From a virus, in the IMG/VR virus record IMGVR_UViG_3300037805_000525, positions 45,094-109,093 of that record: a DNA stretch of 64,000 nucleotides; one strand, given 5' to 3'. The number at the start of each line of letters is the position of its first letter. Positions within the stretch are counted from its first letter, which is position 1. Shown one piece after another: positions 1 through 64,000 of this stretch. The notes beneath the pieces were generated by a model. That model was given only the letters and a program-made list of their open reading frames with translations, searched no databases and had not been told where the DNA came from. A program made the translations under genes and the position numbers.

Positions 1-11
1 TGAACCCGAAC

Positions 12-449
12 GTGCCCGAAAGTCTTCTCTGTAGGCTATGGGACGAGGGGGACGATGTCCTGCGCGCGGGGATTGTGCGCCACGCGAACGCGTCCGAAGC
101 GCACCGCGAGTATGGTTACCGAAGCGCAGATCCGTACATGCGTGTGTCGGCCATGCTCAGCCCGCATGCCTCGAGCGAGTACCTGTACGCGTCGTGTACC
201 GACCCCGCGGTTCGAGTGCGAAAACTGATGGCAGGCGATGACCGCGCAACCGCAGAGATGCTGGGCATCCTCGCGGAGGATATGGACCCCGACGTGTTGT
301 GGCGCGTGGCGCAGCGCGACGACATTTCGGACGAGGTCCTCCTACGTGCATGGACACGCATGAAGAAGCTGGCGACGTGGTCGCGGCTTGGGTTCATGAA
401 CTCAAGGGCATCTTCTAGGCTGGCCGCGCTTCTTGAGGCGCGTCGCTAG
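12..449 (+). CDS. HEAT/LRV-like helical repeat protein (true start may lie upstream of the window)
   Basis: Repeated D-P-x-V-R / D-P-D-V-L-W-R-V-A units typical of HEAT/leucine-rich-variant repeats; followed by a terminator. Confidence 0.5.
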   Translation: MPESLLCRLWDEGDDVLRAGIVRHANASEAHREYGYRSADPYMRVSAMLSPHASSEYLYASCTDPAVRVRKLMAGDDRATAEMLGILAEDMDPDVLWRVAQRDDISDEVLLRAWTRMKKLATWSRLGFMNSRASSRLAALLEARR

Positions 450-461
450 GCTCGCCGGGCG

Positions 462-483
462 AAGAGGGCGCGAGCCCTCTTTT
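462..483. terminator. Probable bidirectional intrinsic terminator
   Basis: AAGAGGGC-GCGA-GCCCTCTT(TT) hairpin between convergent genes 12..449 and 489..902. Confidence 0.7.
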
Positions 484-488
484 CTTAC

Positions 489-902
489 CTATGGCTTGGC
501 CGGGGCGGGTGCGGGTGCGGTGGCTTCGCGTAGCTGCTTGATCGTGGCGAGCACCTTGTACTTGAGCAGTGAGATCTTGGCCATCTCGGTGCGGCCGCCT
601 GCGTACATGGCGTCGGCGGTATTGAAGGGCAGCTCCACATCTGCCGAGTCAACCGGCTCAGGCAATGGCGGACCAATCTTGGCGATGCGTCGGTCCACCG
701 ACTCCAGAAGACTGAGCCCCGTGTAGAAGGAGTCGGCTCGAGTACTGCTCTCGATGAACTGCAGCGCCTCTTGTAATACTTCGTGGATCTTCTCTTGCTG
801 CAGCTGCGTGGTCTTGGCTGCAGCAGGCACCTGGTAGGGCAGCGGTATGTTCGCTGGGCTCAGCAGGTTGTCTACGCCGAAGACAAATCGTTCATCAGGC
901 AT
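489..902 (-). CDS. Hypothetical protein, last gene of the minus-strand structural run
   Basis: 137-aa ORF overlapping the stop of 895..3378; ends at a terminator. Confidence 0.7.
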   Translation of the reverse strand: MPDERFVFGVDNLLSPANIPLPYQVPAAAKTTQLQQEKIHEVLQEALQFIESSTRADSFYTGLSLLESVDRRIAKIGPPLPEPVDSADVELPFNTADAMYAGGRTEMAKISLLKYKVLATIKQLREATAPAPAPAKP

Positions 903-3378
903 CGTCGATCTCCGCGATGTAGTCAGACATGAGGGACGTGCCGAGCGAAGAACTCGCCGCAGGCTCGCTGCCGTATGTACGCATTGCTGCAGCGAGCAGT
1001 GCCTCTACGGAGTCAGTGTCTGTGAGCGACGTGGGCTCCGTCAACCCGAACACGGACCACTCGAGCGCCATGAGTTTGGTGTGTACCCAGCTCAGGTTGG
1101 CTTGGTGGAGTGCGTTGGACAGGTCAGCGAGCTCCTGGGGTGCGGCGGCACTGTAGCTGGACGACGCGCTGGCTATGCCGTCGAAGATGAGCATGAGCGT
1201 GCTGCGTACATACGCCCAGGCATCCGGAGACACGCCGTTGAGTGGATGCTGCAGACCAGGGGCGTAGCGTTGGTCTGCTAGTAGCTTGCGAACGGTACGC
1301 AGTGTGCCGCGTAGGTAGCTGGCGGTTACCGGTGTGGTCGTGGGGCCAGCACCATAGATTGCCGCGCCTGCTTCTGCGTAGGCTGCCAGGGTGACCACGC
1401 CGCCCATGGACGAGCGAACCTCCGCCCATCCGCCGAGGGGGCCGACTGCGTAGTCGCCGGCGCGGATACGGTAGCGAGGACCCGACGCAGTGTATGAGTA
1501 GCGGGGCTGGGTGGCGAACGCCTCGTCGGGCAGTCCGAACTCAGGCCCAGGTCCTCCCCCGGGAACAAGCTCAAAGAGTTGGTTGGAGTCGATGACAAGC
1601 TCTGTGGTCTCCAGGGCGAAGGTGATGTCTACGCTGCCGGCCACGCCCAGTACGTCCAGAGGTAGGACGATAGGGGTGAGCAGCGTGACCTGGGTGGGGT
1701 TGGCGGAGACGACCTGGTGGTACCCGTCGTATGGGGTAAGGACGTGCAGGAACGCAGCTTGTGTTCCGTCGGCTACGTCAATGAGGCTCGCACCGGCTGC
1801 GGTGATGGTGGCTGCGGCAGGCGGGCTACGGTACTGCGTGTTCTGCGTAGGGACGATGTCTAGCGCAGCCGGGTTGGTAATGGTGAGGTCGTTGAACCAT
1901 ACGTCAACGCCGTAGCCCTCTACAGGCACGGTGGTGAGTAGGTCATTGAGCGTGGTGGGTGGGGTGATCCAAGTGACGCCATCTACTGCAGTGCTGAGCA
2001 CGGGAGTGGTACTGCCCATGGGGATACCCATACGAGCTGCAGAGCCTGCGGTGTCGTAGGTGAACAGCAGATTGCCGCCGGTGGTGTGCACACAGTCTAC
2101 CGAAGCCGTAAAGTTCGAAATCTCGGTTGCGAGTTCGGACAGGTTGTACTTCACCGGAGGGGCAAATATCACAGTGTGATAAATCGAATTACCTGCTGCG
2201 ACGGTGACTGTGTAGAAGGGTGACTCGTCGGTTACGAGGTACTTGCGGTAGCTGAAGTGGAACTGCGTGCCGACGGGCAGTTCTTGATCGGTGCCTGGCA
2301 CAGTGAGGTCAGCGTAGGCAATAGTGACCTTGCCGGACGTGTAGTCGATGCCGCTAGAAATGTCGAGCGGCCAACCACTTACGCTGACTAGGTTGCCGGT
2401 TCCGTCGTCCGTTATGTGGTCGTTGGCTACGTGCAGCACCAGGGAGCCCGGTACGACATGTTCTCGCAGCGTTCGAACGTACGGACCCTTCCCGCCAGGT
2501 GCGTTTATCGAGTGGATCCCACTAAACGGGGCAGCCAGGTCCGCACCGTAGACAGAGGTAGTGGTAGCCATCGCCCGGATGGCTGCGGGGGAGGAGATGG
2601 TCACCGTATTTCCCGGCTCGCCCGAATACTGCAACTCTGCGGAGTCGGTACTCAGGCTGTGGAGCGGAAACGTGCTCCCTTCCATCTTGAAGGGGCCGAC
2701 CGCAACCAGGTCTGTGCCCTTTGGGGCGTCTAGGTCTATGTCGACCGCGCTCTCTTCGACAACAGAGGCGGACACAGCGGCTATTGCGGACAAATCCTTG
2801 GTTGCGGTGCCGTCCGGGCGCACGTTAGCTCGTACAGCGTCGTCTACGCTCTGTACAACACGTCTGCGCGTAGCAAAGGCGACGTCTGCCGCCTCCCAGG
2901 CTGTACGAGAGCGTGTAAGCGCGTTCAGTGCAGTCTCGAACTCTACTAGTGCAAGCTGGATCGAGCGCACAGCATTTATCACAATGTGATAATCCACCTC
3001 GCTGGACGCGGCGGTGGACGAGGCGGACAGTTCGTTGAGAGCGCGCACTGCGCCGCTGCTGCCCTGGTCAAGGTGCAGCAGCGCGTTGTCCGCGGCGTCC
3101 ACGCTCTCTGTTGTCAGGGTCTGCGTAGGCGCTCTGCGGGTGGATATGAGCGTAAGGAGGTGTTCCCGCGCTGTACTGGACTTGGCGGCGAGTGTACGAA
3201 GGTATGTGCCGTAGATGGCGTAGTACCCGCATTGGTCGTACTGGAGTGTGCGTGAGCAGAGGTCTAGTGCAACCTCCAGTATCTCCGCGGCTGTCTTGCC
3301 TCGCATCGTTCCGAGATCTACGCTCGGGGACAACCCCTGAGCTAGTCCCGCGATGTAGGCCTCAGAATATCGAGGCAT
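895..3378 (-). CDS. Putative virion structural (baseplate/tail-associated) protein
   Basis: 827 aa; helical N- and C-termini around a T/V/G/P-rich beta region containing a DDGTGNL...IDYTSGKVTI motif seen in tail/baseplate proteins. Confidence 0.55.
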   Translation of the reverse strand: MPRYSEAYIAGLAQGLSPSVDLGTMRGKTAAEILEVALDLCSRTLQYDQCGYYAIYGTYLRTLAAKSSTAREHLLTLISTRRAPTQTLTTESVDAADNALLHLDQGSSGAVRALNELSASSTAASSEVDYHIVINAVRSIQLALVEFETALNALTRSRTAWEAADVAFATRRRVVQSVDDAVRANVRPDGTATKDLSAIAAVSASVVEESAVDIDLDAPKGTDLVAVGPFKMEGSTFPLHSLSTDSAELQYSGEPGNTVTISSPAAIRAMATTTSVYGADLAAPFSGIHSINAPGGKGPYVRTLREHVVPGSLVLHVANDHITDDGTGNLVSVSGWPLDISSGIDYTSGKVTIAYADLTVPGTDQELPVGTQFHFSYRKYLVTDESPFYTVTVAAGNSIYHTVIFAPPVKYNLSELATEISNFTASVDCVHTTGGNLLFTYDTAGSAARMGIPMGSTTPVLSTAVDGVTWITPPTTLNDLLTTVPVEGYGVDVWFNDLTITNPAALDIVPTQNTQYRSPPAAATITAAGASLIDVADGTQAAFLHVLTPYDGYHQVVSANPTQVTLLTPIVLPLDVLGVAGSVDITFALETTELVIDSNQLFELVPGGGPGPEFGLPDEAFATQPRYSYTASGPRYRIRAGDYAVGPLGGWAEVRSSMGGVVTLAAYAEAGAAIYGAGPTTTPVTASYLRGTLRTVRKLLADQRYAPGLQHPLNGVSPDAWAYVRSTLMLIFDGIASASSSYSAAAPQELADLSNALHQANLSWVHTKLMALEWSVFGLTEPTSLTDTDSVEALLAAAMRTYGSEPAASSSLGTSLMSDYIAEIDDA
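2167..2181. promoter_or_regulatory. Palindromic site 1, TATCACAGTGTGATA (intragenic)
   Basis: Perfect 7-1-7 palindrome, one of 13 copies. Confidence 0.85.
2977..2991. promoter_or_regulatory. Palindromic site 2, TATCACAATGTGATA (intragenic)
   Basis: Perfect arms with central A. Confidence 0.8.
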
Positions 3379-3776
3379 TAGTCACAGCTTTCGGGGTTGG
3401 TTCCGCGCAGTCGGCGGATGCCTTGTGCGTCAGCAGTACGGGCCAGCTTACGGACCGTGTGCGGGGAAATGTTGAATGCACCGCATACCGACTCGAACGA
3501 GTAGATGTACGTGGCTGTCTTGAAGTCCGTGATCAGGTCAAATATCCACGACGCAGCATCAGCGCCTAGCTCACGCTTCTGCGCGTCTGGGCTGGACCGG
3601 TACAGTACATAGTCAGAGACGCCACGACGTAGGACAGCCAACATGAGCTGTGCCGCCCCGGAATCAGCACCCTGATGCGCACGATCCAGTTTGAGGCACT
3701 CACACGTCTGTGGGTCGCAGAGGCCGAGCTGCTTGAGCGTGCACTCGTAGTTTGGATTGTGCTTATTCCTGCTCAC
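3378..3776 (-). CDS. Small Cys-rich protein with C-terminal HTH-like segment
   Basis: N-terminal C-x7-C-x4-C-x-C; C-terminal AVL..GV.DY...AASWIF...SFESVC.AFNISP..VR pattern of a conserved HTH-like hypothetical family. Confidence 0.6.
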   Translation of the reverse strand: MSRNKHNPNYECTLKQLGLCDPQTCECLKLDRAHQGADSGAAQLMLAVLRRGVSDYVLYRSSPDAQKRELGADAASWIFDLITDFKTATYIYSFESVCGAFNISPHTVRKLARTADAQGIRRLRGTNPESCD

Positions 3777-4690
3777 GCGACGGTGACCTCAATCGCGCCA
3801 ACGAGCGCGCTCACCAGGTCTCCACCGAACCCAAACCCTTCGGGCAGCTCGACGGGGATTAGCGTAGGGGTGTAGGTGACCACGCCAGCGGCGAGGCCCG
3901 TGAACTCTACGGCCGTGCCTTCAAGAGCCAGGTCAGCCACGTCGGGCACATCCTCGCTCAAGTACACGCGCGAGTCGGTCAACAAGACACCGCTGGTGAG
4001 CAGTATCTTGTAGGTGAGCTCCTTGACCTCGGCTACAGCCAGCGCAAGGGCGGGTGCGGCTCGTGAGAGTTCCGCTGCGCCGTCGAACCAGACAATCCCC
4101 GCAACAACCGGGAAGATGATGGACATCAGGTCGGCAGACGGAGCGTCTGGTACGTGTATGTACCAGCTGCCTAGCTGCGTGCCCAAGGCTACGCTGTACG
4201 TGCGCCCACGCAGTAGCGAGACGGACATGCGCCCATCTTTGTCTGCCACGACATCCACCGGCGCTCGGTTGAGTCCGAGGAGGACACTGGATACGTCGCG
4301 AACAGAGTCCCCGCAGTGGATGGTGATTCGCGCGGTGAGATCACCAGACGGCGAGCCGTCCAGGTCCTCGAAGTACCCAGTGCATAGGCACCGTCCGGGG
4401 TCGGCCGACTGCGGTAGGGTGGGCGACGCCACCAACACTGTAAACAGCACGGGGGCCGCTTGATCGGGCACCACGGCGGAGAACGTGTTGCCGGCGTGTG
4501 CGGTGAGCGGTTGCGGCCCGTGTACCCGCATGGAGTATGTTCCTGCGGGCTGGTCTCCGAGGAAGACGCGCCCCGCTACGTCGGTGTACCCACTGCCTAC
4601 GAGCGCAAGCCCGGCGTCGTACATCGCGACGAACACATCCGCGCGGACATCGGCAGGGGTTGAGACCGCTTCAGCGAATACTTGTGGCAC
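3773..4690 (-). CDS. Putative virion protein with Ig/prealbumin-like beta domains
   Basis: 305 aa, acidic and beta-rich; TD..G...L..Q..GTY and DKDGRMSVSL motifs; resembles 7011..8195. Confidence 0.55.
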   Translation of the reverse strand: MPQVFAEAVSTPADVRADVFVAMYDAGLALVGSGYTDVAGRVFLGDQPAGTYSMRVHGPQPLTAHAGNTFSAVVPDQAAPVLFTVLVASPTLPQSADPGRCLCTGYFEDLDGSPSGDLTARITIHCGDSVRDVSSVLLGLNRAPVDVVADKDGRMSVSLLRGRTYSVALGTQLGSWYIHVPDAPSADLMSIIFPVVAGIVWFDGAAELSRAAPALALAVAEVKELTYKILLTSGVLLTDSRVYLSEDVPDVADLALEGTAVEFTGLAAGVVTYTPTLIPVELPEGFGFGGDLVSALVGAIEVTVA

Positions 4691-4693
4691 TGC

Positions 4694-5323
4694 TCAACTC
4701 CAGGCTTTGGGCATGAACGTGGTTTCGGGGTAAGTGTAGCCCCATTCTTCTGGATACAAGCTGCCTTCTTTTGAGACACACCACGCAACAAGCTGCGCGC
4801 TCGTCACCACGCCGCCACTGCTGTTGAGCATCAGGACACGCTGGAGTAGTTCGGTGAACGTGTGCTCCCCGTAGCGATCCCCCCAGTTACCCGTGGCCCT
4901 GAACATCGTCTCGACGCCCAAGTACACACATATGGCGTGTCCGTGCAGCTTCCCGTCAGCGCCGATGTAGTTCAGCGACACAACACGGGCAAGCCGATCC
5001 GAAGGCAGTACGGCGGCGGCCCAGGATGCGAAGTCGTCGCAGTCCATTGCCATGCGCGGTGGCTGCGGTTTCCCTTCGGCGATGAGGTCCAACACGTACT
5101 GTGTGCGGCACGGGTGGCCGACGGCGTCCCACAACTCGCGCCAGCCGTCAGACCTGTACGTGAGTTTGTCCATCTCTGTGACCACGCGTGCCGGAGGCAG
5201 CTCACGTGGAAGATGCGCGCTCCACGGGCCGAACAGGCGGTAGAGGTTGGACCAGGCGGCTCGGATGTATCGGTGCGTGCTGTAAGCAGCTCGCCAGACC
5301 CACGTTCGGTAAATATTCATCAC
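4694..5323 (-). CDS. Transglutaminase-like (papain-fold) cysteine protease
   Basis: DCDDFA catalytic-Cys motif, downstream GHAICV His motif, then a polar residue in TGNW. Confidence 0.7.
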   Translation of the reverse strand: MMNIYRTWVWRAAYSTHRYIRAAWSNLYRLFGPWSAHLPRELPPARVVTEMDKLTYRSDGWRELWDAVGHPCRTQYVLDLIAEGKPQPPRMAMDCDDFASWAAAVLPSDRLARVVSLNYIGADGKLHGHAICVYLGVETMFRATGNWGDRYGEHTFTELLQRVLMLNSSGGVVTSAQLVAWCVSKEGSLYPEEWGYTYPETTFMPKAWS

Positions 5324-7014
5324 ATCGTGCTCTGCTGCCAGCGGTTGTACGGTTGGCGCGCGAAGTTGGCTGCGCCCTGTGCTGCGCCCTGTGCTGCGCC
5401 CTGTGCTGCGCGTGCACCACCGCCCAACGCGCCACGCGCTGTGCGGTATAGTTCGGGGCCAAACATCGCTGCGGGTAGGCCCCAGTTCTTGACGCCAGAC
5501 CAGACCTTCTGGCCGGTGCTCTGCGGCATGACACCCTTCAGCGCAGAGACGACCGCCGGGAACATCGTGATCGCCTGCTGAAGCGGGAGCTCGTGTTTGA
5601 TGCTGCCGTCTGCATTCAGCGTCCGCACTTTCCCGTTCGCGTACTGCATCTGCTGGTTGTTGATCACTCCGATGTCCACGGCTTGGTTCTTGTCCACCAC
5701 CTGATCGGCGGGCCGAGGCTTGCGAGAGAGTGTGCCCCGTCCCGCGCGCTCCTGCCAGTTGGCTGCTGCGTTGTCGAGTCGTGGCTGCCGCGCCACGGCG
5801 GTTGCGTGCTCGTAGTTACGCGGCTGGATCCCTGCCGCGTGCGTGCGACCGGCTACGATGTCCGCCCTGTTGAGGGCCCCGTACTGGCGCTGTGGTGCGA
5901 CCCAGTCCGCTGGCGCCTTCTTGGGGCGCTTGACCGCCTTTACCGGACCGATTCGAGGCGAAGCGTTGTACAGCTGGTCTGCGTCGTTCACCCGCCGCTT
6001 CACCTGCCCCGTACCCCAACTGCGCCAGCCGTGCTGGGTTAGCCCCGCGTCCACGTGGCGCGCGGCGTCGGCACCAGGACGCGGCCCAGCTATGTTGATC
6101 CGCCTACCGAGCTCCTTGGCGCGGCGCGCATCTTCGTAGCCGAGCGAGCCCGCGTCGAGACGCTTACGCGACAACCCCTGAAGCTCGTCAGAGTAGCGAG
6201 TCAGGTCGCGCTGCGCGCCGATCCTCTTCTGGTTCGAGGCGACCACGCCAGCGGCGCGCTGCCGCCCATACCCGGGGATACTACGCCACGCGCCCGCACG
6301 TGAGCCGGCGCCCGCGCTACGTGCGATGGACGCCGCACCAAGGCCTCGGGCTGCATGGGCGCCACGTATGGCGCCCCCCGCTACGCGCAGGCCACCGCTA
6401 AGGGCCGCGCCTGACCCAATCGCGCTGTTACCGAACGGGTTGATTACGTTGAGCCCGGCGCGAACGTAGTTACCCTTCGCCCAGTTGTCTGCCGCGGGCT
6501 TACCGAATATGGTCTGTCCAATCCGACGACCGATGCTCTGATTACTGTTCGTGCCGCGGAAGTTGTTAGCCATCTGGCCCGCGGCGGCAATGCCACCGAG
6601 TACGAGCGGCACCAACGCGGTCTTCTCCACACCAACAGGTATGTTGCGCATGTGCGCCGACTTCACCTTCATGTTGTCGTTGCCTGCGTTGCGCGGAAGC
6701 GACGGCGCCTTGTCAAACGAGCTTCCCGGGTTGATCGGCGCGACCCGGGCCTTTGGACCAGCTGCAAGGGAACCGCCCCCAGCAATTTGCATTGGCATCT
6801 GGTTCTGCGACTTGCGCTTCGGTGCAGGGGCAGGGATTGCGCGCGTCTGCGCGCTCATCGTTGTGGGCGCCCCCATCGACGCTGTGGGGGGTGGCGCAAA
6901 GATCCCGTCGGCGTTGCCATTCACAAAGCCAGGGTTCGCCAGCGCACCCTCCTTCAGGAGTCCTTGGGACATCACAAGCTCTGTGAACGCGCGTGCGCTC
7001 TCTGCCGTACTCAT
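5320..7014 (-). CDS. Arg/Gly/Ala-rich putative internal head (ejected) protein with KxA motifs
   Basis: 564 aa, very basic, Gly-rich hydrophobic segments; LLKEGA, VKSA and EKTA motifs; C-terminal AQGA repeats. Confidence 0.55.
   Translation of the reverse strand: MSTAESARAFTELVMSQGLLKEGALANPGFVNGNADGIFAPPPTASMGAPTTMSAQTRAIPAPAPKRKSQNQMPMQIAGGGSLAAGPKARVAPINPGSSFDKAPSLPRNAGNDNMKVKSAHMRNIPVGVEKTALVPLVLGGIAAAGQMANNFRGTNSNQSIGRRIGQTIFGKPAADNWAKGNYVRAGLNVINPFGNSAIGSGAALSGGLRVAGGAIRGAHAARGLGAASIARSAGAGSRAGAWRSIPGYGRQRAAGVVASNQKRIGAQRDLTRYSDELQGLSRKRLDAGSLGYEDARRAKELGRRINIAGPRPGADAARHVDAGLTQHGWRSWGTGQVKRRVNDADQLYNASPRIGPVKAVKRPKKAPADWVAPQRQYGALNRADIVAGRTHAAGIQPRNYEHATAVARQPRLDNAAANWQERAGRGTLSRKPRPADQVVDKNQAVDIGVINNQQMQYANGKVRTLNADGSIKHELPLQQAITMFPAVVSALKGVMPQSTGQKVWSGVKNWGLPAAMFGPELYRTARGALGGGARAAQGAAQGAAQGAANFARQPYNRWQQSTM
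5369..5411. repeat. 12-bp tandem repeat (GCTGCGCCCTGT)x3.5 encoding AQGA repeats
   Basis: Directly visible in the sequence. Confidence 0.9.
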
Positions 7015-8195
7015 AGGTCTCTCCTGAAAGCGGCGGTATTTGTTAGGACCAGCATATCAAACGCATCGTCCGCGGCCTGGGATAGAAGGCCGGCGAGGTC
7101 GATCGGGTCCTGCGCGTCCACTCCAGATGGCACCGTGATGGTCCGACTGAACCCCGCAATCGGCAGTCGTACTGCCAACTTCGCTCCCTGGATCGCCGTG
7201 AATTCTGTGTAGCCGTTCGAGTCCGTGTAGTACGTGTGCACTCGGTCAAGCACCGTAACGCCAGCCAGGAGTACACTCGACGCCAGCAACTCAACCTGCA
7301 CTGGTGCGTTGACGTGTGGTGTGGCGTCCGAGCGCCACATGCGGATGTACAGCGTCGCCGCCTCCGGCGGAGGCACTGCCGGGCTGACCGTTGGCGTGAG
7401 CGTGTCTACGAGTATGTTGACCGTATTGGTCTCGTTCTCGACCACCTCGAACGCGATATTGTTGTAGGAGAACACGTGGCCGTCGCGCAGCAGCGCCACG
7501 GTGTACGCACCTGGCTGAAGGTACCCGTGCGCCTCCCCAGATATGTTCGTGCGCAGCGTAAGCGTCGCAACGCCCTCGCGCATCACAACGAGTTGTGTGG
7601 CTGAGTGCGGCTCTGACGGAGCCGACGAGGTCAGGACCAGGAAGTTACACAGCTCCGTGCCCGCAGGCATGAACAGCGACAGCGTCTCCATGAACTGCGG
7701 GATCATGAACCCACCGACGTCCATTAGCCAGACGACGGTGTACAGGCCTTCCTCGACCAGAGTCAGTGGGTCGGAGACGTACGCACCCTTACCCGCGTCG
7801 AACACAACTGGGAGCGCGCCGAGCGCGGAACTACCGTGCTGATCGAGGATGTCAAACGTCCACGAATCACCTGCCGGCTGCTCTAGCGGCAGCACGATCT
7901 CAGAGCCGACGAGCGCGTCGCCTGACGGCACTTGGGAACATACCGCTGGTTCAATCTCGACTGAGTCTCCGTCGTAGTCCCACTGAAGCAGGTACGACCC
8001 GACGGCGAGCAATGTGACAGCCTCCGATACGTACACGTTGGGTACCGCGGCGCTCTGCGTCATCGCAAGCGGTCCGACTACTACGACATCATCGCTGTCG
8101 GTTACGGTCAGCGTCAGCAGGGTAATGTCGAGGACGGCGCCGGCACTGTCTAGGTACCCTGCGCGGGTCGGAGTTCCTCTTCGGAAGACAATCAT
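7011..8195 (-). CDS. Putative virion protein with tandem beta-sandwich domains
   Basis: 394 aa, acidic and beta-rich; repeated G.Y.L.W and T...G...F motifs. Confidence 0.55.
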   Translation of the reverse strand: MIVFRRGTPTRAGYLDSAGAVLDITLLTLTVTDSDDVVVVGPLAMTQSAAVPNVYVSEAVTLLAVGSYLLQWDYDGDSVEIEPAVCSQVPSGDALVGSEIVLPLEQPAGDSWTFDILDQHGSSALGALPVVFDAGKGAYVSDPLTLVEEGLYTVVWLMDVGGFMIPQFMETLSLFMPAGTELCNFLVLTSSAPSEPHSATQLVVMREGVATLTLRTNISGEAHGYLQPGAYTVALLRDGHVFSYNNIAFEVVENETNTVNILVDTLTPTVSPAVPPPEAATLYIRMWRSDATPHVNAPVQVELLASSVLLAGVTVLDRVHTYYTDSNGYTEFTAIQGAKLAVRLPIAGFSRTITVPSGVDAQDPIDLAGLLSQAADDAFDMLVLTNTAAFRRDL

Positions 8196-8490
8196 CGTAG
8201 AGCTCCAAGCTGCGCAACAGCGTTGCGTACGGCGGACGAGGTCACCGTGTTGGAGTAGACACGTAGTGCAGCATCTGCGCCGGTGGCTTCGCGTACAGAG
8301 ATGAGAAAGGCACGCTCACTCGTGAGCTGGGCCGCGCGCTTTGCGACGTGCGCAAGGAACGCGGACTCTAGCTCATCGAGCAGCGCATCATTTGGCGTAG
8401 GCACGTTAAACCCTCCGTAGATCAATACCTTGAGTCTACCGACTAAACGTCCGCGGGGGGAGCGTGTGTTCGCGAACTTGCGCGGGACAC

Positions 8491-8517
8491 CAAGTGCGTG
8501 GCGTTTGGGGGTATAAG
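8491..8517 (+). promoter_or_regulatory. Promoter-like motif CAAG-N15-GGTATAAG
   Basis: One of six aligned motifs upstream of plus-strand genes. Confidence 0.6.
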
Positions 8518-8545
8518 TACTCGAGTGGCTAGGTAACAACGCGGA

Positions 8546-8560
8546 TATCACAGTGTGATA
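8546..8560. promoter_or_regulatory. Palindromic site 3, between the promoter motif and gene 8581
   Basis: Perfect TATCACAGTGTGATA, extended by GCGGA...TCCGC. Confidence 0.85.
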
Positions 8561-8580
8561 ATCCGCAGGGAGGCGAAGAT

Positions 8581-8877
8581 ATGACTATATCTGTGGGGTC
8601 TAAGAGGTACGACGCGCGCATCGTTGGTGACGCGGTCATAGTTGTGCAGTTCGTATGCACCGGTGTGCTGTCCACGCACACCACCTGGGAGCGTGTGGGG
8701 CGCGAGCCACAAGAGATGCAAGTGTCCGGTTCAGACGACCCGTGGTCACGCACCAAAACTGAAGCGGTTAGTCGCCTACGGTCCGAGTGCGAACGCGCAG
8801 TGCGCGCGGACACAGCGGCGTTAGCTATCGCGCGTGAGTCGCTGCGCAAGGTCACTCAGTATGCGCGCCGTCCGTAG
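8581..8877 (+). CDS. Hypothetical protein
   Basis: ATG preceded by GGGAGG Shine-Dalgarno and a promoter motif. Confidence 0.7.
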   Translation: MTISVGSKRYDARIVGDAVIVVQFVCTGVLSTHTTWERVGREPQEMQVSGSDDPWSRTKTEAVSRLRSECERAVRADTAALAIARESLRKVTQYARRP

Positions 8878-8890
8878 GTTGGTGGGGGTG

Positions 8891-10234
8891 TCAGCTCGTG
8901 AGTAGGTAGCCGCCGCCAGCGACCCCTGCGGCCGGAAGGAGCCGCAGCATCTCGTTCTTGACGCGTTCTGCACGGATGCGGGCGGACAGCGCGGTGATTC
9001 CACGCGCTGTCCCAAGACCTGCCACAGAGCCCGCCAGCGCGCCAGGGACGGCCTTGCGTGCGAGCAGCGACCCGGCAACTGCGCCGAGCATCGGTAGGGA
9101 CCGCAGAGCTGACGCGGACTTGACGTTGGCGCCAAGCAACTCACGTAGCTTGCGCACAGCAGCGCGTGCAGCCGCCGGCGGGTCCATACGTGTCTCTACT
9201 GATCGCACAGGATTCAGAAGGTCATGCAGGTTACGGTTTGGCCGCACTCGGCCAAGGAGATCAAGGCGCCCACCCGCGGGGGCTCGCAGCTGGCTCCGCA
9301 CCAGGCGCGACAGCTCACCGGGTACCGCAATCGCGCGCTGCAGGATTTCTCGGGCACCCGCGGTCTTCTCGTGAGACACCTTGGTGACCGGGGACCCTGC
9401 GCGCCACAACGCTTGGTTGAACGCATCGTGGAACGGCGGATCGAACTTCCTACCTGCCGCGACCCGGTCGTAGCGTGCCTGTGCGGCTGCGACGTCGGCG
9501 GGCATTCCGCGTGCCTGCGCGGCTGCGCGTCGGTGCGTGGGGCTTGCTGCCCGGCGCGCACCCGCCATTGCCGGACGCATACGCATACGCAACCAGCTAA
9601 GCAGCCCAGGTACGGATTTCACGCCCCGGCCTGCCATCCGCGCACTACCTAGTAGGCCACGGCCTGCCAGCCGCGCCCCGCCCACTGCGCCCTTACCAAG
9701 AAGCCGAGCGCCGGCAACTGAACCAATGAGCGCGGCGCGGCTGGCTGGGTGGTTCATGGCCCTTGTGAGGCCATGGCCTAGGTCCCAAGCCATGTTGCTG
9801 CGCAGGTTGGAGAAGATCTTGCCGAACGGGATAGCCGCCTCTTTAACAGGGAGCTGATCCGCGGCGAGGTGTGCCGCGACAACGGCGTCTTCAGGTGTTT
9901 CGCCGGGGCGGCCTATTACGCTCCGTGTCTTGTCGCCGAGCATGTCGGCTAGTTCGTCACGGTTGTGGTACGCCAACAAGCCGGCGCCAGCGGCGGCCAG
10001 AGGCAGGTACGGGAACGACCGACGTGGCCGTACCGTGTGGCCAAGCAGCGCGGCCGCGGCAACAGGTGTCAGCGCACCGACTGCCGCGATTCCCGCATCG
10101 CGCGCAAACGTGGTTTGCGCGCTGGACCTCTTCTCGCGAAGCTCGGCCATGACGCGGCTACGCACGCCGCGGCGCTCAGCGTGCGTAGCCGCACTGACGT
10201 GTATGGTAAGTCTTGGTGAGTCCATTATGCTCAT
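8891..10234 (-). CDS. Basic, Gly-zipper-rich putative internal head polyprotein
   Basis: 447 aa; modules separated by EKRSS, KEAA, EKTAG and KSAS motifs, several with GxxxG hydrophobic stretches. Confidence 0.55.
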   Translation of the reverse strand: MSIMDSPRLTIHVSAATHAERRGVRSRVMAELREKRSSAQTTFARDAGIAAVGALTPVAAAALLGHTVRPRRSFPYLPLAAAGAGLLAYHNRDELADMLGDKTRSVIGRPGETPEDAVVAAHLAADQLPVKEAAIPFGKIFSNLRSNMAWDLGHGLTRAMNHPASRAALIGSVAGARLLGKGAVGGARLAGRGLLGSARMAGRGVKSVPGLLSWLRMRMRPAMAGARRAASPTHRRAAAQARGMPADVAAAQARYDRVAAGRKFDPPFHDAFNQALWRAGSPVTKVSHEKTAGAREILQRAIAVPGELSRLVRSQLRAPAGGRLDLLGRVRPNRNLHDLLNPVRSVETRMDPPAAARAAVRKLRELLGANVKSASALRSLPMLGAVAGSLLARKAVPGALAGSVAGLGTARGITALSARIRAERVKNEMLRLLPAAGVAGGGYLLTS

Positions 10235-11130
10235 GGTGCCTCGTCCAGGTATCCGCGCAATCTCTTCGCGAGGTCCTTTTTTATACGTGATACTCGGTAG
10301 CTTTCGATGCCGAGCTTTTCTGCGATCTCGCCGGTGCCCAGCATGGGGGCCCCGAGCCCTACAACGTGTCGGTAGACCTTCTCGTCTTCCCCGTCCAACT
10401 CGTACACGAACATGCGCATGACCTCAGTCTCGCGCTCCGTGGTCATTGTGGTGGGGTCAACCTCAAAGTTCTGACTTACCAGGTCCCCACGTAGCTCAGT
10501 GTCCATCCGGGCGACTTCGGCCTCGGACCAGTCCAGGTGGTCCGCGAGCTCCGCGTCTGTCGGTGTGCGCTTGTGCTGCTCGGACAGTTCCGCGTGAGCG
10601 ACGGAGTATCCCTGAATCTTGTAAACACGGTTCTCTGGGATGCGCGCCACATTCTGGTGCGCGGCCACGTAGCGCTTCACCTTGTGTAGATGGTTCGCAA
10701 TGTGGGTGTTGAGCTGTGTTCCACGTTCCGGGTCGTACGTGCGCAGTGCCTTGACCGTACTTAACTTGTACTGCGCCATCAGTGCCTTGTCCGGGATCAT
10801 CCGTACGCGGCCCATGTGAATCTTGGCACGTGATTTGATGAACGGGGTCAGGCTCTTCATCAGCGGGGCGAGCTTCTCAGGATCTTCGCCAGAGTCCTTC
10901 CACGCCTGCCACATCGCCATCTCAGACTCACGTCGAGACAGCTTCATGGCGTCGGCAGCACGCTCTTTGACGCCATCACGCGTGTAGCGGGTGACGATGG
11001 TGAGCGCGCCGTCGCGCTTCTTGCGCAGGTGGGCCTTGACGTCGATGCGTCCGGCGGGTCCGGCGGGTGCGCGCTTCTTCTCGGCGAGCTTCAGAAACTC
11101 CCCGATATGATCTTCACTCGAGGTCGTCAT
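10231..11130 (-). CDS. RNA polymerase sigma70-family factor (FliA/SigB/SigF-like) with N-terminal extension
   Basis: Region 2 (ALRTYDPERGTQLNTH), region 3 (RTPTDAELADHLDWSEAEV) and region 4 HTH (TGEIAEKLGIESYRVSRI). Confidence 0.9.
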   Translation of the reverse strand: MTTSSEDHIGEFLKLAEKKRAPAGPAGRIDVKAHLRKKRDGALTIVTRYTRDGVKERAADAMKLSRRESEMAMWQAWKDSGEDPEKLAPLMKSLTPFIKSRAKIHMGRVRMIPDKALMAQYKLSTVKALRTYDPERGTQLNTHIANHLHKVKRYVAAHQNVARIPENRVYKIQGYSVAHAELSEQHKRTPTDAELADHLDWSEAEVARMDTELRGDLVSQNFEVDPTTMTTERETEVMRMFVYELDGEDEKVYRHVVGLGAPMLGTGEIAEKLGIESYRVSRIKKDLAKRLRGYLDEAP

Positions 11131-11178
11131 CAGTCACCTTTACGGAAGTTGGCGCACACGCCGGAGAGGGCGGTGCGA

Positions 11179-11949
11179 CTACTCCGACTCGGGGCGGAAG
11201 TTGAGCGTCTTGCCCTTGAGGATCGTGGCCGGCTTCTTGCCGAGATTTGCCTTGGCTGGGCCGGCGACGCTGGTGTTCAGCGCGGGGAGCTTGGCCGAGG
11301 CCGGGACACCGCCGCTCGGGGGCTTAGCACCACCAAGCCCACGAGCAGGCGTGGGTGCGTCGATCCCACCAGGTGATGTGGCGCCCATGACGCCGCTGCC
11401 GCCGCCAGGGATCTTCGCGTCCTTCGCGAACTTGTACATCTGCCGGATGCAGCGTGGGTCGAAGATGTTTACGAGGTTGTCGTCGGGGTGGCTCATATGG
11501 GCTCCTTGCGTGCTCGAGTTATCCGAGCTGTTTTTCATCATACCAAGTCCGGCGCCTGCCAAACCTGCATATAGCAGATGTTTCGGTGCGAGCCCTGGGC
11601 GAGTGGCTCCTGCGGCGGCACCATACATGTTTCGCAGGCGGCTGGCGCCCAGGCCAGCTTCAGCAAGCGTGTCGACCACGGCACCGCGCTGCGAGGCCGC
11701 CTGGTTTCTTATCAACGCCTCCATGCTACGCCTGCGGCGATCGAACTGCCACTTGCTAAGCAGTGGAATGTCCCCTTGCCCGCGCGCGAGTGCGGCCTCG
11801 AGACGTTGTGTGGTCACCTTCTTAGGAAGGCCGAAGAAGTGGTCCATCTTCGTCACAGGGCGCCCAAGTCCAGCGAGGCTGGTGGCGTCGTAGGGTAGGC
11901 GCTTTGCGCGGCGCCCCACTGCTTGTAGGAGTAGCTGCTTCAGGGACAT
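11179..11949 (-). CDS. Basic putative head protein with an internal in-frame start at 11496 carrying the FDPR leader
   Basis: 256-aa ORF; internal AAGGAG-N6-ATG gives MSHPDDNLVNIFDPRCIRQMYKFA. Confidence 0.65.
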   Translation of the reverse strand: MSLKQLLLQAVGRRAKRLPYDATSLAGLGRPVTKMDHFFGLPKKVTTQRLEAALARGQGDIPLLSKWQFDRRRRSMEALIRNQAASQRGAVVDTLAEAGLGASRLRNMYGAAAGATRPGLAPKHLLYAGLAGAGLGMMKNSSDNSSTQGAHMSHPDDNLVNIFDPRCIRQMYKFAKDAKIPGGGSGVMGATSPGGIDAPTPARGLGGAKPPSGGVPASAKLPALNTSVAGPAKANLGKKPATILKGKTLNFRPESE

Positions 11950-12010
11950 TGGTACGCTGCTCCTGCGTGGGGCGGTTAGCCTACATAGTACACGTGGTCT
12001 AGGGGCTACC

Positions 12011-12037
12011 CAAATAACAGGTGCTGCGGGGTATAAG
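12011..12037 (+). promoter_or_regulatory. Promoter-like motif CAAA-N15-GGTATAAG
   Basis: Intergenic, upstream of the NUDIX gene. Confidence 0.7.
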
Positions 12038-12073
12038 AACTACGTGCGCGATGGTCGCGCGTAGGAGGTAGCT

Positions 12074-12883
12074 GTGCCGGATATTATTCACGTAGTCGCC
12101 ATGTGTGTGTCAGACAAGTCGTGTGGGGTGCGTAAATACTTGGTCGGGCGCCGAGCACCCGGCCGTGACTACGAGGGTCTGTGGGAGTTCCCTGGTGGAA
12201 AGACGGAGGTCCACGAAACCTCGTACGATACTGGGCGCCGCGAGATGTTTGAGGAGCTCGGGCTGGCAGCAGAGGCAGATGAGCTAATCGCCTCCGTGCA
12301 CGTCGACCGCCAAGACGCCCCATGTTTTGTGGTGCATATCTACGAGGCCACCGAGGTGTCCAGCCTCGACTGGGACCTCGACTCCGCGCTACCCCTCTGT
12401 TCGATGGATGGCAGCCACGACCTGATCGAAGCCAAGACGCTCGAGGAGATCGGGAACTTACCTTGCGTCCCATCCATGGACCCGCGGGTCCTGTGGCGCC
12501 TGTCGGCGCACTACGATGACAACTTCGTGAACCGTGCAAGTACGTTGGTGCACACGCGGCGAGCCCTGCAGTCTTCCGACGCTGCTGCTGAGTCCTTCCG
12601 CGCGCTAACACGTGGGTGCGACCCCTCTAGGCTCTCCACTCACATGTACCGGGGAAGCGTTCGTCGGTGTAACGCCGCGGATTGGGCGGTGCTGCTGGCC
12701 TATCACCAAGACGTCGGTGATAAGGACGCTTACGAAATGTTGACGAGCGAGCTGCCGAGCGTCGGCATGCTCCGTACACTCAGAAGGGTTGTGGATGAAT
12801 GGGTAATCAAAACGAACCTGCTGCTCGATGCGGCTCCTGCGGCCTTGTCCGTCGACGAAAAGGAGACGCGGAGCGAAACCTAG
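12074..12883 (+). CDS. NUDIX (MutT-like) hydrolase with C-terminal extension
   Basis: WEFPGGKTEVHETSYDTGRREMFEELG Nudix box; AGGAGG SD before GTG. Confidence 0.9.
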   Translation: MPDIIHVVAMCVSDKSCGVRKYLVGRRAPGRDYEGLWEFPGGKTEVHETSYDTGRREMFEELGLAAEADELIASVHVDRQDAPCFVVHIYEATEVSSLDWDLDSALPLCSMDGSHDLIEAKTLEEIGNLPCVPSMDPRVLWRLSAHYDDNFVNRASTLVHTRRALQSSDAAAESFRALTRGCDPSRLSTHMYRGSVRRCNAADWAVLLAYHQDVGDKDAYEMLTSELPSVGMLRTLRRVVDEWVIKTNLLLDAAPAALSVDEKETRSET

Positions 12884-13021
12884 CGATCATCCTCATGACC
12901 ATCGCATCCTCGCCTTCAGACGAGGACATCGAGCTCCCGCCAGATGATGTGTGCGACGTGTTGGCGAGATGCTGGAGGCCTGACGACGACTCGTGCCGGC
13001 GGCACCTAGCGCGCGGGGACG

Positions 13022-13059
13022 CGTAAGAATAGGGGGGCACGTGCCCCCCTATTCTTACG
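13022..13059. terminator. Perfect 38-bp palindrome, probably a bidirectional terminator
   Basis: CGTAAGAATAGGGGGGCACGTGCCCCCCTATTCTTACG between convergent transcription units. Confidence 0.6.
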
Positions 13060-13065
13060 TATCAA

Positions 13066-13080
13066 TATCACAGTGTGATA
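13066..13080. promoter_or_regulatory. Palindromic site 4
   Basis: Perfect TATCACAGTGTGATA, 6 bp from the 38-bp palindrome. Confidence 0.85.
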
Positions 13081-13081
13081 A

Positions 13082-13264
13082 TTACTGTTTCTTGGATGAG
13101 CCGCCCGGGTCACAGATCTCGTTGAGCGACGTACGCCGAGCCACCTGTACTAATCGGAGGGTGCAGCATGCACGCTCTCCGGCCTCCCCTCGGGGGAACA
13201 TGTCACGTACAGCCTGTTGCGCAGTGCGCGGCTCCTGGGCCTGTGTTCCGGGGCTATTCATCAT
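13082..13264 (-). CDS. Small hypothetical protein
   Basis: 60-aa ORF overlapping the stop of 13254..16904. Confidence 0.4.
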   Translation of the reverse strand: MMNSPGTQAQEPRTAQQAVRDMFPRGEAGERACCTLRLVQVARRTSLNEICDPGGSSKKQ

Positions 13265-16200
13265 TTGTCGTCCGCCTCTTCAGCAATGCGCCCTGTAGTA
13301 GCTTGGCGCGTATGTAACGTTCTTCACGAACGTCGATGGTGGGCGAGACGGGCGTCTTGGCCGTCTCCCCGGGTGATGGTTTTATGAACTTGGGTATCAG
13401 TTCGCTGCCGTCCCACCGAAGTAGTGCGTTGGCGGGGATAGGTGCGCCGTCGCGAGAGTCGTAGTCAAGTGTGCCCCACACAGCCCGCGAGCGGCGCTCA
13501 CCGCTGTAGAACGCCTCCGCATGGAAGCCGGACCGCTTCGGGTCCCACAGCAGCGCCTCCGCCTGGTCTCGGGTATTTATGTCGATGTCCAGGTTCGCGT
13601 TACCTGCGAACATATCGGCGAACCCGGCGTACTTGCGTGCGATGTACCCGGTTGTGTAGTAGGGGACGTCGCCGCCGGCGTTGCGGATTTCAACCCACGT
13701 GCGCGCCAAGTGCTCCGCCGCGTCGAGTATCGAGTGCTTCTTCTCGAAGAACGTGCGTGGTACCTCGAATGTCTGGTCGCTCGATGGATCCTCTACGTCG
13801 AGCTGGACAGTGACGTTGACCGCCTCATCCACCAGGTTGCCCTCGCTGTCGAAGTCTCCCGCTCCGGATGGGTCCAGACTAAGGACATCTGAGCTTGTCA
13901 CGTCGGCGACGCTGCGGGATGCGGTCGTCCGAACGCCGATCCCCTCAGTGGCCTCCGCACCACGCGCGTCCGTGAACGTACCTTCGTCGATTATGGACGG
14001 GCACCCAACTACGATGTCGTAGTACTCCTTGCCGATGTTTGACGCATAGAACGACGCGTCAAACCAGGGTGGTGTCAGCAGGTCCTCATTGTCGTACGTG
14101 ACGGTGACCTCCTTAGAGGACGTGCCGCTCTCATAAATGTCGACCACCACACCACTATGTCCGGATAGGCTGGACTGTTTACCGTTAGGGCCGTCGGTGA
14201 GTACGTTGTACCTGTAGCTGACAAACCGCGCGCCTGACGGGTCGATCTCCTCCCCGCCGTACCCGAGTATCTCGCGGTCGCGCCCAACAAGTCCCTGCTC
14301 CGCATCCTGGTCGTTGTAGTTCTTCACGCTGGCCACATACTTGCGGCCCTTGACGCGAGCGTACTCACGCGCACCAGGCTTGAGCGCGAGTGGTGCGCCG
14401 TGGCCGAGAGGCCCGCCCGCGCGCCCGGTGAACCCGGTGCTGCCGGGTACGCGGGCTTCGGTCTTTATGTAGTCGCTGAGCGGTATCACGCCTACTGGTG
14501 TCCCAACTGGCGTTCCGCTTAGTACATCCGCGCTCGGGCCGGTCGCGTTGTAGACCTGCTGGCTAACAGCTGTCGTGTGATCCTGGATCATGAACAGCTT
14601 GTCCAACGCACCCAGCTTCCGCCGGATGCGCGCGTCACCCTTCTCGTTGAAGAGCGCGCCGTCCGCGTGCGGAACCACGAACTGGCCCCCGCCCGTGGGC
14701 GTAAGCTTCCTGCGGAACCTACGCATAACATCACGGCGGACCTGGCCCCTCTCCTGGAAGAGGTCTAGGTGCTCGTCGTGGTACCTGCATTTGGTCAGCT
14801 GCACCGTCGTACTCGTGTGGCCGTCGGCGAGGCCATGCGATACGGAGCTCACCATCCCTAGAATGTGCCGCGCGGTGTGTGGCGTTGCCGCGTCGTCAGC
14901 AAGTGCGTGGTCGAGGACCAGCGCAGGAAGGCCGGGCACCAGGTTAGGCATGTACTGCCCAGTGACGGTGCATTGTCTGGAGGCGAAGCGGCTCAGGTAG
15001 AAGTAGTAGTTCGCCGCACGCTGTAGGTAGTTGTTTTTTGTATGCGCTGTGCGGTTCTCGGCCTCCTTCTTACTCACGCGCTTGGACCGGATTGCGGCCT
15101 TCATGATCCGCCCGAACGCGTCGTCCTCGTCTGCCGACCGGATGTCGGGGATGATGCCGGTGAACCGCTCGTGGTCCATGATGAACCGGTGGCCTTTTGT
15201 CACGGCCTCCTTCGCGGAAATGGTCGCAGATGTCTTGGACTTGGCCTTGAACCCGAGCATGTCGACATTCGGCGCGAAGTACATATTTTTCTTGTCACGC
15301 CCGCTGTTGTAGCGGGTGAACAGCCACAGGCGCGTTGTCTCTGTTAGCCACCGACGCGTAAGAGTGACTGATGTGATCTGGTTAGGGAATATGGTGTTGC
15401 ACTTCGGCGGCGGCGCCATGTACAGGTCAGGCATGAGCAGGTACGCATGGAGGCGGTCTCCATACTCGGCATCGACCTCGGTGGTCTTGTATATGCCGTG
15501 CCTGCCTGTACGGAGGTGTTTCAGTGCCTCCGCGAGCAGCCCTCGTGCGGCGCGGAGATTCGGAAGGTTATGTTGGAGGTAGGCGCCCTGAGAGACGGCG
15601 ACTAGCGCACTCAACGGGGCGCGCCACGCCGCGAGCAGTGCGTTTAGTCCGTTGCGCAACTTCTGCAGCTTGGACTTGGACCCCGCTACTGACTCCGCCT
15701 CCTTCTCGAACTGCGCCTCCAGCTTTTCGATACCACCTGCGGCGTAGAACGCGGGGAACCCGGTGCCTGTTATGCGCTTGTCAAACAGCGCGTGTTGCTT
15801 GCCTGCGGGCTCCAGCTTCGTGGCGCCTAGCTCGCTCTGCGCGGTGTCCCACCGTGATATGTCCACGCCGTCTGGCGCGGTACGCACCACCTTGATCGCG
15901 AAGTCTAGTCGCGTACGTACGATCTTCTCCATCTGGTCGACCATCTTGAACAGGCGGTCCGCCTCTGTGCCTGCGCCCACGGTTCCGATTCGTACACTTA
16001 CCTTGCGCTTCCCGCGCTTGCTGTTGAGGGGCATGTACGGCGGCGCGAGCACCCCAGCAGTACCGTGGAACGTCTTGCCTAGTACTGCGTGTATGAGCTG
16101 AGACACGCTCGCCGTGGCGCGTATGGAGCTGCTAATCCTACGGAAGTGGCGCTTGAACGACGCGTCGTCGATGAACAACCTGGACGTCGTGTCTGAGAAC

Positions 16201-16904
16201 GGGAGGCCCAGCATGTGGGTCAGATTCAGGCGGACACCATTGAACGTGAGGAAGTCGTTCAGCCCCTTCGCATACCTGAACACCTTCGCAGTGTTGGTCT
16301 TTACCTTGTTTCCGTGTGAGTTAGGCCCTCCCGGATAAGCCCCGACCGCCAACTCAATCAGGGATATGACGCTGCCGCTGACGCCGTTCAGATGCGGGGC
16401 CGAAGTTGGTTTGCGGCTTAGGATCATCGGAAGTTGGTTGTGCCCGGTGTTCTTCCCGATCTGCGTCGTGACGGCTCCCGCGAATGCGGTACGTCGCGTG
16501 TCGTGTGCGCTGAGGGATCGCGAACCCCAGTACAGCTTCGCGTGGTCCAGGTAGCTCCACATGCCCGTGCACGAGTACGCGACCACCTGCCCGGTAGGTG
16601 TGCTGCGGTACGAGTACGAGTCGATCTCGCCCACGAACAGTAGCTTCCACAGGGAAAGATCATGATGTGAGCTTGCGTGCGTAAGGACGCCGTCCGGTGC
16701 GACAGTCATCCCATTGTGCGCCTCGAAGTACCACACGGTCACGTACGTGCGTGGCTTCAGTAGCGTCGCTTCACGCACGTATGGTACTGCGATCTGCGCC
16801 TGCGTCGGCGAGCCGATCCCGCCGGACACAGACACAGAGGAGACGGGGACCTCTACACCCTCAACGACCAGGCGTGTTACAACTTTGCCGCCGCTTACAG
16901 ACAC
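13254..16904 (-). CDS. Baseplate hub / tail-tip protein (gp27/gp44-like architecture)
   Basis: 1216 aa; N-terminal VEGVEVPV..VSV...LFVGEI beta pattern and late SRQCTVTGQYMPNLVPGLP...VSSVSH...TTVQL hub pattern; downstream of the tape measure gene. Confidence 0.7.
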   Translation of the reverse strand: MSVSGGKVVTRLVVEGVEVPVSSVSVSGGIGSPTQAQIAVPYVREATLLKPRTYVTVWYFEAHNGMTVAPDGVLTHASSHHDLSLWKLLFVGEIDSYSYRSTPTGQVVAYSCTGMWSYLDHAKLYWGSRSLSAHDTRRTAFAGAVTTQIGKNTGHNQLPMILSRKPTSAPHLNGVSGSVISLIELAVGAYPGGPNSHGNKVKTNTAKVFRYAKGLNDFLTFNGVRLNLTHMLGLPFSDTTSRLFIDDASFKRHFRRISSSIRATASVSQLIHAVLGKTFHGTAGVLAPPYMPLNSKRGKRKVSVRIGTVGAGTEADRLFKMVDQMEKIVRTRLDFAIKVVRTAPDGVDISRWDTAQSELGATKLEPAGKQHALFDKRITGTGFPAFYAAGGIEKLEAQFEKEAESVAGSKSKLQKLRNGLNALLAAWRAPLSALVAVSQGAYLQHNLPNLRAARGLLAEALKHLRTGRHGIYKTTEVDAEYGDRLHAYLLMPDLYMAPPPKCNTIFPNQITSVTLTRRWLTETTRLWLFTRYNSGRDKKNMYFAPNVDMLGFKAKSKTSATISAKEAVTKGHRFIMDHERFTGIIPDIRSADEDDAFGRIMKAAIRSKRVSKKEAENRTAHTKNNYLQRAANYYFYLSRFASRQCTVTGQYMPNLVPGLPALVLDHALADDAATPHTARHILGMVSSVSHGLADGHTSTTVQLTKCRYHDEHLDLFQERGQVRRDVMRRFRRKLTPTGGGQFVVPHADGALFNEKGDARIRRKLGALDKLFMIQDHTTAVSQQVYNATGPSADVLSGTPVGTPVGVIPLSDYIKTEARVPGSTGFTGRAGGPLGHGAPLALKPGAREYARVKGRKYVASVKNYNDQDAEQGLVGRDREILGYGGEEIDPSGARFVSYRYNVLTDGPNGKQSSLSGHSGVVVDIYESGTSSKEVTVTYDNEDLLTPPWFDASFYASNIGKEYYDIVVGCPSIIDEGTFTDARGAEATEGIGVRTTASRSVADVTSSDVLSLDPSGAGDFDSEGNLVDEAVNVTVQLDVEDPSSDQTFEVPRTFFEKKHSILDAAEHLARTWVEIRNAGGDVPYYTTGYIARKYAGFADMFAGNANLDIDINTRDQAEALLWDPKRSGFHAEAFYSGERRSRAVWGTLDYDSRDGAPIPANALLRWDGSELIPKFIKPSPGETAKTPVSPTIDVREERYIRAKLLQGALLKRRTTNDE

Positions 16905-16982
16905 AGCACCACCCTCAGGTAGTCATCTTCGTGAACTTCGATGTTACTACAGATGCGCAGCGGCGGCACAGCAGTGCTTGAT

Positions 16983-16997
16983 TATCACAGTGTGATA
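16983..16997. promoter_or_regulatory. Palindromic site 5
   Basis: Perfect TATCACAGTGTGATA, intergenic. Confidence 0.85.
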
Positions 16998-17007
16998 TTG
17001 GCGCGCG

Positions 17008-18459
17008 CTACAGGAACTGCATACCCTGCGCGCCGCGATTGTCGTACGCCGGCGGCTTCCAGGTGGCAATCACATCAGGCGACTTGCCTGTTACAGTGCC
17101 GCGCAGCGTGGTGGCTACCGCGGGTACGATGGCGTACGCCATCTTGTCCACAATCTGCTCAACGCTGCCCTCGGTGAAGTACGGAGCAGGGACGCCGCGT
17201 GCGGCAATTGCGCTACTCCCCCAACCTACACCAGCTGCGAGCGAGCTCGTTATCGTACCGAGATAGCCGAACCAAGCGTTCACCTCACCACGCTGAACGC
17301 CCATGTTGGATTCGAAGTCGCCAGTCTTGGAGACGCCGAGGGCGGTTTCGACCTCGAGCACCGCCGCGGTAGCGCCTGCGTGCAGCACTGAGCGAAGTGA
17401 TTGCACCGCTGTCGCCTGCAGGTAGTTCGCGAAGTTGGCTGGGCCACTCAACGCGGCGAATGCCCCGCGCCGTACGGCGGCCAGCGACTCGCCCACGAAC
17501 TTCTGTGTGAACGCGTCCGGCGAGGCGCCTGGTACATCCGACTCAGCTGCGGCTGCTGCTGTGGCAGTGATCCACTTATCGCCGAGCACAGGCAACCAGT
17601 CGATAATCGACTTACGCGTCGAGTTCATATACCTCCCTGGCCTGATCTGCGCGGTGGCCTCCACCTGGTTGTAGTAGTTCCCCTTCCCGGAGAGGAACCC
17701 CTTCGTGCTGGACAGGTCGACGTACCGCGTAACCAAGAACGACATACTGAACGGGAGTAGAGTGTCGGTCTGCGCGTTCTGGCTTGCGGACGCGTTGAGC
17801 GGGTACCCTTCGATCAACACGTCGTCAAACACCAAGTACATCCGCGCATCCATGGCCAGTAGGCGGGACGCACGAAAGAAGTTGTCGTAGTTCTTCCAGA
17901 AGACCGCACGCCAGTTGAACTCAACTGTGTTGAACAGCTGCCCCGTCAGGTTCAGTACAACCGGCTTCTGGCCGTACGCGTACAGGAAGTTTCCGGAGAA
18001 CGTCTCGAGGAGCTGCGTTTTTTCGACGCGCTGTTCCTGGATCCCGGTGAGCGACCAGTCGGTCCATGCGTAGGAGTTCGGCTTGTCGAGCCGCGCCTTG
18101 TTGCGTGCTTGGTCAACGTCAGGCTGTGCGGGTAGTCCGGCGGAGTTCACACGCAGTCGGACGTTGTCCGCACTAACGTCGATATCGCTTAGATTGCTGT
18201 ACAGCTCTACGGGCGTGCCATCCGACCGAACAACCTGTGCGAATGCGAAGCTATCTGGCTTCGTGGAGTGCCCGACGTACGGCCGGGACACACGTGTGGT
18301 GTCCGTGACGTGCCGGCTGATCCCTGCGCGCTGCTCTGGCGCCCCGTCGTACAGGCCAGGGTGCTCAAGTCGTGACTTGATCGAGGGGATGTACGACGCG
18401 CGCGTCGACGCTGCGGTGAGGAACGGATCGGGCGTAATCATGAACGTTGGGTGGGCCAT
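17008..18459 (-). CDS. Putative tail tube initiator / baseplate protein
   Basis: QEQRVEKTQLLETF...YGQKPVVLNLTGQL...FSMSFLV tube-like fold pattern; lies between tape measure and hub. Confidence 0.55.
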   Translation of the reverse strand: MAHPTFMITPDPFLTAASTRASYIPSIKSRLEHPGLYDGAPEQRAGISRHVTDTTRVSRPYVGHSTKPDSFAFAQVVRSDGTPVELYSNLSDIDVSADNVRLRVNSAGLPAQPDVDQARNKARLDKPNSYAWTDWSLTGIQEQRVEKTQLLETFSGNFLYAYGQKPVVLNLTGQLFNTVEFNWRAVFWKNYDNFFRASRLLAMDARMYLVFDDVLIEGYPLNASASQNAQTDTLLPFSMSFLVTRYVDLSSTKGFLSGKGNYYNQVEATAQIRPGRYMNSTRKSIIDWLPVLGDKWITATAAAAAESDVPGASPDAFTQKFVGESLAAVRRGAFAALSGPANFANYLQATAVQSLRSVLHAGATAAVLEVETALGVSKTGDFESNMGVQRGEVNAWFGYLGTITSSLAAGVGWGSSAIAARGVPAPYFTEGSVEQIVDKMAYAIVPAVATTLRGTVTGKSPDVIATWKPPAYDNRGAQGMQFL

Positions 18460-18510
18460 GTGCGCGCCTCCAGCAGGTCTGGCGGTTGCCCGCGGTTGGG
18501 GATCTTACGC

Positions 18511-18654
18511 CTATTTGGGGGGGACCGGAATGGTGCGTCGGGGCACTGTAGGCGCGAGGGCTGCCTTCTGTGCGCGGCTTGTGGTCCGCACTGCCTGTTG
18601 GATGCGGTGCTTCGCCAGGAGCAGCTGCTTGAGTGTCATCGAGACCATGCGCAT
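18511..18654 (-). CDS. 47-aa basic protein (below the ORF-track size cut-off)
   Basis: GGAG-N6-ATG; MRMVSMTLKQLLLAKHRIQQAVRTTSRAQKAALAPTVPRRTIPVPPK. Confidence 0.55.
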   Translation of the reverse strand: MRMVSMTLKQLLLAKHRIQQAVRTTSRAQKAALAPTVPRRTIPVPPK

Positions 18655-18666
18655 GTAGCACTCCGA

Positions 18667-18966
18667 TCAGTAGCGCGGCACGAGCTGCGCGATGGTTGTT
18701 AGCGGTACGGGCGTGATTGGCACGCCGTCGCGCATCTTGAGGTTGAACAAGTACACGCCGGACTGGTGCAGGAGAACCATTTCGGGCGAAAGTTTGTCTA
18801 CAAGACGTACACGGTGCGCACCTGTTGGCGACCTCACAACTGTAGATGTTTCGTTTCCGGGCGTGCCAGAGACGAGCTGCGATTCGTCGGTCACGGGCGC
18901 CTCCAAGACGTCGATTAGGCTAAGTATTACACGCGTGCGCCACGCGGCAAAGATATGAAGCGCCAT
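18667..18966 (-). CDS. Hypothetical protein (start uncertain)
   Basis: 99-aa ORF collinear with the structural genes. Confidence 0.5.
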   Translation of the reverse strand: MALHIFAAWRTRVILSLIDVLEAPVTDESQLVSGTPGNETSTVVRSPTGAHRVRLVDKLSPEMVLLHQSGVYLFNLKMRDGVPITPVPLTTIAQLVPRY

Positions 18967-18974
18967 GGTATAAG
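18948..18974 (+). promoter_or_regulatory. Promoter-like motif CAAA-N15-GGTATAAG
   Basis: Upstream of the plus-strand operon 19013..21664. Confidence 0.7.
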
Positions 18975-19012
18975 CACAATACTACGTAGCACCAAGACCT
19001 ACGTATGGAGGT

Positions 19013-19909
19013 GTGATGGAAGCCCTATTGACGACGACATCAGAGACCACCGCCAGGCTGTACACCGAGCGGTGGGAGACTTGGGTCGAGTACTGCGCGG
19101 AGAATGGCGTCGACCCCGAAGCGGTTGAGGAGTACTCGACGTGGGTGAATTTCCTGCAGTCGCGGATCGACGCCGGCGAGGACGCTAGCAAGTACGTGAC
19201 CGCCGTCCGGCATGTGTACCGCGCACACGAGTACGAGAACGTGTCGGACTTCTACGCGACGGTGAAGTCTATGCTTGACGCTGGTGAGCTCACACAACCA
19301 GACGTGGTGGAGGTACCCAAGGTAGTCGAGGCTGCAGCCAAGAAGGCGGCCAAGCACACAGTTGACGACGACGGAATCGGCCCGTTCGGTAACGAGCACG
19401 TGGGTACGCGTGCGCAGCTTCCGGCTGGTCCGCGGTGGGACAAGCTGCAGAAGGTGGCGCCCGCTGACGCAGAAATCGGGTGTGTTTACAAAATGGCGAA
19501 CGGCTCGCTGTGGTTCCGCCGCGCCGGATCGTGGTGCGGCTTGGACGAGGACGGATCGTTCAAGGGCACAGTCCTCACCGACACATACATAAGTAAACTC
19601 CGTGTGCTTGGCAAGGTGGAGTACTACGAGGACGAGCTCACGCGAGTGGTCGTCACCACACTGGGGGAGTTGCTCAACGCGGCCCTCCCAGATGACGCGC
19701 CCACAGGCGGGCGCCTGGACAAGAATCCGCGCATGGAGCGTGTGCTGTTGGAGCTTCTCGCTCGTCAGGGCGGGTGGGGGAGCTACGCGGACTTCCTCGA
19801 AGAGATCGCACTGGGCGACGGCGCCCAGGTTCTGACCGACCCGAAGAAGGTTGGAACCCTCCTCATGGACGCATGGGTAGAGGCGTTCACCGAGGATGAG
19901 GAGGAGTAG
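19013..19909 (+). CDS. Acidic protein with N-terminal integrase SAM-like (core-binding) domain and no recognisable catalytic domain
   Basis: SETTARLY...WETWVEYC...GVDP...FL...YVTAVRHVY pattern; GGAGG SD. Confidence 0.55.
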   Translation: MMEALLTTTSETTARLYTERWETWVEYCAENGVDPEAVEEYSTWVNFLQSRIDAGEDASKYVTAVRHVYRAHEYENVSDFYATVKSMLDAGELTQPDVVEVPKVVEAAAKKAAKHTVDDDGIGPFGNEHVGTRAQLPAGPRWDKLQKVAPADAEIGCVYKMANGSLWFRRAGSWCGLDEDGSFKGTVLTDTYISKLRVLGKVEYYEDELTRVVVTTLGELLNAALPDDAPTGGRLDKNPRMERVLLELLARQGGWGSYADFLEEIALGDGAQVLTDPKKVGTLLMDAWVEAFTEDEEE

Positions 19910-19966
19910 GCCAACACACACGGGTACAGTGGTAGGATTGTTGGGTTGCAAACTAAGGTGAGCTGA

Positions 19967-20467
19967 ATGGGTCAAGGAACAGACTTCGGATTCATCACAA
20001 TCAAGAGCAGGAACCACCCTAAGTTACTGGCGCACATCTTGGCGAAAGACCCCCGAGCGTACGTGTTTGGGAAGTTTGTAGGCTTCCAGCTAGCCACCAC
20101 CCACAGCGGAGCGTACATACGCGTACGGCGGTTCAATCTGCTGGCGGGTGGTAGGCAGTGGCTGCCCGAGCCGCGTATAGGTTACGCATTCCTATACAAC
20201 ACCATACGCGCGCTAGGCGAGCGCATGCCGCGCGACGACCAGTACGGGAACCCGTTTAACCTGGCTCACCTTGCACACGCCGTACACTCAAGCGAGGGTA
20301 TGTGGGAGCCGTATTGGGATGCCGTTCGGTTCGCTAACATCGTTGAGAAGGAAGCGCCTGGAGAGTTCGTGGAGCTCGTACAGGCCCTGCGGAATAACAA
20401 ACCACCCGCGCGGGTAACCCGTGTGGAGCTACGGAGATTGAATTGCCTCGTACAAAAGATCAGCTGA
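19967..20467 (+). CDS. Hypothetical protein
   Basis: 166-aa ORF with AAGGTG SD, in operon. Confidence 0.7.
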   Translation: MGQGTDFGFITIKSRNHPKLLAHILAKDPRAYVFGKFVGFQLATTHSGAYIRVRRFNLLAGGRQWLPEPRIGYAFLYNTIRALGERMPRDDQYGNPFNLAHLAHAVHSSEGMWEPYWDAVRFANIVEKEAPGEFVELVQALRNNKPPARVTRVELRRLNCLVQKIS

Positions 20468-21042
20468 TGGAGCTAGCCACGGGCGGCTCACACCTCAACT
20501 ACCTCGCGCACATACAGTTCCAGGCAACTACCGCCAACCTACTGCACGCGGTTGAGGTGCTCAGAGGGAACGCGCTATACGGGCTTGAAGCGCGCAGCAC
20601 AGCTGAGAAGATCGAAACCGTACTGACCACGGTCGACGCGATTAAGGGCGCGCTCAGCTCAGCGAAGGACATGCTGGAGAACTTGTCCGTCAACCTCGTG
20701 TGGGAGGTCCTGCTCGGAGAGGCCAAGGGCGACAAGGAGCTACTCGCCAAGTTACGTGATGCGGTGCCTACGGGCACGCTAGACGAGTTGGTGGGGCGCC
20801 TCACTGAAGCCGCTGAGGCCGTGAAGGAACTCGAGCGCCGGGAGCACGATGCCGATCAGACCGAAAATTCCTCCGGCGGGGTCGCAGGCCCAGAGTCCGC
20901 AATCTTCGGAGGGTCCGTGGGGAGCCACGAGTCGCCCATCGAAGAGCCACCCGTCGGGCCGAGCAGCGTGGCACCAAGCAACGCAGAGGCGGAGGAGTCC
21001 GACAACACAGACGACGCTGAGGGAACCGTATCAGACTTCTGA
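20467..21042 (+). CDS. Helical/coiled-coil protein with acidic tail
   Basis: ATG overlaps the upstream TGA (TGATG coupling). Confidence 0.7.
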   Translation: MELATGGSHLNYLAHIQFQATTANLLHAVEVLRGNALYGLEARSTAEKIETVLTTVDAIKGALSSAKDMLENLSVNLVWEVLLGEAKGDKELLAKLRDAVPTGTLDELVGRLTEAAEAVKELERREHDADQTENSSGGVAGPESAIFGGSVGSHESPIEEPPVGPSSVAPSNAEAEESDNTDDAEGTVSDF

Positions 21043-21664
21043 GCGGGAGTACGCACGACTCCCGCTAGACTTCGTTGACGGACCCCCTACACACCCAGGT
21101 ACGTGGCTGCTGCGCATGGACGCGCCTGTACCGGGGGGTGTGTTTCTGGTCGTCAACTACTACATCGACGAGCGTGGGCGCCTAGCGCCCGAGTCCGGTT
21201 ACGCGGGACACACGGTACGCGGATGGGACAAGGAGCTAAAGATTGCAATGCTTAGCGTAGGCGAGGGACCCGGGGATATCGCGCACTGCGCGTTTGTAAT
21301 GGACGGGCTGCTTCGCGTGCTCCTGTTCATGGGTGTTATCCAGGTCGACCACGGCAGGTACCACACCACGGTCGTAGACGGATTTGTCCTGATGGCGTAC
21401 GAGCTGTGCCACGCGACCAAGTCGGGCGTCTCTGGTACCGCGTGGATTGTCACGCATGAGGACTCGAACGCGGGAGGCGCGTCAGTGCAGGTCGTGCTCG
21501 GAAACAGCAATGGCGACGGGGTACGTGCAACCTACGACTGTACCGCGAAGGGTGGTGTGGTGTGGGGGGTAACCAACGCACGTAACGGCGATGAGGGGGA
21601 GGAGAGGGGGGTGAAAACGGCGGACCTTAGAGATGTGTTCGAGCGGACGCTACGACACCTGTAG
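20849..21664 (+). CDS. Hypothetical protein (true start probably later than 20849)
   Basis: Protein-like composition from about 21040 onward; ends next to palindromic site 6. Confidence 0.55.
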   Translation: MPIRPKIPPAGSQAQSPQSSEGPWGATSRPSKSHPSGRAAWHQATQRRRSPTTQTTLREPYQTSEREYARLPLDFVDGPPTHPGTWLLRMDAPVPGGVFLVVNYYIDERGRLAPESGYAGHTVRGWDKELKIAMLSVGEGPGDIAHCAFVMDGLLRVLLFMGVIQVDHGRYHTTVVDGFVLMAYELCHATKSGVSGTAWIVTHEDSNAGGASVQVVLGNSNGDGVRATYDCTAKGGVVWGVTNARNGDEGEERGVKTADLRDVFERTLRHL

Positions 21665-21668
21665 TAAT

Positions 21669-21683
21669 TATCACAGCGTGATA
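21669..21683. promoter_or_regulatory. Palindromic site 6, TATCACAGCGTGATA
   Basis: One-mismatch variant between convergent genes. Confidence 0.8.
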
Positions 21684-21695
21684 ATGGCCGAACCG

Positions 21696-22067
21696 CTACG
21701 CGATCTTCCGGGCTGCGACTGGAACCTCTTCACGCAGCGGTTCGGCCTCAATGTATTGCTCAGAGTGCTCACCCAACTTCAGCCGCACACCCCACTCACG
21801 CACCTTATGGATCTGGTTGCCCTTTCGGACCATCTCCGCGGCAGCCGCTTCGAAGTCCGCGAGGCTTGTGAAGTTGAGGCTGTTGAGCACCTCTTCACCT
21901 GTGCGCGTGGAGCAGTAGGTCACGACGCGGCTGCCGTCGGGACCAAACAGGCGGATCACGTCCTGGTCACGCATCCACTTGTGTGACGTAGGAACCCATT
22001 CTCCGTTAAGCAGCCTCTTCTCGATAAGTAGTGCGTGCGACAAGCTGCACCTCCTAAACCAACCCAC
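21696..22067 (-). CDS. Hypothetical protein
   Basis: 123-aa ORF with GTAGGTG SD. Confidence 0.6.
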   Translation of the reverse strand: MGWFRRCSLSHALLIEKRLLNGEWVPTSHKWMRDQDVIRLFGPDGSRVVTYCSTRTGEEVLNSLNFTSLADFEAAAAEMVRKGNQIHKVREWGVRLKLGEHSEQYIEAEPLREEVPVAARKIA

Positions 22068-22147
22068 GTGTTCGCGGGGTACACCTACTTTCTACTGGGC
22101 CGGTCGGCCGGCCGCAAGCGCAAAGTTCGCGCGCCTGCGCGACTGCA

Positions 22148-25100
22148 CTACTCAAATACGTTAGTCATCATGTTTAAAGTGCGCCCGACGAAGCCGGGCT
22201 CCGCCTCCGCTCCGGTGAACTTACGCAGGTGTGCCCCAGCCGCGTCCAGGCTCTTGAGGAAGGTGTCGAACTTAGCCTCGATCATCTTTGTGTTTGTGGC
22301 CGCGCCCGCGGAACCCTGCACCTCGGCGGTGGTTGTCCAAAGATCAAGCGCGTCTGCGGCGGCGGTCAAGTCCCCGGACTTGGCGTGCTGCGCAGATGTG
22401 CGCAGCTCCCCCATCAGCTTGCTGACTAGGGACTGGTTGTCCCCGGGCTCCATGCCAGCGCGGCGCAGGTGGTCCTCCGCCATTGTGCGGAGCCCCTGCT
22501 CCGACTTCTCGGTGTACTGCCCGTCTTTTTTATTTAGTACATCCATATCGTCCGAATCAGTGAACATCGTCCGCTTCATCGTGGAGAGCTGCGTACCTGT
22601 AAGCCGACTGAGGTACTTGAGCGGGTTTCCCTTGGAACCCTTGGCGGCAGCTTTGGCGGCAGCCACGCGCCGCAGCACGCCAGCGGCCGCTGCGCCTTCC
22701 GGCCCGGCGTTGACCAGCTGCTCCGCGGCGTCGTATAGCTCGGTCACGCCATGCCTGGACGCCTCGTCCTGCACGCGCTTACCGAAGTCCAGGAATTTTC
22801 GTGTAGTCTCCCGCGGGTTTACGCCGTCGCCGTACTCTCCGCCGGCCAACGCATCTACGTCGATACCGCTCACAATGGCCGCGCGCCGTAGCCCGGACTT
22901 GTACCGTCCTCGGGCGTCACTAGCCTGTGCGGCGAACCGTTTCGTGCCCTCTGCTGCGGGGACGTACAGCATGGCGTCCGACAACGTGTTCAGCTCGCTC
23001 ATGTCGAGCTTCCCGCGCGTGGCGAGGCCCGAAATGATCTCCTTCCGGCCCTTCAAATCACCCGTCTTGAATCTCGCCAACACCTCGCTTATCGCGCGAG
23101 CCCGCTGATCCTCTGTCACATCCGGACCGGACAGATCGCCCGTCTTTAGCCGAGTGTTCAGCGCGGCTAGGTGGGACATTCCCTCGTTCTGTGCTGCGTG
23201 CTTGTATAGCGCCTGCATCTGCGAGGTGTGTTTTGCCGAGCCAGTGAGGCCGCCGGAGCTCGCTTGATCCGCGTTCGCCCGGTCATTTTCCGCAGAGCTT
23301 ATAGTCCTCGACGACGCGAGGTCGTAGCCCGTATTACGTTTTCCAAGCGCGCCGTAGGTGGCCATCGCGTCCAGCTTTTTTATCTCAGATCGCAGCCCAC
23401 CGTCGTCTGTTATGCGCGACGACGTAGTGAGCCCCATCTTATCTGCGGCACCCGTGGCGTACAGAAGCCTGGCGATCTGCGCGCCGGTTGCCTTCGGGTG
23501 CAGACGCTTTATCTCGTCTACGGCGCCCTCCCCAGTTACAGTCCCGCGCGTCGCGCGCTTCACAAGGTCAGCGGCGGCGGTAGGGCCGCCGAACGCGTCT
23601 AGGGCGGCATCCTGATCGTCTTTGAGGGCACGCTCGTACTTGAGCATGTTCGCCTCTTGCGCCGTGTCCAGCGTGTCGCGACCAAATCCGTCACCCATGC
23701 CGATACGGGACACCTGGTTCCCTATGTGGTCTTCCGGGTCGGTCTTGCGCAGGAACCCGTCGCCGCCGTCCATCCGATCTGTGTGATCGAGGAACCGGGT
23801 CGTTCGTGCGTTACGCCCAGTGATCGTAGGCATGTTCGCGGAGCTCTCTCCGGCTGCCCAACGTGCGATCGCTGGACCACTGTTCAGCGCCAAGTTTAGT
23901 CCGACGGCGCCCAGGCCAAACGCGCGCGACTTCATGATCGCCCCGCTGCCGCGAAGTACCGCGCCGGCTGCGCGTACGCCGCCGAACCCCATACTCGCTG
24001 TACCGCGGATCAACCCCTGTCGGCCAGACGACAGGCCCGAGCCAAACTGCCCGACTCCGCTGAGCATCTTGCCTACGCGACCGATCGGGTTGAGGCCCAG
24101 CATGGACGACGCGCCAAGCATGGTGGCTCCGACGGCCATACCCATCGAATGCTTCGGCATCGTGAGGCCGAAGTTATCAAACTCGGTGAACGACGTTCCG
24201 GGAGACATGCTGTCAAGCCGCATCGCGGGAGGAACGTATGCGCCGATTCCAGTCGCCGCAGTGTTGGCGATTGACGCGCCGCCAACATGCCCGCCCGAAG
24301 AGGCAGACATATTTGGGACGCCTGCGGCCTCACGGGCTAGCGCAGACTGAAACGCCCGCTGGCCTCCGCCAAACCTGGCAGGTGTGTAGCTCCCACCTGT
24401 GAACGACTTCTCCGCACTACCTACCGCCTCGGATACGGACTGCGCGACGCTAGACCCGACGCTGCGCATCTTGTCGCGGATTGGGCCCAAAATCATCTGG
24501 TCGGCGATGGCAGACACCATCTGGCCTACCCCGATGTTCCCCGTGCCCTCACGATACCCGGACATCGCGGCCTGCTTCACGCGCGCCTGCAGCCCGGATG
24601 TTGACGCCGCATACTGCGACATCTGGTCGAGTCCAGTGCGCGATAGGCCCGACAACCCCTGCGCCTCGGAGCTCTGGTTTGCGCGGCCTTCCGTCATCCC
24701 GCGTATGCCGTGCACAGTGGAGGCCGCGCCGAACTGCGACATGTACTCGCCGGCCAGCTCGGACCGACTACTCCTGAACATGTCGAGGTTCCCGGCGCGG
24801 TTGCGTGCGGCGCGTGCCCGCATCTCACTCCCGTCCATCCCCCCGCTGGACGCACGGCGAGCTGCGGACATGTCGAGCGCGCCAGTCTCCGGGTCCATCA
24901 TCGCGGCCAGGAATGTACCGCCCTGCCGAGACCCGAGGAACCTGCTCGCCGCCCCCTGGAACTCTCCGAAGCTCTCCTGCCGCAGTCCCGGGTTCTCCGG
25001 ACCACGCATCGCTTGGCTGAACATCGCACGCTGGTTGATCGCACCTAGTGCGCCACGCATGGGGCTCGAGCCAGTCGCACGACCAAAGGCGGCACCCTGC

Positions 25101-25885
25101 TGTGCGGCCCCAAACATGTCTCCGGGCGACATGCCAGCGCCGCCGTACATACCCATGTTGGCAATCAGGCCGCCGGCCTGCTGCGCAGAGAACCCCATGG
25201 ATTGCACGCTCTGCAGCCCGGCGTACGCCTCCGTCGGGCTTGTGTTCATGATCATTGCCGCGCGTCGCGACTGCTCGACGATCTGCGAGAACCCAGACTG
25301 GAACGTGGAGAGCGAGCTTGTATCGATCTGCCCACTTCGGATTCCGCTACCCATCAGCTGGGTGAGCTGACCGAGGTTCGCGCCAGAGCTCGCGGACAGG
25401 CTTGAGGTAAACGCCGACATCTGCCCCACTGCGCTGTGTGAGGCGCGCGGCAGCATCCCGGAGATCTGCGCGTTGAGCGCCCCACGTTCTTGAGCGCCCT
25501 GCTGAAACGGCTTGAACGCCAGCGAGTTGGCGGCGGCACCCGCGGCAGCGTAGCCTCCGTACGCGGCCGCACCGGCGGCTATACCTCCGGCCACACCCGC
25601 TGAGGCGAAGCCAGCCCGCCCTGCGGCGAGGGTGCCTGAGAACGGAGACAACATGCGCGGGCCGTGGCCAAACTCAGCCGCAAGCACGGCGCCCGCTGCA
25701 ATGTAGTCGGGCGCGGCACCAGCCATGCGGGCGACGGATTCCTGCGTCGAGATAATCCCCTGCATTCGGGAATCTGTACCAGCTTCTGGTGCCCGGTCAC
25801 CTCCGGCCATCTGACGGAAGTACGCATTCTGCTGGTTGATCAGCCTGGAGATTTCCTCAGATGAGATCGGCATGGTAGCTCCCAA
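22148..25885 (-). CDS. Tail tape measure protein
   Basis: 1245 aa, Ala/Gly/Ser/Met-rich and helical; upstream of baseplate genes and downstream of the tail chaperones. Confidence 0.75.
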   Translation of the reverse strand: MGATMPISSEEISRLINQQNAYFRQMAGGDRAPEAGTDSRMQGIISTQESVARMAGAAPDYIAAGAVLAAEFGHGPRMLSPFSGTLAAGRAGFASAGVAGGIAAGAAAYGGYAAAGAAANSLAFKPFQQGAQERGALNAQISGMLPRASHSAVGQMSAFTSSLSASSGANLGQLTQLMGSGIRSGQIDTSSLSTFQSGFSQIVEQSRRAAMIMNTSPTEAYAGLQSVQSMGFSAQQAGGLIANMGMYGGAGMSPGDMFGAAQQGAAFGRATGSSPMRGALGAINQRAMFSQAMRGPENPGLRQESFGEFQGAASRFLGSRQGGTFLAAMMDPETGALDMSAARRASSGGMDGSEMRARAARNRAGNLDMFRSSRSELAGEYMSQFGAASTVHGIRGMTEGRANQSSEAQGLSGLSRTGLDQMSQYAASTSGLQARVKQAAMSGYREGTGNIGVGQMVSAIADQMILGPIRDKMRSVGSSVAQSVSEAVGSAEKSFTGGSYTPARFGGGQRAFQSALAREAAGVPNMSASSGGHVGGASIANTAATGIGAYVPPAMRLDSMSPGTSFTEFDNFGLTMPKHSMGMAVGATMLGASSMLGLNPIGRVGKMLSGVGQFGSGLSSGRQGLIRGTASMGFGGVRAAGAVLRGSGAIMKSRAFGLGAVGLNLALNSGPAIARWAAGESSANMPTITGRNARTTRFLDHTDRMDGGDGFLRKTDPEDHIGNQVSRIGMGDGFGRDTLDTAQEANMLKYERALKDDQDAALDAFGGPTAAADLVKRATRGTVTGEGAVDEIKRLHPKATGAQIARLLYATGAADKMGLTTSSRITDDGGLRSEIKKLDAMATYGALGKRNTGYDLASSRTISSAENDRANADQASSGGLTGSAKHTSQMQALYKHAAQNEGMSHLAALNTRLKTGDLSGPDVTEDQRARAISEVLARFKTGDLKGRKEIISGLATRGKLDMSELNTLSDAMLYVPAAEGTKRFAAQASDARGRYKSGLRRAAIVSGIDVDALAGGEYGDGVNPRETTRKFLDFGKRVQDEASRHGVTELYDAAEQLVNAGPEGAAAAGVLRRVAAAKAAAKGSKGNPLKYLSRLTGTQLSTMKRTMFTDSDDMDVLNKKDGQYTEKSEQGLRTMAEDHLRRAGMEPGDNQSLVSKLMGELRTSAQHAKSGDLTAAADALDLWTTTAEVQGSAGAATNTKMIEAKFDTFLKSLDAAGAHLRKFTGAEAEPGFVGRTLNMMTNVFE

Positions 25886-26180
25886 GTAGCTGGGCGATCT
25901 TCTCGCGCACCTTGCCGAGAACCTGTCGTGTGACGTCCTCGCCGTAGGGAGTCATGTGTGGGGCAAGGAACGAGGCCACCACCTGCTGCTTGTCTCCGCG
26001 CGTGCGCTTAATGACTGCGAAGCTGCCGTCGTGCATACGGACAAAGCTCCGCGGCTGTACGAGGCGTCCCGCCTTAGAAGCGGCCTGTACCTTCTGTCGC
26101 AGGTCCGCCAGGTCCGCGGAGCTTAGACGCGTTCGGGATTTCCGACGCTGCTCCTCGTGTGGGATCTTCCGTGTAATCAT
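25857..26180 (-). CDS. Hypothetical basic protein preceding the tape measure gene
   Basis: AAGGAG SD, 107 aa. Confidence 0.7.
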   Translation of the reverse strand: MITRKIPHEEQRRKSRTRLSSADLADLRQKVQAASKAGRLVQPRSFVRMHDGSFAVIKRTRGDKQQVVASFLAPHMTPYGEDVTRQVLGKVREKIAQLLGSYHADLI

Positions 26181-26206
26181 CTCGACTCCTTGCGCGGCGC
26201 GTAAAT

Positions 26207-26221
26207 TATCACAGCGTGATA
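26207..26221. promoter_or_regulatory. Palindromic site 7, TATCACAGCGTGATA
   Basis: One-mismatch variant, intergenic. Confidence 0.8.
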
Positions 26222-26266
26222 ATCGAGGCTCGTTCCATCCAGTTTAGGTGCTGCGCAACTCTCCGA

Positions 26267-26293
26267 CAAATAGCTACGTGCGTGTGGTATAAG
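26267..26293 (+). promoter_or_regulatory. Promoter-like motif CAAA-N15-GGTATAAG
   Basis: Followed by AAAGGAG SD. Confidence 0.7.
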
Positions 26294-26317
26294 AATTTCG
26301 GAGCGAAAGGAGTTGCT

Positions 26318-26641
26318 ATAGGCAATTTGTGCGTGGCAGCAATCGTTTTGAGACTGTTCCTAGTTACACCAGGCATGACGCCTGAGCACTGCGCTCAGGC
26401 GAATGAGGGTCACTGGCTGGGGCAGATAGTCTTGGGGTTGGGCGTTAAGCGCCCGGTACCTGGGCAACTCCAGAACGAGAAGCTGCGAGGACCTAGGGCG
26501 ACGCCATTTTTCGAGGGCGTCCCGACAAGTCCGCATGAGTGGTTGCCTGCGCCGAACCAAGGACATGCCCACGGACGTATTGTCCGGGACACAGTCCTCG
26601 AGATGTTCTGCCCAGGTACATATCGGTGCGTAAGAGCCTGA
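26318..26641 (+). CDS. Small protein with hydrophobic N-terminus and apparent ATA start
   Basis: Promoter motif plus AAAGGAG-N5-ATA in an open frame. Confidence 0.4.
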   Translation: MGNLCVAAIVLRLFLVTPGMTPEHCAQANEGHWLGQIVLGLGVKRPVPGQLQNEKLRGPRATPFFEGVPTSPHEWLPAPNQGHAHGRIVRDTVLEMFCPGTYRCVRA

Positions 26642-26734
26642 CGGCCGGCACCACGCTTATGACGGCTACCAAGCACCCCCGGGCCCGGCACGTACATCGA
26701 AAGGTGCGTGCGCGGGCCCGTTGTTTTTTAGCCC

Positions 26735-27544
26735 TTAGTCTTTGACGAGCTGCAGCGGCGCTGTCCGCGTACGCTCGGCGCACGCCTCCGTCGCGTCAAA
26801 CGCCTCCACAAAAGCATCGGTCATGATGTGCCGCATTGGGCGCGTCATAGCGGCGAACTGCTGCAATACGCCGCGCCCATCTAGGGAGTCGTCCATCGAT
26901 CGTAGGCTGAGCAGCACCTTCTCGAGCTGAGCTTCTGCGTCCTTGTCTGAGAGGCCGCGCATCGCCATGATCTCGCTTACTGAGTCCGCAAGGTGTACGA
27001 CGAGCGGCTTAGTCGCGTAGGCCAGCGTGGGGCAGTGTCCCGTGATCGTGTACGTGAGGCTTCGCACGCATTCCTCAGAATCAGTGCACTGGTGCGCTTC
27101 GGACGCGAACGGACCTAGCCCTTTGCCGCCAAGACCTGCGTGGATGCCGTAGGCCACGCACAGCGCGGCTATGGCTTTCAGCAGCTCACCGATCTCCTGG
27201 TACGGCTTTACCGCCCCGTAAAGCGCACGCAGGCTCGCGGGTGGAATCAGCTGAGAGAGTGAAGCTACGTCCTCCACGCTATTCCCGGACTTGACCCAGA
27301 CCAGGATCTTATTTGCAAGGTACGCGTTGTCTGCGTGCGCTGCTTGCCGCGTAAATTGGTCATGGCGGCATGCCGATGAAAGCGCGCTACTCACTGGTCG
27401 GGCGGCCATGCCGAGTGCGGCGCACGCAAGCGCCTCAGCGCGCGCGATAGACGCGGCCATGACCGCGTAGCGTGCGTCGCGGTTCGCGATCTCGAGTTCC
27501 AGGTTTTCAATCTTGCGTAGTAGGCTTTTTGTATTTTGGGTCAC
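26735..27544 (-). CDS. Hypothetical helical protein
   Basis: 269 aa; GGAGG SD; coupled to the upstream ORF. Confidence 0.7.
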   Translation of the reverse strand: MTQNTKSLLRKIENLELEIANRDARYAVMAASIARAEALACAALGMAARPVSSALSSACRHDQFTRQAAHADNAYLANKILVWVKSGNSVEDVASLSQLIPPASLRALYGAVKPYQEIGELLKAIAALCVAYGIHAGLGGKGLGPFASEAHQCTDSEECVRSLTYTITGHCPTLAYATKPLVVHLADSVSEIMAMRGLSDKDAEAQLEKVLLSLRSMDDSLDGRGVLQQFAAMTRPMRHIMTDAFVEAFDATEACAERTRTAPLQLVKD

Positions 27545-27759
27545 TTTGCTACCTCCTGTGTTTCCAGATCAGTTATCTCGGCAGAGATATCTGCCGCGAG
27601 ATCAGCTATGAGGCGCGCGGCGCTGGACAACCCGTTACGCCTGTTACCAGGGAGGTCTTCGTCCAGGGACTTCACGCGTAGTTCAGTCGACACATCGCGT
27701 AGGATGCCTTGTACGTTGCGTTGTGCGCTTATGCGCTCGAGTACCTCCAGTACATTCAT
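27541..27759 (-). CDS. Small hypothetical protein
   Basis: 72 aa with 4-bp overlaps on both sides. Confidence 0.65.
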   Translation of the reverse strand: MNVLEVLERISAQRNVQGILRDVSTELRVKSLDEDLPGNRRNGLSSAARLIADLAADISAEITDLETQEVAK

Positions 27760-28472
27760 AGCGCCCTCAGAAACGCCCGCATCTTACTGAACACCGTGCC
27801 GCCCGCACCGACGTCCGACAGTATCTTTTCGTGTCGGTAGACCACCTCTTCTCGATCAGTGGCACGCGACAGCGCGGACTGGTAGGCCGACGCAGAACTC
27901 TTTGCTCTGCGTCCGTCACGCTGCACGTTTCGTAGGTTTTTTTGCTTGTGCACCACAGCAAGGATGTCGCACCCGCCGTGCGGAAATGACAGCCATAGCC
28001 GCTCGACGTTGCGCGCGAGTTCATCACGGCTAACCGCGTAGAAGCTGCTCGTGTGCATATTGCCACGGGCTGTTATCGTGCCGCATACGGGGCACATGAA
28101 ACTGTCGTTGTTTACGCCTGAAGGGTACTCGTGCCCAAGGCACCCGTTACGCGGGCACCACCGCAGAGACATGCGCGACTCAGCGTATCGCGACATCATC
28201 GTCAGCTCAACCGCGCTGGCACCGTCGGGATCATAGAACCAGAGGGAGGTGCCGCACCACAGCTCTCCACGAGAGCCGCTACTTGGCGCACGCATCAGGT
28301 CGATCTGGACGATGGCCCGGTCAGGCCGCTTCACTTTGTACGCGGCGGGGAATAGTTCGCGAAGGAGCTTGTCAGTCTTCTCCGCGGTGAGCGTCTCGAT
28401 GACGGCAGTTTCAGTGGACTCTGCCGGTTCGAGCGCGGCGCCCGGCGACGGCAATTCAGGCATTCTGTTCAT
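27756..28472 (-). CDS. Zn-ribbon protein
   Basis: CPRNGC...CPVCG. Confidence 0.7.
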   Translation of the reverse strand: MNRMPELPSPGAALEPAESTETAVIETLTAEKTDKLLRELFPAAYKVKRPDRAIVQIDLMRAPSSGSRGELWCGTSLWFYDPDGASAVELTMMSRYAESRMSLRWCPRNGCLGHEYPSGVNNDSFMCPVCGTITARGNMHTSSFYAVSRDELARNVERLWLSFPHGGCDILAVVHKQKNLRNVQRDGRRAKSSASAYQSALSRATDREEVVYRHEKILSDVGAGGTVFSKMRAFLRAL

Positions 28473-29044
28473 TGCGAGCTCCTCGCGGGCATGATCACGT
28501 CAGTGAGTAGGGCGTCGGACACAACGTAGCTAGCACCCTGCGGGCTGCCGTCCGCGCTGAACTCCTCGTTGAAGGTCTGCCACACGTGGGCGGAGAACGC
28601 ACTTAGCGCGCGGGCAACACTGCCGCTCGTAGTCGCCCTGAATGACCATACATAGCCTAGGGTGCTCTTTCGCGGCTTCCGGTGCTCAGTCCTATATAAA
28701 CGCGCCTGTATGTCGAGGTCGTACATTCGACCGGCATCGCTGCGGAGCAGCCCCGCAGCCAGGTGTAGGTGCGATACGACGTCTCGTGCACGCACAAGAA
28801 CTTCGAACTCACCTGCCCCGTGCGCGGCGGAGATCACCTTGTAGAGGGTGAGCGGGTCCGAGTACGCCTGATCGGGGTAGCAGATCTTGAGGCTCTGTAG
28901 CGCTTGTGTGAGCGTGAGCAGCGCTGCCTCAGGTATTGCGTCCATCGGGGAGGGCACCTCCAGCGGCTGCGCCGGGAGCGTGCGTGCGGCCTCAGTTGGT
29001 CGGCTCCCGGACCGGAGGCGTAACGTTGGTCGTGACTTACCCAC
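28469..29044 (-). CDS. Hypothetical protein
   Basis: 191 aa, operon-coupled. Confidence 0.65.
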   Translation of the reverse strand: MGKSRPTLRLRSGSRPTEAARTLPAQPLEVPSPMDAIPEAALLTLTQALQSLKICYPDQAYSDPLTLYKVISAAHGAGEFEVLVRARDVVSHLHLAAGLLRSDAGRMYDLDIQARLYRTEHRKPRKSTLGYVWSFRATTSGSVARALSAFSAHVWQTFNEEFSADGSPQGASYVVSDALLTDVIMPARSSQ

Positions 29045-29669
29045 TGAACGCGTCCTGCACTTCGAGTCGTAGTGCCGCGTGGATACCCTCTGTCCGCAGA
29101 GTAGGCAGCCTGCTCAAAAACACCACGGGTGCCCCTGCAGCGACCTCTGAGCCCTCGTACACATACGTGGGGGCACCGAGCAGCGTGGCGGTCCCGTCGG
29201 GGCATCCGATGCGTACAGCGCGCATATAGACCTCCCGCTCCGCATTGCTGGAGAATACCGTGCGGACGATGCTGACGCGATTAGTCAGCACGTACTCTGC
29301 GATGTAGCGCAGTGCCTCACGAGGAGCGCGCACCTGGATGGCGTGCACCTCCTTAGCTCGATCAAGTGCGGCCACATACTCTGCTGTACTTGGCGCAGGG
29401 TCAGTGAACGACGCGGGGTGCTCTGCTCGACGATCTTCGGGCTCGGATACGTCGAGCACGATGGCGGCGGTCACCTTGCAGATCGGCCCGAACAGTAGGA
29501 TGTTTATCGCAGACGCACCTTCGTTGAGGAACCGCACGACGGCAGGGAGTACCGCAGTCGGGCTTCGCGCGACCTCGAGCTCGTACATACGGGTTTCACC
29601 GCCCGCAGTGTCTGTGTCTGCGACGTCGGACAACTGCATGTCCGGATCGATCTTCTTTGTATCAGTCAC
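29037..29669 (-). CDS. Hypothetical protein
   Basis: 210 aa; GAGGAG SD. Confidence 0.7.
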   Translation of the reverse strand: MTDTKKIDPDMQLSDVADTDTAGGETRMYELEVARSPTAVLPAVVRFLNEGASAINILLFGPICKVTAAIVLDVSEPEDRRAEHPASFTDPAPSTAEYVAALDRAKEVHAIQVRAPREALRYIAEYVLTNRVSIVRTVFSSNAEREVYMRAVRIGCPDGTATLLGAPTYVYEGSEVAAGAPVVFLSRLPTLRTEGIHAALRLEVQDAFSG

Positions 29670-29679
29670 CGTCTACTCC

Positions 29680-30399
29680 TCATGCCGTGATGTTGTTTAC
29701 GAACCCGTCGCTCATGTGCCCCACGTCGTCGTCGGGTATCTGCGCGAATCCGAAGGAGGCTACCGCCGAGGCGCGGAAGGCGCGGACACAGCGTCGGACG
29801 ACGGCAACCTGACTCTCGCCGCTGGCTAGCGCGTACGACTTCAGGAAATCGCGTGTGTCGGCTGCGAGCCTGAACTGCGTCATGACGAGCTTGTCTGCGC
29901 GAACGCTGACCTTCTGAATTAGCAAGCTGTTCACCATCGCCTTTCCGCGAACGTTGTCTGTGTCTGCAGACCACCGCCGGCCGCCTGCGAACAGTACCAC
30001 CCGTGGCCGGGAATACTGGTCTTTGTGTTTGCCTATCTGCGCGGCACGAAGAACCGCTTTACGTGAGCGGTAGGTACGCTTCTTGGATAGGTCCAGGTAC
30101 ACGGCAACGCTCTTTAGCAGGAGGCGGTGGGAGGCGGCCCAATAAGCACGAGCAGGGCCACGCCGCGCATTACGAACGATGTGCGCGTGTAGCGTGGTCA
30201 CCTCTTGGCAAAACCTGCAGAACGCGTAACCACCGTCCGCGCCGTTCCCGTGCGGAAATAGGCATTGTGGGCAGTACCACAGCGCGGAGAACAGGTGGCT
30301 CACCGGCCAGACGCGTAGACCGACAAAAGGGGCCCCTGCGCGAAGTGGTCCGCCGTCTCCGCGTGTTTGGTGTGCAAGTGGGTAGTTACGTGCGACCAC
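29680..30399 (-). CDS. Zn-ribbon plus C-terminal ribbon-helix-helix-like DNA-binding protein
   Basis: CPQC...CRFC; C-terminal VMTQFRL-AADTRDFLKSYALASGES-QVAVVRRCVRAF fits an RHH strand-helix-helix pattern. Confidence 0.55.
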   Translation of the reverse strand: MVARNYPLAHQTRGDGGPLRAGAPFVGLRVWPVSHLFSALWYCPQCLFPHGNGADGGYAFCRFCQEVTTLHAHIVRNARRGPARAYWAASHRLLLKSVAVYLDLSKKRTYRSRKAVLRAAQIGKHKDQYSRPRVVLFAGGRRWSADTDNVRGKAMVNSLLIQKVSVRADKLVMTQFRLAADTRDFLKSYALASGESQVAVVRRCVRAFRASAVASFGFAQIPDDDVGHMSDGFVNNITA

Positions 30400-30402
30400 G
30401 CG

Positions 30403-30762
30403 CTAGCTCTTTCGGCGCTTCTTACGTGAACTGCCTCGGAGGACGATTGGTCCTTGAGCAAACACGTCGTTCAGGAACTTCTCGGCGTCGGCAACCTTCT
30501 TCTTCTCGAAGTCTCCGGACCCAGGAATGTAGTCCTCTCGAAGTACGGCACGGATACTGTTCACGTACTCTGTCGAGGATTCCGAGGTCACTAGGTTGCT
30601 TATCACGCTGTGATATTCGGTGCGCTGCTTCCGGTTAAAGATGTGAATCCAAATCAACTCAGCCAGCGAATCCCTCGCTGGGACTGGCAGCGCACCTGAC
30701 CGAATCAGCTCGTAGTAGAGGCAACCACGCGCCCACCCGATTGGATCACTTAGCTCATTTTT
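30403..30762 (-). CDS. Tail assembly chaperone C-terminal (gpT-like) segment, probably reached by -1 frameshift
   Basis: No good independent start; open in the -1 frame across GTA AAA ATG at the end of 30750..31529. Confidence 0.6.
   Translation of the reverse strand, partial: KNELSDPIGWARGCLYYELIRSGALPVPARDSLAELIWIHIFNRKQRTEYHSVISNLVTSESSTEYVNSIRAVLREDYIPGSGDFEKKKVADAEKFLNDVFAQGPIVLRGSSRKKRRKS
30601..30615. promoter_or_regulatory. Palindromic site 8, TATCACGCTGTGATA (intragenic)
   Basis: Reverse complement of the site 6/7 variant. Confidence 0.8.
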
Positions 30763-31529
30763 ACGGTGCCGTGCATGACACCCGACTTCCACAAGCTACT
30801 AACCCGGTCGTCCAACCAACGAACCTGTGTATGTAGCGCCGCCTGTAGCGGCGGAGGCACGTTGTCGATCATGTAGTTCGTGGTGTTCAGCACACGCTTG
30901 AACTCGTCCCGCCGGTGAATCTTGCGATCTGCTGAGGCGGGTGTGTTCGGAGCGTCGTTGTCTGGCGGGTACGGGCGCATGTTCCCAGGTGTCCCGACCT
31001 CAAGGATGCGACTCGACAACAGCGCGCATTGCGCTACGTTGCTCGCCGCGATGTCCGACTCGTCGCTGAACGAGTCGGTGACCTTACGTATCACCTTGGC
31101 CATGATGATCTCGTCGAGAGAACGTTGCGTGCGTAGAGTGGCCCACAGGAACGGCTCGCCGTCTGGGCCGAACAGTACGGGGACGTCTTGGGTCATGTAC
31201 CCAGACATGACGTGCTCGATGAGCGAGAGTTCGCTTTCGATACGGTCTTCGGTTGCCGCCCGGTAGTCGGGGGTGTCGAAGAACGAGCCCGACCACTCGT
31301 ACCCGGCGAACCGGTCGACTTTGGGAGCGTCGTCCTCTGCGGCCACCTCGGGCTGTGAGTTCAGCGCCTGGTAGTCCTCGACGAAGTCTGCGGCCTGCTC
31401 ACGAATGTCGGCGCGCATCTTCCGCCCAGCGGGGGCTGGTGGAGCCACCTGCTGCGCCGGGTCGGGAGCCCGCTGCTGTGAGCGGGCCTTGACCTGTTCA
31501 CGGATGCCACTCATCTTATCATCGCTCAA
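30750..31529 (-). CDS. Tail assembly chaperone (gpG-like)
   Basis: 259 aa, acidic; lies between the tube and tape measure genes and ends in a slippery A-run. Confidence 0.6.
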   Translation of the reverse strand: MSDDKMSGIREQVKARSQQRAPDPAQQVAPPAPAGRKMRADIREQAADFVEDYQALNSQPEVAAEDDAPKVDRFAGYEWSGSFFDTPDYRAATEDRIESELSLIEHVMSGYMTQDVPVLFGPDGEPFLWATLRTQRSLDEIIMAKVIRKVTDSFSDESDIAASNVAQCALLSSRILEVGTPGNMRPYPPDNDAPNTPASADRKIHRRDEFKRVLNTTNYMIDNVPPPLQAALHTQVRWLDDRVSSLWKSGVMHGTVKMS

Positions 31530-31882
31530 TTCACAACTCCGTCAGGGCCGGGTGCTGGTTCGGTGTTCGCCCATCGAACCCGGGCACTGTAGCACCCGCT
31601 GCAGGTTAGGCTGGGCCAATTGTAGAGTGCTGCGACATCGAGGCAGTCGCCGTAGTGCGGACAATCTAGCTCCCGGCTGAACTCGATTGCGTAGGTCGCT
31701 ACGAAGTGGTCGTCGTCGGAAAAGATGAACGGCCCGACCTCAGCGTCCAGGTCAGCGTCCACTCGACGACGAACACCGTAGTAGCCCCAGATTGTGTTCA
31801 CCGCGGTGGTTGGCTCGGGCATTCGACTCTCGCAGTTTGGCCGGAAAAGCGATTGAGGCGTGGATGATATACACTTCTGCAC
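31526..31882 (-). CDS. Small Cys-cluster protein
   Basis: CPHYGDC...CSGC. Confidence 0.55.
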   Translation of the reverse strand: MQKCISSTPQSLFRPNCESRMPEPTTAVNTIWGYYGVRRRVDADLDAEVGPFIFSDDDHFVATYAIEFSRELDCPHYGDCLDVAALYNWPSLTCSGCYSARVRWANTEPAPGPDGVVN

Positions 31883-31920
31883 CGAGAGTCAACTCTAATG
31901 TTGAAACATTTTTGGTGCGT

Positions 31921-31947
31921 CAAACACACCTGTTTGTTTGGCATAAG
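31921..31947 (+). promoter_or_regulatory. Promoter-like motif CAAA-N15-GGCATAAG
   Basis: Upstream of the 32058 gene. Confidence 0.6.
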
Positions 31948-32057
31948 CACTATGCGTCAGTACTCGCACCCAGCGAGTCACGTTCCGTCAACAGCAGCTC
32001 TTGGTTGGAAGCCTACGGAGCTGCGCTGACACAACGGTTTAGTGCGCGGAGGATGTT

Positions 32058-32609
32058 GTGAAGCAACAAGCAATTCAGTGGGTGGACCTGAACGGGAATA
32101 GGTGGCATTGCTCGGAGCATACGCCGCAGGTTGTGTCCAAAGGTCGCCGAGGAAACTTTCAGCCAATGTCCTGCGGGATGATGCGTCGGTGGCTGCGGTG
32201 GGTCTGCTCCGAGCGGATCTCGAACGAGGACATCGACAGCTGGTTGGTGTGCCCCCCGGTGCTCGGGCCGGGGGAGGTGTTCGACGAAGATGCGCTGGTC
32301 GCGGAGCGTACGGGGGACCCCGAGCTGTGCCGGTTCCTTGAGGACATGGTCCCGCTCGCAATCCAGCTCAGCGCTGAGGACGCGGGCATCTTCTACGACA
32401 TCCCACGAACCGAGGCGGCCCTTTGCCTCATCGAGGAGGCGCTGCGGCTCCCGCACGGTGTTCGGCTTTCCTGGGAGATTCAGGGCGTCGATGCGACGGA
32501 GCCGCTCGGCATCCGTGTGCGGACCCTGATGGAGTCTTGGCCGGGTCTGAAGAACGGCGCTTTGGCGACACTCTTCCGATTGGGCGCCTTCATCATACCG
32601 GCCAACTGA
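32058..32609 (+). CDS. Hypothetical protein
   Basis: GGAGG SD plus GTG; 183 aa. Confidence 0.7.
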   Translation: MKQQAIQWVDLNGNRWHCSEHTPQVVSKGRRGNFQPMSCGMMRRWLRWVCSERISNEDIDSWLVCPPVLGPGEVFDEDALVAERTGDPELCRFLEDMVPLAIQLSAEDAGIFYDIPRTEAALCLIEEALRLPHGVRLSWEIQGVDATEPLGIRVRTLMESWPGLKNGALATLFRLGAFIIPAN

Positions 32610-33040
32610 GCAAGGGCCTCGTGTGCGTGTACATGTGCGCACCACGTGCCCACGTGGTGCGCGCACGCGCTCCCACCCGCATTAAACACCCCACAAAACC
32701 CCTAAAGGGTTTTTGGGTGTGTTTACTTTTATTGGCGTAGTTTGGCTAGGTAACTTGGGCACAAACCTACTATCCCGAAAAGATGTGGGTAGACTGGCCT
32801 ACCGAATGCCTGGGCGGACGCATCGGCGCGTGGATGTATCGGCGTGTGTGGATGCATCCACACACGGGTGCATCCACGCCCGCACGAGGGAAACTCCTCG
32901 CAGGGGCCTTCCGCTTGCGCTTGCGCGCACTTAGCACGTGCCCCTATTTGCGGTGCAAATAGGAACCCGCGCTTCTTTTTTTTCTAGTCGGCTTCGCCTC
33001 CAAGACACCCGGCTGAAGCCCCGGAAACACAGGGATTTTT
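32610..33040 (+). other. Hairpin-dense non-coding region (candidate structured RNA or replication origin)
   Basis: Stems at 32637-32662, 32683-32725, 32828-32879 (24-bp perfect core, outer stem with G-U pairs) and 32944-32962; T8 run near 32976. Confidence 0.5.
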
Positions 33041-33042
33041 TA

Positions 33043-34176
33043 ATGCGAAAGATAGGCATTGTCGACGACCTGCTCAACAAGTGGCCAGAGCTGCACGCCA
33101 CACTCACGCAGACCCTATCGAACCTGGAGGGGCAGACTGCGATGTTCGATCTACTGCTATCCGCTCCCCAGGATATCGTGCTCCTGCCGGACAGTGAGCA
33201 GGGCGTGTTTTTCCAGGCGCGGCAGAAGCTGATCGGCGGCGTTGAGGACGGCCTTCGGATGTTCTTTTACGCCGATGGGACGTTCATAGACGACGCGTCG
33301 GAGGCGAAGTACGCGGTGCAGCAGGGGTGGGTCTACAGGTACTACCCAGTCGAAGGGGACCGCATCCTGGTCGAGGTTCCGTACCGCGAAATCGACAGCG
33401 ATCTGGCGCGGCACTTCTTCTATGGCCTGGCCTCGCTGAACGTGCAGGAGGGGCGAGGGGCGTACCACAAGCGTGTTACGTCAGTTCGGTACGCAGTGCA
33501 CAAGGTGACGCTCAGTATGTCGGACTTCAAGGAGTTCGCTAACCGGTGCGACGAACACCAATGGGACGTAGAGGATTTCGACGACGTCAAGGAGATCGTC
33601 GGGCAGGAGCTCGCTCACGCAGAGGCCGCAGTGGCACGGGCGGCGGACCACTTGGAGGACTTCAGGCGGATCGTCTCAGACGGTGCGGCCATGTCCGCGA
33701 TACACAACGAGGCGTTCAAGGTTGTGAACGTTCGGTCGGCCATGACCTCAGCGATGGCACACGCAAACGCACGAATCCGATCGCTCCCTGCTGGAGGGTT
33801 GCGGGCGCAGTACCAGCGCCAGATGGACGTGCTCAGTGAACGTGCGGCAGGTATTAAGGAGGTTAACCTGACGGCGATCGCTACGTCTGCGGTCGTCGAC
33901 CCAACAGCGCGGGCGGCCTCTCTGTACGCACCGCTGAAAGATGAGCTGGCCAGGCTCGCGCGTGCGTACCCGGTGCTGCGCGCGCTCACCGTCCACGAGG
34001 ACGATCACATAGAGGTTCGCAGCGCCACCGGGTCGGTGCACCTCAACGGAGACGGTTCGTCGAGGATCACGGGCACCTTGACGGACAACGTTAGGACGAG
34101 TACTAAGGCCCGCGCAACACGCATGCAAGGCATACGTGCGCAGCGCAAGAAGCGGCTCGAAGCCGCCAAAGACTAA
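33043..34176 (+). CDS. Hypothetical protein with coiled-coil middle
   Basis: 377 aa from ATG 33043 (MRKIGIVDD); the ORF-track extension upstream runs through hairpins. Confidence 0.75.
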   Translation: MRKIGIVDDLLNKWPELHATLTQTLSNLEGQTAMFDLLLSAPQDIVLLPDSEQGVFFQARQKLIGGVEDGLRMFFYADGTFIDDASEAKYAVQQGWVYRYYPVEGDRILVEVPYREIDSDLARHFFYGLASLNVQEGRGAYHKRVTSVRYAVHKVTLSMSDFKEFANRCDEHQWDVEDFDDVKEIVGQELAHAEAAVARAADHLEDFRRIVSDGAAMSAIHNEAFKVVNVRSAMTSAMAHANARIRSLPAGGLRAQYQRQMDVLSERAAGIKEVNLTAIATSAVVDPTARAASLYAPLKDELARLARAYPVLRALTVHEDDHIEVRSATGSVHLNGDGSSRITGTLTDNVRTSTKARATRMQGIRAQRKKRLEAAKD

Positions 34177-34188
34177 GCCCCCCTCTGC

Positions 34189-34215
34189 CGGAAATATCAC
34201 ACTGTGATATTTCCG
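34189..34215. promoter_or_regulatory. Palindromic site 9, extended 27-bp form, abutting the parB promoter
   Basis: CGGAAATATCACACTGTGATATTTCCG, 13-1-13 perfect inverted repeat. Confidence 0.9.
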
Positions 34216-34242
34216 CAGTTTCACGAAAATAGCTGGTATAAG
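34216..34242 (+). promoter_or_regulatory. Promoter-like motif CAGT-N15-GGTATAAG
   Basis: Upstream of parB. Confidence 0.65.
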
Positions 34243-34292
34243 CAATTTACTCCTAGGACACCAACAGCCCCTAGGACCTGGAGATCGCGCTC

Positions 34293-35543
34293 ATGTCCGA
34301 CGTTGAAATGACGACCGAAGAAGAAGCCGCCACCGAAATCACCGAGCTTGAGATCCCGCCCGAAGAAGAGCTGCTGCTCGTTGAGCACGGCACCGAGTGG
34401 ATCGCGCTGGGCGACATCGACACCGAAACCTTCGTGAACCCGCGCGGTGACGTGGGTGATTTGACCGAACTCAAGCAGTCCCTCCTTGCCTCTGGCGTGC
34501 TCGTCCCGCTGAGCGTGGTGATCATCAGCCCAACCGGCATCCTCGACGAGGACAACCAGGCGGAAGCCGTACTGCTGCTCGACGGTCAGCGCCGCCTCGC
34601 TGCGATGCGGGAGCTCCACGACGGCATCAACGAGCACAACGAGCGGGTTGCCCGCGATGGCGGCTTCGACGACCTCGACAGCACGTACCTGTTCGTGGTT
34701 GACGACGGCAAGGGCAACATGGTGCCCAACCCCGACGTGATCCCGCAGGCGTTCTCGGAGCAGTCCTGCAGCGTGAGCATCGCGCGCGCCTGGAGCGAGG
34801 AGCTCCAGAGCGAGATGCTCGTGCGCGCAGCGCTCATCAACGAGAAGCGTGAGTCGATGACCGACTACGACCGCTACTGCTACGTGTGCCGCCTGTCCGA
34901 GCTGGGCATGCGCCAGGTCGACATCGGCAAGAAGCTCACTCGCGCACAGGCGTGGGTGTCCGGCGCGGTCAGCGTCAAGAAGAACGGCTCCAGCGTGCTG
35001 ATCACCGCGATCAAGGAGGGCAAGGTCTCGCTCCGTCGTGGCTTCGAGATCGCCAAGCACAACAAGCGCGAGCAGGCTGCGCTCGTCGCAGGCAAGGCGC
35101 CGGCGAAGAAGTCGACCTTCCGCTCAAGCCGTGAGATCTACGCCGACGTCGTGGCGATGAGCAACCCCGAGGCCTACGTCGATGTTGACGAGGCGCATCG
35201 CCAGATGATGATTCGTACGTTCCGCTACATCATGGGCGATGCGGGCGTGACGCTCGAGCAGCTGATGTACCCGCCCGAGCCCGAGAACGATGTGGCCACG
35301 TCCACGAAGTCCCTGCTCGACCTGATCCCCGAGGCACGTCGTCGGGCGCCCAAGGCGAAGGTCACGCCCAAGAAGCCCGCAACGAAGAAGGCGCCGAAGA
35401 AGGCCGCGCCGAAGAAGGCCGCACCGAAGAAGGACGCACCGAAGAAGGTCGCCCCCAAGGCGAAGGCCCCCGCCAGCACTGCCAAGCCCGCGCGCCCTCG
35501 CCGGGCCGCGCGCCCTCGCCGGACCAAGCCCGCCGCTGAGTAA
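34293..35543 (+). CDS. parB: ParB/KorB-family CTPase with HTH and histone-H1-like Lys/Ala/Pro tail
   Basis: NPR...ELKQSL...GVLVPL.V and LLDGQRRLAA ParB motifs; NEKRESM; HTH MRQVDIGKKLTRAQAWVS; PKKAA repeats. Confidence 0.85.
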   Translation: MSDVEMTTEEEAATEITELEIPPEEELLLVEHGTEWIALGDIDTETFVNPRGDVGDLTELKQSLLASGVLVPLSVVIISPTGILDEDNQAEAVLLLDGQRRLAAMRELHDGINEHNERVARDGGFDDLDSTYLFVVDDGKGNMVPNPDVIPQAFSEQSCSVSIARAWSEELQSEMLVRAALINEKRESMTDYDRYCYVCRLSELGMRQVDIGKKLTRAQAWVSGAVSVKKNGSSVLITAIKEGKVSLRRGFEIAKHNKREQAALVAGKAPAKKSTFRSSREIYADVVAMSNPEAYVDVDEAHRQMMIRTFRYIMGDAGVTLEQLMYPPEPENDVATSTKSLLDLIPEARRRAPKAKVTPKKPATKKAPKKAAPKKAAPKKDAPKKVAPKAKAPASTAKPARPRRAARPRRTKPAAE

Positions 35544-35566
35544 GGCCTCGGCAACCACCTAGAAGG

Positions 35567-35602
35567 GGCCGCGATTCTCACGAGTCGCGGCCTTTTTTTT
35601 TT
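35567..35602 (+). terminator. Intrinsic terminator after parB
   Basis: GGCCGCGATTC-TCAC-GAGTCGCGGCC followed by T10. Confidence 0.9.
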
Positions 35603-35630
35603 GCCAAATTTTAGAGGACGAAAGTGGAGC

Positions 35631-37316
35631 ATGGACGCCAGACTCGAACTACGTAACCGCCTGCGGGCGATTCACCCACTCATCGCAATCCAAACCCTGG
35701 AAGAGGAGCGGACGATACTGGAGATCGTACGCATGCTCGAGCAGGAGGCCGCCGGACTCGAGGAGGCGCGTGCGTACGACATCTTCCAGTGGGACGTGAT
35801 CAACGCACTACGCCCTATCCAGTCGGTAACGCCCGCACTGCTTCCGGGTAAGAAGAAAGACGTGCGTCCACTACTCGATATCGTAGACCGCGCTATCTCC
35901 ACTGAGTACGCCGGACATCTGGTCATCTTTGTGAAGGACGCCTACGAGATCTTCATCGCCCCCACCACGGCGACCTCGCTGCGGCGCGTGCTCAAGACAA
36001 TGGTCAACCGTGACCCCGAGCGAAAGCTGTACCTCACGGTCATCCTGCTGGACCACACGATGCCAGCGCACCCGACACTTGAAGAGGACATGGTCGCGAT
36101 CGAGTGGCCGTTGCCCACACGTGAGGAGCTCGGTGAGTGCTTCTCATCGGAGGCGCTACTCTCGCTGGTTGGCGACGAGCTGCGTGAAGGCCTCGCGTTT
36201 TTCGATGACGATGTCAAGGCGGGCAGCGAGTGCGAATCTGCGCTGGAGCACATTCAGAACCTCGCGGATGCGGCGCAAGGGCTCAAGATGTCCGAGGCCA
36301 AGCACGCGTTCGTGCTGGCGTTCGGGTCGGAGGCGGACCTCGGCGGTGTGTCCCCGCGGCATATCGTCAAGGCGAAGGAGCAGCTGATTGGCCGCAGTGG
36401 TCTTCTGACGTTCCACCAGCCTGAGGGGACGTTGGCGGACGTTGGTGGCCTGGACCTGCTGAAGGGTTGGCTGCGCGAGCGGCGGCGCGCGTTCGGCCCG
36501 GACGCCGCAGCCTTCGGACTCCCCTCGCCAAAGGCTGTACTCCTGGTGGGCCCGCCGGGTACAGGCAAGAGCATCGTCCCGCGACTTGTAGGCGCTGAGT
36601 GGGGCATGCCCGTTCTGCAGCTAGACATGGGGCAGCTGATGAACTCCATGCTCGGGCAGTCCGAGGCCAACTTGCGTGACGCGCTCCGAACTGCTGAGGC
36701 GGCTGCGCCGGCAATCCTGTGGTTCGACGAGATCGAGAAGGCGATAGGCACGGGTGGCGACCGAGACGGCGGCACCAGCGGACGAATACTTGCTACCTGG
36801 CTCACCTGGATGGCCGAGAAGGAGGCGCCGGTGTTTGTCATCGCGAGCGCCAACGACCCCTTGAAGCTCCCCGCGGAGGTGACCCGCGTCGGCCGATTTG
36901 ATCGGACGTTCTACGTTGGGTTCCCGAATACGAAGGAGCGCGCAGAGATTTTCGCAGTACACTTGCGAAAACGTGGCCGGGACCCGGACGACTTCAACCT
37001 GCAGCTTCTGGCAAGCCGCTCTGACGGATTCAGCGGCGCTGAGATTGAGGGCGCTATTATTGGCGCGCTCTTCAAAGCGTTTGACCGGAATGCGCCCGAC
37101 GTGGAAATGGTCGACCTACTTGACGAGTGCGCGGGACTTACCCCACTGAGCGTGTCAAACGCGGAACAGCTCAGGCCTATGATCGAGTGGGCGGAGAGCA
37201 ACGCGAAGCACGCAAGTGTCCACGACACACCGGCTACAGTGGCGTCCGGTGGGCGCGGTCGTAGCCGCGTTGTCTCGCGCCGAAACCGGCTGGCGATGAA
37301 CAAAAAGATCGGCTAG
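35631..37316 (+). CDS. Ycf46-like AAA+ ATPase
   Basis: DVGGLDLLKGWL, Walker A GPPGTGKS, Walker B LWFDEIEK, SAN sensor, R.GRFD finger; degenerate N-terminal AAA domain. Confidence 0.9.
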   Translation: MDARLELRNRLRAIHPLIAIQTLEEERTILEIVRMLEQEAAGLEEARAYDIFQWDVINALRPIQSVTPALLPGKKKDVRPLLDIVDRAISTEYAGHLVIFVKDAYEIFIAPTTATSLRRVLKTMVNRDPERKLYLTVILLDHTMPAHPTLEEDMVAIEWPLPTREELGECFSSEALLSLVGDELREGLAFFDDDVKAGSECESALEHIQNLADAAQGLKMSEAKHAFVLAFGSEADLGGVSPRHIVKAKEQLIGRSGLLTFHQPEGTLADVGGLDLLKGWLRERRRAFGPDAAAFGLPSPKAVLLVGPPGTGKSIVPRLVGAEWGMPVLQLDMGQLMNSMLGQSEANLRDALRTAEAAAPAILWFDEIEKAIGTGGDRDGGTSGRILATWLTWMAEKEAPVFVIASANDPLKLPAEVTRVGRFDRTFYVGFPNTKERAEIFAVHLRKRGRDPDDFNLQLLASRSDGFSGAEIEGAIIGALFKAFDRNAPDVEMVDLLDECAGLTPLSVSNAEQLRPMIEWAESNAKHASVHDTPATVASGGRGRSRVVSRRNRLAMNKKIG

Positions 37317-37318
37317 CA

Positions 37319-38236
37319 ATGCGCAGACGTCTATGCGGGATCCCGTCGCTCGACGCACACGGCGGGCTGTCACCCGGCGTCGTAGAGCTCTACGGTGCTG
37401 CGGATGACTTCATGGATGAGACCGCGTGGTACCTAGTAGAGGCACATGACGGGCCGTGCGCCTGGGTGGCGGCCGCGGATTCGGATACCACCGGGATCTC
37501 GCGCACGGATGTGGCACACATACGGCCGGTTACTAGCGAGGCCGCCATCGAGGCCACAGACTTACTCCTGGGAGTTACTGGGATGTTGGTCGTGGTCGAC
37601 CGGATGACGGCGCTACCGCCACACGCATACATGCAGCAGCTGGAAGTGTTGGACAGGTACGAAGCGCAGATCAAACTGCTGTCGCACGCAATGATCATCT
37701 GGCGTGCGTCAGCTGAGGCGCACGGGTCCACGCTCATCCTGATCAATGAGCTGCGCTACTCCAGGGACAACGGAATTCGACCGTTCCTACCCGCCGCGAC
37801 AGCCGGGCGTACGTGCGCGCGGATACGCTGTAGGCGTGGGACGACCGAGGCACGCTACGAGCTCCCGTACATGTTGCGGGTGCATGTCGACTGGCAGGCC
37901 CACGGTACATTCGGGTCGTCTGAGCTAGAGTTCTTCGCAGGGAGGGTGCCATCACCAGGGTGGCAGTACTACAGGATACTGATCCCGCTTCCTTGCGTAG
38001 AGCGCAGGGGCACGTATTCGTCGTTCACGTTCGACGGGGAATCCGTGCGGTACGGACCAGGTAAGCTGGACATGGCCGACCAGATGGCCGCACACGGAAC
38101 ATTCGACAACATTCGTGAGTCTTGCCTGACTCACCTAAGGGAGCTTCATGAAATTCCGAATCACTATAACCAAGGCCGGCGACGTAAAGCAGGACATCGA
38201 AAACGTATCCGGGCAAAGCTGCCAAGGCGAAGGTGA
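37319..38236 (+). CDS. Degenerate RecA-like protein (probably ATPase-inactive)
   Basis: CGIPSLD..GGL..GVVELYG, LVVVD and TLILINELR RecA motifs, but the Walker A GKT is absent (YGAADDFMD). Confidence 0.65.
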   Translation: MRRRLCGIPSLDAHGGLSPGVVELYGAADDFMDETAWYLVEAHDGPCAWVAAADSDTTGISRTDVAHIRPVTSEAAIEATDLLLGVTGMLVVVDRMTALPPHAYMQQLEVLDRYEAQIKLLSHAMIIWRASAEAHGSTLILINELRYSRDNGIRPFLPAATAGRTCARIRCRRGTTEARYELPYMLRVHVDWQAHGTFGSSELEFFAGRVPSPGWQYYRILIPLPCVERRGTYSSFTFDGESVRYGPGKLDMADQMAAHGTFDNIRESCLTHLRELHEIPNHYNQGRRRKAGHRKRIRAKLPRRR

Positions 38237-38348
38237 GCGCTTCGCCAACCACATGATCGGTACTACGGGCCACATCGTGGACGAGACGCTCAAGCCCGAG
38301 TTCTACTTGGCTGAGGAAGAGGACGTCACGCAGGGCACGCTGGTATGA
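38148..38348 (+). CDS. DUF2997-like protein
   Basis: ITITKAGDV...ENVSGQSC...LKPEFY; AAGGGAG SD. Confidence 0.8.
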   Translation: MKFRITITKAGDVKQDIENVSGQSCQGEGERFANHMIGTTGHIVDETLKPEFYLAEEEDVTQGTLV

Positions 38349-38926
38349 CACCGGGCCCTAGCATCGCCGAGGTCAACGTCCCGGCGGCAGGTGCGCTCGG
38401 CGAGGGCGTGATCGCGACGGTACATTTTGACGGCTGCACCCTCGCGTGCGCTGGGTGCTGGAATAAACACCTTTGGCCGCACAAGGCGTGCGACGAGTCC
38501 CTGGGGTCTGTCGCTAAGGCCGTGGCTGCGAAGCTGGCTTGTACACGCCTTGACGGCATTGTATGGAGCGGTGGTGAGCCTCTCCAGTACCCCCACTTCC
38601 CAGCATTCTGCCAGCAGGTGCTAATCGAGCTCAACCGGCCTAAGGTGTGGACGTTTCTGTACACGGGCTACGCGGGCTGCGAGCTGCCGCGCATCCGCTT
38701 CAGCGACTCTGTCCTGCGGATGTGTGGTGTGGACGGGCTGTGTGGCGGGAGGTACAACCCAGAGAAGGTAGAAGGCGCACGCTGGCCAGCAACTTCAACG
38801 AACCAGGAGGTTGTGTGGCTCACCGACAGAGCGCGTGGGAAGCTGCGCAAGACCTCAGTGACCCGCATCACCGCAGCCACAACAACACAGCTCGGGGCTG
38901 ACGGCCCCCTGACGGAGGTACTATGA
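38345..38926 (+). CDS. Radical SAM protein (NrdG/activase-like)
   Basis: GCTLACAGCWN (CxxxCxxC), SGGEP, YTGY, STNQ. Confidence 0.85.
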   Translation: MTPGPSIAEVNVPAAGALGEGVIATVHFDGCTLACAGCWNKHLWPHKACDESLGSVAKAVAAKLACTRLDGIVWSGGEPLQYPHFPAFCQQVLIELNRPKVWTFLYTGYAGCELPRIRFSDSVLRMCGVDGLCGGRYNPEKVEGARWPATSTNQEVVWLTDRARGKLRKTSVTRITAATTTQLGADGPLTEVL

Positions 38927-39369
38927 GCCACCAGGTTAAGCTAGTCACGGCAATCGACGACATTGACGACCTTGAGACGATGCTCGAGGAAGTGTTCGGG
39001 CTGAAGTGCGTTCGCAACGGCATCGGCAAGGGCTACTACAAGAAGGATGTGGTCAACTACGACCTGATGCTGGTGTCCGACTTTAAGCGGGACTTCGGGT
39101 TCAGCGCGGTGGACGGGAAGATGCAGCTGCAGCTGGACAGCATGGACCATGGCCGCCTGGACGAGCTGCTGCGCGGTAAGGTCGACGAGGCGTACGCGCC
39201 CGTCGCACAGGTTGCCACCCGGTACAAGCCAATAGAGATGCTCACCATGTGCTACCAGGCGCACAAAGCAGTCACGTACCACGAGCAGCTCGGCCGGAGC
39301 ATTGAGATGTCAGTGCTTGGCGGCGTCCTGGAGATCGTTGCTGAGGACGCGGGGGCCGTTCGAATCTGA
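38923..39369 (+). CDS. DUF1257/Ycf35-like protein
   Basis: MSH...T.I.D...L...L, GY, DFGF pattern; sits in the AAA/DUF2997 cassette. Confidence 0.7.
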   Translation: MSHQVKLVTAIDDIDDLETMLEEVFGLKCVRNGIGKGYYKKDVVNYDLMLVSDFKRDFGFSAVDGKMQLQLDSMDHGRLDELLRGKVDEAYAPVAQVATRYKPIEMLTMCYQAHKAVTYHEQLGRSIEMSVLGGVLEIVAEDAGAVRI

Positions 39370-39384
39370 CAGCGCCTTCGGGCG

Positions 39385-39410
39385 GAGAGGCGCCCACGCG
39401 CCTCTTTTTT
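39385..39410 (+). terminator. Intrinsic terminator
   Basis: AGAGGCGC-CCAC-GCGCCTC followed by T6. Confidence 0.85.
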
Positions 39411-39424
39411 AGCGCACACCCAAT

Positions 39425-39439
39425 TATCACACTGTGATA
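39425..39439. promoter_or_regulatory. Palindromic site 10 (extends to AATTATCACACTGTGATAATT)
   Basis: Perfect palindrome upstream of the lysis-like genes. Confidence 0.85.
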
Positions 39440-39469
39440 ATTTGCTACGCACGTAACAGGAGGACAGTG

Positions 39470-39841
39470 ATGGTTTTTCTCACCCTCAAGAAGCTCGCGT
39501 CTAATGCATGGGATGGGCTACGCCAAGTGCCTGGGTGGTTAGTGTTCGTGGTGTTAGTCGCGTTCGCGACGCTGGCGTACCTGTACAGGAGGCAAGTGCT
39601 CCTGGTGCGCGTTGCGGAGATCCGACGCGAGGAGATGGACATAGAGCGCGAGCTTGCGGTCAGGCGCAAAGATGCGGCAGGCCGCGCAGATGCCCGCGTG
39701 GACGCGGCCGAAGTTGCGCTCAAGAAGCGCGTCAAGGAGATCACTGAGGTCAAGCTGAAGATCAACGCACAACGCGCTGAGGGGATTACGGGGCTAGCTG
39801 ACGCCTGGAACGAGCGTATCCGCAGGCGGCGTAAGTCGTGA
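39470..39841 (+). CDS. Inner-membrane spanin-like protein
   Basis: AGGAGG SD; N-terminal TM helix followed by coiled coil. Confidence 0.55.
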   Translation: MVFLTLKKLASNAWDGLRQVPGWLVFVVLVAFATLAYLYRRQVLLVRVAEIRREEMDIERELAVRRKDAAGRADARVDAAEVALKKRVKEITEVKLKINAQRAEGITGLADAWNERIRRRRKS

Positions 39842-40248
39842 GGGCGCTCACGCTACTACTTACGCTCAGTACGGCCCACGCACAAGTCGGCGGGCTACCC
39901 TGCGAAGAGGCCATCCCGATGACGGTACCGTGTGCCGGGATCCTGCTTCCCGAAGTGGACACGTACGAGGGCTTCGAGTGTCTTGAGGTGACCATCCCGG
40001 AGATGAAGGCGCAGACCGAGCACCGCGACCTCCTGCACGCGGTGGAGGTCAAGGAGCTCGCAGATAGCATCTTCGCGTGCGAGGACGCGCGCGCGAAGAC
40101 TAAGGCGCTCCTAAAGAAGGCCCTCGGGACGGTACCCGTGCCCCCGAAGGAGCCCTGGTACCGCGCAACGTGGGTGGAGGTGACTGTAGTGGTGGGTGCG
40201 TTTGTTCTGGGCGGGGTCGCGGTTCATTACATAAAGAAGGCCGACTAG
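39838..40248 (+). CDS. Exported protein with C-terminal TM anchor (spanin partner-like)
   Basis: Signal peptide ending AHA, four Cys, coiled coil, C-terminal TM. Confidence 0.5.
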   Translation: MRALTLLLTLSTAHAQVGGLPCEEAIPMTVPCAGILLPEVDTYEGFECLEVTIPEMKAQTEHRDLLHAVEVKELADSIFACEDARAKTKALLKKALGTVPVPPKEPWYRATWVEVTVVVGAFVLGGVAVHYIKKAD

Positions 40249-40257
40249 AGGTGTGGC

Positions 40258-40563
40258 CTACTCGGGCTTGAAGTTTTCAAGGTAGGCGCGCACTTTGGCA
40301 TAGATGATCGTAGAGAACATCCCACCAACACCGCCAGCACACAGCCGAAGAAGGCTGAAGTCCGCATCTGACGACTCCGGAATGAGGCCAATTGCCAACC
40401 CAAAGCTGATCGCCGCCACGCGAATCAGCCAGTCGCTCATCCACTCAGCGAGGAATCGCTTGAATAGCGGCTTCACCATCTCGACGCCGAAGCCGGCAAA
40501 CAAGCCGGCAACCACTACAAGCTGGAGGGCGGCGCCGTAGTTGTCTGGTCGTAGTATCTCCAT
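40258..40563 (-). CDS. Holin-like membrane protein
   Basis: 101 aa, three hydrophobic helices, charged C-terminus. Confidence 0.6.
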   Translation of the reverse strand: MEILRPDNYGAALQLVVVAGLFAGFGVEMVKPLFKRFLAEWMSDWLIRVAAISFGLAIGLIPESSDADFSLLRLCAGGVGGMFSTIIYAKVRAYLENFKPE

Positions 40564-40968
40564 TCAATCTCCCAGTAGTTTGTGCATGGCGTACCCGCCG
40601 AGCGTGAGAGCGCCTAGGTGCTTCAGCGCACGCACGCGGTTGAGTACACGAAGTGGCTTTGTCGAAGCCTCGTACCCGCGTACTGCGTGCAGGTCAGCAA
40701 GCGCGCGACCACCTATGTGAGCGCCGATATTCCGGGTGGTGGACGAGCCGCCACCCGGCGCCAACGTCCCAAAAACGCCTGCGAGCTGTGCGCCGCGGCC
40801 GCCGTGGGACAAGCTGCGCTTTAGTGGCGCCACCTCGGAATACCCAAGGCGGCGGCCGAGACGCGTCCCGCCGAGCGCTTCCGTACCAGCGTCCAGGCGC
40901 TGCAGCAACTTGTTACGCAGAATGGCCTGGTAGGACTTCTGCAGTTCGGTGGGTGCGTCAGGCGGCAT
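40564..40968 (-). CDS. Basic Gly-rich protein with hydrophobic C-terminus
   Basis: 134 aa; composition like the other putative internal head proteins. Confidence 0.55.
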   Translation of the reverse strand: MPPDAPTELQKSYQAILRNKLLQRLDAGTEALGGTRLGRRLGYSEVAPLKRSLSHGGRGAQLAGVFGTLAPGGGSSTTRNIGAHIGGRALADLHAVRGYEASTKPLRVLNRVRALKHLGALTLGGYAMHKLLGD

Positions 40969-40979
40969 GGGTGTACTTT

Positions 40980-41759
40980 CTACGCGAGGCGCGGACCGTT
41001 GTACCCGCCGGTCTCGTCAGGCGCGTTGAATGTATCAACGAGGCCGACGGACGACAGGTTGATGGGCTGCATGCGCTCAAACTGGATGGCAGTGGACTCC
41101 TGTACAAGGAGGCCGCTGGAATCGAAGCCGAAGCTGTGGTTGGGCACCATGCAGGACTCAAGGTAGAACGCGCCGTAGTTGTTGAGCTCGTTGTCCTTCA
41201 AAAGGACGAACATGCCGAACGCCTGATCGAACAGGTCGGACGCCAGGTTCACGAACAAGTTGTTGTACCCCGGCGGGATACGCACCGAGTGTAGCCCATT
41301 TTTACGCACGCCAGCGGCGGCAGGGTTCGGCTGCGTGGTGAACGGGGTCGTTCCTGCGCCACCGGTCTCGATGAGCGGACGAACCTGGAAGGCGCCGGCA
41401 GCGGAGTCGCCGCGCGTGTCGTAGTACGAGTACAGCGCCCGAAGGAGCGAAGGACCGTGGTACATCGGGCGACTGAGCGACGCCTGTCCAACGGTCCGCC
41501 CGCTGAACGGGTACGACCGGCTCGAGCCGATCTCGAACAGGCGAAGCACCGACTTGTTCATCCCAAGGTTGAAGCCTTGGGCGAGTGCGACGGGGTTGAC
41601 CATCGTGTTGGCGGCATCGCCGGCGGCGTCACCAATCTGGTTGTAGAAGGGCGGACCAACACAGATCAGCGCGTGCTTCGCGCTGATGTAGTTGTTGTCG
41701 GGCAACCCGCCCTGGACGTGCTGCCCGTAAGAGCGCCATCCGTTCATTCCTTGGGCCAT
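40980..41759 (-). CDS. Tail tube protein
   Basis: RLFEIGS.RSY...GRT.GQ.SL.R...HGPSL and FYLESC...HS...QESTAIQFE motifs; follows the sheath gene. Confidence 0.8.
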   Translation of the reverse strand: MAQGMNGWRSYGQHVQGGLPDNNYISAKHALICVGPPFYNQIGDAAGDAANTMVNPVALAQGFNLGMNKSVLRLFEIGSSRSYPFSGRTVGQASLSRPMYHGPSLLRALYSYYDTRGDSAAGAFQVRPLIETGGAGTTPFTTQPNPAAAGVRKNGLHSVRIPPGYNNLFVNLASDLFDQAFGMFVLLKDNELNNYGAFYLESCMVPNHSFGFDSSGLLVQESTAIQFERMQPINLSSVGLVDTFNAPDETGGYNGPRLA

Positions 41760-41809
41760 ATCAGAAGCTCCTTAGGCAGCTCGTTCAGTTTGGACTGCGC
41801 AGTCCGGTA

Positions 41810-42448
41810 CTAGACCGCGGCGCTGAAGGTGTAGCCGAGGGCGGCGATCCCACCAACGGCGGCGACCACAAGCGTGGTGGCGCCTTCCGCGAAGATCGTG
41901 AACCCTGCGATTCCGATGTTCGCGGCGGTTGCGACGGCATCCACCGGCGCGACCGTGATCTTCGGCGTATCGAGCGCGTACATGTTGGTGTAGCTGACGT
42001 TGAGGGCGATCTGCAGCGCCTCAGCAAGCGCAGCAGTCGCGGTGTGGATGTTCGTGATGCCGCCGCCGCCGGCGTCAAACTTGACAATGCCGCCGTCGTA
42101 CTTGATCACGCCGCCGCCGCCGCCGATGTAGCCGAGGACGCTAGCGACGAGCTTCCCGTCCAGTGTGACGGTGAACCCGTCCGTGTCGGCGAGCGCAGCG
42201 GCGGCGTCGAAGAGCGGATCGGCCGCCGGTAGCGCGAGGGTGACCGTGGACGTGAGGCCAACTCCGGCGACCGGGCCCGCCTCAAGCGCGGTGATACGCC
42301 CGGTGGCGTTATCGATCTCGACCTCGGCCGCGACGAATCCGGAGTCAACGTCGGAACGCAGGTCATCGATCGCTTGCCCGAGTACGCCGGTGCGGTGTGC
42401 CTGGCCGGAGGGCTTGCGCTGTGCGCCAAAGTTACGGCTGTCGCCCAT
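41810..42448 (-). CDS. Putative virion structural protein
   Basis: 212 aa, Ala/Gly/Thr-rich with short N-terminal coiled coil (RITALE); strong GC3 bias; between sheath and tube. Confidence 0.55.
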   Translation of the reverse strand: MGDSRNFGAQRKPSGQAHRTGVLGQAIDDLRSDVDSGFVAAEVEIDNATGRITALEAGPVAGVGLTSTVTLALPAADPLFDAAAALADTDGFTVTLDGKLVASVLGYIGGGGGVIKYDGGIVKFDAGGGGITNIHTATAALAEALQIALNVSYTNMYALDTPKITVAPVDAVATAANIGIAGFTIFAEGATTLVVAAVGGIAALGYTFSAAV

Positions 42449-42578
42449 GATGGGTACCTCGTAGTAATGCGCGGCGAAGGTGCTGCGCTCAAGACGATTC
42501 TACGAGGTATGAGGGGGTGGGCAAACGTGCGGTGGGTCTTTGTGGAGTGGGGGGCGCTTACAGCGCCCCCGGTCCCCC

Positions 42579-45500
42579 CTAGAACTGCAGCTCGACGTCG
42601 ATGCCGTCCAACGCGTCCCAAGGTGTGACCCGGACGACCACCTCAATGCGGCCGCGCTCGGTAGGCGATGCCTGCAGGCTAATGATCTCGAAGCCCTGCA
42701 CGCGGTTGCCTTCACCACTGTACTTCTGCTGCAAGCTGCCCAACGCCAAGCTGAGCAGGTCCATCGTGTTCCCGGTCAGGTTCTTGCCGACCATGAACCC
42801 AGTGCCGATCCGGTAGATCAGGTTGGACATGAAGTCTACCTGCCGGGTCACGCCGGGCTGCCGGGTATCCGCGTCGGACAGGTCCGTCGTGAGGGCGTGC
42901 CGGATGATCACCGGGCCGTTGGTGCTGTCCTGGATGAGCCAGCAGATGCCGCCCCCCGCCGCGAGGGCCATCTGGCCCCGCTCAACGAAGACGTCACTCG
43001 AGCCGAGCACACGGGAGAACCCCTGAAGGACGTAGCCCGTCAGGTTCTTCTCGGGGTCGGTGGACGCGATGACAGCTGCGAGTGCGGCAGCCGCGTAGAA
43101 GCCAGGAACGATCACATCCTGGCCGGCGTAGCTGGTGACGAGCAACTCTGGCTGGAGCGCCCACATGCGGCGACTGCCGAGACCGGTACCCATGTCGGAG
43201 AGCGCCTGGCAGATGAGCCCGCGCCCCGTCGAGGTGGTCTTGTCCAAAGCACCCTGTCGGATGTTGACCGACGTCGTGTCGCCGTCGGCCGGGAATACCG
43301 CGAGGTACTCCGAACCAAGGTTGTAGAAGGCGTCGTCGTTCCCGTCGCTGCCCGGGCCGCTACCGGGGTTGAACGCGTCGGTCAGGTCGATCTGGATCGT
43401 GCTGGCGCTGACGAGCGCAGACACCCGGTAGCGGTACGCGTCGCCACCAAAGTCCAGGTAGATCCCCTGTGCGGGCGAGTAGACCTCGCCGATGCCACCA
43501 ACGATTGCGACACCATCGGCACCAATCAACCCGTTGAGTGCCAACGCGAGGTTGACCCCCACCTCGGTGAACTCGAGGTTGTACTTCGACCCACCGACCG
43601 ACTCGGCTGTAGCCACGCCGGAGAACGCGAGCAGCGGAGTCTTCTCGGTCGGCATGTCGAAGGTTGCGATTGCCGTGCGCCAGCGGTGCTCCGACGCGGT
43701 GGACATCGCCTCGACGTGCACCTTGTACAGGCCAGCGATCTGCTGGTCCGTGGTCAGTGGCGCGAGGACGTAGGCGTCCTTCGTCTCCAAGAACTCCAGC
43801 GCGCGCTGGTGGGACTCGTAGGTGCCGTAGGGCGCGTCCGCCGTGACCTCGTCGATGCCCAACGCCTGGATGTTGGTCGTGACGTTGTTGGCGAACGCGA
43901 TCGACAGCGCGAACGCGAGGGGGTTCTCGGGGCTGATGGGCCCAAAGAGTGCGTCGACCTCAGCCAGGCTATTGAACGACCACAGGACCGGGTCGGAACC
44001 CGAGGCGCTGGCGTCGAGGCGGAGAGCCTTGTACCCGATGTAGACCGGGTTGAGTGCGCCGAGGATGGCGAACCCTGCGGCGTCTCGAACGGCGCCGGCC
44101 TTGACCACGAACAGCTCCACGGCGTCGTACGGGACGACCTCGGCAGCCATTGGGGGGCTGTCCTCGTCGAGCTTGTACGAGCGGCTGTACCAGCTGGTCA
44201 GCTCGGCGCCGGCCTGGACCGAGTACTCGCTCAGCACGAGGACGGCACCCGAGTAGGTGTTGCCGCCCACCACGTGGTCTTCGATCCCAACAATGCGCCC
44301 GAGCACGCTGCCGTTGTCGTAGAGCATGTCGCCAGCCACGAGTGCCTCGTGGCCACCCGAGAACAGGTAGTTCTCGTAGGTGTGCAACGCGCCGCTGATG
44401 TTTGGTGCGCCCCGGCGGTAGTCCACCCCGAGCGTGGTGGTGCCCGACACTGCGTACAGCGTGGCTGCGAAACCCGCAACCGACCCCTGCAGCGACAGCT
44501 GGATGTCACGCGCCTGGTAGTCGAAGGAGCTCGCCGCGGACAGGCACATGCCCGTCAGGTCGACGTAACTGGTCGGCGAGAGGCCCGCAGGCAGCACGCA
44601 GTTCGAAAGCGAGTTCGAGATACTCTCTACGCGGAGAGCAAAGTTCGTGCCCGCATCGGTGATCACCGCGTCCACGCCGGACACGTTCGTCGCGTACGTA
44701 TCGAACAGCGTGTTGTCGATCGCGAAAATCGACGCAGCGGTCCCGACTTCGGTGAGCTCGAACTGTTGGCCGGCGGTGTCGGTGATGCTGTGCAGCACCA
44801 GGTACGAGACACCGTTGATGGTGGCCTCCGCAAACATCATGTAGCTGTCTAGGATCGCGTTCTTTGCCAGCCCTGCGCCTGCACCGTTCAGCGCCGCAAC
44901 CAGCGCGGTCAGCGTGATGCCCTGCCAGGTGACTGTCAGCGTGTCCGTCAGCAAAGGCGCAGGCATGCTGATCACCAGATCGAGTGCGCCTGCGTCCACC
45001 ATGGACAGGAGCGCCGGGTCTGAGATCGGGATGAAGATGGCGCCGCCAACCTTCGCATTCGTGAGCTGGAACACGGTGGAGCCCTGAACGAGCCCCTGCT
45101 CCATCGGAATGGCGGCCTGCGTGTTGATCTCTGTCGAGGACAGGGTCAGCTCGTGGATGCGTCCGTTGACGTCAAACACGGGTGACAGCGCTGCGACGGC
45201 GTACGACTCGGAGCCCGCGTACGAGCCGCCGAACAGCTTCTCGAACACAATGCTGTTCGAAGCGCGGAGCGCGATCGACGTGTCCCGTGTCGTTCCGCCA
45301 AGGGAGACGATGCGGAGCACATCGACCGACGATGCGCCCGTGTCGCCCGCCGCGACGCTGTGGGACGGGAACACCGCGTCGATCGAAGCGGTTGCGCCGA
45401 CGAGACCCGCGAGGGCCACAGTCGTGATGGCGCCAGACAACACGAAGCGCTGCCACTCGCCGCCGTCGACAGACACCTCGAGCCACTGGCCCTCGACGCC

Positions 45501-46820
45501 GAGCGCAGCCGCTGTGTCCGCAATCCCGACCTTCACGCAGCCGAGCACTCCAGCGCCGACCGTGAGGCCCTGCCCGAAGTTGACTGGGTCGGACCCATTG
45601 TTCAGGTAGAACGAGCGCGCGGGCGCGTCGTCCATGAAGTGCGTGCCCGCCGCGTCAGCGTGGTACGTGACCGAGACGGCCATGTGCAGTGCCTGGTCGA
45701 GCCCAGTCGCCGTAGCGATCGCGGTGGCGAGGTCCTCGAAGTACGGGCCAGAGCCGTTGTTGTCACCCTTGGTGATGGTGAGCGTAGACCCCGCCCACGC
45801 CGCGGACACGGTCCCTGCGAGAGGGGCGCCGCCGTCGACAAACGCGACTTGCAGCGCGTTTCCGTCGTCCCCCACGTAGTTGCCAGCGGTGTTGTCATCC
45901 GCGAGGCGGCCGAGACCCTGTGCGGTGGCCGTGAGGTAGTTGTTCCCGCTGACGTCCGGGTAGACCACGGAGCCTCCGAGAAACGACTCTCCCAGAGGGA
46001 TGATCACACTGGCGTCGTTCCCCAGGTGGAGTACACGGTTCGTGGACGGCCCAAGCTGCTGGAGCCCGTGCAGCGCCGACCGGGCGTTGCCGAGCGCTGG
46101 CGCTTCGCGGCGGTCCGTGGCCACGTTTACAACGTGCGAGGGACCGCCGATGTGCGAGTTCACGTTGATCGCGCTGTCCTTGGACAGCTGCGAGATGACC
46201 CGGTTGGACAGGATGTACATCTCTGCGGCGTCTGCGTCGAAGACGATGTCGTCTCGGTCGGCGAGGGGCGAGGGCACGGAGTTGTACGGGATCTCCAGGT
46301 TGATGCCCTCGTACCCGTCCTTGCCGAACACCGCGTCGTCAACGTCGGCGGTGAGGTTGAGCGCGGCGTACGCGCTCACGGCGGGCGGCGGCACAGTGAT
46401 CAGCTTGATCGACGCGGACGAACCCTTTGACACGGTCTCGAGGACCAGCTTGCCGTCGGAGATCTGGGCGGTCACGCCGGACAGTGCGGCGCGGATGGTG
46501 GACAGCACCAAGTTGTGTGCGAGTCCGACGCCGCCGATGGTGTTGGGGAAGTTCACGGCGACGGCGGGGTTACCGTTCACCGACACCAGGAGCGACGCGC
46601 CCGCGACGAGCACAGGCTCAGCGATCGCGACCGAGGAGATCACGCGGGCTGCGGCGGTGACCAACGCGTCCACGTTCGCGGAGCCGTTGGTGTCGATGGG
46701 GGCTACGATCTGATACAGCGCTCCGACGATGCAGGCTGGCTGCGTGGGGTCCGCGACGGTCACTTCGTCAGGTACGTTGACCTGGGTGACCAGCGTGGAG
46801 GGCCTCTGTAGTTCCGACAT
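42579..46820 (-). CDS. Tail sheath protein (very large, with inserted domains)
   Basis: 1413 aa; N-terminal RP...Q...P.CIVG, FGP....NPLA, ALEFLE..D.Y.LAPLT, C-terminal IRHALTTD and IEVVVRV..W.AL..I.V sheath motifs. Confidence 0.85.
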   Translation of the reverse strand: MSELQRPSTLVTQVNVPDEVTVADPTQPACIVGALYQIVAPIDTNGSANVDALVTAAARVISSVAIAEPVLVAGASLLVSVNGNPAVAVNFPNTIGGVGLAHNLVLSTIRAALSGVTAQISDGKLVLETVSKGSSASIKLITVPPPAVSAYAALNLTADVDDAVFGKDGYEGINLEIPYNSVPSPLADRDDIVFDADAAEMYILSNRVISQLSKDSAINVNSHIGGPSHVVNVATDRREAPALGNARSALHGLQQLGPSTNRVLHLGNDASVIIPLGESFLGGSVVYPDVSGNNYLTATAQGLGRLADDNTAGNYVGDDGNALQVAFVDGGAPLAGTVSAAWAGSTLTITKGDNNGSGPYFEDLATAIATATGLDQALHMAVSVTYHADAAGTHFMDDAPARSFYLNNGSDPVNFGQGLTVGAGVLGCVKVGIADTAAALGVEGQWLEVSVDGGEWQRFVLSGAITTVALAGLVGATASIDAVFPSHSVAAGDTGASSVDVLRIVSLGGTTRDTSIALRASNSIVFEKLFGGSYAGSESYAVAALSPVFDVNGRIHELTLSSTEINTQAAIPMEQGLVQGSTVFQLTNAKVGGAIFIPISDPALLSMVDAGALDLVISMPAPLLTDTLTVTWQGITLTALVAALNGAGAGLAKNAILDSYMMFAEATINGVSYLVLHSITDTAGQQFELTEVGTAASIFAIDNTLFDTYATNVSGVDAVITDAGTNFALRVESISNSLSNCVLPAGLSPTSYVDLTGMCLSAASSFDYQARDIQLSLQGSVAGFAATLYAVSGTTTLGVDYRRGAPNISGALHTYENYLFSGGHEALVAGDMLYDNGSVLGRIVGIEDHVVGGNTYSGAVLVLSEYSVQAGAELTSWYSRSYKLDEDSPPMAAEVVPYDAVELFVVKAGAVRDAAGFAILGALNPVYIGYKALRLDASASGSDPVLWSFNSLAEVDALFGPISPENPLAFALSIAFANNVTTNIQALGIDEVTADAPYGTYESHQRALEFLETKDAYVLAPLTTDQQIAGLYKVHVEAMSTASEHRWRTAIATFDMPTEKTPLLAFSGVATAESVGGSKYNLEFTEVGVNLALALNGLIGADGVAIVGGIGEVYSPAQGIYLDFGGDAYRYRVSALVSASTIQIDLTDAFNPGSGPGSDGNDDAFYNLGSEYLAVFPADGDTTSVNIRQGALDKTTSTGRGLICQALSDMGTGLGSRRMWALQPELLVTSYAGQDVIVPGFYAAAALAAVIASTDPEKNLTGYVLQGFSRVLGSSDVFVERGQMALAAGGGICWLIQDSTNGPVIIRHALTTDLSDADTRQPGVTRQVDFMSNLIYRIGTGFMVGKNLTGNTMDLLSLALGSLQQKYSGEGNRVQGFEIISLQASPTERGRIEVVVRVTPWDALDGIDVELQF

Positions 46821-46901
46821 GGTGTACCTCTCAAGGTGGTGCCTGCTAGGCGACGCTGTTGATAGGATACTTCATGCGGGCGGGGGCGCACAGGGCGCGA
46901 C

Positions 46902-47591
46902 TCACCTAGCGGAGTTGAGCAGTGCATCTACGTGGTACTGGAACCCATCGCGCACCTGCTCGTAGTAGCCCTCCGCGTTGTGTTCTACCGTAACCGCGTA
47001 GTGCACCGGAACGATAACTTCCACCTTGTTGAACTCCTCATTGGGCGAAGCCGGTAGAAGCCCGCGGAACGCTGATGGAGCGGTGAGCTGCATGCGTTGG
47101 GTGATTAGCTCCGCGTTTCGGGAGGCGATCTGAATGTCTGCGCGCATCGCCAGCAGGCTGTTGAGTACGTGCATCCCAATCTTCGCGCACTCGTCGGAGT
47201 TTCGGGAGGTCACGCGGAACACCAGTGACAGCGCCATACGGTCCAGCATAAGCATGGTGCCGTCCTGGCTACCAAACGAGTACTTCGCGATCTGCGAGGT
47301 GCTTAGCCCCATCATCGTCGCAGCACTCCGCATGACCGTGATGCGCGGAAGCGTACGCCCGAGCTCTTCGTCGTATTCGGCCCCCTGCCCCCCGATTAGG
47401 ATCTCGCTCTCGTCGGTTTTGATGTTCCACTGGAAGCTTCCGGAGGGGCGGAAGGCGAACACGGCACGGGCCCACAAGATGCAGATGTCGACGAAGTTAT
47501 CCAGCACGTTCGCGTTATCGAGATCGCTGGGTAACCCGTGGTTCGGTGTAGCGCGTCCTGTGTCAGGCTTGCCTGGTACGATCTCGGTCAC
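46902..47591 (-). CDS. Putative tail completion/terminator protein
   Basis: 229 aa; LPRITV.R motif; immediately upstream of the sheath gene. Confidence 0.55.
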   Translation of the reverse strand: MTEIVPGKPDTGRATPNHGLPSDLDNANVLDNFVDICILWARAVFAFRPSGSFQWNIKTDESEILIGGQGAEYDEELGRTLPRITVMRSAATMMGLSTSQIAKYSFGSQDGTMLMLDRMALSLVFRVTSRNSDECAKIGMHVLNSLLAMRADIQIASRNAELITQRMQLTAPSAFRGLLPASPNEEFNKVEVIVPVHYAVTVEHNAEGYYEQVRDGFQYHVDALLNSAR

Positions 47592-48472
47592 GTGGACCCC
47601 CTACGCGTGAATGCCGCGGCCAGCGTGTCCGTGTAGTTTGTTGTGCCCAGATCCTGCGGGGAAGTCATGGCACGCACAGGCGTCCCAAACCAGTCGTCCG
47701 CGTCCACGTTGATAGGCACCTTGTACTCGATGTTACTTGTGTCCAACTGGACCACGGTAACCTCCTGGCGAACAACGAACCTGCCGAGCGCCGGGCGGTT
47801 TTGGTTGCCACCTACGAGCCAACGCTTGTTCTCCGCCTCGACCACCAGGTCCCCGTCCCGAAGTAGCGGGAAGTGCCCGAACTTCATCATCGACTGCCGG
47901 ATGGGGATTTTACCTTCAGGCTGTGTCAGCGAAACGGCGCGTGGTTCTTCAATCTGTGCGTAGACGACGACTGGGCGGTAGAACCCCAGCGCGTATCCGG
48001 TGTTGAAGCAGGATACGCAGTTCGACTTCGTACGCTTCATACGTAGCGTGTTGAAGCACTCCATGCATCGGGCACCGGAATGTCTGCGCTGGAACAGCAG
48101 GACCCGCCGCCCCTTGTACTCCCGCAGCACGACCTGCTCGGTGCGCGCGATCTCCAACGCGGGTAGTGTCGCTTCGGCCTCCAGCGAGGCCCCATTATCA
48201 CAGTGTGATAATTCGCTGAGCCCGTTCCCTCGGATCTCAATCCGGTAGAAGTAGTCGCGGTGCGTGCCGTAGCGCCCCACGCTTGTGTCGAGGAAGGTGT
48301 TCATGGAGCTCTGCAGCGGCCCGGCGATTTCGACGTAATCACTGTGCGGGTTCCGCGAGCGGAGCACATAGAACTGGAAGTCGTCGACACCGGGGTTGTA
48401 GTCGCGCAGCTCCCAACTTATGTGTAGCGACCGAACAGACATCGATCGCACGAGTACCTTTGAGAACTCCAT
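47588..48472 (-). CDS. Putative neck/head-closure protein with Fn3-like N-terminus and Zn finger
   Basis: LHISW...FYVLRS...YFYRI; CMEC...CVSCFNTG; PLLRDGDLVVE. Confidence 0.65.
   Translation of the reverse strand: MEFSKVLVRSMSVRSLHISWELRDYNPGVDDFQFYVLRSRNPHSDYVEIAGPLQSSMNTFLDTSVGRYGTHRDYFYRIEIRGNGLSELSHCDNGASLEAEATLPALEIARTEQVVLREYKGRRVLLFQRRHSGARCMECFNTLRMKRTKSNCVSCFNTGYALGFYRPVVVYAQIEEPRAVSLTQPEGKIPIRQSMMKFGHFPLLRDGDLVVEAENKRWLVGGNQNRPALGRFVVRQEVTVVQLDTSNIEYKVPINVDADDWFGTPVRAMTSPQDLGTTNYTDTLAAAFTRRGST
48196..48210. promoter_or_regulatory. Palindromic site 11 (intragenic)
   Basis: Perfect ATTATCACAGTGTGATAAT inside the neck gene. Confidence 0.85.
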
Positions 48473-48483
48473 GAACCGACCCC

Positions 48484-49110
48484 CTATCCCTCGTTCTCGG
48501 CGAACTCGGCGAACTCATCGCGCTTGCGACGTGTAAGCATTCGAGCGATGGCCGCGGCACCGAGACCGCCGCCAAGCAGTGCCAGCAGCTTGCGCGAACG
48601 AACTGCCGACCGACGCGCCTGGTGCGCGGCTATCTCCGCCTTGACCTGCGGGATGTACTTGTGGAGCGGACCCTTACTGAGGACACGGTCGGTGCGGCCG
48701 CCCTCTGGGAACATTCCGATGATCCCTCGCTTCTTGTCCTCCATCTGCGCGAGCTCAGCAAGCACGCGAGGTGTCGCGTACGGAGACATGCCACGTAGGG
48801 CGCGGGCACTACTCGCGCCGGGGCGCGCGAACGCGGTCGCGTCGTCAACGGCGTTACGGAGCCACTTGTCAGGCCGCGGTATCTGCGCACCGAGCGGGAT
48901 GTTGTGCCCAGGCAGCCACTCCGCACGCTTAATCGTTACAGACCCCCCCGCACTGACCAGGGTCTTGCTCGGGTTAGCTGGTGGCGGAGGTAGCGCCTGA
49001 CCGTCGATCCCCTTCGGGGTCATCTGCTCACGAAGCTCTCGCGGGATGTTCTTCAGCGTGGTGACAGGCTTGTTCGGTGGTGGCTTTGGCAGCTTAGCGT
49101 TTGCGCTCAC
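48484..49110 (-). CDS. Basic Pro/Arg-rich protein with C-terminal Gly-rich hydrophobic helix
   Basis: 208 aa; LLALLGGGLGAAAIA. Confidence 0.6.
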   Translation of the reverse strand: MSANAKLPKPPPNKPVTTLKNIPRELREQMTPKGIDGQALPPPPANPSKTLVSAGGSVTIKRAEWLPGHNIPLGAQIPRPDKWLRNAVDDATAFARPGASSARALRGMSPYATPRVLAELAQMEDKKRGIIGMFPEGGRTDRVLSKGPLHKYIPQVKAEIAAHQARRSAVRSRKLLALLGGGLGAAAIARMLTRRKRDEFAEFAENEG

Positions 49111-49489
49111 AGACCTGCTCCCCTACGGACATGTGCGTCACGATGGTGGTCGTGGCACCAATGGAGTTGTCGTTGCCTGCGATGGTGAGTACCAGGCGCG
49201 TACCGTGGCACGGGCGGTCGTACTCGTAGTACCCAGCCCCCGTGACCGCCGCCAACGCCGCCCAGCCAGCAGGCGTCACGTCGTGAAGAATTGACGGGTC
49301 GGCTGCGTTCCGCGCAGAGAGCGTGGGCGTGACCGCGGCTTTCGCACCCACGATGCAGATGATGCAGCGCTCGCTCACGCCCGACATCTTTAGGTCGAGG
49401 ACCAGATCGGCCGCTACGCCCGGATTATCGAGCTCGTACGTGTTCCTATGGTCGATGCCTTGCATTAGCCGTCCAATCCGTCGATCCAA
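49094..49489 (-). CDS. Small beta-rich putative virion protein
   Basis: 131-aa ORF in the neck operon. Confidence 0.55.
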   Translation of the reverse strand: MDRRIGRLMQGIDHRNTYELDNPGVAADLVLDLKMSGVSERCIICIVGAKAAVTPTLSARNAADPSILHDVTPAGWAALAAVTGAGYYEYDRPCHGTRLVLTIAGNDNSIGATTTIVTHMSVGEQVCERKR

Positions 49490-50004
49490 GAGTTTTCGTT
49501 GATGAGTGCGTAGTCCGACCCGACGCCGGATCCGGTCATTGCGCCGCGTAGGTTCTCGGACAGCTTCTGCGTACGCATCTGCTGCTTGAACTCCGCGATC
49601 ATGCGCGTGAACGCGCCCTGAAGCTGCTTCCGGTCACTCACCGATACGGACACCTGCCCGTCGGTGTACCGGAGCTCGTTGCGCTCTGCGAGGAACCACA
49701 GCGACTGGAGGAGGTACCCCAGCGCGCCGTCGATCAGCAGACCTTTGTATGGGAAGTTGCTAACGGTGTACACCCCCACCGGGGGTAGTGCGTCGTTCCA
49801 CGCGGAGACTGTACGGAGCAGCGCAAGTCCGATGGACTTATCGCTGTGCTCCACTCCGGCGGTGAGGCGGTTGAGCTGTGAGTAGTCGCGTAAGACCATC
49901 CGGACTGAGTTGATCAGTCCGCGCACCACGGTAGGCGTTGCCGGGATGCCCGCAGCAACCTGTGCGTCGATATCTGACGGGACGTCTGCGGGCAGGTCGG
50001 CCAT
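49465..50004 (-). CDS. Head-tail adaptor (neck) protein
   Basis: VRMVLRDY..LNRL, WN..LPP and RNELRYTDG motifs; two genes after the capsid gene. Confidence 0.65.
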   Translation of the reverse strand: MADLPADVPSDIDAQVAAGIPATPTVVRGLINSVRMVLRDYSQLNRLTAGVEHSDKSIGLALLRTVSAWNDALPPVGVYTVSNFPYKGLLIDGALGYLLQSLWFLAERNELRYTDGQVSVSVSDRKQLQGAFTRMIAEFKQQMRTQKLSENLRGAMTGSGVGSDYALINENSWIDGLDG

Positions 50005-50014
50005 TGGATCGCTC

Positions 50015-50605
50015 CTACGACTTCTTCAAGAGTGTCTTGCGCGGTGCACGACTGCGCGGGCCGCGGGGTTTGCGCGGGGCCTTCTTGGGTTCGGGCTCCG
50101 GCTCCGGTTCGGGCTCCGGCTCCGGTTCGGGCTCCGGCTCCGGTTCGGGCTCGGGCTCGGGCTCCGGCTCGGGCTCCGGCTCGGGCTCCGGCTCGGGCTC
50201 CGGCTCGGGCTCCGGTTCGGGCTCCGGCTCCGGTTCGGGCTCGACCTCGGGCTCCGGCTCGGGCTCGACCTCGGGCTCCGGCTCGACCTCGGGCTCCGGC
50301 TCGACAAACACCTCGCCACGTAAGGCGGCTTGGTACTTCGCCCACTCGGCCGGGTCGCTACCCGGTAGCGGACGAACGAAGATGACGCGTACGTCGTTCT
50401 GGAGGCGGACCAGCTCGGGCATGTTGGCGAACACGACATCCGCGGATACGGGCGTACCTGCGCGTAGCGGGCGCAGGCTCAGCGTGCTGCTGACGTGTAC
50501 TCGAGCACGCGACAAGATACGGGTGCGCTCGGTCTGGTGCGTGCGTACACGCCATGTGCTGCGCATCGCGCGCGGCACGCAGTTACCAGAGTGGATGAGA
50601 AACAT
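50015..50605 (-). CDS. Protein with long (Glu-Pro)n spacer and basic tail
   Basis: GGAGG SD; about 70 aa of EP repeats; follows the capsid gene. Confidence 0.75.
50087..50303. repeat. 6-bp-period tandem repeat (GGCTCC/GGCTCG/GGTTCG) encoding (EP)n
   Basis: Directly visible; variation falls at third codon positions of the minus-strand EP frame. Confidence 0.95.
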
Positions 50606-50626
50606 GTGGCCTCCAGAGGTGGTGAT

Positions 50627-50662
50627 AAAAAAATACCCGGGCGCCTCGTGGCAACCCGGGTA
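50627..50662 (-). terminator. Intrinsic terminator after the major capsid gene
   Basis: TACCCGGG...CCCGGGTA stem with A7 on the plus strand. Confidence 0.8.
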
Positions 50663-50711
50663 CTTAGCTAGCGACTCGCCATGGGCTAATCCTAGCAGGC
50701 GTGGGCCAAGA

Positions 50712-51914
50712 TCAGAAGTCGGTCACGGTGCCGACGGTGCCGCCCTTGCTGATCAGGTTGTTGAGCGCGCCGAACTCGCTCTCGGCCAACGGGGCGAACC
50801 GCGCCTGCATGGCGGTGTTCGCGCCGCCGGCGACTGTCTCAGCGCTGCCCGCGTAGAGCTCGAGCTTGCGCACGCCGGCGATGTTGCCGATGTACGTGGC
50901 GATGATCTTGTTGGCCTCGAAGGTGAAGCGGTCCAGCTCCTTGTCCACGTAGGACTTGAGCGGACGCAGCGTGGCGCAGCCACCAACAAACGAGCGATCG
51001 GCGAATGCGAAGATGTTGCCGGGACGAAGCACGCCAGTGTTCGTGGTCGTGGCGTACTTGATGCCTTGCACGGTCGAGTACTTGTACCCCTTGACCGTGG
51101 TCTCCTTGGCGATCTCATCACCGACTTCACTGGTGGACCAGTTGTTCATGTCGAGGATGTCGGTCGCCGAGATGCCGATCACCTTGCACTTGAGGTGGCT
51201 CTTGCGAGGACCGCCGGTGCCCGGGAACAGCTTGAGCAGCTTGGTGATGTCGTCCTTCTGCAGCGGGAAGAGTTGGTCGTCGACCACGCCTGCGGCAGCG
51301 CCCGCGGCGCCCGCGCCAGCTGTCAGCGCGTCAGTGCCCTTGACCTTGCCGATCTCAGGTACGCCGGCGGCCACGTTGAACGCGGTGAACGCGGTGTTCA
51401 CCGTGAGCGCAGTGCTGTACGCAATGCCCTGCTCTTCCTTCTGGTTGATGATGGTCGCGCCTTCGCACAGGACCACCTGGCGGCGGTCGTAGACCTCCAT
51501 CATGGCGTCGAGGGCCCGCTCACGGACCATTTTTTCCATGTCGTAGCGGTACGCCATCATGTCCAGTTCGGACTGCTGCAGGCGCTCGGTCTGCAGCTTG
51601 TAGAACGGGGTGAGGAACCGAGGGCTCGTGTAGTAGCGAACCTGGGGCTCGCCGCGGAACGACGCCGACATCGCGCGGGCCTCAGGACCACTCTCGACCA
51701 TGTAGGCGAGGGTGTCGTGCTCGGTGGAGCGCTGAATCTCGGGGTCCTTCTCACTGACCTTCTGCTCGGGCCAGATCTTCGCGAAGAGGCTGTCGCTCTT
51801 CTCTCGGTCGCGGATGAACGCCGTCATCTTGCTCGCGACCTTGGTCTTGCCGTCGGTCGTGCCGAGGAGATCCAAAAGCTCGTTGAAGTGCGCGGCGGTG
51901 AAGGATGTACTCAT
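50712..51914 (-). CDS. Major capsid protein
   Basis: 400 aa; strong codon bias; follows protease/scaffold/decoration genes; own terminator; FIRD..K..S...KI.P pattern. Confidence 0.8.
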
Positions 51915-51981
51915 GTCACTTACCTCTTGTCTCTGTTTTAGTTACCAGGTCCGTAGTGTGCCGATGTCTGCCCAGCCTAGG

Positions 51982-52575
51982 CTATGCGCCAACGAGCAGC
52001 GTGCGCGCGTGCGCGTACAGACGAATCTTGATTGTGTCGTCGTTCGCAGGGACCGCCGACTTGCTCGGCGTCTCGATGACCTCGCCGAACACGAAGACGG
52101 TGTCGGTCGCGGTGATCGCAGCGAGCGCGGTGTTGACGGGGCAGGCGACGATGCGCTTGTTCGCATCTTCCACGAACGTGATGGGGGTACCCGCGGCGAA
52201 CTGGGTGTCCAGGTTCACGGCGCTCTCGGCCAAGAACATGCCGAGCTCGATCTCCATGTCTTCGCGGCACATGAGGTACGCGACGCGCTCCTGGTTGTTT
52301 GCCTGGCGGTCGGTGCGCTTGTGGGAGCCCCAGATCATCTTGCAGCGGTTGGCCAGCGCGAACTGGGCCTGCGTGAAGGCGACGCCGGCGGCAACTTTGT
52401 AGGCGAAGGGGGTCGGGCTGCTGGCGACAGCGCCGTCAACGATGATGACCTCGCCGTCGTAGGGCACCTGCAGGATGGCGGAGCAGTCGGCGTCGCGCGT
52501 GATGTCACGACGAACGATGTCGGCGATGGGAAAGACGTGGCGGAGCTTCGAGCTGACGAAAAGTGTATCGGCCAT
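51982..52575 (-). CDS. Capsid decoration/cement protein
   Basis: 197 aa, beta-rich, immediately upstream of the capsid gene. Confidence 0.55.
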   Translation of the reverse strand: MADTLFVSSKLRHVFPIADIVRRDITRDADCSAILQVPYDGEVIIVDGAVASSPTPFAYKVAAGVAFTQAQFALANRCKMIWGSHKRTDRQANNQERVAYLMCREDMEIELGMFLAESAVNLDTQFAAGTPITFVEDANKRIVACPVNTALAAITATDTVFVFGEVIETPSKSAVPANDDTIKIRLYAHARTLLVGA

Positions 52576-52616
52576 GATTTGGTCCTCTTGAGTCAGTTAC
52601 GCAGCGGCTGAGAAGT

Positions 52617-52991
52617 TCAGCCGCCGTAGATCGCTTCGTTGAAAGATGCGGGCGTGTACTCCGCGTCGGCCTGCTTGACACTACTGAGTGACATGCCTGA
52701 GCCGTTGGGCTGAATGATCGCGAGCGCGCTCAACTTACCCTCGAGCTCCTCGATGCTGTTGTGCTCGCGCACGACAGAGGCGAGCTTCTCCTGGGCGGTA
52801 CCGTTGCCGCAGTAGCCCTTCTCGTCCATCACGCCGGTGACTTCGATTGCCTTGCGCAAAAACTCGAGCTCGGCAGTCACCTGCGCAGTCTTTGTTGCGT
52901 AGGCATCGCGCTCGGCCACGAGTGCTCGCAGCGTCGCGGGCACTGCTGCCAACACCTTTGTGGCGCGGTCGTCCATATCAGGCCTCCTCAT
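52617..52991 (-). CDS. Scaffold-like coiled-coil protein
   Basis: 124 aa (likely start at MDDR); TKTA, EKLAS and KQA motifs. Confidence 0.6.
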   Translation of the reverse strand: MRRPDMDDRATKVLAAVPATLRALVAERDAYATKTAQVTAELEFLRKAIEVTGVMDEKGYCGNGTAQEKLASVVREHNSIEELEGKLSALAIIQPNGSGMSLSSVKQADAEYTPASFNEAIYGG

Positions 52992-53472
52992 TGGCAGCGG
53001 CGTTGCGCAGGTCAGCGATCAAGTCATCGCTCGGAGCGCCGAGTGCTGCGTCGACTTCAGAATCCAGGTCGTAGCTGTCGTCGATCTCTGCAGGGGCCGC
53101 CTTGGCGGCGCCCAGCAGCTCAGCGTGCAGCGAGCTGGCGAACTTCTCAGCGGGCGCCGAGTGCGCGACAGCACCGTCCATGATGGCGGAGAGCGCATCT
53201 TCCGGGTCCAGCAGCGCGCCAGAGTCGCGCAACGCACGCTCGGTCAGCTGGTCCAGGGTGTCTGTGTGTGCTGAGGCGACCTTGGTGGGCGCGTACCCTA
53301 GGCCGTCGTCGTTGATCTGCTCTACCGCGTTCGCGAGCTTCTCAACAAACTCCGCGTCAGTGAGTGCGAGCTCAGCGAACTCAGCGAACTCATCCCCCGC
53401 TGACGCGTTCTTCTCCATGAGCTGGAGCAGCTCATCAGCTGGGCTGTTTGTGGGCATATCCGGCATATCCAC
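52978..53472 (-). CDS. Acidic scaffold/core-like protein
   Basis: 164 aa; EKNAS, EKLAN, TKVAS, EKFAS. Confidence 0.65.
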   Translation of the reverse strand: MDMPDMPTNSPADELLQLMEKNASAGDEFAEFAELALTDAEFVEKLANAVEQINDDGLGYAPTKVASAHTDTLDQLTERALRDSGALLDPEDALSAIMDGAVAHSAPAEKFASSLHAELLGAAKAAPAEIDDSYDLDSEVDAALGAPSDDLIADLRNAAANEEA

Positions 53473-53539
53473 CTCGTTGCTTGCCTTCTGTAATCAAGTC
53501 TATGCGTGCGCGCGTACAGAGCAAAGCGAAACCGCGCAT

Positions 53540-53580
53540 AAAAAAAGAGCCGCGCACCCTGTGTAGGTACCCGGCTCTTT
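53540..53580 (-). terminator. Intrinsic terminator
   Basis: AAAGAGCCG...CGGCTCTTT stem with A-run on the plus strand. Confidence 0.7.
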
Positions 53581-53601
53581 CTACCCGCAGCCGAGAAGCG
53601 G

Positions 53602-54297
53602 CTACTGCTGCGCGTGCATGGCCTGTGCTTCGAGCGCGTCGTAGAACTCACCGAGGCCAGCGCCCATCTGATCGATCTGATCCTGCGACCAGCCGGCGCT
53701 TGCGAGCTTCATGGGGACGTAGGCGCCCAGCGCCTCCATGACGTCGTCGCCGAGGTTGAGGTCAATGACCGAGTAGCGGTCTTCGATGCCCGCGATCTTC
53801 TCGGGCTCCACCACGCCAGCGAACACCAGCACGTCGTTGGTGTAGTCCTCTGCGAGCTTGTGGAACTCAGCCTCGGTGATCTCGTTGAGGGCGACGGGCG
53901 CCTCCTCAATCTCCTCAGCGGCGGCCAGCTTCTCGAGCTGGTCGAAGAAGGCGTTGGCCTGGTGCTCGCCGACCAGGCGGCCATACTCGGCGGCCTCTGC
54001 GGCGGCAGTCTTCGTGAGGGTGGACTCGTAGAGTCCGGCGTCGGCGGGCGAAGCAACCTTGCTGGTTGTCTGCATTTCGGCTCCTGGGTCGCCCACCTGC
54101 GTGGACTCGTTGATGATCGAAACGATCGTGGGGACGTCTACGGACTTGTAGAGGTCGATCTGCTTTGCGCTGGCCTGCTTTTCCATGCGCTCCAGCGCCG
54201 GCTCGTGCTCCATGCCGACCTGTGCGAGGACCTCGTCACGTGCGGTGGGCTCGGAACCGAGTTCATTGAGCAGGTCTTGCAGCGAAGATTCGGACAT
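53602..54297 (-). CDS. Acidic prohead scaffold/core protein with seven KxA motifs
   Basis: 231 aa; EKQAS, SKVAS, TKTAA, EKLAA, HKLAE, EKIAG, MKLAS; directly after the protease gene. Confidence 0.7.
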   Translation of the reverse strand: MSESSLQDLLNELGSEPTARDEVLAQVGMEHEPALERMEKQASAKQIDLYKSVDVPTIVSIINESTQVGDPGAEMQTTSKVASPADAGLYESTLTKTAAAEAAEYGRLVGEHQANAFFDQLEKLAAAEEIEEAPVALNEITEAEFHKLAEDYTNDVLVFAGVVEPEKIAGIEDRYSVIDLNLGDDVMEALGAYVPMKLASAGWSQDQIDQMGAGLGEFYDALEAQAMHAQQ

Positions 54298-54319
54298 GGT
54301 TCGGGCTCCTCAATCAAAT

Positions 54320-54334
54320 TATCACAGTGTGATA
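54320..54334. promoter_or_regulatory. Palindromic site 12
   Basis: Perfect TATCACAGTGTGATA upstream of the scaffold gene. Confidence 0.85.
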
Positions 54335-54380
54335 CTGGCACCTCCAACTCTACCGAGTCTCGGGCGGCCCTCCAAGCGCA

Positions 54381-55955
54381 CTATACAAGGTGCGGCAACT
54401 TTTTGTTAATCAGCTTAGCCAACTCGACCATTCCCGTGGCTGCCGTGGCAGCAAGGATTGGGTGAGACTCTACAAGGTTCTCCACCGTACCCTTTTGCTG
54501 CGGGGCCTTGCGGGACGTATACGCCGAGTACAGGTACGCGAGCGGGAGTGCGATCGCGAAGTTCTTACTCGCGGCACCAGCGAGCTTCTCGAGGTCTGCC
54601 GAGCCGTCGTCATCTAGCGCGTCCGCAGGTAAGAAGCACTCACTGTAGTTGAGCAGGTCCTCTCTGTACGCGTCGTACGCGGCACCGATCTTGAGCATGC
54701 GCGGCGACGGGGGGCCCTGCGAGATTGTGATGTGTACGCTAACCGGCGGAGGCCCCGAACGAAGAGACCGGCCGGCAAACATACGAAGCAGCGCCCCCTG
54801 CAGCGACGCACCGCCTATCGCGCTGCCGTGGTCGGCGCGTAGTCCGCGCGTAACGCCTCGGTCCTCGGCGGGCAACCTGAAGCGTACGGCACTAGCAATG
54901 GGGCGTCCGGACGGGACAACCTGATCGCCTCGGAAGATGCCGCGCGCACGTGATGCCTGCCCCAGGGAGTGCATCAGCCCCGCGCCAAACTCTTGTGGGG
55001 ACAGCACGGCGCCCATACCTGTCAGGCTGCGTAGCACGGTGCCGAAGTTCCGACCCCGCGGGAACATCCCACGAAGCGACTCCTCTGGGATGCCTTTACG
55101 GCACGACTCCAGCGCAGGACCCAACTTGGAGGCCATAGCCGGGATACGCTTTACGAGTTCGGCCGTCTTGTCGTCCGCGACCTTCTCAGGTTGTGCATCC
55201 AGGAAGGTCTCTTCGGCGGATAGTGCGGGAAGCTCAGACGCGGCAGATGCAATCTTGAGCATCGTGTACCCAACCGCATCCGCGTTAACAACGACGAAAC
55301 TGATGTCGAAGAACACTGGGCGCGGGTTGTTGACGCACACCTGCTGCCCATCGTCCAGTATGCGATTCCGGCGCTGCTTCATGTGACTGCAGTAGTCGAA
55401 CGCCGTACGTGCTTTGTTCCCACACCCACGAATTCGGCAAACGTCGAACGGCACACGACAGCCCATGCTTACGGGGACCGCGACGCCGCGGTCTAGCCGT
55501 TCGTACAGATCGCCATGGCCGAACTCGATGCAACGCTTCTGGTCGACGCAGAGGATGAGCTCCACGCGGCGCATCAGCTGGTTGTACACCGCGTACACGA
55601 CGGAGCCGAACGACTTGGTGCGGTCCTTATTCCGGTGGTTGCGAAACACCCCCGCGGTGAGGAACGTACGGTGCCCCCAACGCGTAGTGCCGTCCACAGG
55701 ATTCAGCTGACTCTCCTGGAAGAAGTCGGCGTTGACGTTCGGGCCGTAGTAGTCGCCCGCGCCGAGGGCGTTGACCAGGACGTACAGGCAGTTTGGTTTC
55801 GGCGCGAGCGAGTCCACGAACGAACGAACACGCGGATCGTTTGTACTCGCCTTAAACGCCAGTTTTGTTCGGCCCTCGACAGACGAACCCGCCACAACGC
55901 GCATCGTGGCTTCGCCGTGCGGTGTCTCCTCTGGCAGGGCTGTGTACTTGTACAT
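54381..55955 (-). CDS. Prohead maturation serine protease with Zn-finger insertion
   Basis: N.N.D.F, FRNH (His), VSMGC (Ser), C...C...C.H and FFDISFV..AD motifs of herpes/HK97-fold prohead proteases. Confidence 0.8.
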   Translation of the reverse strand: MYKYTALPEETPHGEATMRVVAGSSVEGRTKLAFKASTNDPRVRSFVDSLAPKPNCLYVLVNALGAGDYYGPNVNADFFQESQLNPVDGTTRWGHRTFLTAGVFRNHRNKDRTKSFGSVVYAVYNQLMRRVELILCVDQKRCIEFGHGDLYERLDRGVAVPVSMGCRVPFDVCRIRGCGNKARTAFDYCSHMKQRRNRILDDGQQVCVNNPRPVFFDISFVVVNADAVGYTMLKIASAASELPALSAEETFLDAQPEKVADDKTAELVKRIPAMASKLGPALESCRKGIPEESLRGMFPRGRNFGTVLRSLTGMGAVLSPQEFGAGLMHSLGQASRARGIFRGDQVVPSGRPIASAVRFRLPAEDRGVTRGLRADHGSAIGGASLQGALLRMFAGRSLRSGPPPVSVHITISQGPPSPRMLKIGAAYDAYREDLLNYSECFLPADALDDDGSADLEKLAGAASKNFAIALPLAYLYSAYTSRKAPQQKGTVENLVESHPILAATAATGMVELAKLINKKLPHLV

Positions 55956-55959
55956 GCGG

Positions 55960-56658
55960 TTACCCCGCGAACCGTGTCGCGTCTTCGAAGGCGCGGACCA
56001 TAGGTGTGCTGCTGCCCGACGCCGAAAGGCTTCGGCTGGTGTCCGCGAGAGTCTTCAGGTCGCCTGGCTGGATGCCCTCATCTTTGTACATGAGGTACTT
56101 CTTCGCCCAGGAGCGTGCCACGAGAGGATCGCTCGCAGAGCGCGGGCTGAACTTCTGCAACGTCCGCATGGCCCGGCGCACGTCAGTCTTGTTTTCGGCC
56201 GCCATGTCCGGGAACTCGGCATACATATTGTTGATGTTCTTCTCAAGCGCCGCAGGACCACGCCGCTTCTTGTCGTAGTAGCGCTCAGCCGCCTCAGAAC
56301 CGGCCGCGAGCCCTGCGGCGGCGCCGCCGAACACAAGCGCCTTCGGCAACATACCGCCGCGACCGAACACCTGCCTGGCGAGGGAGGGGCGCGTAAACTT
56401 AGCGATCAGCCCTTTCCCGCCCTCTGACGCAACGCTCTTGGCAAACGTGGAGCCGATGTCCTTGCCGAGCGATCCGAGGAACCCGGGCTTCGGCTCAACC
56501 AGCCCAGCGGCGCGCTCGGCGATCAGAGTGAGGCGCTTCTTGTTTGCCGCGGCGGTGGCCTCTGCGATCGCGTCGGACGCTGTGCCCGCGATCTTCGTGC
56601 CCGTGCCGTGTGCGGCTTCGCGGAGGCTATCTAGGAAGTCTGTGTGCTGCATTACCAC
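55960..56658 (-). CDS. Putative head protein with TKIAG leader and Gly-rich hydrophobic segment
   Basis: 232 aa; P..ASDPLVA.SW motif; head operon. Confidence 0.6.
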   Translation of the reverse strand: MVMQHTDFLDSLREAAHGTGTKIAGTASDAIAEATAAANKKRLTLIAERAAGLVEPKPGFLGSLGKDIGSTFAKSVASEGGKGLIAKFTRPSLARQVFGRGGMLPKALVFGGAAAGLAAGSEAAERYYDKKRRGPAALEKNINNMYAEFPDMAAENKTDVRRAMRTLQKFSPRSASDPLVARSWAKKYLMYKDEGIQPGDLKTLADTSRSLSASGSSTPMVRAFEDATRFAG

Positions 56659-57239
56659 TTGCTCCGTGCAAAGGGGTTAACCGACGGCGCTTCGCCTGCA
56701 CCAAAGCGTGCTGCGACGTAGGGGTCGGTTTCGATTCGTGGGCGCATATCTGCGGTGGCTGCACCGCCGTACGCGCGAGCGCGTGGGTTGGTCAGCAACT
56801 GGTGGCCAACGAGCAGCCCGCCTGCCGCAATAAACGGGTGCCGCTTCGCCATGCCTAGCGCACCGCCGTGCTCGTACTTCTTCTTGAAGTACATGTCTCG
56901 GCCGCCGATACGGGCCTTGTACGCCTTACCCGCGAGCTCGCCTGACTGTAGCTTGGCAAACTCCGCGCGCGTGATGGCCTCAACATTCCCGCCGTGGCGG
57001 CCGCGCGGAACTGCGGAGAGCCTGCGCCCACGCATCGGACCAAACCTGGCTTTCGACCCGAGTATGGAGGCCAGTATGGCGTCCTTGGTGACGTTGATCG
57101 GAACACGCGATGCGCGACCGACCATGCGTGCTGGCATGTCTGACGCGGCATTGAGCGCGCGCTCGATCCCCTCCGGAATTCTCCGAGACATGATCTTGTC
57201 CCGGATGGACTTCCCCAGCAGGTATGCAGGCGGCTTCAT
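56652..57239 (-). CDS. Basic putative head protein
   Basis: 195 aa, Arg-rich; HPFIAAGGLLVG; AGGAG SD. Confidence 0.6.
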   Translation of the reverse strand: MKPPAYLLGKSIRDKIMSRRIPEGIERALNAASDMPARMVGRASRVPINVTKDAILASILGSKARFGPMRGRRLSAVPRGRHGGNVEAITRAEFAKLQSGELAGKAYKARIGGRDMYFKKKYEHGGALGMAKRHPFIAAGGLLVGHQLLTNPRARAYGGAATADMRPRIETDPYVAARFGAGEAPSVNPFARSKW

Positions 57240-57253
57240 CTAGTACTCCTGCG

Positions 57254-58645
57254 CTACTGCGCGGTCTGCTGGGGATTTGCCGGTACGGCGTTGTCCGCGG
57301 TCGGCTGCTGGCCCAGGCCTGCCCCGTTCGACGCGGCGGGGCCCTGAGGCGCCCCTTGTGGCGCCATGCCGGGAGGGGCCATGCCGGGCGGAGGCCCCAT
57401 GCCCTGCGGAGGCATACCGGGAGGCACCATGCCGGGCGGTAGTGCGGTAGGCATGTCCAGGCCAGGAGGGGGTGCTGAAAACAGGCCTGCCGCGCCCGTG
57501 AGCTGCTCGTCGCTGCCGGTGAGGTATCCCAGCAGGTTCGAGTTCGTACCGACCGCCTGGTTGATGAGCATCTGCACCTCTGTAAGGCGCCCAACAATCC
57601 CGTTCAGGTCTTGCACGAGTCCTGGGACGGGCATGCCCATACCGGGGGCCATACCGGGAGGGGCCATACCGGGAGGGGCCATGTTCGGATCCATGCCGGG
57701 AGGGGCCATGTTCGGATCCATGCCGGGAGGGGCCATGTTCGGATCCATGCCGGGAGGCGGCATTCCTGCCTGTGGAGGGGGCGGTGCCATCGCGCCAGGC
57801 ATACCCTGTCCGACGTTCGGCGTGGAGGTCATCCCGGGGCCCACGACGACGTTCGGTGCGCGAGGCGGGGACTCGCTGAACATCTCGCTCGGGTCCACGC
57901 CAGCTTGCGCCATCGTGTCGTTAGACCGGCTACCGCGCCGCGCAAGTTTACACACGCCAGACAAGCGCGAGTCGATGAGCGCGCGTAGGCCGTGCGACGG
58001 GTTACCTGCGAGGACGAGATCGCCAACGCTCTCTGGGGGCAACCCCTGATCCTCGTGGAGCTGCTGCGCGGCGTGCTTCAGCATCCCAAACTTGCGGTTG
58101 AAGTCGGAGGTGTACTGCGCACGCAGGACGCGCGCTTCGCTGACACCATGGCTGATCTTTTCGAACAACGCGGACCGCTCGTAATCCGTGAGCGGTTCCG
58201 CCGATGCGGTCTTCTCCACCGCGTCGTCGGACAGCCAGGCGCGCACAGAGTTAACTGCGGCGGACTTCTCGAGGCGCGCTGCCGCGGTCTTGATCGCAGC
58301 TGGGCTCGGCGTCTTTGGTGCAGCCACGGGCACAGCCTTCAATTTCTCAGTGACTGAGGCCACCGCGACCTTTGGGTTAACGACGGGAAACGACACGTTC
58401 CCGGTTGCGTCGGGCATCCGCAGCGCGAGGAAGGTCTGGACGTTTGCGGCCTCCGCCAGCCGGGTTGTTTGGTCCCGGTTGAAGCCCTGATCGCGTGCGA
58501 TCTTGACGACAGACTCGAGCAGCGGGGTCTGGTTTGTCCTGAAGGCGTTTGCGGCCTGCTTGGCGAAGTCAGCGATCTCGCGCTCGGAGAACGCGCGCTG
58601 GCCCGACCCGACAAGGCTACGTAGTGATGTGTTTAGGGACTCCAC
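57254..58645 (-). CDS. Head-associated protein with many KxA motifs and a Pro/Gly/Met low-complexity C-terminus
   Basis: AGGAG-N7-GTG start at 58645; KQAA, KIAR, KTAA, EKSAA, EKTAS, KHAA, KLAR. Confidence 0.7.
   Translation of the reverse strand: MESLNTSLRSLVGSGQRAFSEREIADFAKQAANAFRTNQTPLLESVVKIARDQGFNRDQTTRLAEAANVQTFLALRMPDATGNVSFPVVNPKVAVASVTEKLKAVPVAAPKTPSPAAIKTAAARLEKSAAVNSVRAWLSDDAVEKTASAEPLTDYERSALFEKISHGVSEARVLRAQYTSDFNRKFGMLKHAAQQLHEDQGLPPESVGDLVLAGNPSHGLRALIDSRLSGVCKLARRGSRSNDTMAQAGVDPSEMFSESPPRAPNVVVGPGMTSTPNVGQGMPGAMAPPPPQAGMPPPGMDPNMAPPGMDPNMAPPGMDPNMAPPGMAPPGMAPGMGMPVPGLVQDLNGIVGRLTEVQMLINQAVGTNSNLLGYLTGSDEQLTGAAGLFSAPPPGLDMPTALPPGMVPPGMPPQGMGPPPGMAPPGMAPQGAPQGPAASNGAGLGQQPTADNAVPANPQQTAQ
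57669..57757. repeat. Exact 27-bp tandem repeat x3.3 encoding MDPNMAPPG
   Basis: Unit CCGGGAGGGGCCATGTTCGGATCCATG. Confidence 0.95.
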
Positions 58646-58742
58646 GAACAAACTCCTGTGCGCAATCTCTATCAGAGAATAGTACCGCAAATGCGTGTGC
58701 TGGGAGAGTGGGTGCTCTCTGTGGGGGCGCCCCTGCCGAAAT

Positions 58743-58757
58743 TATCACACTGTGATA
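58743..58757. promoter_or_regulatory. Palindromic site 13 (extends to AATTATCACACTGTGATAATT)
   Basis: Perfect palindrome between terL and the next head gene. Confidence 0.85.
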
Positions 58758-58774
58758 ATTGCTGGGTGCGCCAG

Positions 58775-60556
58775 CTAGCGCGGACTATCCGGTACGAGAA
58801 TCTCCGGGTTAGGGAACACAGTGAGTAGCGCGAGCATCGCGTAGATCATGCTGTGCAATGTGTCGTCTGACGTGCCTGGGCGCTTCTGGATGATGGGGCG
58901 GGTGCCCTGGCGGGTCATCTCTGCGAACACCGCGAGCAGGTCGGTCATAAACGGGTCCACAATGGAGTCCCACGACGGTAGGCGTATGTACGTCTTTTTG
59001 TACACGGCGTACACAAAGCGCATGATGATTTCTGTGCGGTTCACCATGAACCTGTTCAACTTGGTGTCGAAGTACAAAAGCGACGCGCCGCAGTACTGAT
59101 ACGTGATGACGCGCTGTGGGCCTAGCAGCTTCACTAGCTCGTAGTTTTTGTCGTAGCCGCCGCCGTAGTCAGAGCCCACTAACTGCACGTTGAACTGCTT
59201 TACGATCTTCATGATCTCAGGGATCAGCTTGTCTATGTGCGACTCGTGCGCCAAGAATCGGCGGAAGTACACGTACTGCATCTTGCCGCCCAGCATCATG
59301 ACCACCGTGACCAGCGTGTACGATGCGGCTTCGCCCGTACCCCAGTCGACCCCCATGAATGCCGGTCCGCGCCCAGCGAACTTGTGACCATCCTTTAGGT
59401 GGAACCCAGACAGGCAGTTTGGGAGGATCTTCTCCTTCGGCAGAAGCTTATCCGAGGAGTCGTGCGCGAGCCCCATGATCTCGTTCATGAACTCCGCGAC
59501 AGGATAGTTCTCCAGCTTGTCCCGTACGTCAGCCCACTCAACGCGCGGCGACACTACCTGCGGGATCCTGTACCCCTCAAAGCGCGTGTTCGGGTCCGTC
59601 TCGTTCAGCCACTTACGGGAACGGGCAGACACCCACTCAGCGTTCTCCGAATCCTGCGGGTGGAGCTGTGCGCTGCACCGCTCGCACACCAGGAAGTTGA
59701 GGCCGATGTTTTTCATCGACGTGATGTTCCAGTGGTTGCAGTGCGTGCAGCGCATTGCCCACTCGTACTTTGTGGACCGCTCCTCCCAGTAGTAGTTGAT
59801 TGGGTTGTCCGTTGACTTGGGCGTGCCTGCGTAGATCTCGTACTTGTACATTGACGTGAACAAGGTCTCGCGGATAACAGGGAGGAGCTCTGCGAGTATG
59901 TCTTGCAGCTCGTCTACCGCAAGAAGGTCTGCGGACAGGCCTCGGACACGGTCCGCGTTATGCCTGGCGTAGCTGAGCGTAAGTACGCTGTCCGACATGA
60001 ACCGCTTAGTGAACATGTTGTCGGTGAGCTTGTTGCCGCGCGCGGACCCCTTGAATACCTGCAGCTCTGGGCTGAATCGGATGGGGTCGGAGACTCTGAA
60101 GGACGAGAACCGCTTCGTCTGCGTCTCGGACGGAGAGATGTACAGCGTCCTGAAGTTGGGGCGCAGACAGCTGTGCGCGATTATCTTGTTCCCGACTGTC
60201 GTCGACTTCGCCACCTGGCGTGCGCACATGTACAGCTGGCGGCGCCCAGACGAGTTATAGGGCTGCACTAGGTACGGTTGGTCGGCGATCGAAAAGGGCA
60301 CAAGGCTGCTATCGGCCAGGTCGTCTCGGTCCTGCTGCGTTAGCTGTACGTCGTCCTCGAACCCAGCGTACTCGGCCGTACCTTCCTCCGCAGCCTTTAT
60401 GAGCGCGGCGTTCGGGATACGAATCGCCTCCTGCACCCAGTCCGCTACCGGCACGCGGATCACCTCCATGTTGGCGATCCGCTCCCTGGCCGAGTTAGTA
60501 GCGTCACCACCCCATCTGCCCAGCGTAGCCGCGTCGTCTGCCTTATAAATCTTCAT
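58775..60556 (-). CDS. terL: Terminase large subunit (start uncertain; frame open to 60820)
   Basis: Walker A ARQVAKST, Walker B LAVDE, coupling motif AGTP, CxxC..CxxC finger, RNase H-like GVDWG and DDTLHS. Confidence 0.9.
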   Translation of the reverse strand: MKIYKADDAATLGRWGGDATNSARERIANMEVIRVPVADWVQEAIRIPNAALIKAAEEGTAEYAGFEDDVQLTQQDRDDLADSSLVPFSIADQPYLVQPYNSSGRRQLYMCARQVAKSTTVGNKIIAHSCLRPNFRTLYISPSETQTKRFSSFRVSDPIRFSPELQVFKGSARGNKLTDNMFTKRFMSDSVLTLSYARHNADRVRGLSADLLAVDELQDILAELLPVIRETLFTSMYKYEIYAGTPKSTDNPINYYWEERSTKYEWAMRCTHCNHWNITSMKNIGLNFLVCERCSAQLHPQDSENAEWVSARSRKWLNETDPNTRFEGYRIPQVVSPRVEWADVRDKLENYPVAEFMNEIMGLAHDSSDKLLPKEKILPNCLSGFHLKDGHKFAGRGPAFMGVDWGTGEAASYTLVTVVMMLGGKMQYVYFRRFLAHESHIDKLIPEIMKIVKQFNVQLVGSDYGGGYDKNYELVKLLGPQRVITYQYCGASLLYFDTKLNRFMVNRTEIIMRFVYAVYKKTYIRLPSWDSIVDPFMTDLLAVFAEMTRQGTRPIIQKRPGTSDDTLHSMIYAMLALLTVFPNPEILVPDSPR

Positions 60557-60629
60557 CGGAGGTGGTGCGCGTGGAAGGTGTACATGGCGGGGAGCATAGC
60601 GTACCCGCACAGTGTGTTGGGCGGGTTTT

Positions 60630-61256
60630 CTACGCGCCTGCTGCGGCACGCGCTCGGATGAGGCGGTCATTGATCTCGCTGGTCCGGCGCTGGGCTGCGC
60701 GCTCGGCAGCGGTTGTCCCGTCGTGCCCCGGGCGCATGTCGCGCCCGGTAACACGGCCAGCCAGCCCCACTGCCGCATCGACAGGCGAGGGGATATTCCA
60801 GCGCTTGACCTCGTCAACAAGCGAGTTTCCGTAGTCCAGCGCCTTCTCTCCGTAGCCTCTGCGAGAGAGGCGCCGCGCCTCGGCCACCTCAGCTTGATCG
60901 CGGAGAGCGCGCTTTTGTGCGGCCATGGCCTTACGGACCTTCGCGGCCCGGTGCTGCGCGATCATGATGTTGCGGCCTTCGCGCATGAGGCGATCTCCGT
61001 CCGCGGTGTTGCGCTCATGCTGTGTTGCGTTGTCACCGCGAGGGCCAATGTCGCGCCCCATCGCCTTGGAGATCCCGCGCTCCAGAAGGTCCACCGCGCC
61101 CGTACGTGCGTTCTCGACGTGGCGCCCGATCGTCTTCCCAGACTCGGACAGGAAGCCGCCCACGTTGTCGAGCGTTACGTCGTCCATCGAGAACGCGAGT
61201 TTGGTGGCGTGGCGCAAGAAGCGCGGATCGAAAACGCTGGCTCGTTGGTCTGGCAT
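60630..61256 (-). CDS. FDPR-leader family protein, type A
   Basis: GGAGG SD; MPDQRASVFDPRFLRHATKLAFS; paralogue of 63390..63845. Confidence 0.8.
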   Translation of the reverse strand: MPDQRASVFDPRFLRHATKLAFSMDDVTLDNVGGFLSESGKTIGRHVENARTGAVDLLERGISKAMGRDIGPRGDNATQHERNTADGDRLMREGRNIMIAQHRAAKVRKAMAAQKRALRDQAEVAEARRLSRRGYGEKALDYGNSLVDEVKRWNIPSPVDAAVGLAGRVTGRDMRPGHDGTTAAERAAQRRTSEINDRLIRARAAAGA

Positions 61257-61319
61257 TAGAGGCACCTCCGGTATTGGTGTGCCTAGGATAGCATGTGGCG
61301 GGTGCTTCGGCTGGCGGGG

Positions 61320-62096
61320 CTACCGACGGGCCTTGCTCTTCGCATACGCTGCGCGTGCCGCGCGTGTACGTGGGCCTACGATCCCGTCGATACCGCCGAC
61401 GTCGAACCCTGCGTCCTTGAGGCGCTTCTGCTCCGCCTTGATTGCGCTAATCCGGCTTTTGCTTGGGCGTCGGTGACGGGGCTTCGTACCACCCGCGCCG
61501 GAGTACGGCGGTGTCTTCGCGGGAGCCTTCTTTGGCGCCTGCGAGTATCCGCCGCGGTTGGTGGGCTGTACGCTCTGGATCTCCTCCGAGTAGTTCTTCT
61601 CCGGAGCGTCCTTTGGCATGGACATGTTCGGCATGCTGCGGTTGGGTGCGTCCTTGTCCCGCGGCATGGACATGTTCGGGCCCTCGGCGGGAGTTCCGAT
61701 GCTCATGGGCGGGTTCCTACGCTTCGGTGCCGGCTTACGCTTCGGTGCCGGCTTGGGGAGTCGGCGGTTCGTCCCACGCATGGTGGCGGTTGTGCCTTGG
61801 CGCTTTGGCTTGCCCGGCTCGAGGTTCGCGCGTAGACGTGCCTTGGCGCTCTCCCAGGACGTAGGGTTCGCACTCCCAGCGGGGAGGGGCGCTTTCGGCT
61901 TCTTAGGGAACCCGCGAACACTGGTCGACGCGGGGTTCCTGCGCCCAAGGTCCGTACGTGCAGCGGGCGTGTCCGGCCTAGCTTGCGCCTTGAGCGCGCG
62001 CCGGGCTGCGTACACGGAGTCCTCGGACTCCGCGGCAAGCTTGGTTACCTGGCGCAAGAAGCGTGGATCGAAAACGCTGATCATTTGGTCGGACAT
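61320..62096 (-). CDS. FDPR-leader family protein, type B, with C-terminal peptidoglycan-binding-like domain
   Basis: MSDQMISVFDPRFLRQVTKLAA; disordered Pro/Lys/Arg linker; Q..L..AG...G.IDGIVGPRT.AA motif of PG_binding_1. Confidence 0.75.
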   Translation of the reverse strand: MSDQMISVFDPRFLRQVTKLAAESEDSVYAARRALKAQARPDTPAARTDLGRRNPASTSVRGFPKKPKAPLPAGSANPTSWESAKARLRANLEPGKPKRQGTTATMRGTNRRLPKPAPKRKPAPKRRNPPMSIGTPAEGPNMSMPRDKDAPNRSMPNMSMPKDAPEKNYSEEIQSVQPTNRGGYSQAPKKAPAKTPPYSGAGGTKPRHRRPSKSRISAIKAEQKRLKDAGFDVGGIDGIVGPRTRAARAAYAKSKARR

Positions 62097-62245
62097 CGGT
62101 GGTGTCTCCGCGGTTGGTGCCACTAGGGTAGCACGCGGAAAGACGGGTACGGTGGGGTGCCGTCTAGTTGCCTGCCATGAGGGGCATGGTGCGCGCGCTG
62201 CTCACGTACGGGCGCGGTGCGCTATTCTGTTGCGCCGATGGCTTC

Positions 62246-62352
62246 TAGGCAGGATTGGGCCGCGTTCGGGCTACCGGCGCTGGGCTGCGAGCGCTCGGCG
62301 AGAGACGCCTGCTTCCTCGCCGCCGTCGCTCGAGCTGCCGTAGGGGTTGCGC
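62246..62352. repeat. 107-bp direct repeat, copy 1
   Basis: Identical to 63894..64000. Confidence 0.95.
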
Positions 62353-63359
62353 AGCTTGCGCGGATCAAACTTCGTAGCCACCGGCGCAGCTGGGTTATGC
62401 CCATACGCCATACGATCCATGCGCGACTTGAGTGCGCTGTTGCGTGCGAATGCCGCCCGCGCGGCGCGCGTCTTCGGGCCAACGATCCCATCAGCCGCGA
62501 CGCCGAGACGCCTCTGCTCGGCCTTAATCGCGTTGATCTTGGCGCGGCTCAGGCGGCTGCGGCGCCTGGGCGCTTTCTTGGGCGTTGCAGCCGCAGGTGC
62601 GGCTGCCGGGCTGGCCGGCGTTGCACCAGACCCGGGCGGTACGTGCACAGGCCCCGCGTTCGTACTCATGTTCGCGTTGGCAGGAGATGAGCTCTGCGCG
62701 GGAGTGGATGGCTTGAATGCGGGCTTGGGCGCTGACGACATGTTCGGCGCGGACTGCGGACTACTTCCTGAGGAGGCCGGTGGCGCGAACACAGGCCCCG
62801 CGTTCGTACTCATGTTCGCATTGGCAGGTGACATGCCTCCCCTGCTGGGCGCAGGTTTACTGCTCGTGGCGGGCGTAGGAGTGGCGGGCGTAGGCTTGCC
62901 GAGCGGGGCGCCGGGCGTAGGCTTGTCCGTCCACCTGTTAGGGACGCTCCCGGACGTTTGGGGGCGGGGCTGGCCCCACCTGTTAGGGACGGCGCGCGGC
63001 TTGGGCGGCGTCGCCGAGCTGATGCCGCGTCGGCGCGTTGTGGGTGGGTTGACGTTCCCGCTGGCCGCGGAGGATGCCGCACCGGAGATTGGCGCGGCAG
63101 CGGACTGCATCATATTGCTGAGCCAGCCGCCCTTGGTAGGTCCGGCCCCGCTAACGTTCGAGGCTGCACCGGACTGGGCACGGTTTGCCTGCGTCTTCTG
63201 GTACGGCGTTAGCGGTGCAGCAGGCACGGCGGGCGGTATGCGCCTGGGGGTAACCCCACGATTGGCCTGTGTCTGCTGGTACGGTGTTAGCGGCGCGGCC
63301 ACCTTCACGAGGTGCCGCATGAAGCGCGGGTCAAAAACGCTGACGTCTTGGTCTTCCAT
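62271..63359 (-). CDS. FDPR-leader family protein, type B, with peptidoglycan-binding-like domain
   Basis: MEDQDVSVFDPRFMRHLVKVAA; internal duplications; EQRRLGVAADGIVGPKTRAA. Confidence 0.75.
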   Translation of the reverse strand: MEDQDVSVFDPRFMRHLVKVAAPLTPYQQTQANRGVTPRRIPPAVPAAPLTPYQKTQANRAQSGAASNVSGAGPTKGGWLSNMMQSAAAPISGAASSAASGNVNPPTTRRRGISSATPPKPRAVPNRWGQPRPQTSGSVPNRWTDKPTPGAPLGKPTPATPTPATSSKPAPSRGGMSPANANMSTNAGPVFAPPASSGSSPQSAPNMSSAPKPAFKPSTPAQSSSPANANMSTNAGPVHVPPGSGATPASPAAAPAAATPKKAPRRRSRLSRAKINAIKAEQRRLGVAADGIVGPKTRAARAAFARNSALKSRMDRMAYGHNPAAPVATKFDPRKLRNPYGSSSDGGEEAGVSRRALAAQRR

Positions 63360-63389
63360 CTAAGTACTCCGGTGAAGGCGGTTAGCGAA

Positions 63390-63845
63390 TTACAGCTGCT
63401 GCCCGAGCAGCCGCTGGATGTCGATCTTCGACGGACCGTAGCCGCCCAGGACGCCGGGTCCCGCGGGGCGCGGACGGAACGTGTCGGCTTTTCGCGGCAC
63501 GTACCCCTCGGACATTTGGCGCAGTGCGCCTCGCGCACCACGGTGCCGTGCGTAGCGCTGCTTGTCACGGTTAGCCACGAACGCTGCGCCTCGGCGTGAG
63601 GCGGCGCGTGCGAGTCCCCGCTGCACGTTTGTCATGTTGTCGCCGTCGACGTCCCGCCCCGCGAAGCTGGACAGCGCGCGCTCTAGCTTCGTGGAGGCGT
63701 TGTCGGCCCACCGCCTAGCGCCAGTACCCACCTCGCTGGCGAACCCCTTGAGGTTGTCGAGCGTGAGATCTTCCATAGAGAAGGCGAGTTTCGTGGCGTG
63801 CCGCAGGTGGCGCGGGTCAAATACGCTGACATTCTGCTCAGGCAT
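63390..63845 (-). CDS. FDPR-leader family protein, type A
   Basis: MPEQNVSVFDPRHLRHATKLAFS. Confidence 0.8.
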   Translation of the reverse strand: MPEQNVSVFDPRHLRHATKLAFSMEDLTLDNLKGFASEVGTGARRWADNASTKLERALSSFAGRDVDGDNMTNVQRGLARAASRRGAAFVANRDKQRYARHRGARGALRQMSEGYVPRKADTFRPRPAGPGVLGGYGPSKIDIQRLLGQQL

Positions 63846-63893
63846 GTTGGGCTCCAGTACTGGTGCCCAAAGAATAGCATGTAGGCGGGTGGG

Positions 63894-64000
63894 TAGGCAG
63901 GATTGGGCCGCGTTCGGGCTACCGGCGCTGGGCTGCGAGCGCTCGGCGAGAGACGCCTGCTTCCTCGCCGCCGTCGCTCGAGCTGCCGTAGGGGTTGCGC
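63894..64000. repeat. 107-bp direct repeat, copy 2; 3' end of a further paralogue truncated by the window edge (stop at 63919)
   Basis: Identical to 62246..62352 up to the window end. Confidence 0.9.

Follow-up and report, generated by a model that had tools for sequence, protein, structure and literature searches.

Thirteen copies of one palindrome

An uncultured marine phage with a genome of about 180 kb and 62% GC carries one palindrome many times over along its DNA and has, next to the longest copy, a gene for a ParB-like protein. Among its other gene products are a fused beta-beta' RNA polymerase and a sigma factor of the sigma-70 family in which region 3 is present. The window analysed, a stretch of 64,000 nt, contains exactly 13 matches to TATCACANTGTGATA at up to one mismatch, each at the position given for it in an earlier note on this DNA (Table 1), and no match at all was present in any of 100 dinucleotide-preserving shuffles of the window. 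Ten copies are perfect and the other three have, as had been recognized, one common change, which is read on either strand and gives the centre GCT or AGC. In an arm search the heptamers TATCACA and TGTGATA had no occurrence except in the palindrome. The series continues beyond the window, with 24 copies in the whole contig (109,093 bp) and 33 in the 159,633 bp that result from joining it to G001, an overlapping contig of the same phage.

The consensus, RATTATCAC-RYT-GTGATAATY, is conserved symmetrically to 10 bp on either side of the centre (R-A-T...A-T-Y), making the site a 21-bp dyad. The dyad had been described before; what escaped that description was the polarity of the site, the centre triplet RYT running in the direction of transcription in 17 of 21 unambiguous cases. 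Centre-flank variants are all (6 of 6) on one side. Both features are left unexplained by a symmetric dimer.

The longest copy, a perfect 27-bp palindrome (CGGAAA-TATCACACTGTGATA-TTTCCG), does adjoin the promoter of the ParB gene, as claimed, and two window copies do lie between convergent genes. Four copies overlap ORFs and are read there as YH[T/I/S]VI (three copies) or LSHCDN (one), the remaining frame through the palindrome giving a TGA stop; of the earlier claim that four copies lie in coding sequences in different frames, the frames stand and one of the ORFs, that around 30601, is a doubtful gene call. The array is real, and selection acting on the DNA itself is supported.

Table 1. Palindrome copies and the ParB-like gene with its promoter-like motif, in window coordinates
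Feature	Position	Strand	Setting
Palindrome copy	2167..2181		In 803-aa minus-strand gene, read YHTVI; centre AGT
Palindrome copy	2977..2991		In same 803-aa minus-strand gene as the 2167 copy, read YHIVI; centre AAT
Palindrome copy	8546..8560		Divergent regulatory region; 36 bp downstream of GGTATAAG motif, 20 nt ahead of plus-strand ATG
Palindrome copy	13066..13080		Between convergent genes, adjoining bidirectional terminator-like hairpin; relative position 0.54 in 8.4-kb gap
Palindrome copy	16983..16997		78 bp upstream of 1216-aa minus-strand gene
Palindrome copy	21669..21683		Centre AGC; between convergent genes; relative position 0.51 in 9.2-kb gap
Palindrome copy	26207..26221		Centre AGC; 26 nt ahead of ATG of minus-strand operon
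Palindrome copy	30601..30615		Centre GCT; doubtful 84-aa ORF; relative position 0.55 in 8.0-kb gap; polarity against local transcription
Palindrome copy	34195..34209		Core of 27-bp perfect palindrome (34189-34215); 40 bp upstream of GGTATAAG motif, 84 bp upstream of ParB ATG
GGTATAAG promoter-like motif of ParB gene	34235..34242	+	One of 31 copies
Orphan ParB/KorB/Noc-like protein, 416 aa	34293..35543	+	Predicted from family profile, motif and modelled structure
Palindrome copy	39425..39439		Between terminator-like hairpin and plus-strand ATG 30 nt off; GGYATAAG motif absent here
Palindrome copy	48196..48210		In 294-aa minus-strand gene, read LSHCDN; splits 14.9-kb gap spanning sheath gene
Palindrome copy	54320..54334		22 nt ahead of ATG of head-gene operon
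Palindrome copy	58743..58757		Between large terminase gene and next minus-strand operon (start 97 bp away); polarity opposite to transcription

Spacing and placement

The palindrome occurs about once per 4.5 kb, also within genes. Its regularity, which the earlier note had judged from the window, holds against a random model in the longer sequence: the gaps between the 33 copies in 159,633 bp have a CV of 0.40 versus about 0.97 at random placement, with none of 20,000 simulations being as even (P<5e-5), and the intergenic copies alone are more even than a random choice of intergenic regions (P=0.002). Operon starts account for 24 of the 33 copies, some three quarters; the other nine comprise six inside genes, two of these antisense, and three between convergent genes. 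If the gaps between promoter-proximal copies are ranked by size, seven of the top eight contain eight of those nine copies, at relative positions of 0.36-0.59 (P about 1.6e-5), the copies at 2167 and 2977 flanking the midpoint of an 11.7-kb gap. Because non-promoter copies thus fill the largest gaps near their midpoints, the spacing itself looks to be under selection.

A promoter-like motif, GGYATAAG, is present in 31 copies, none of them on the minus strand, whose units have TAnnnT-like elements. Seventeen palindromes have GGYATAAG close by, lying 29-84 bp upstream of that motif or 36 bp downstream; for some further copies the nearest promoter motif is between hundreds of bp and more than 3 kb away. 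The notion of a genome-organizing lattice therefore survives as regards the array and its non-random spacing and needs amendment otherwise: with 24 of 33 copies in operon-start regions, often near GGYATAAG, the array resembles a set of KorB operators, serving a global regulator that would act both close to promoters and from afar, more than it does a lattice with a purely architectural role.

The orphan ParB-like protein

The protein had been taken for ParB on reading the sequence, and comparisons of profiles and predicted structure agree. Its N-domain has DGQRRLAA at residues 97-104 (the GxxRxxA motif, whose G98 and R101 do not vary among 10 homologues), and residues 48-109 match PHROG ParB (7e-8); Pfam PF02195 gave no match at E<0.01. 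Positions 160-249 of the family profile align to residues 97-185 of Thermus Spo0J (E 5e-17), the profile also matches Noc (7e-15) and ParB, and for an AF2 model the top Foldseek match is RK2 KorB (8qa9), with Noc and ParB-CDP found as well (all three at probability 1.00). An ENxxR box, of which N183 and R186 are invariant, precedes the HTH, whose recognition helix is A-Q-A-W-V-S. Judged by profiles and predicted structure, the product is a genuine ParB/KorB/Noc-fold protein.

In two places it departs from the type. The catalytic Glu of GERRxR is absent: residue 99 is Gln (GQRR), and homologues have Phe, Gly, Leu, His or Asn. In the ENxxR box Ile replaces the Glu, as it does in the protein's two nearest relatives. 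The former Glu is required for CTP hydrolysis, not for binding (PMC11790492). The two replacements make a classical CTPase or clamp cycle doubtful; the missing GERRxR Glu speaks against the standard cycle, not against the ParB fold. Additional parts are an insertion of some 70 residues that is peculiar to the family, and a basic, lysine-rich tail (K/A/P-rich). By codon score the gene ranks 7th of 147, among the head proteins (a capsid-like codon bias), and the protein is predicted to be abundant.

Is this a partition system? Pfam sweeps of 161 proteins (137 + 24; about 12% of the genome is outside the sequence) recognized no ParA-type family (CbiA, AAA_31, ParA), further searches bringing Pfam coverage to 172 of 173 gene calls, and the ATPase neighbouring the ParB gene is a classical AAA+ protein. 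Unlike in a ParABS arrangement, no cognate ParA was recognized among these calls, and the sites are dispersed instead of clustered. An independent parallel to a ParB-palindrome pairing is a distant phage, G003, which has a homologous ParB (hhalign 95%, E 1.8e-8) and 35 copies of a different N3-spaced palindrome, six of which cluster around its parB start; its random-like spacing (CV 1.06) counts on the other side.

What reads the palindromes, and to what end

The likeliest reading, to which we give about even credence, is that the orphan ParB/KorB-like protein of this phage binds specifically and loads at the palindromes, acting as KorB does on OB; that it binds them and spreads, and with what consequence, we infer by analogy. 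A ParB dimer would recognize the dyad via its HTH domains, and the symmetry to 10 bp on either side is as for a dimer. With nucleotide it may close to a clamp and then spread or slide a kilobase or two, so that sites about every 4.5 kb would put the whole chromosome and each promoter within its reach. Bound at operon starts it may repress or assist transcription, additional sites in genes or between convergent genes would fill the long gaps, and the basic tail and high predicted expression would suit a DNA-coating or -condensing protein. The half-site ATTATCAC has its inner TCAC in common with the parS consensus TGTTTCAC (PMC7383237), a likeness that may be due to chance since neither parS nor NBS has the 3-bp spacer.

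It is also conceivable, though we are rather doubtful, that in large lytic phages an orphan ParB-family clamp loaded from evenly spaced sites covers the whole chromosome as a ‘chromatin’ or self-marking layer. A mobile co-factor of transcription by the phage RNA polymerase might then reach every promoter by sliding, compare the T4 sliding clamp at late promoters, or the genome might be condensed, shielded, or told from host DNA. N3-spaced dyads would be read by a distinct ParB subfamily of phages, marked by a Q-x-W recognition helix.

What ties ParB to the sites is one nearby copy together with family analogy, and they could instead be bound by another sequence-specific protein, either from the host or from the phage (an unrecognized dimeric regulator, or the multi-HTH protein of 443 aa at contig 9240-10571, +), ParB having its role elsewhere. 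We think this fairly unlikely. About 10% of the phage proteins match any Pfam family, leaving some 90% without assignment, so an unrecognized binder is quite possible; the DNA binders recognized besides ParB in the sweeps of 161 proteins are only a sigma factor and the HTH_58 protein P0036 (8e-7), in which five tandem HTH-like repeats can be made out by eye. However, a tandem-HTH monomer suits direct repeats better than a 21-bp dyad, and ParB is the sole recognized dimeric HTH protein, is predicted to be abundant and has the best site at its own promoter. As for a host factor, in a search of 185,579 prokaryote species, one genome each, the 15-mer was single-copy in all of the matches listed (95 of at least 120), without an outstanding taxon among them, so no host regulon is visible there.

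There are two further readings. The conserved 19 bp of the dyad can be read as two TGnGATAAT elements and one free centre base, that is, as back-to-back extended -10 promoters (ATTATCACA, N, TGTGATAAT) for the phage sigma and beta-beta' or for host RNA polymerase, in which case the array would mark transcription starts, internal and antisense ones included. The phage has a polymerase of its own and a sigma-70-family factor whose region 3 reads a TG element, nearly all copies have the extended -10-like TGTGATAAT on at least one strand, most copies are at operon starts, the one at 39425 has no other promoter motif from the terminator to the ATG, and the polarity follows transcription, with centre-flank variants always sparing the TG of the sense-oriented half. 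Nevertheless we hold this to be decidedly unlikely: plus-strand units already have GGYATAAG and minus-strand units their TAnnnT-like elements; nine copies, those between convergent genes and inside genes, have no gene to serve; promoters are not expected at the midpoints of long gaps; the R/Y conservation at ±10 falls outside a -10 element; copies 20-26 nt ahead of an ATG would allow almost no leader; and near-invariance across 15 bp is unusual in sigma-70-type promoters. More improbable still is a nucleic-acid structure, acting in RNA as a hairpin (stem of 6-8 bp, RYU triloop) for transcript processing or stability, or in DNA as an extruded hairpin or a nick site. Such a stem with a 3-nt loop is geometrically possible and the asymmetric centre triplet is mostly co-oriented with transcription, but the stem would be weak and A/U-rich in a genome of 62% GC, four copies run against local transcription, three are between convergent genes, and for the many upstream of a promoter-like motif transcription is improbable.

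For the preferred reading, recognition by ParB, the comparison is with plasmid RK2, where OB sites are 4-10 bp or 45 to more than 1000 bp from promoters and KorB slides at most 1.5 kb (PMC11790492). Common to both are a protein of the ParB family that combines an N-terminal nucleotide-binding fold with an HTH (here as predicted, KorB being the top structural match), one palindrome across the whole replicon at roughly 5-kb density, in copies that are promoter-proximal, tens to hundreds of bp off or remote, and a site at the regulator's own operon. RK2 is a plasmid and not a large marine phage that encodes an RNA polymerase; in the phage, Pfam sweeps recognized neither integrase nor ParA, there is no IncC/ParA, and no KorA-like protein was recognized among the 161 proteins swept, small ones being mostly unassignable. 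Unlike OB, the phage site has a 3-bp centre and another sequence; unlike KorB, the protein is without the GERRxR Glu and has its own insertion and a histone-like tail; and, unlike in RK2, the spacing appears selected, with copies at gap midpoints inside genes.

Noc has many binding sites scattered over a chromosome, and its DNA-binding domain, as that of Spo0J, is homologous to the one here. However, parS and NBS are palindromes of even length, 16 bp, with no spacer, and parS clusters near the origin (PMC7383237, PMC8429893). ParB and Noc have K-S-R-S-x-V in the recognition helix and work together with ParA, SMC or the membrane in segregation or the control of division, whereas no ParA was found in this phage. 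Cluster A mycobacteriophages have stoperators, asymmetric 13-mers oriented with transcription and bound by the temperate phage's immunity repressor (gp71 of L5); these, and the 17-bp dyad repeats of Cluster O, number dozens per phage genome, mostly in short intergenic gaps with some genic. The present site differs from stoperators in being an evenly spaced dyad, and neither a repressor nor an integrase was recognized here. BisD of ICEclc is likewise an orphan ParB-like protein of a mobile element affecting transcription at a distance; it is described as a CTP clamp that activates a few promoters of an integrative element, and the abstract on it reports no genome-wide even array (PMC12409273). 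Orphan ParB-like proteins are common in phages, with their functions left open by surveys (PMC12704722).

A dispersed array of ParB-type sites is known from plasmid RK2, and we found none described for a lytic phage; with moderate confidence the phage array may be seen as a new variation on the KorB-OB arrangement. If ParB does load at these sites, there would be a ParB/KorB-type system in a large phage that has its own RNA polymerase, one for genome-wide control or organization and not for plasmid partition, and the spacing would be a direct in-genome read-out of the protein's range of action, about 2-2.5 kb each way.

The palindrome and the phage that carries it

A motif scan of the window returned exactly 13 palindromes, at the positions from 2167 to 58743 that the earlier note had listed, and no copy arose in 100 dinucleotide-preserving shuffles of the window, whose G+C content is 62.5%. 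Outside the palindrome the heptamer arms TATCACA and TGTGATA do not occur in the window at all. The three imperfect copies have a single identical change, viewed from opposite strands, so that the invariant core is TATCAC-N3-GTGATA, and symmetric conservation extends outward from it (R-A-T on the left, A-T-Y on the right) to give a 21-bp dyad.

The 109,093-bp parent contig, of which the window is bases 45,094-109,093, has 24 copies, and the motif also served to locate in IMG/VR a 50.6 kb contig, IMGVR_UViG_3300037805_000715 (G001, with parts L006 and L007), which shares 107 identical bases with the end of the parent contig (window 63894-64000 against L006:10-116). The two have equal G+C and share a promoter-like motif confined to the plus strand, and the gene content of G001, with RNA polymerase, DNA polymerase, helicase and primase, is complementary to that of the parent contig; CheckV completeness is 61% for the parent contig and 27% for G001. 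Together they presumptively represent one phage of ~180 kb, the join being presumptive because the overlap falls in a repeat, which recurs at window 62237-62372. The joined sequence of 159,633 bp has 33 copies, and a 34th is on a short metagenome contig that extends the joined end by ~2.5 kb. Lone hexamer half-sites (TATCAC/GTGATA) outside palindromes number 15 in the joined genome versus ~38 expected by base composition.

The phage is present, almost clonal, in seawater metagenomes from several studies, no RNA run being among the public runs listed for it, and contigs from four seawater runs are nearly identical to the window, leaving no population variation for testing constraint. An 18-mer scan of IMG/VR and metagenomes recovered only near-identical pieces of the same phage and unrelated single matches, and a 15-mer scan of prokaryote genomes gave, among the matches listed, scattered single ones only.

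Placement along the genome

That the spacing is non-random, as had been suggested, holds for the joined genome: the coefficient of variation of the gaps is 0.40 versus ~0.97 for random placement, and 20,000 simulations never reached such evenness. Evenness of the intergenic copies alone, measured against random choice of intergenic regions, gives P = 0.002. More telling than the overall coefficient is how copies divide by context, a classification made with our own codon-usage gene calls, which are crude, and made post hoc with the data already seen, though the effect is nonetheless large. Twenty-four copies are intergenic and immediately precede at least one gene, whose start is at a distance of 20-194 bp; the remaining nine are inside ORFs (6) or between convergent genes (3). 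Eight of these nine fill seven of the eight largest gaps (8.0-14.9 kb) between promoter-proximal copies, at relative positions of 0.49, 0.54, 0.51, 0.55, 0.59, 0.36 and 0.48, and their departures from the midpoint, when summed, give P = 1.6e-5; the ninth, at joined 155019, which no promoter-proximal copy follows, was excluded from this test. Copies seem to have been added where, with sites at operon boundaries only, stretches of more than ~8 kb would be uncovered. Five of the in-gene copies read YH[T/I/S]VI and one LSHCDN, the third frame being closed by TGA; since the reading frames differ, selection is on the DNA, as the earlier note had also maintained.

The ParB-family protein and its candidate sites

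The 416-aa product of window 34293..35543 had been proposed to be a phage ParB, and this is upheld by the solved structures that its family profile matches, which are those of Spo0J (5e-17), Noc and ParB; the protein itself has no match in a Pfam search and only weak ParB matches in a PHROG search. Its motifs are DGQRRLAA and, in the form INEKR, a box of the ENxxR type; it also has an HTH and a basic tail rich in K, A and P, and it lacks the Glu of GERRxR. An exhaustive HMMER search found 32 homologues, and the nine aligned (P0002-P0009 and P0011) share its architecture including the tail. The AF2 model has a pLDDT of 74 overall and >85 across most of residues 30-270, and in Foldseek it matches RK2 KorB, Noc and ParB-CDP best. 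By codon score the gene ranks 7 of 147, among head proteins. Contigs from the four seawater runs show, over the lysine-rich tail (window 35390-35455), joints that go back 52-58 and small insertions, which suggests variation in PKKAA repeat number or cross-mapping of similar tails of other organisms.

With the protein itself (P0001) as query, tblastn against 50,697 phage records gave no match, and with the homologue P0006 only generic Gordonia ParB-like matches; IMG/VR scans with P0001, P0002 and P0003 and a JGI metagenome scan for relatives gave none, a word-indexed protein search returned just the query, and an alignment scan recovered only the distant G003 (IMGVR_UViG_3300041402_000691). This AT-rich (39.6% GC), unrelated phage has a homologous parB at 28508-29716 and, against an expectation of 0.13, 35 copies of GATTT-N3-AAATC, no spacer other than the 3-bp one being represented. 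Six of them are grouped within 1.3 kb around the parB start, the spacing being otherwise random-like (coefficient of variation 1.06).

All the links between the ParB and the palindromes are circumstantial. The longest dyad, a perfect 27-bp palindrome, precedes the ParB gene at its promoter. TCAC is common to the palindrome half-site and the parS consensus (PMC7383237), and the layout of the sites fits the proximal, distal and remote classes of the dispersed OB operators of RK2 KorB (PMC11790492). The array of G003, in a genome with a homologous ParB, is a further link. In a limited look at the open-access literature, no account of a ParB-type array with even spacing in a lytic phage came up.

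Promoter context, polarity and competing readings

Coordinates of the other genes and motifs considered (plain numbers, window; L007, part of G001; L009, part of the parent contig)
Feature	Coordinates	Strand	Basis
Sigma-70-family factor	window 10231-11130	-	Pfam Sigma70_r3 5e-8; phrog_351 RNA polymerase sigma factor 4e-10
Fused beta-beta' multisubunit-type RNA polymerase, 2470 aa	L007:1048-8460 (joined 130025-137437)	-	Rpb2 + Rpb1 domains, one chain
Early-region HTH_58 protein, 443 aa	L009:9240-10571	+	Pfam HTH_58 match
D12-class N6-adenine DNA methyltransferase	L007:16258-17217 (joined 145235-146194)	+	
GGYATAAG examples	window 8510, 12030, 18967, 26286, 31940, 34235	+	motif scan

The sigma factor gene is among tail-region genes, the RNA polymerase has near residue 1030 a LAGLIDADG-like insert, possibly an intein or homing endonuclease, and the methyltransferase gene ends 16 bp before the palindrome copy at 146210.

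The promoter-like GGYATAAG, preceding RBS-ATG, has 31 copies in the joined genome, all on the plus strand, where by our arithmetic composition predicts ~3 per strand. Seventeen palindromes are near it, two of them 36 bp downstream of the motif and the others 29-84 bp upstream. Minus-strand operons, including those for structural genes and RNA polymerase, have TAnnnT-like elements in its place, which points to two putative promoter classes divided by strand, and 13 of ~18 such operons start within 22-142 bp of a palindrome. The position of the palindrome relative to promoter elements is variable (overlapping, upstream or within the leader). Helical phasing of palindrome-to-promoter distances, weak at period 11.0 (p ~0.03) and absent at 10.5, was rejected as evidence. 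By a crude detector 15 of 33 copies have a terminator within 90 bp versus 11 expected for random intergenic placement (P = 0.10).

One strand of the palindrome reads RYT at the central triplet, which gives the site a polarity, and in all six flank-changed copies (GCT in five, GTT in one) the change is 5' of the pyrimidine. Along the contig the order is 10 plus, 8 minus, 3 plus and 2 minus, and of the 21 unambiguous contexts 17 match the direction of local transcription; there is no link to GC skew, third-position skew being only -0.04. Might the palindromes be back-to-back promoters for the sigma factor and RNA polymerase that the phage encodes? Each half, in the sense direction, is TGTGATAAT, an extended -10-like element; we consider this promoter reading quite improbable. 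That a protein other than the ParB binds the palindromes is rather unlikely. Besides the ParB, just two DNA binders could be recognised among 161 proteins searched against Pfam, namely the sigma factor and the HTH_58 protein, for which the low codon score makes the gene call uncertain. By eye the latter has five tandem ~35-aa repeats resembling HTH units.

The reading we favour, at about an even chance, is a system like that of KorB and its operators, in which an orphan ParB-family protein (a Pfam sweep of 161 proteins found no ParA type) would bind dyads at operon boundaries and, where needed, in genes. Polarity is the main observation for which this KorB-like arrangement does not account. 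Dyads at operon boundaries together with in-gene sites would put all DNA within ~2-4 kb of a site, and ParB at the dyads may affect transcription, genome organisation or both.

What the first reader, a model, noticed from the sequence alone, without database searches (positions are those of the whole stretch)
34189..35602. Stand-alone ParB CTPase fused to a histone-H1-like tail, no adjacent ParA, probably autoregulated
Seen: intact GxRRxxA (DGQRRLAA) motif, an HTH, an acidic insertion in the N-terminal domain and a roughly 65-aa PKKAA/PARPRR tail. The gene has its own promoter motif, a strong terminator, and codon bias by eye like that of the capsid gene. The best palindrome touches the upstream promoter element. 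No Walker-type ParA was recognised in the window. Known: PAKK-type tails (histone H1, HupB, AlgP) compact DNA non-specifically. Inference: a site-loaded sliding clamp carrying its own condensing tail, acting as a phage nucleoid or condensate protein rather than a classical partition protein.
Basis: partly seen in the sequence, partly recalled or inferred. Interest (0 to 1): 0.75.

Follow-up and report, generated by a model that had tools for sequence, protein, structure and literature searches.

The report
Partner-less phage ParB with histone-like tail
A large uncultured marine phage encodes a very divergent, probably abundant relative of the bacterial DNA clamp ParB, with no ParA motor and a lysine/alanine/proline-rich tail; it is the best but unproven candidate for reading a palindrome repeated about every 4.4 kb along the phage genome.

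Summary
Window 34293-35543 (+) encodes a 416-aa protein with DGQRRLAA, an ENxxR-type box, a ParB-type helix-turn-helix, an acidic insertion of about 46-50 aa and a 70-aa K/A/P/R tail. It has its own promoter motif and a strong terminator (-26.8 kcal/mol plus T10). Its GC3 is 2.7 sd above the genome mean.

Curated models miss it: no Pfam hit, and TIGR00180 below its cut-off. A family profile (Spo0J 6e-19, Noc 1e-18) and a predicted structure (KorB Z 12.1; ParB-CDP Z 11.7, rmsd 1.9 A) place it in the ParB/Noc/KorB superfamily.

Twelve relatives share the whole architecture, tail included. None has a ParA-binding motif. No ParA was found in the 109-kb record, in a related 50-kb contig, or in a complete 180-kb relative.

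All seven CTP-binding residues of Caulobacter ParB are kept. The three hydrolysis-linked ones are replaced, so "CTPase" is unproven.

The upstream palindrome is one of 24 copies (plus 9 on the related contig), evenly spaced (CV 0.40, P <= 5e-5). That suggests a KorB-like genome-wide reader or organiser, but binding is inferred only. The scan has noted similar orphan-ParB/palindrome-lattice pairs in other phages. Verdict: a new variant of a known kind.

The parts
34189..34215 (.). Perfect 13+1+13 palindrome CGGAAATATCACA-C-TGTGATATTTCCG. It is the longest-armed member of the genome-wide TATCACA-N-TGTGATA family. It lies 13 nt after the stop codon of the upstream gene and abuts the promoter. It is the candidate loading or operator site.
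   Evidence: As RNA it would fold at -19.2 kcal/mol with no U-tract. Protein binding is not tested.
34213..34242 (+). Promoter-like element: CCGCAG (-35-like, overlapping the last 3 nt of the palindrome), a spacer, then GGTATAAG (34235-34242).
   Evidence: It belongs to a family of 24 G(C/T)ATAAG sites, 23 on the + strand. Most are intergenic and lie upstream of + strand genes, often with GCGCAAA-like sequence about 22 nt upstream. It does not match the sigma-70 consensus. Function is inferred.
34280..34283 (+). Shine-Dalgarno GGAG, 9 nt before the ATG.
34293..35543 (+). CDS of the 416-aa ParB/Noc/KorB-like protein.
34293..34379 (+). Acidic N-terminal peptide, residues 1-29. The first 40 residues have net charge -13. 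It is predicted disordered and has no ParA-binding (L/F/I)G(K/R)G(L/F/I) motif.
34380..34853 (+). ParB/Srx-type nucleotide-binding N-terminal domain, residues 30-187. It carries N49-P-R51, S63, G68, G98-Q-R100-R101 and N183-x-x-R186.
   Evidence: Versus ParB-CDP 6sdk: Z 11.7, rmsd 1.9 A, 93 aligned, 28% identity. PadC Z 11.8. Profile match to Spo0J and Noc. Invariant columns.
34605..34772 (+). Family-specific acidic insertion between the GxRR and ENxxR boxes, about residues 105-160. It carries invariant H115, N116 and Y132.
   Evidence: It is shorter in the low-GC relatives.
34854..35117 (+). ParB-type helix-turn-helix DNA-binding domain, residues 188-275.
   Evidence: Noc DNA-binding domain with NBS Z 8.7, ParB DNA-binding domain with parS Z 7.9, KorB DNA-binding domain with OB Z 7.1. 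PF17762 HTH_ParB is hit by 7 of 13 family members.
35118..35330 (+). Small helical C-terminal domain, residues 276-346. It is a possible dimerisation domain of unassigned fold.
   Evidence: pLDDT 79 when folded alone. Best PDB match is Z 5.9 and non-specific.
35331..35540 (+). K/A/P/R-rich disordered tail, residues 347-416. It holds PKKAA-type repeats and ends in PARPRRAARPRR.
   Evidence: (15-nt DNA periodicity). It is conserved in composition in all 13 family members.
35561..35602 (+). Intrinsic terminator: a 17-pair stem with a 4-nt loop, followed by T10.
   Evidence: -26.8 kcal/mol, z -6.0
2167..2181 (.). Lattice palindrome copy, inside a CDS.
2977..2991 (.). Lattice palindrome copy, inside a CDS, centre A/T.
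8546..8560 (.). Lattice palindrome copy.
13066..13080 (.). Lattice palindrome copy.
16983..16997 (.). Lattice palindrome copy.
21669..21683 (.). Lattice palindrome copy (variant TATCACGCTGTGATA, reverse orientation).
26207..26221 (.). Lattice palindrome copy (same variant).
30601..30615 (.). Lattice palindrome copy (same variant).
39425..39439 (.). Lattice palindrome copy, just upstream of the gene that starts at 39434.
48196..48210 (.). Lattice palindrome copy, inside a CDS.
54320..54334 (.). Lattice palindrome copy.
58743..58757 (.). Lattice palindrome copy.

Best explanation
Shown here: the gene encodes a very divergent, ParA-less member of the ParB/Noc/KorB superfamily. It has a nucleotide-binding ParB/Srx domain with a family-specific acidic insert, a ParB-type HTH, a small helical C-domain and a roughly 70-aa lysine/alanine/proline-rich tail. 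It belongs to a small family confined to one clade of large uncultured phages, where it keeps a fixed position upstream of an AAA+ ATPase, RecA-like and radical-SAM gene set. It is a separate transcription unit, and its codon bias suggests high expression.

Inferred mechanism: dimers recognise the palindrome ATTATCACA-C-TGTGATAAT through the HTH. The copy with the longest arms abuts the gene's own -35-like element, so the protein would repress itself. The other 23 copies in the 109-kb record, plus 9 on a related contig, lie about every 4.4 kb. They would act as loading or operator sites from which nucleotide-bound protein occupies the phage chromosome. The basic tail would add non-specific DNA affinity and so stabilise, bridge or compact the bound DNA. 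Functionally this is closest to KorB of plasmid RK2, a global ParB-family regulator with 12 dispersed operators. It differs in having a histone-H1-like tail instead of a ParA partner.

The three residues linked to CTP hydrolysis in Caulobacter ParB are replaced here. Turnover may therefore be slow or different, which would favour long-lived DNA occupancy. KorB also lacks the GERR glutamate and still hydrolyses CTP, so this point stays open.
For: Fold and family:
- Family profile against PDB: Spo0J 5.7e-19, Noc 1e-18, H. pylori ParB 2e-16.
- Foldseek: Noc, KorB and ParB-CDP at E about 2e-5.
- VIA-align: KorB-KorA-DNA Z 12.1 (186 aa), ParB-CDP Z 11.7 at rmsd 1.9 A, PadC Z 11.8.
- PHROG ParB-like families at 7e-8 and 7e-5. 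TIGR00180 at 2e-6.

Nucleotide pocket: equivalents of the Caulobacter class I binding residues R60, S74, G79, R103, R104, N136 and R139 are present as R51, S63, G68, R100, R101, N183 and R186. Five of these seven (R51, G68, R101, N183, R186) are invariant in the family; S63 is kept in 7 of 13 members and R100 in 10 of 13 (residue classes from PMC8367383).

No ParA:
- None in the own record, the related contig G001, or the complete relative G005.
- ParA-binding motif in 0 of 13 members.

Tail: 57-103 aa, 56-86% K/R/A/P, net positive in all 13 members. Some relatives' tails hit histone-H1-like models (HC2 4e-4, hist_H1_lk_Burk 4e-5, Rv3852 family 4e-10).

Expression proxies: own promoter-family member, strong terminator, GC3 +2.7 sd.

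Sites:
- 24 copies against 0.04 expected in the window scan, and 9 more in G001.
- Spacing CV 0.40 against 0.96 for random placement, P <= 5e-5. The result also holds when placement is restricted to gene boundaries.
- A consistent asymmetry gives each site a polarity.
- The palindrome abuts the -35-like element in five promoters, including this one.

Comparative data:
- The two other long-tailed relatives examined (L002, L018) each have their own dispersed palindrome with the same arm-N1-arm design, and a copy upstream of the ParB-like gene.
- Their HTH helices resemble each other and differ from ours, in step with the motifs.
- No other recognisable HTH protein was found among 72 small phage proteins.

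KorB precedent: 12 sites on RK2, sliding clamp and repressor (PMC11790492).
Against: - No experiment or computation here shows that this protein binds the palindrome. The link rests on adjacency, on the lack of other candidates in a genome where most proteins are unrecognisable (Pfam also misses this protein), and on a covariation that is confounded with phylogeny.
- In the complete low-GC relative G005, the only repeat near the orthologue is a local cluster of six TGACA-N10-TGTCA sites within 1.35 kb, with no genome-wide lattice. L002 has a local cluster of a second palindrome as well. The ancestral role may therefore be local.
- The palindrome arms contain TGTGATAAT, an extended -10-like sequence. 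The lattice could be a promoter, terminator or processing element read by RNA polymerase or another factor.
- The equivalents of Q58, E102 and E135 are N49, Q99 and I182, so NTP hydrolysis and even nucleotide identity are uncertain. The fold can bind ATP or GTP (PMC12704722).
- The C-terminal domain could not be assigned to the ParB dimerisation fold.
Confidence: 0.45

Rival explanations
1. The protein acts only locally. It binds the site or sites next to its own gene, as an autoregulator or as an origin- or centromere-proximal factor. The genome-wide palindromes are read by something else (RNA polymerase or a sigma-like factor, an unidentified repressor, or an RNA-level hairpin). The tail merely raises local DNA affinity.
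For: - In the complete relative G005, all six TGACA-N10-TGTCA repeats lie within 1.35 kb, flanking the gene upstream of the ParB-like gene.
- L002 has four copies of a 20-bp palindrome plus 31-bp tandem repeats in the 680-bp region upstream of its ParB-like gene.
- Low-GC relatives have the protein but no lattice.
- The palindrome arms contain an extended -10-like TGTGATAAT. Site polarity mostly follows the local direction of transcription.
Against: - In this genome there is no separate local repeat cluster. The only site beside the gene is a lattice-type palindrome, and it has the longest arms of all.
- Four lattice copies lie inside CDSs, and the spacing is far more even than gene boundaries would give. 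That fits an organising role better than a purely promoter or terminator role.
Confidence: 0.3
2. The protein is the DNA-targeting subunit of a module with the downstream AAA+ ATPase, and perhaps also the RecA-like and radical-SAM genes. It would recruit or be remodelled by the ATPase on phage DNA, for replication, recombination, DNA modification or anti-defence. The AAA+ protein would take the place of ParA as the energy-using partner.
For: - The gene order ParB-like, AAA+, then g106 (radical SAM here) is conserved in L002, L018 and L022; the RecA-like gene is detected only in L002.
- In L022 the ParB-like stop codon overlaps the AAA+ start codon (coordinates).
- The AAA+ protein belongs to a phage family of unknown function, phrog_8638, at 2e-113.
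Against: - In this phage a strong terminator separates the two genes.
- Their codon bias differs (GC3 0.87 against 0.75).
- No interaction was tested. Synteny alone is weak evidence.
- This reading is compatible with the best explanation rather than exclusive of it.
Confidence: 0.15
3. It is an ordinary partition protein for a plasmid-like prophage. It would use a host ParA or an unrecognised phage motor encoded in the missing part of the genome.
For: The record is only about 61% complete. ParB family membership is clear. A palindromic site lies next to the gene.
Against: - No ParA in 109 kb, in the 50-kb related contig, or in a 100%-complete 180-kb relative.
- No ParA-binding motif in any family member. 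The N-terminus is strongly acidic instead.
- The sites are dispersed rather than clustered.
- The codon bias matches that of the most biased genes.
Confidence: 0.05

Closest known systems
KorB of IncP-1 plasmid RK2 (ParB-family CTP-dependent sliding clamp and global repressor)
   Same: - ParB/Srx N-domain plus HTH. It is the best structural match over both domains (8qa9_B, Z 12.1, 186 aa).
- It lacks the glutamate of GERR, as KorB does (PMC11790492).
- Many dispersed candidate sites at a similar density. KorB has 12 sites (title of ref. 20 in PMC11790492); the RK2 size of about 60 kb, giving roughly one site per 5 kb, is from my own knowledge. Here there are 24 in 109 kb.
- One site sits at the protein's own promoter.
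- From my own knowledge, the KorB operator is also a palindrome around a single central base.
   Different: - Sequence similarity to KorB is marginal (profile E 0.04; the KorB Pfam domain is hit by 2 of 13 members at E 0.034). By sequence it is nearer to chromosomal ParB and Noc.
- No IncC/ParA partner and no N-terminal ParA-interacting peptide.
- No identified KorA-like clamp lock.
- A 46-50-aa acidic insert in the N-domain.
- A 70-aa H1-like tail.
[quoted passage not shown]
Chromosomal ParB/Spo0J and Noc (type Ia ParB family)
   Same: - Best sequence-profile matches: Spo0J 5.7e-19, Noc 1e-18. TIGR04285 (Noc) is hit by 10 of 13 members.
- All seven CTP-binding (class I) residues are kept.
- The ENxxR box, HTH and G-K-I-T motif are conserved.
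   Different: - Below every curated cut-off.
- No ParA, no LG(R/K)GL motif, and no Noc-type N-terminal membrane helix (the N-terminus is acidic).
- The Q58, E102 and E135 equivalents are replaced.
- Insert in the N-domain.
- The C-terminal fold is unassigned.
- Candidate sites are spread over the whole genome rather than clustered near an origin.
Orphan ParB-CTPase-fold proteins of phages (survey in PMC12704722)
   Same: A stand-alone ParB-fold protein on a phage without ParA. The survey describes such proteins as common and mostly uncharacterised.
   Different: - The survey describes PF02195 (Pfam) domain fusions and lists TIGR, PFAM and KOFAM ParB models in its methods. This protein has no Pfam hit and falls below the TIGR00180 cut-off, so it may have been missed.
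- The text of that paper does not mention histone-like or lysine-rich tails (0 occurrences).
Histone-H1-like K/A/P tails of bacterial DNA-binding proteins (AlgP, Hc1/Hc2, mycobacterial HupB and Ku PAKKA repeats)
   Same: Composition and repeat style (PKKAA-type). The tails of some family members hit HC2, Burkholderia H1-like and Rv3852-family models. PAKKA tails modulate DNA binding in M. smegmatis Ku (PMC3553676, abstract).
   Different: The resemblance is compositional only and does not imply homology. Here the tail is attached to a sequence-specific ParB-type protein. Our own tail hits none of these models at the thresholds used.
Stoperators of Cluster A mycobacteriophages (from my own knowledge)
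   Same: Two dozen short sites dispersed through a phage genome, mostly intergenic, with an orientation that tracks transcription.
   Different: Stoperators are asymmetric 13-14-mers bound by the immunity repressor, not by a ParB-family protein. No even spacing has been reported for them. Not tested here.

Membership tests
ParB/Noc/KorB superfamily (ParB/Srx N-domain + ParB HTH) | ParB/Srx nucleotide-binding fold | tested here: met
   AF2 model has pLDDT about 90 over residues 30-270. Versus 6sdk: Z 11.7, rmsd 1.9 A, 93 aa, 28% identity. PadC Z 11.8, sulfiredoxin Z 10.1. Foldseek probability 1.00.
ParB/Noc/KorB superfamily (ParB/Srx N-domain + ParB HTH) | Score above the curated model cut-offs (Pfam PF02195, TIGR00180) | tested here: not met
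   No Pfam hit at E <= 0.1. PF02195 is not found even at E <= 10. TIGR00180 scores 27.7 bits against a cut-off of 58.45. This is a matter of annotation sensitivity, not a biological criterion. The family profile reaches Spo0J at 5.7e-19.
ParB/Noc/KorB superfamily (ParB/Srx N-domain + ParB HTH) | GxRRxxA (box II) and ENxxR (box III) motifs | tested here: met
   G98-Q-R-R-L-A-A104, with N183 and R186. G98, R101, N183 and R186 are invariant in 13 members. The E of ENxxR is I182 here.
ParB/Noc/KorB superfamily (ParB/Srx N-domain + ParB HTH) | ParB-type HTH DNA-binding domain | tested here: met
   Profile alignment. Noc, ParB and KorB DNA-binding domains give Z 8.7, 7.9 and 7.1. PF17762 is hit by 7 of 13 members.
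ParB CTPase (CTP-dependent clamp) | Residues needed for CTP binding (Caulobacter R60, S74, G79, R103, R104, N136, R139) | tested here: met
   R51, S63, G68, R100, R101, N183 and R186, by alignment (residue list from PMC8367383). Actual binding is not testable here.
ParB CTPase (CTP-dependent clamp) | Residues linked to CTP hydrolysis (Caulobacter Q58, E102, E135) | tested here: not met
   N49 (invariant N), Q99 (never E in 13 members) and I182 (E in 10 of 13, but not in the three closest). KorB has Ala at the E102 position and still hydrolyses CTP, so activity cannot be excluded.
ParB CTPase (CTP-dependent clamp) | CTP binding or hydrolysis, and N-domain gate closure on DNA | not testable with these tools
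   Needs biochemistry.
ParB CTPase (CTP-dependent clamp) | C-terminal dimerisation domain | tested here: inconclusive
   Residues 276-346 fold as a small helical domain (pLDDT 79). The best PDB match is Z 5.9 and non-specific.
ParABS partition system | Cognate ParA (Walker-type ATPase) encoded with ParB | tested here: not met
   PF13614 and PF01656 are absent from the 109-kb record. PF13614 is absent from G001 and from the complete 180-kb relative G005. The controls ring in 14 of 14 genomes. The own genome is only about 61% complete.
ParABS partition system | N-terminal ParA-interaction motif (L/F/I)G(K/R)G(L/F/I) | tested here: not met
   0 of 13 family members (motif as defined in PMC12704722).
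ParABS partition system | Palindromic site or sites next to parB | tested here: met
   34189-34215, 78 nt upstream of the start codon. Whether the protein binds it is not testable here.
KorB-type global regulator | Many dispersed operators, including promoter-proximal ones | tested here: inconclusive
   24 plus 9 palindromes, five of them abutting -35-like elements. Their reader is unidentified.
KorB-type global regulator | Sequence membership (KorB domain PF08535) | tested here: not met
   Not hit by this protein. Hit by 2 of 13 relatives at E 0.034. The profile against KorB PDB chains gives E 0.035-0.042.
KorB-type global regulator | KorA-like clamp-locking partner | not tested
   No search was made. 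PF16509 KORA appears once, at E 0.017, within a family member's own HTH, which is not meaningful.
Noc (nucleoid occlusion protein) | N-terminal amphipathic membrane-targeting helix | tested here: not met
   Residues 1-29 are strongly acidic (the first 40 have net charge -13) and are predicted disordered. The Noc feature itself is taken from the literature (title of ref. 28).

The most novel reading that the evidence does not exclude
A phage-encoded chromatin-like system. An evenly spaced lattice of polar palindromes, about every 4.4 kb over the whole genome of roughly 160 kb, serves as loading sites for an abundant, ParA-independent ParB clamp. Its hydrolysis-linked residues are naturally replaced, so it may be long-lived on DNA. 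Its histone-H1-like tail coats, bridges or silences the entire phage chromosome. This would be a new use of the ParB switch for genome-wide organisation, timing of transcription or protection of viral DNA. The scan's earlier notes suggest it recurs in several unrelated uncultured phages.
Probability: 0.3. Interest if true: 0.85.

Novelty: new variant of a known kind. Interest (0 to 1): 0.6.

Why it matters
ParB-CTPase clamps are known mainly from chromosome and plasmid segregation. KorB and Noc are the few examples put to other uses. Orphan ParB-fold proteins are frequent in phages, but almost none has a known role.

This family offers a clean test case for four reasons:
- It has no ParA.
- It keeps a full set of nucleotide-binding residues but has altered hydrolysis-linked residues.
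- Its histone-like tail is conserved across the family.
- The same genome carries a statistically even lattice of palindromes, one of which sits on the gene's own promoter.

If the protein reads the lattice, it would show that phages organise or regulate a whole chromosome of 100-180 kb with a ParB-type switch. It would also give a natural experiment on what CTP hydrolysis and non-specific DNA-binding tails contribute to spreading and compaction. If it does not, the lattice remains an unexplained genome-wide signal that needs another reader.

Tried and rejected
- Close relatives in cultured phages: none by tblastn or megablast.
- The search for homologous proteins with the full protein returned only the protein itself. 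The low-complexity tail probably swamped the word index. The exhaustive HMMER search without the tail found the family.
- The search for related loci: alignment A1 was unusable. P0002, P0004 and P0009 are not in viral contigs. P0009 was found once in metagenome contigs.
The contigs of the closest relatives (P0002, 38% identity; P0003, 34%) could therefore not be examined for their palindromes.
- Complex prediction on two copies of residues 25-348: no verdict. This is not evidence either way.
- The look-up of sequencing runs: no RNA holder listed. Only seawater DNA metagenomes hold the stretch.
- Rfam and tRNA scans of the window: nothing.
- C-terminal domain folded alone and searched against 48,161 chains: nothing above Z 5.9.
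- Upstream gene (33043-34173): no Pfam, PHROG or Atlas lead.
- The 'capsid' identity of 50712-51914 and of other highly biased genes could not be confirmed. Only terminase, a sheath-like C-terminus and a weak protease hit were recognised.
- The consensus promoter/terminator scanner missed both real-looking signals.
- A first pattern for the G005 repeats had the wrong spacer and found nothing. The corrected pattern was run.
- Role as activator of a thymine dioxygenase (PMC13229309): considered and set aside, because those ParBs lack a DNA-binding domain. I did not search the genome for a dioxygenase.
- 'Naturally hydrolysis-dead clamp' was considered as a firm claim. It was downgraded because KorB lacks the same glutamate and is still an active CTPase.
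- The upstream palindrome as a plain intrinsic terminator of the preceding gene: the hairpin is stable (-19.2 kcal/mol) but has no U-tract. This is kept only as a minor possibility.


Full report
**1. What is there.** The window is the right-hand 64 kb of a 109,093-bp IMG/VR virus record, estimated to be 61% complete. The ORF at 34293-35543 (+) encodes 416 aa, and GGAG lies 9 nt before its ATG. The protein is strongly dipolar. Its first 40 residues have net charge -13. The last 71 residues, counted from the conserved Pro346, are 20 A, 18 K, 14 P and 9 R, with net charge +24. Upstream lies a perfect 13+1+13 palindrome at 34189-34215. Its last three bases overlap a -35-like CCGCAG, which is followed by GGTATAAG at 34235-34242. 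Downstream is a 17-pair hairpin plus T10 (-26.8 kcal/mol, z = -6). GC3 is 0.873, or 0.879 without the tail. The genome mean is 0.736 with sd 0.051. I could not verify that ORF's identity.

**2. What the protein is.** Curated libraries barely see it. Pfam gives nothing. PF02195 is not found even at E <= 10. TIGR00180 scores 27.7 bits against a cut-off of 58.45. Two PHROG 'ParB-like' families match residues 34-109 at 7e-8 and 7e-5.

An exhaustive HMMER search of 1.84 billion representatives, run without the tail, found only 33 proteins at E <= 1e-3. Twelve are full-length relatives at 21-38% identity and share the whole architecture. A profile of these 13 sequences matches solved Spo0J (5.7e-19), Noc (1e-18) and H. 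pylori ParB (2e-16) in two blocks. The first block runs to GxRRxxA. The second starts at ENxxR and covers the HTH.

An AlphaFold2 model has pLDDT of about 90 for residues 30-270, with the tail disordered. By VIA-align it matches:
- the KorB-KorA-DNA complex at Z 12.1 over 186 residues;
- ParB-CDP at Z 11.7 (rmsd 1.9 A, 28% identity over the N-domain);
- PadC at Z 11.8;
- the DNA-binding domains of Noc, ParB and KorB at Z 8.7, 7.9 and 7.1.

Foldseek agrees, and BFVD returns many phage 'Spo0J/ParB' models. Between the two conserved boxes lies an acidic insertion of about 46-50 aa, which carries family-invariant H115, N116 and Y132. Residues 276-346 form a small helical domain with no recognisable relative.

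**3. Nucleotide pocket.** I used the alanine scan of Caulobacter ParB as the reference (PMC8367383). All seven residues whose loss abolishes CTP binding (R60, S74, G79, R103, R104, N136, R139) have equivalents here: R51, S63, G68, R100, R101, N183 and R186. Five of these seven (R51, G68, R101, N183, R186) are invariant in the family; S63 is kept in 7 of 13 members and R100 in 10 of 13. The three residues linked to hydrolysis are replaced. Q58 is N49, which is invariant. E102 is Q99, and this position is never Glu in the family. E135 is I182. In Caulobacter, E102A gives a 'clamp-locked' protein that stays on DNA. However, KorB naturally has Ala at that position and is still an operator-stimulated CTPase (PMC11790492), and the fold can bind ATP or GTP in other lineages (PMC12704722). 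Nucleotide binding is therefore likely. 'CTPase' is not established.

**4. It really stands alone.** AAA_31 and CbiA models find nothing in the 109-kb record. The controls ring in 14 of 14 genomes. A 50.6-kb IMG/VR contig, G001, overlaps the right end of the record at 99% identity over its first 136 bp and carries the same palindrome. It has no ParA either. A related phage with a 100%-complete 180-kb genome, G005, has the orthologue in the same gene order and also has no ParA. None of the 13 family members has the ParA-binding motif.

**5. The tail.** All 13 members end in a tail of 57-103 aa that is 56-86% K/R/A/P, net positive, and begins after a conserved Pro-Glu. In some relatives the tail hits histone-H1-like models. 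More distant orthologues in phages of about 50% GC (L020, L022, L023, L024) are about 305 aa long and end in a short KRKRRIR-type patch. The long tail is thus an elaboration of an ancestral basic C-terminus, not a chance fusion.

**6. Genomic context.** The gene order ParB-like, AAA+ ATPase (phrog_8638), a NrdG-like radical-SAM gene, then g112, g113 and a giant sheath-related protein (g114) is conserved in L002, L018 and L022. A weak RecA-like gene follows the AAA+ gene here and in L002. In L022 the ParB-like stop codon overlaps the AAA+ start codon. The stretch occurs in seawater metagenomes from several studies. Most proteins of the phage have no PHROG or Pfam hit.

**7. The palindrome is a genome-wide lattice.**
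- TATCACA-N-TGTGATA occurs 13 times in the window, against 0.04 expected. It occurs 24 times in the 109-kb record and 9 more times in G001.
- The consensus is ATTATCACA-C-TGTGATAAT.
- The centre base and a recurrent A-to-G variant on one arm give each site a polarity. The polarity mostly follows the local direction of transcription.
- The gaps average 4.2 kb with CV 0.40. Random placement gives CV 0.96 (P = 5e-5), and random choice among gene boundaries gives 0.92 (0 of 20,000 trials as even).
- Seven of the 24 centres fell inside called ORFs. Those at window 2167, 2977 and 48196 lie deep inside long coding regions.
- A separate promoter family, GCGCAAA-like sequence followed by GGYATAAG, heads the + strand genes. 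It has 24 sites, 23 of them on the + strand.
- In five promoters, including this gene's, the palindrome directly abuts the -35-like element.

**8. Does the ParB-like protein read the lattice?**

For:
- The copy with the longest arms sits on its promoter.
- It is the only recognisable sequence-specific DNA-binding protein. Pfam finds only DHFR and NUDIX among 72 small proteins, although sensitivity in this genome is poor.
- L002 and L018, the two other long-tailed relatives I could inspect, each have their own dispersed AT-rich palindrome of the same arm-N1-arm design (TATTAAT-S-ATTAATA and TATTAAC-N-GTTAATA), with a copy upstream of the ParB-like gene.
- Their recognition helices resemble each other and differ from ours.
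- KorB provides a precedent, with 12 operators on RK2.

Against:
- The covariation is confounded with phylogeny.
- The low-GC relatives have the protein but no lattice.
- In complete G005, all six TGACA-N10-TGTCA repeats lie within 1.35 kb next to the gene.
- L002 also has a local cluster of a second palindrome.

I put the link at a little under one half.

**9. Mechanism proposed.** The protein would be a dimeric, nucleotide-gated ParB-type protein that recognises the palindrome. It would repress its own promoter. From the lattice sites it would occupy the phage chromosome, with the basic tail adding non-specific DNA affinity for stabilising, bridging or compacting DNA. High codon bias fits a protein needed in stoichiometric amounts. 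The steps shown here are fold, motifs, absence of ParA, conservation of the tail, the transcription-unit signals, and the existence and regularity of the sites. The inferred steps are site binding, nucleotide identity and turnover, dimerisation or clamp formation, spreading, and compaction by the tail.

**10. Comparison and novelty.** The protein belongs to the ParB/Noc/KorB superfamily by fold and motifs. It fails every curated cut-off. It is not a ParABS component, lacking both ParA and the ParA-binding motif. It is not a KorB family member by sequence, and it lacks Noc's membrane helix. It works most like KorB. Orphan phage ParBs are known as a class (PMC12704722). A conserved H1-like tail on one, and its pairing with an evenly spaced genome-wide palindrome, were not found in the literature searches. 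Earlier notes of this scan describe the same lattice in this genome. They also describe similar orphan-ParB/palindrome-lattice pairs in two other uncultured phages. Those are unchecked AI notes and not independent evidence, but they suggest the arrangement recurs. My verdict is a new variant of a known kind, with interest 0.6.

**11. Limits.** The homodimer prediction gave no verdict. No RNA data were available.

Noticed in passing
window 2167-58757 (13 sites); G000 7422-103850 (24 sites); G001 3725-46056 (9 sites): The palindrome TATCACA-N-TGTGATA forms an evenly spaced lattice (mean gap 4.2 kb, CV 0.40, P <= 5e-5). Each site has a built-in polarity that changes sign about four times along the 109 kb, mostly with the gene-strand blocks. 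Seven of the 24 site centres fall inside called ORFs (three in the window lie deep inside long CDSs).
   Followed up: yes
G000 7760-79336; window 8511, 12031, 18968, 26287, 31941, 34236: A non-sigma-70 promoter family: GCGCAAA-like sequence, about 14 nt, then GG(C/T)ATAAG. It has 24 sites, 23 on the + strand, and heads the + strand cassettes. The structural genes on the - strand lack it.
   Followed up: partly
window 32610-33042: A non-coding stretch of about 430 bp upstream of the 412-aa gene. It holds nested GC-rich palindromes (a 12+2+12 around CACGTG, and GTGTGGATGCATCCACAC flanked by GCGTGGATG / CATCCACGC) and a hairpin followed by a T-run. It is a candidate structured RNA or origin-like region. 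It has no Rfam hit.
   Followed up: partly
window 32938-34176: The annotated GTG start at 32938 lies inside the hairpin/T-run region. The ATG at 33043 (MRKIGIV...) looks like the real start, giving 377 aa. The protein has no Pfam, PHROG or Atlas lead. A weak homologue holds the same position in L022, flanked by the local repeat cluster.
   Followed up: partly
window 35601-39369; L002 10835-14162; L022 13257-16745: A conserved module sits downstream of the ParB-like gene: AAA+ ATPase (phrog_8638, 2e-113), a weak RecA-like protein (seen here and in L002) and a NrdG-like radical-SAM protein. In L022 the ParB-like stop codon overlaps the AAA+ start codon.
   Followed up: partly
L002 8900-9583: In a related phage, the 680 bp upstream of the ParB-like gene hold three 31-bp tandem repeats and four copies of the 20-bp palindrome TGTCAACAACGTTGTTGACA, together with the genome's dispersed palindrome. 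This is an iteron- or centromere-like region with no counterpart in our window.
   Followed up: partly
G005 43772-45109 (L022 17761-19098): In the complete 180-kb relative, all six TGACA-N10-TGTCA repeats of the genome lie within 1.35 kb. Three are between the ParB-like gene and the gene upstream, and three are beyond that gene. Adjacent repeats create TGTCA-C-TGACA junctions with the same arm-C-arm design as our palindrome.
   Followed up: partly
G001 1-136 vs window 62237-62372: A 50.6-kb IMG/VR contig shares 99% identity over its first 136 bp with the right end of the window and then diverges in mosaic fashion. It probably represents the missing part of a close relative's genome.
   Followed up: partly
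window 42579-46820 (-): A 1413-aa protein with very high GC3 (0.87). Only its last 180 residues or so match a tail-sheath PHROG (1.3e-7). It is conserved at 31-34% identity in all relatives.
   Followed up: no
window 34190-34196 and 34208-34214: The outer arms of the palindrome upstream of the ParB-like gene (GGAAATA ... TATTTCC) are, from memory, the two half-sites of the Bacillus Noc-binding site in swapped order. This is probably coincidence and was not tested.
   Followed up: no

Follow-up and report, generated by a model that had tools for sequence, protein, structure and literature searches.

The window analysed here is a 64,000-nucleotide (64-kb) stretch of a 109-kb record from an uncultured phage known from metagenomic records only, and a leader family was examined in both the window and the whole record. 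Judged from sequence and analogy, the array of leader-bearing genes next to the terminase gene probably represents a variant, new in appearance, of the way in which T4 loads proteins into its head. We put a rough probability of 55% on the reading that the leader is a two-part propeptide on head cargo, made of a prohead-protease cut site and a prohead docking peptide. The last three leader residues (K-L/V/F-A) would be the cut site of the phage's own gp21-like protease, which would cut after K-hydrophobic-A/S across the whole clade. The preceding S-V-F-D-P-R-x-hydrophobic-R would be the docking peptide, which keeps the protein within the core of the assembling prohead up to its release by the protease. 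The cargos would be proteins that reside in the head or are ejected from it, and their locus, next to the terminase gene on its upstream side, would be a fast-changing one. All three elements, namely cleavage at K-x-A, entry into the head and FDPR as the address, are ones that we infer. The genes of the array and its neighbour are as follows.

58775..60556, minus strand: large terminase gene terL (GpA-type ATPase), immediately downstream of the A-D array
60630..61256, minus strand: gene A, 208 aa, leader at 61194-61256, directly upstream of terL
61320..62096, minus strand: gene B, 258 aa, leader at 62034-62096
62271..63359, minus strand: gene C, 362 aa, leader at 63297-63359
63390..63845, minus strand: gene D, 151 aa, leader at residues 1-21 (63783-63845)
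63919..64000, minus strand: 3' end of gene C2, a further leader-family gene running off the contig end

The N-termini of A-D, in tandem on the minus strand, read exactly as the first-pass annotation had quoted them, and each gene has an ATG start with GGAG ahead of it. The complete C2 is present in L005:10001-10837 and in L006, and the gene order C2-D is visible in L006.

The first 21 residues of A-D follow the pattern SVFDPRxxRxxxKxA, and among A, B, C, D and C2 the leaders are identical at 13-18 of 21 positions. The mature parts behind them do not align: local alignment scores of the A/D cargos against those of B/C/C2 are at noise level only, and the cargo of a further copy, E, is likewise unalignable with either group. 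The description of a shared leader with a KxA ending on differing cargo types is confirmed, and every copy ends in K-L/V/F/T-A when read from the aligned leaders. Positions F9, D10, P11, R15, K19 and A21 are invariant, while their codons vary (TTC/TTT, GAT/GAC, CCG/CCA, CGC/CGG, AAA/AAG and GCG/GCC, respectively), which points to selection on the peptide rather than a recent DNA copy. These synonymous codons and the unalignable cargos speak against a pure recent whole-gene duplication as the explanation of the likeness.

The DNA upstream of the genes bears on a related alternative, in which a promoter, ribosome-binding site and start were duplicated or converted as an expression cassette and the leader peptide has no function. 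The elements concerned are:

61285..61293, minus strand: TGCTATCCT, 29 nt upstream of A and resembling an extended -10 element
62125-62133: sister element upstream of B
63871-63879: sister element upstream of D

The consensus TGCTAYYCT of these elements is found upstream of A, B and D and nowhere else in the genome, and together with GGAG at a fixed distance it forms the common module that such a cassette would need. Conversion does happen at the locus, as the 3' ends of C2 and C are 100% identical over 107 nt (63894-64000 versus 62246-62352). However, the leader DNA is just 63-77% identical, with the changes at invariant residues being synonymous, and C and E retain the peptide despite unrelated upstream DNA, so that we regard a functionless leader as very improbable. 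The consensus is not shared by the capsid or scaffold genes and so gives no sign of co-expression with the head genes, and a consensus scan for sigma-70-type promoters gave none.

The leader is private to this phage as far as sequence searches reach. When the 109-kb record is translated in all six frames, FDPR turns up six times, each time within the leader family. A leader profile search, which the first-pass annotation had suggested, recovered the family members and none beyond this phage, both against 5.8e9 proteins plus 1.84e9 representatives and against IMG/VR and the JGI metagenomes. A homolog search with A returned A itself as the sole match, and the leader motif was absent from the distant terminase relatives L001-L004. 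Several other candidates were set aside. The pattern matches in L007-L009 have no start codon or context and were taken as chance, as was P0083, a tandem-repeat ORF whose score is the sum of eight weak repeats. The likeness of the leader to the N-terminus of the portal-sized L005:2363-4366 scored no better than shuffles.

Two further occurrences of the core are less easily placed.

11179..11496, minus strand: copy E (105 aa if started at the ATG 11496), with a leader-like stretch of 24 residues at 11425-11496
62349..62369, minus strand: second core copy, FDPRKLR, near the C-terminus of C

The leader of E, NIFDPRCIRQMYKFA (11425-11496, minus strand), lies behind a strong AAGGAG-N6-ATG, and a fifth copy starting at 11496 is present as had been reported. 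Its start may nevertheless be internal to a protein of 222-256 aa, as it lies in frame within a longer ORF (11179-11949, 256 aa) of which databases call a 222-aa form; GC3 around the start is 0.66 upstream versus 0.82 downstream. Copy E may therefore fit poorly with a strictly N-terminal signal. The same would apply to the C-terminal FDPRxLR of C, which is identical in C2, is not followed by K-x-A and would not be expected to be removed.

These copies also speak for a different reading, in which FDPRxLR is a docking motif that can sit at either protein end and is not removed, its partner being the portal, the terminase, a component of the tail or a host protein. The core near the C-terminus of C and C2, perhaps its internal position in a long E, and the fact that the array abuts terL would all fit. 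Against it, each N-terminal copy is followed by K-x-A at a fixed spacing, whereas the C-terminal copy is not; K-x-A marks head proteins in the clade, and at this locus relatives have another leader that ends alike. We therefore hold docking to another partner to be quite unlikely.

The cargos themselves are, in the two-part propeptide reading, small, largely disordered and strongly basic, and the predicted mature parts have a pI of 10.3-12.0 across the family. The cargo of A is helical (pI 10.4) with no family match, and D (mature part pI 11.0) is a paralog of A over about 80 residues past the leader. B has a K/R/P-rich basic middle (pI 11.4) and a C-terminal PG_binding-like segment; C has a P/S/A/T-rich basic middle (pI 12.0), a short PG_binding-like segment and a conserved C-terminal tail. 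The remainder of E is G/P/A/K-rich and basic (pI 10.3). PG_binding_1 and PG_binding_3 score 15-23 bits on B, C and C2 over about 25-40 residues (Pfam cut-offs 23-24.6), and the same stretch matches PHROG endolysin families at E 5e-5 to 2e-3; searches of Pfam, PHROGs and the ESM Atlas with A, D and E gave no match.

Such sub-threshold envelope-related matches in B, C and C2 could suggest that the leader is a Sec or Tat signal that exports the proteins to the periplasm, where a PG_binding-like segment would be fitting, and the R-F-L-R stretch of the leader is faintly Tat-like. The aligned leaders are, however, charged throughout, with no hydrophobic core of at least 10 residues and no twin arginine, and A and D show no envelope-related features. 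With both the Sec core and S/T-R-R-x-F-L-K absent, a signal peptide was ruled out by the leader sequence, and the chance that export explains the family is negligible.

The case for cleavage comes from the head genes, which lie on the other side of terL.

57254..58690, minus strand: 478-aa protein; its N-terminal half has 8 K-x-A (1.7 expected), its C-terminal half PPGM repeats
54381..55955, minus strand: prohead protease with a T4 gp21 fold (residues 50-223) and a C-terminal extension of 300 aa
53602..54297, minus strand: acidic scaffold-like protein with 7 K-x-A (1.3 expected), including the clade-canonical AFFDQLEKLA
52978..53472, minus strand: acidic protein with 5 K-x-A (1.1 expected)
50712..51914, minus strand: major capsid protein (HK97 fold) with T-K-V-A-S at residues 24-28, the putative cut falling between A and S

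The gene at 54381-55955, about 5 kb from the leader array, is by its structural model that of a T4 gp21-fold prohead protease. The model matches 5jbl_A (VIA Z 10.1 and rmsd 2.8 A over 130 aligned residues), herpesvirus assemblins are the next fold matches (Z 6-7.8), and at the sequence level there was no Pfam hit. The protease has K-x-A at residues 31-33, 234-236 and 457-459; among 37 homologs K31 and A33 never vary, and conservation at K234/A236 and K457 is 90% or more. The conserved sites thus bracket the catalytic domain, as do the self-processing sites of T4 gp21 (PMC9026906).

For the capsid protein, the HK97 fold is assigned from the AF2 model (pTM 0.78), whose 240 PDB matches at E<=0.001 are headed by phage capsids and encapsulins; the capsid protein annotated in phage Arash is a match as well. 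Across orthologs of 21-45% identity, K25 and A27 are present in 62/62. The K-V-A site lies within a predicted helix of the model, which we counted against the cut-site reading.

Enrichment of K.A (or K-hydrophobic-A) was assessed by per-protein shuffles of the 115 predicted proteins. Four genes only were enriched in K.A, with 8, 7, 5 and 4 observed versus 1.7, 1.3, 1.1 and 0.7 expected, and all of them belong to the head block that terL and the capsid gene enclose. The residue after the putative cut is F, A, A, F, K or G in the leaders versus S/A/G in the scaffold-like proteins, a difference that counts against the two-part propeptide.

The comparison was extended to 80 related IMG/VR loci from an uncultured clade with genomes of about 180 kb, of which more than 500 IMG/VR stretches carry this protease. 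Within residues 11-40 of ORFs on the protease strand, K-hydrophobic-A/S reaches 12.6-16.6 per 1000 residues, compared with about 6 per 1000 further into the ORFs and about 2.5 for the reversed motif. It is found at residues 8-40 in 39% of protease-strand ORFs versus 8% in the control, and ORFs between the protease and capsid genes of relatives hold 898 such sites versus 215 expected. The relatives also have leaders of their own: GFxDELxK(I/L)A stands at the N-terminus of 22 small proteins, the conservation spanning 9-13 residues. The mature parts behind the relatives' leaders are without exception basic (pI 9.4-11.9) and form 24 clusters that are unrelated to one another. Several of the tagged genes form tandem rows directly upstream of terL, L038 and L085 being examples. 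Judged by terminase, protease and capsid protein, Salmonella phage Arash and Vibrio phages D69, D181 and D148 are the nearest among cultured phages. No K-I/L-A motif was found in the 68 kb of Arash that were scanned, and the paper on this phage reports virion proteomics, without cleavage data.

The first-pass annotation had proposed a capsid tag that combines an address with a cleavage site. Its cleavage half gained support from the gp21-fold protease, the K-x-A enrichment in the head module and the clade-wide conservation, as far as sequences and models can indicate, so that K-x-A as a putative protease cut site has good indirect support; the proposal as a whole is partly supported, by circumstantial evidence. 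The address half is one that we infer, by analogy with the capsid-targeting sequence (CTS) of T4, from the conservation up to 15 residues upstream of the putative cut, the basic and diverse cargos and the locus of the relatives.

This imbalance leaves room for the leader being a propeptide only, with K-x-A cut off and FDPR acting as a protease exosite or keeping the cargo inert or soluble; entry would then depend on the basic cargo, for example through scaffold binding. The cut-site evidence for K-x-A is indeed much stronger than the targeting evidence, and given strongly basic cargos and acidic scaffold-like proteins, charge alone could bring about recruitment. On the other hand, the conserved stretch extends to 15 residues ahead of the cut (and covers 9-13 residues in relatives), beyond the usual footprint of a protease, and the equivalent 10 residues of T4 suffice for targeting (PMC9026906). 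We consider a propeptide without address function unlikely, while giving it real weight, and prefer the two-part propeptide.

The clade's canonical leader (hydrophobic-x-x-F-x-D-E-L-x-K-I/L-A) resembles that of the window in being N-terminal, in its K-hydrophobic-A ending and in its small, basic, mutually unrelated cargos, encoded in several genomes at the same place by terL. The sequence upstream of K-x-A is unrelated, and descent of the window's leader from a canonical one by divergence was rejected on negative PWM scores (-6.5 to -15.6), a result that also weighs against the two-part propeptide. In the phage of the window the canonical motif occurs only inside the scaffold-like protein at 53602-54297. 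A broader proposal, which we offer tentatively, is that the clade has a gp21-fold protease of undescribed K-hydrophobic-A/S specificity and modular N-terminal address peptides that bring changing sets of small basic cargos, encoded beside the terminase gene, into the head, and that this phage swapped GFxDELxKIA for a private SVFDPRxLR, placed also at the C-terminus of two cargos. A private address in place of that of the clade would imply a co-evolved receptor inside the prohead.

If the two-part propeptide is correct, tailed phages would have a second, independently recognisable system of capsid-loading tags, with another protease code and readable from sequence alone. A scan for leaders would then list the packaged or injected proteins of hundreds of uncultured phages, which are likely to be anti-defence or host-takeover factors. 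It would also predict where the clade's capsid, scaffold and protease proteins are cut, and offer an alternative packaging tag for phage engineering. Since T4 has already provided the principle, what is found here extends an existing idea and does not open a new one.

In T4, the CTS is present on IPI, IPII, IPIII and Alt and is removed by the prohead protease gp21 (PMC9026906). The likeness consists in a short, shared N-terminal propeptide on otherwise unrelated small basic proteins, in a cut motif of a gp21-fold protease (putative here) that recurs in the scaffold, the capsid protein and the protease, and in a variable locus for the basic proteins, which are internal proteins in T4 and candidates for such here (PMC9026906). 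The leader has 10-19 residues in T4 compared with 21-24 here, and cutting is after L/I-x-E in T4 compared with the putative K-hydrophobic-A here, with no Glu before the cut. Reuse of the core motif at the C-terminus of two members is a further difference. It is by the cut motif, and not by a comparison with CTS sequences, that the window's leader is set apart from the T4 system.

Head maturation in the giant phages phiKZ, 201phi2-1 and SPN3US (gp245) involves cutting after A/S/G-x-E, and many of their proteins for the head and for ejection, portal and capsid proteins among them, are stripped of an N-terminal propeptide; in two SPN3US substrates this propeptide is short, with 20 and 24 residues, and the protease also cuts off its own C-terminal part (PMC10052503). 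These phages differ in the cut motif, and a leader common to paralogous cargos is not reported there (PMC10052503). The terminase, protease and capsid protein showed no link to phiKZ-like giant phages, the genome here being about 180 kb.

The herpesvirus assemblins have the same protease fold, and a second likeness is the putative P1 Ala, after which the scaffold-like proteins here often have Ser, Ala or Gly. Assemblin maturation and release sites are cut after Ala and before Ser. The constant Lys at P3 is a difference, and the best fold match is T4 gp21 rather than an assemblin. Encapsulin cargo-loading peptides would be similar in being short, portable peptides that bring diverse cargo into an HK97-fold shell. 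These tags are usually C-terminal, retained and protease-free, whereas the leader of the window is N-terminal and putatively cleaved.

The leader, a shared N-terminus of 21 residues (SVFDPRxxRxxxKxA; 24 residues in gene E), is carried by four tandem genes directly upstream of the large terminase gene:

60630-61256, minus strand, gene A, leader family
61320-62096, minus strand, gene B, leader family
62271-63359, minus strand, gene C, leader family
63390-63845, minus strand, gene D, leader family
58775-60556, minus strand, large terminase gene terL

The N-termini quoted for A, B, C and D in the first-pass annotation were matched exactly, and its fifth copy, gene E, was found to start at 11496. 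The window is the final 64 kb of a 109,093-bp IMG/VR virus record and stops within the 3' part of another family gene, C2. A 107-nt exact direct repeat (63894-64000 and 62246-62352) links the 3' ends of C2 and C. This repeat shows recent gene conversion in the array locus; it coincides with the ends of both this contig and L005, a 50.6-kb IMG/VR record of the same phage, and probably broke both assemblies. The entire C2 gene is present in L005, preceded by DNA missing from this record, and in L006, a metagenome contig, C2 lies directly upstream of D (99.8% identity). The true gene order is therefore C2-D-C-B-A-terL. Completeness of the record by CheckV is 61%, and the true genome size is about 180 kb. 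A TGCTAYYCT element was found upstream of A, B and D and is exclusive to these genes.

Recent duplication of whole genes, which the first-pass annotation had named as an explanation that would count against a targeting signal, does not account for the leader. The similarity of A and D continues for ~80 residues beyond it, and B, C and C2 resemble one another in a basic, low-complexity middle and in a short segment at the C-terminus, but alignments between these two classes of cargo, and of either with E, are at noise level only. Over the first 21 residues, 13-18 are identical among A, B, C, D and C2, with F9, D10, P11, R15, K19 and A21 invariant. The codons for these residues alternate synonymously, leader DNA identity is just 63-77% and the DNA upstream of C and E is unrelated, which argues for selection on the leader peptide. 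FDPR occurs six times in the six-frame translation of the record, always within the leader family. The proposed profile search was run against 5.8 billion and 1.84 billion proteins, IMG/VR and JGI metagenomes, and found the leader only in this phage's own proteins and in none outside it.

When K.A or K-hydrophobic-A was counted in 115 predicted proteins, each shuffled separately, only four were enriched, all of them encoded in the head block, which lies between terL and the capsid gene:

57254-58690, head-block protein, 8 K-x-A sites against 1.7 expected
53602-54297, minus strand, acidic scaffold-like protein, 7 against 1.3 expected
52978-53472, minus strand, acidic protein, 5 against 1.1 expected
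54381-55955, minus strand, prohead protease, 4 against 0.7 expected

Most of these sites read E/T-K-x-A with S, A or G next, and the residues after the putative leader cut (F, A, A, F, K and G) show more variety than those in the scaffold-like proteins. The capsid protein (50712-51914, minus strand), of HK97 fold (model pTM 0.78; top PDB matches phage capsids and encapsulins), has T-K-V-A-S at residues 24-28. The 57254-58690 protein has no family match; with eight K-x-A sites in its N-terminal half and PPGM/DPNMAPPGM repeats in its C-terminal half, it resembles an internal head protein processed by the protease. A palindrome, TATCACA-N-TGTGATA, is located at ~58700-58760 and 54300-54340, just upstream of the K-x-A-rich head genes 57254 and 53602. 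Elsewhere, the first 16 residues of the phage sigma factor (10231-11130) end in E-F-L-K-L-A, with K-x-A at residues 14-16. Virion preparations of the distant relative Arash were found to contain the sigma factor and RNA polymerase subunits (PMC10585845), and packaging of this sigma factor is possible.

The protease itself has only a weak PHROG match, to head maturation proteases. It has 77 homologs, mostly from 120-190-kb contigs, and an AlphaFold model that draws on 37 of these was matched best by T4 gp21 (5jbl_A; Z 10.1, rmsd 2.8 Å, 130 residues), followed by herpesvirus assemblins (Z 6-7.8). In this family K31 and A33 are invariant, and K234/A236 and K457 are conserved at at least 90%; these sites lie on either side of the catalytic domain, as self-processing would predict. 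Some homologs (P0036, P0056 and P0073) reach 870-910 aa with intein or LAGLIDADG Pfam domains, which suggests that inteins were inserted into the protease gene of some clade members.

A search of IMG/VR with the protease profile gave more than 500 related stretches, from which 80 loci were fetched. Gene order is kept in these relatives (terL, three small genes, protease, scaffold-like genes, capsid gene), and in 62 distinct capsid orthologs, 21-45% identical to that of the window, the aligned N-terminal K and A are invariant (62/62). In the protease-strand ORFs of the 80 loci, K-hydrophobic-A/S occurs 12.6-16.6 times per 1000 residues at positions 11-40 and ~6 times further in, against ~2.5 for the reversed motif or for other-strand genes. 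It is present at residues 8-40 in 39% of 1068 protease-strand ORFs, compared with 8% in the control, and 898 sites were counted in ORFs between the protease and capsid genes where 215 were expected. This makes the leader's three-residue ending a clade-wide signature of head proteins, concentrated at N-termini. Cultured relatives are limited to Salmonella phage Arash and Vibrio phages D69, D181 and D148, with terminase, protease and capsid genes 22-39% identical; the K-I/L-A motif is absent from the Arash regions scanned, and no processing of Arash proteins is reported in the Arash paper.

Comparisons within loci revealed a parallel leader in the relatives, where tandem small genes have a common N-terminus, hydrophobic-x-x-F-x-D-E-L-x-K-I/L-A. 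The extended motif was found 128 times against 21 for its reverse, and 78 of these occurrences, against none of the reverse, have a start codon no more than 20 residues upstream. Such genes lie immediately upstream of terL, the position of A-D, in three loci (L038, L085 and L055), and within 3.5 kb of it in ~10 more. In 22 N-terminal cases the mature parts are small (57-228 aa) and all basic (pI 9.4-11.9), as are the window cargos (pI 10.3-12.0), and 28 cargos, including six scored internal, form 24 unrelated clusters. One leader-tagged protein just upstream of terL (L055:4798-5382, 195 aa) matches phrog_1128, enoyl-CoA hydratase/carnithine racemase-like (E 9e-15), and would be an enzyme-like cargo. 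The relatives' matrix gives the window leader negative scores, and it was therefore rejected as a recognisable form of their canonical leader. This phage retains the canonical motif in one place, within the scaffold-like protein 53602-54297, and so appears to pair an address of its own with the clade's usual ending.

Two genes of L005 can be mentioned here. A 667-aa protein from the part missing in this record (L005:2363-4366) has no PHROGs match but could be the portal, by size and position; its ~700-aa relatives in about a dozen loci have first 14-18 residues ending in F-E/Q-K-T/V/L-A/S, and the likeness of its own N-terminus to the leader was not significant. Between this gene and the array is an 851-aa SNF2-type helicase (L005:7209-9764) with an Ala/Gly-rich N-terminal extension of 250 aa and faint matches to DarB-like antirestriction families, which may be packaged.

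The idea of a plain N-terminal signal is complicated by two features. E lies in frame within a 256-aa ORF, called as 222 aa in databases, while its start has its own strong RBS and GC3 rises from there onwards. A second FDPRKLR, with no K-x-A after it, is found near the C-termini of C and C2. A 278-aa database ORF (P0083) has eight tandem 15-residue units resembling the leader (R-D-L-R-F-L-R-H-A-A-K-V-A-T-T), and is probably a translated DNA tandem repeat with a chance match.

In T4, IPI-III and Alt are directed to the prohead core by propeptides of 10-19 residues that gp21 cleaves off; the scaffold, the capsid protein and gp21 itself are trimmed by the same protease (PMC9026906). Propeptides of 20 and 24 residues are removed at A-x-E in SPN3US (PMC10052503). 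By analogy, the FDPR-containing part of the leader would most likely dock cargo in the core of the prohead, where cleavage after K-x-A by the protease would then release the mature, basic protein into the head interior. Maturation would leave the C-terminal FDPRKLR of C and C2 in place, so that both proteins could stay bound to the same partner. Sub-threshold matches of B, C and C2 to peptidoglycan-binding domains, over ~40 residues only, would suit a role in the envelope after ejection. The first-pass annotation had proposed an address tag with a cleavage site, a reading that is supported in part. Its cut-site half has strong indirect support from the gp21-fold protease and the enrichment and conservation of K-x-A. 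The address half can reasonably be inferred, mainly since leader conservation reaches 15 residues upstream of the putative cut, beyond a protease footprint. Compared with the T4 capsid-targeting system, the array would be a T4-like variant from an unstudied phage clade, with an apparent protease code that is different.
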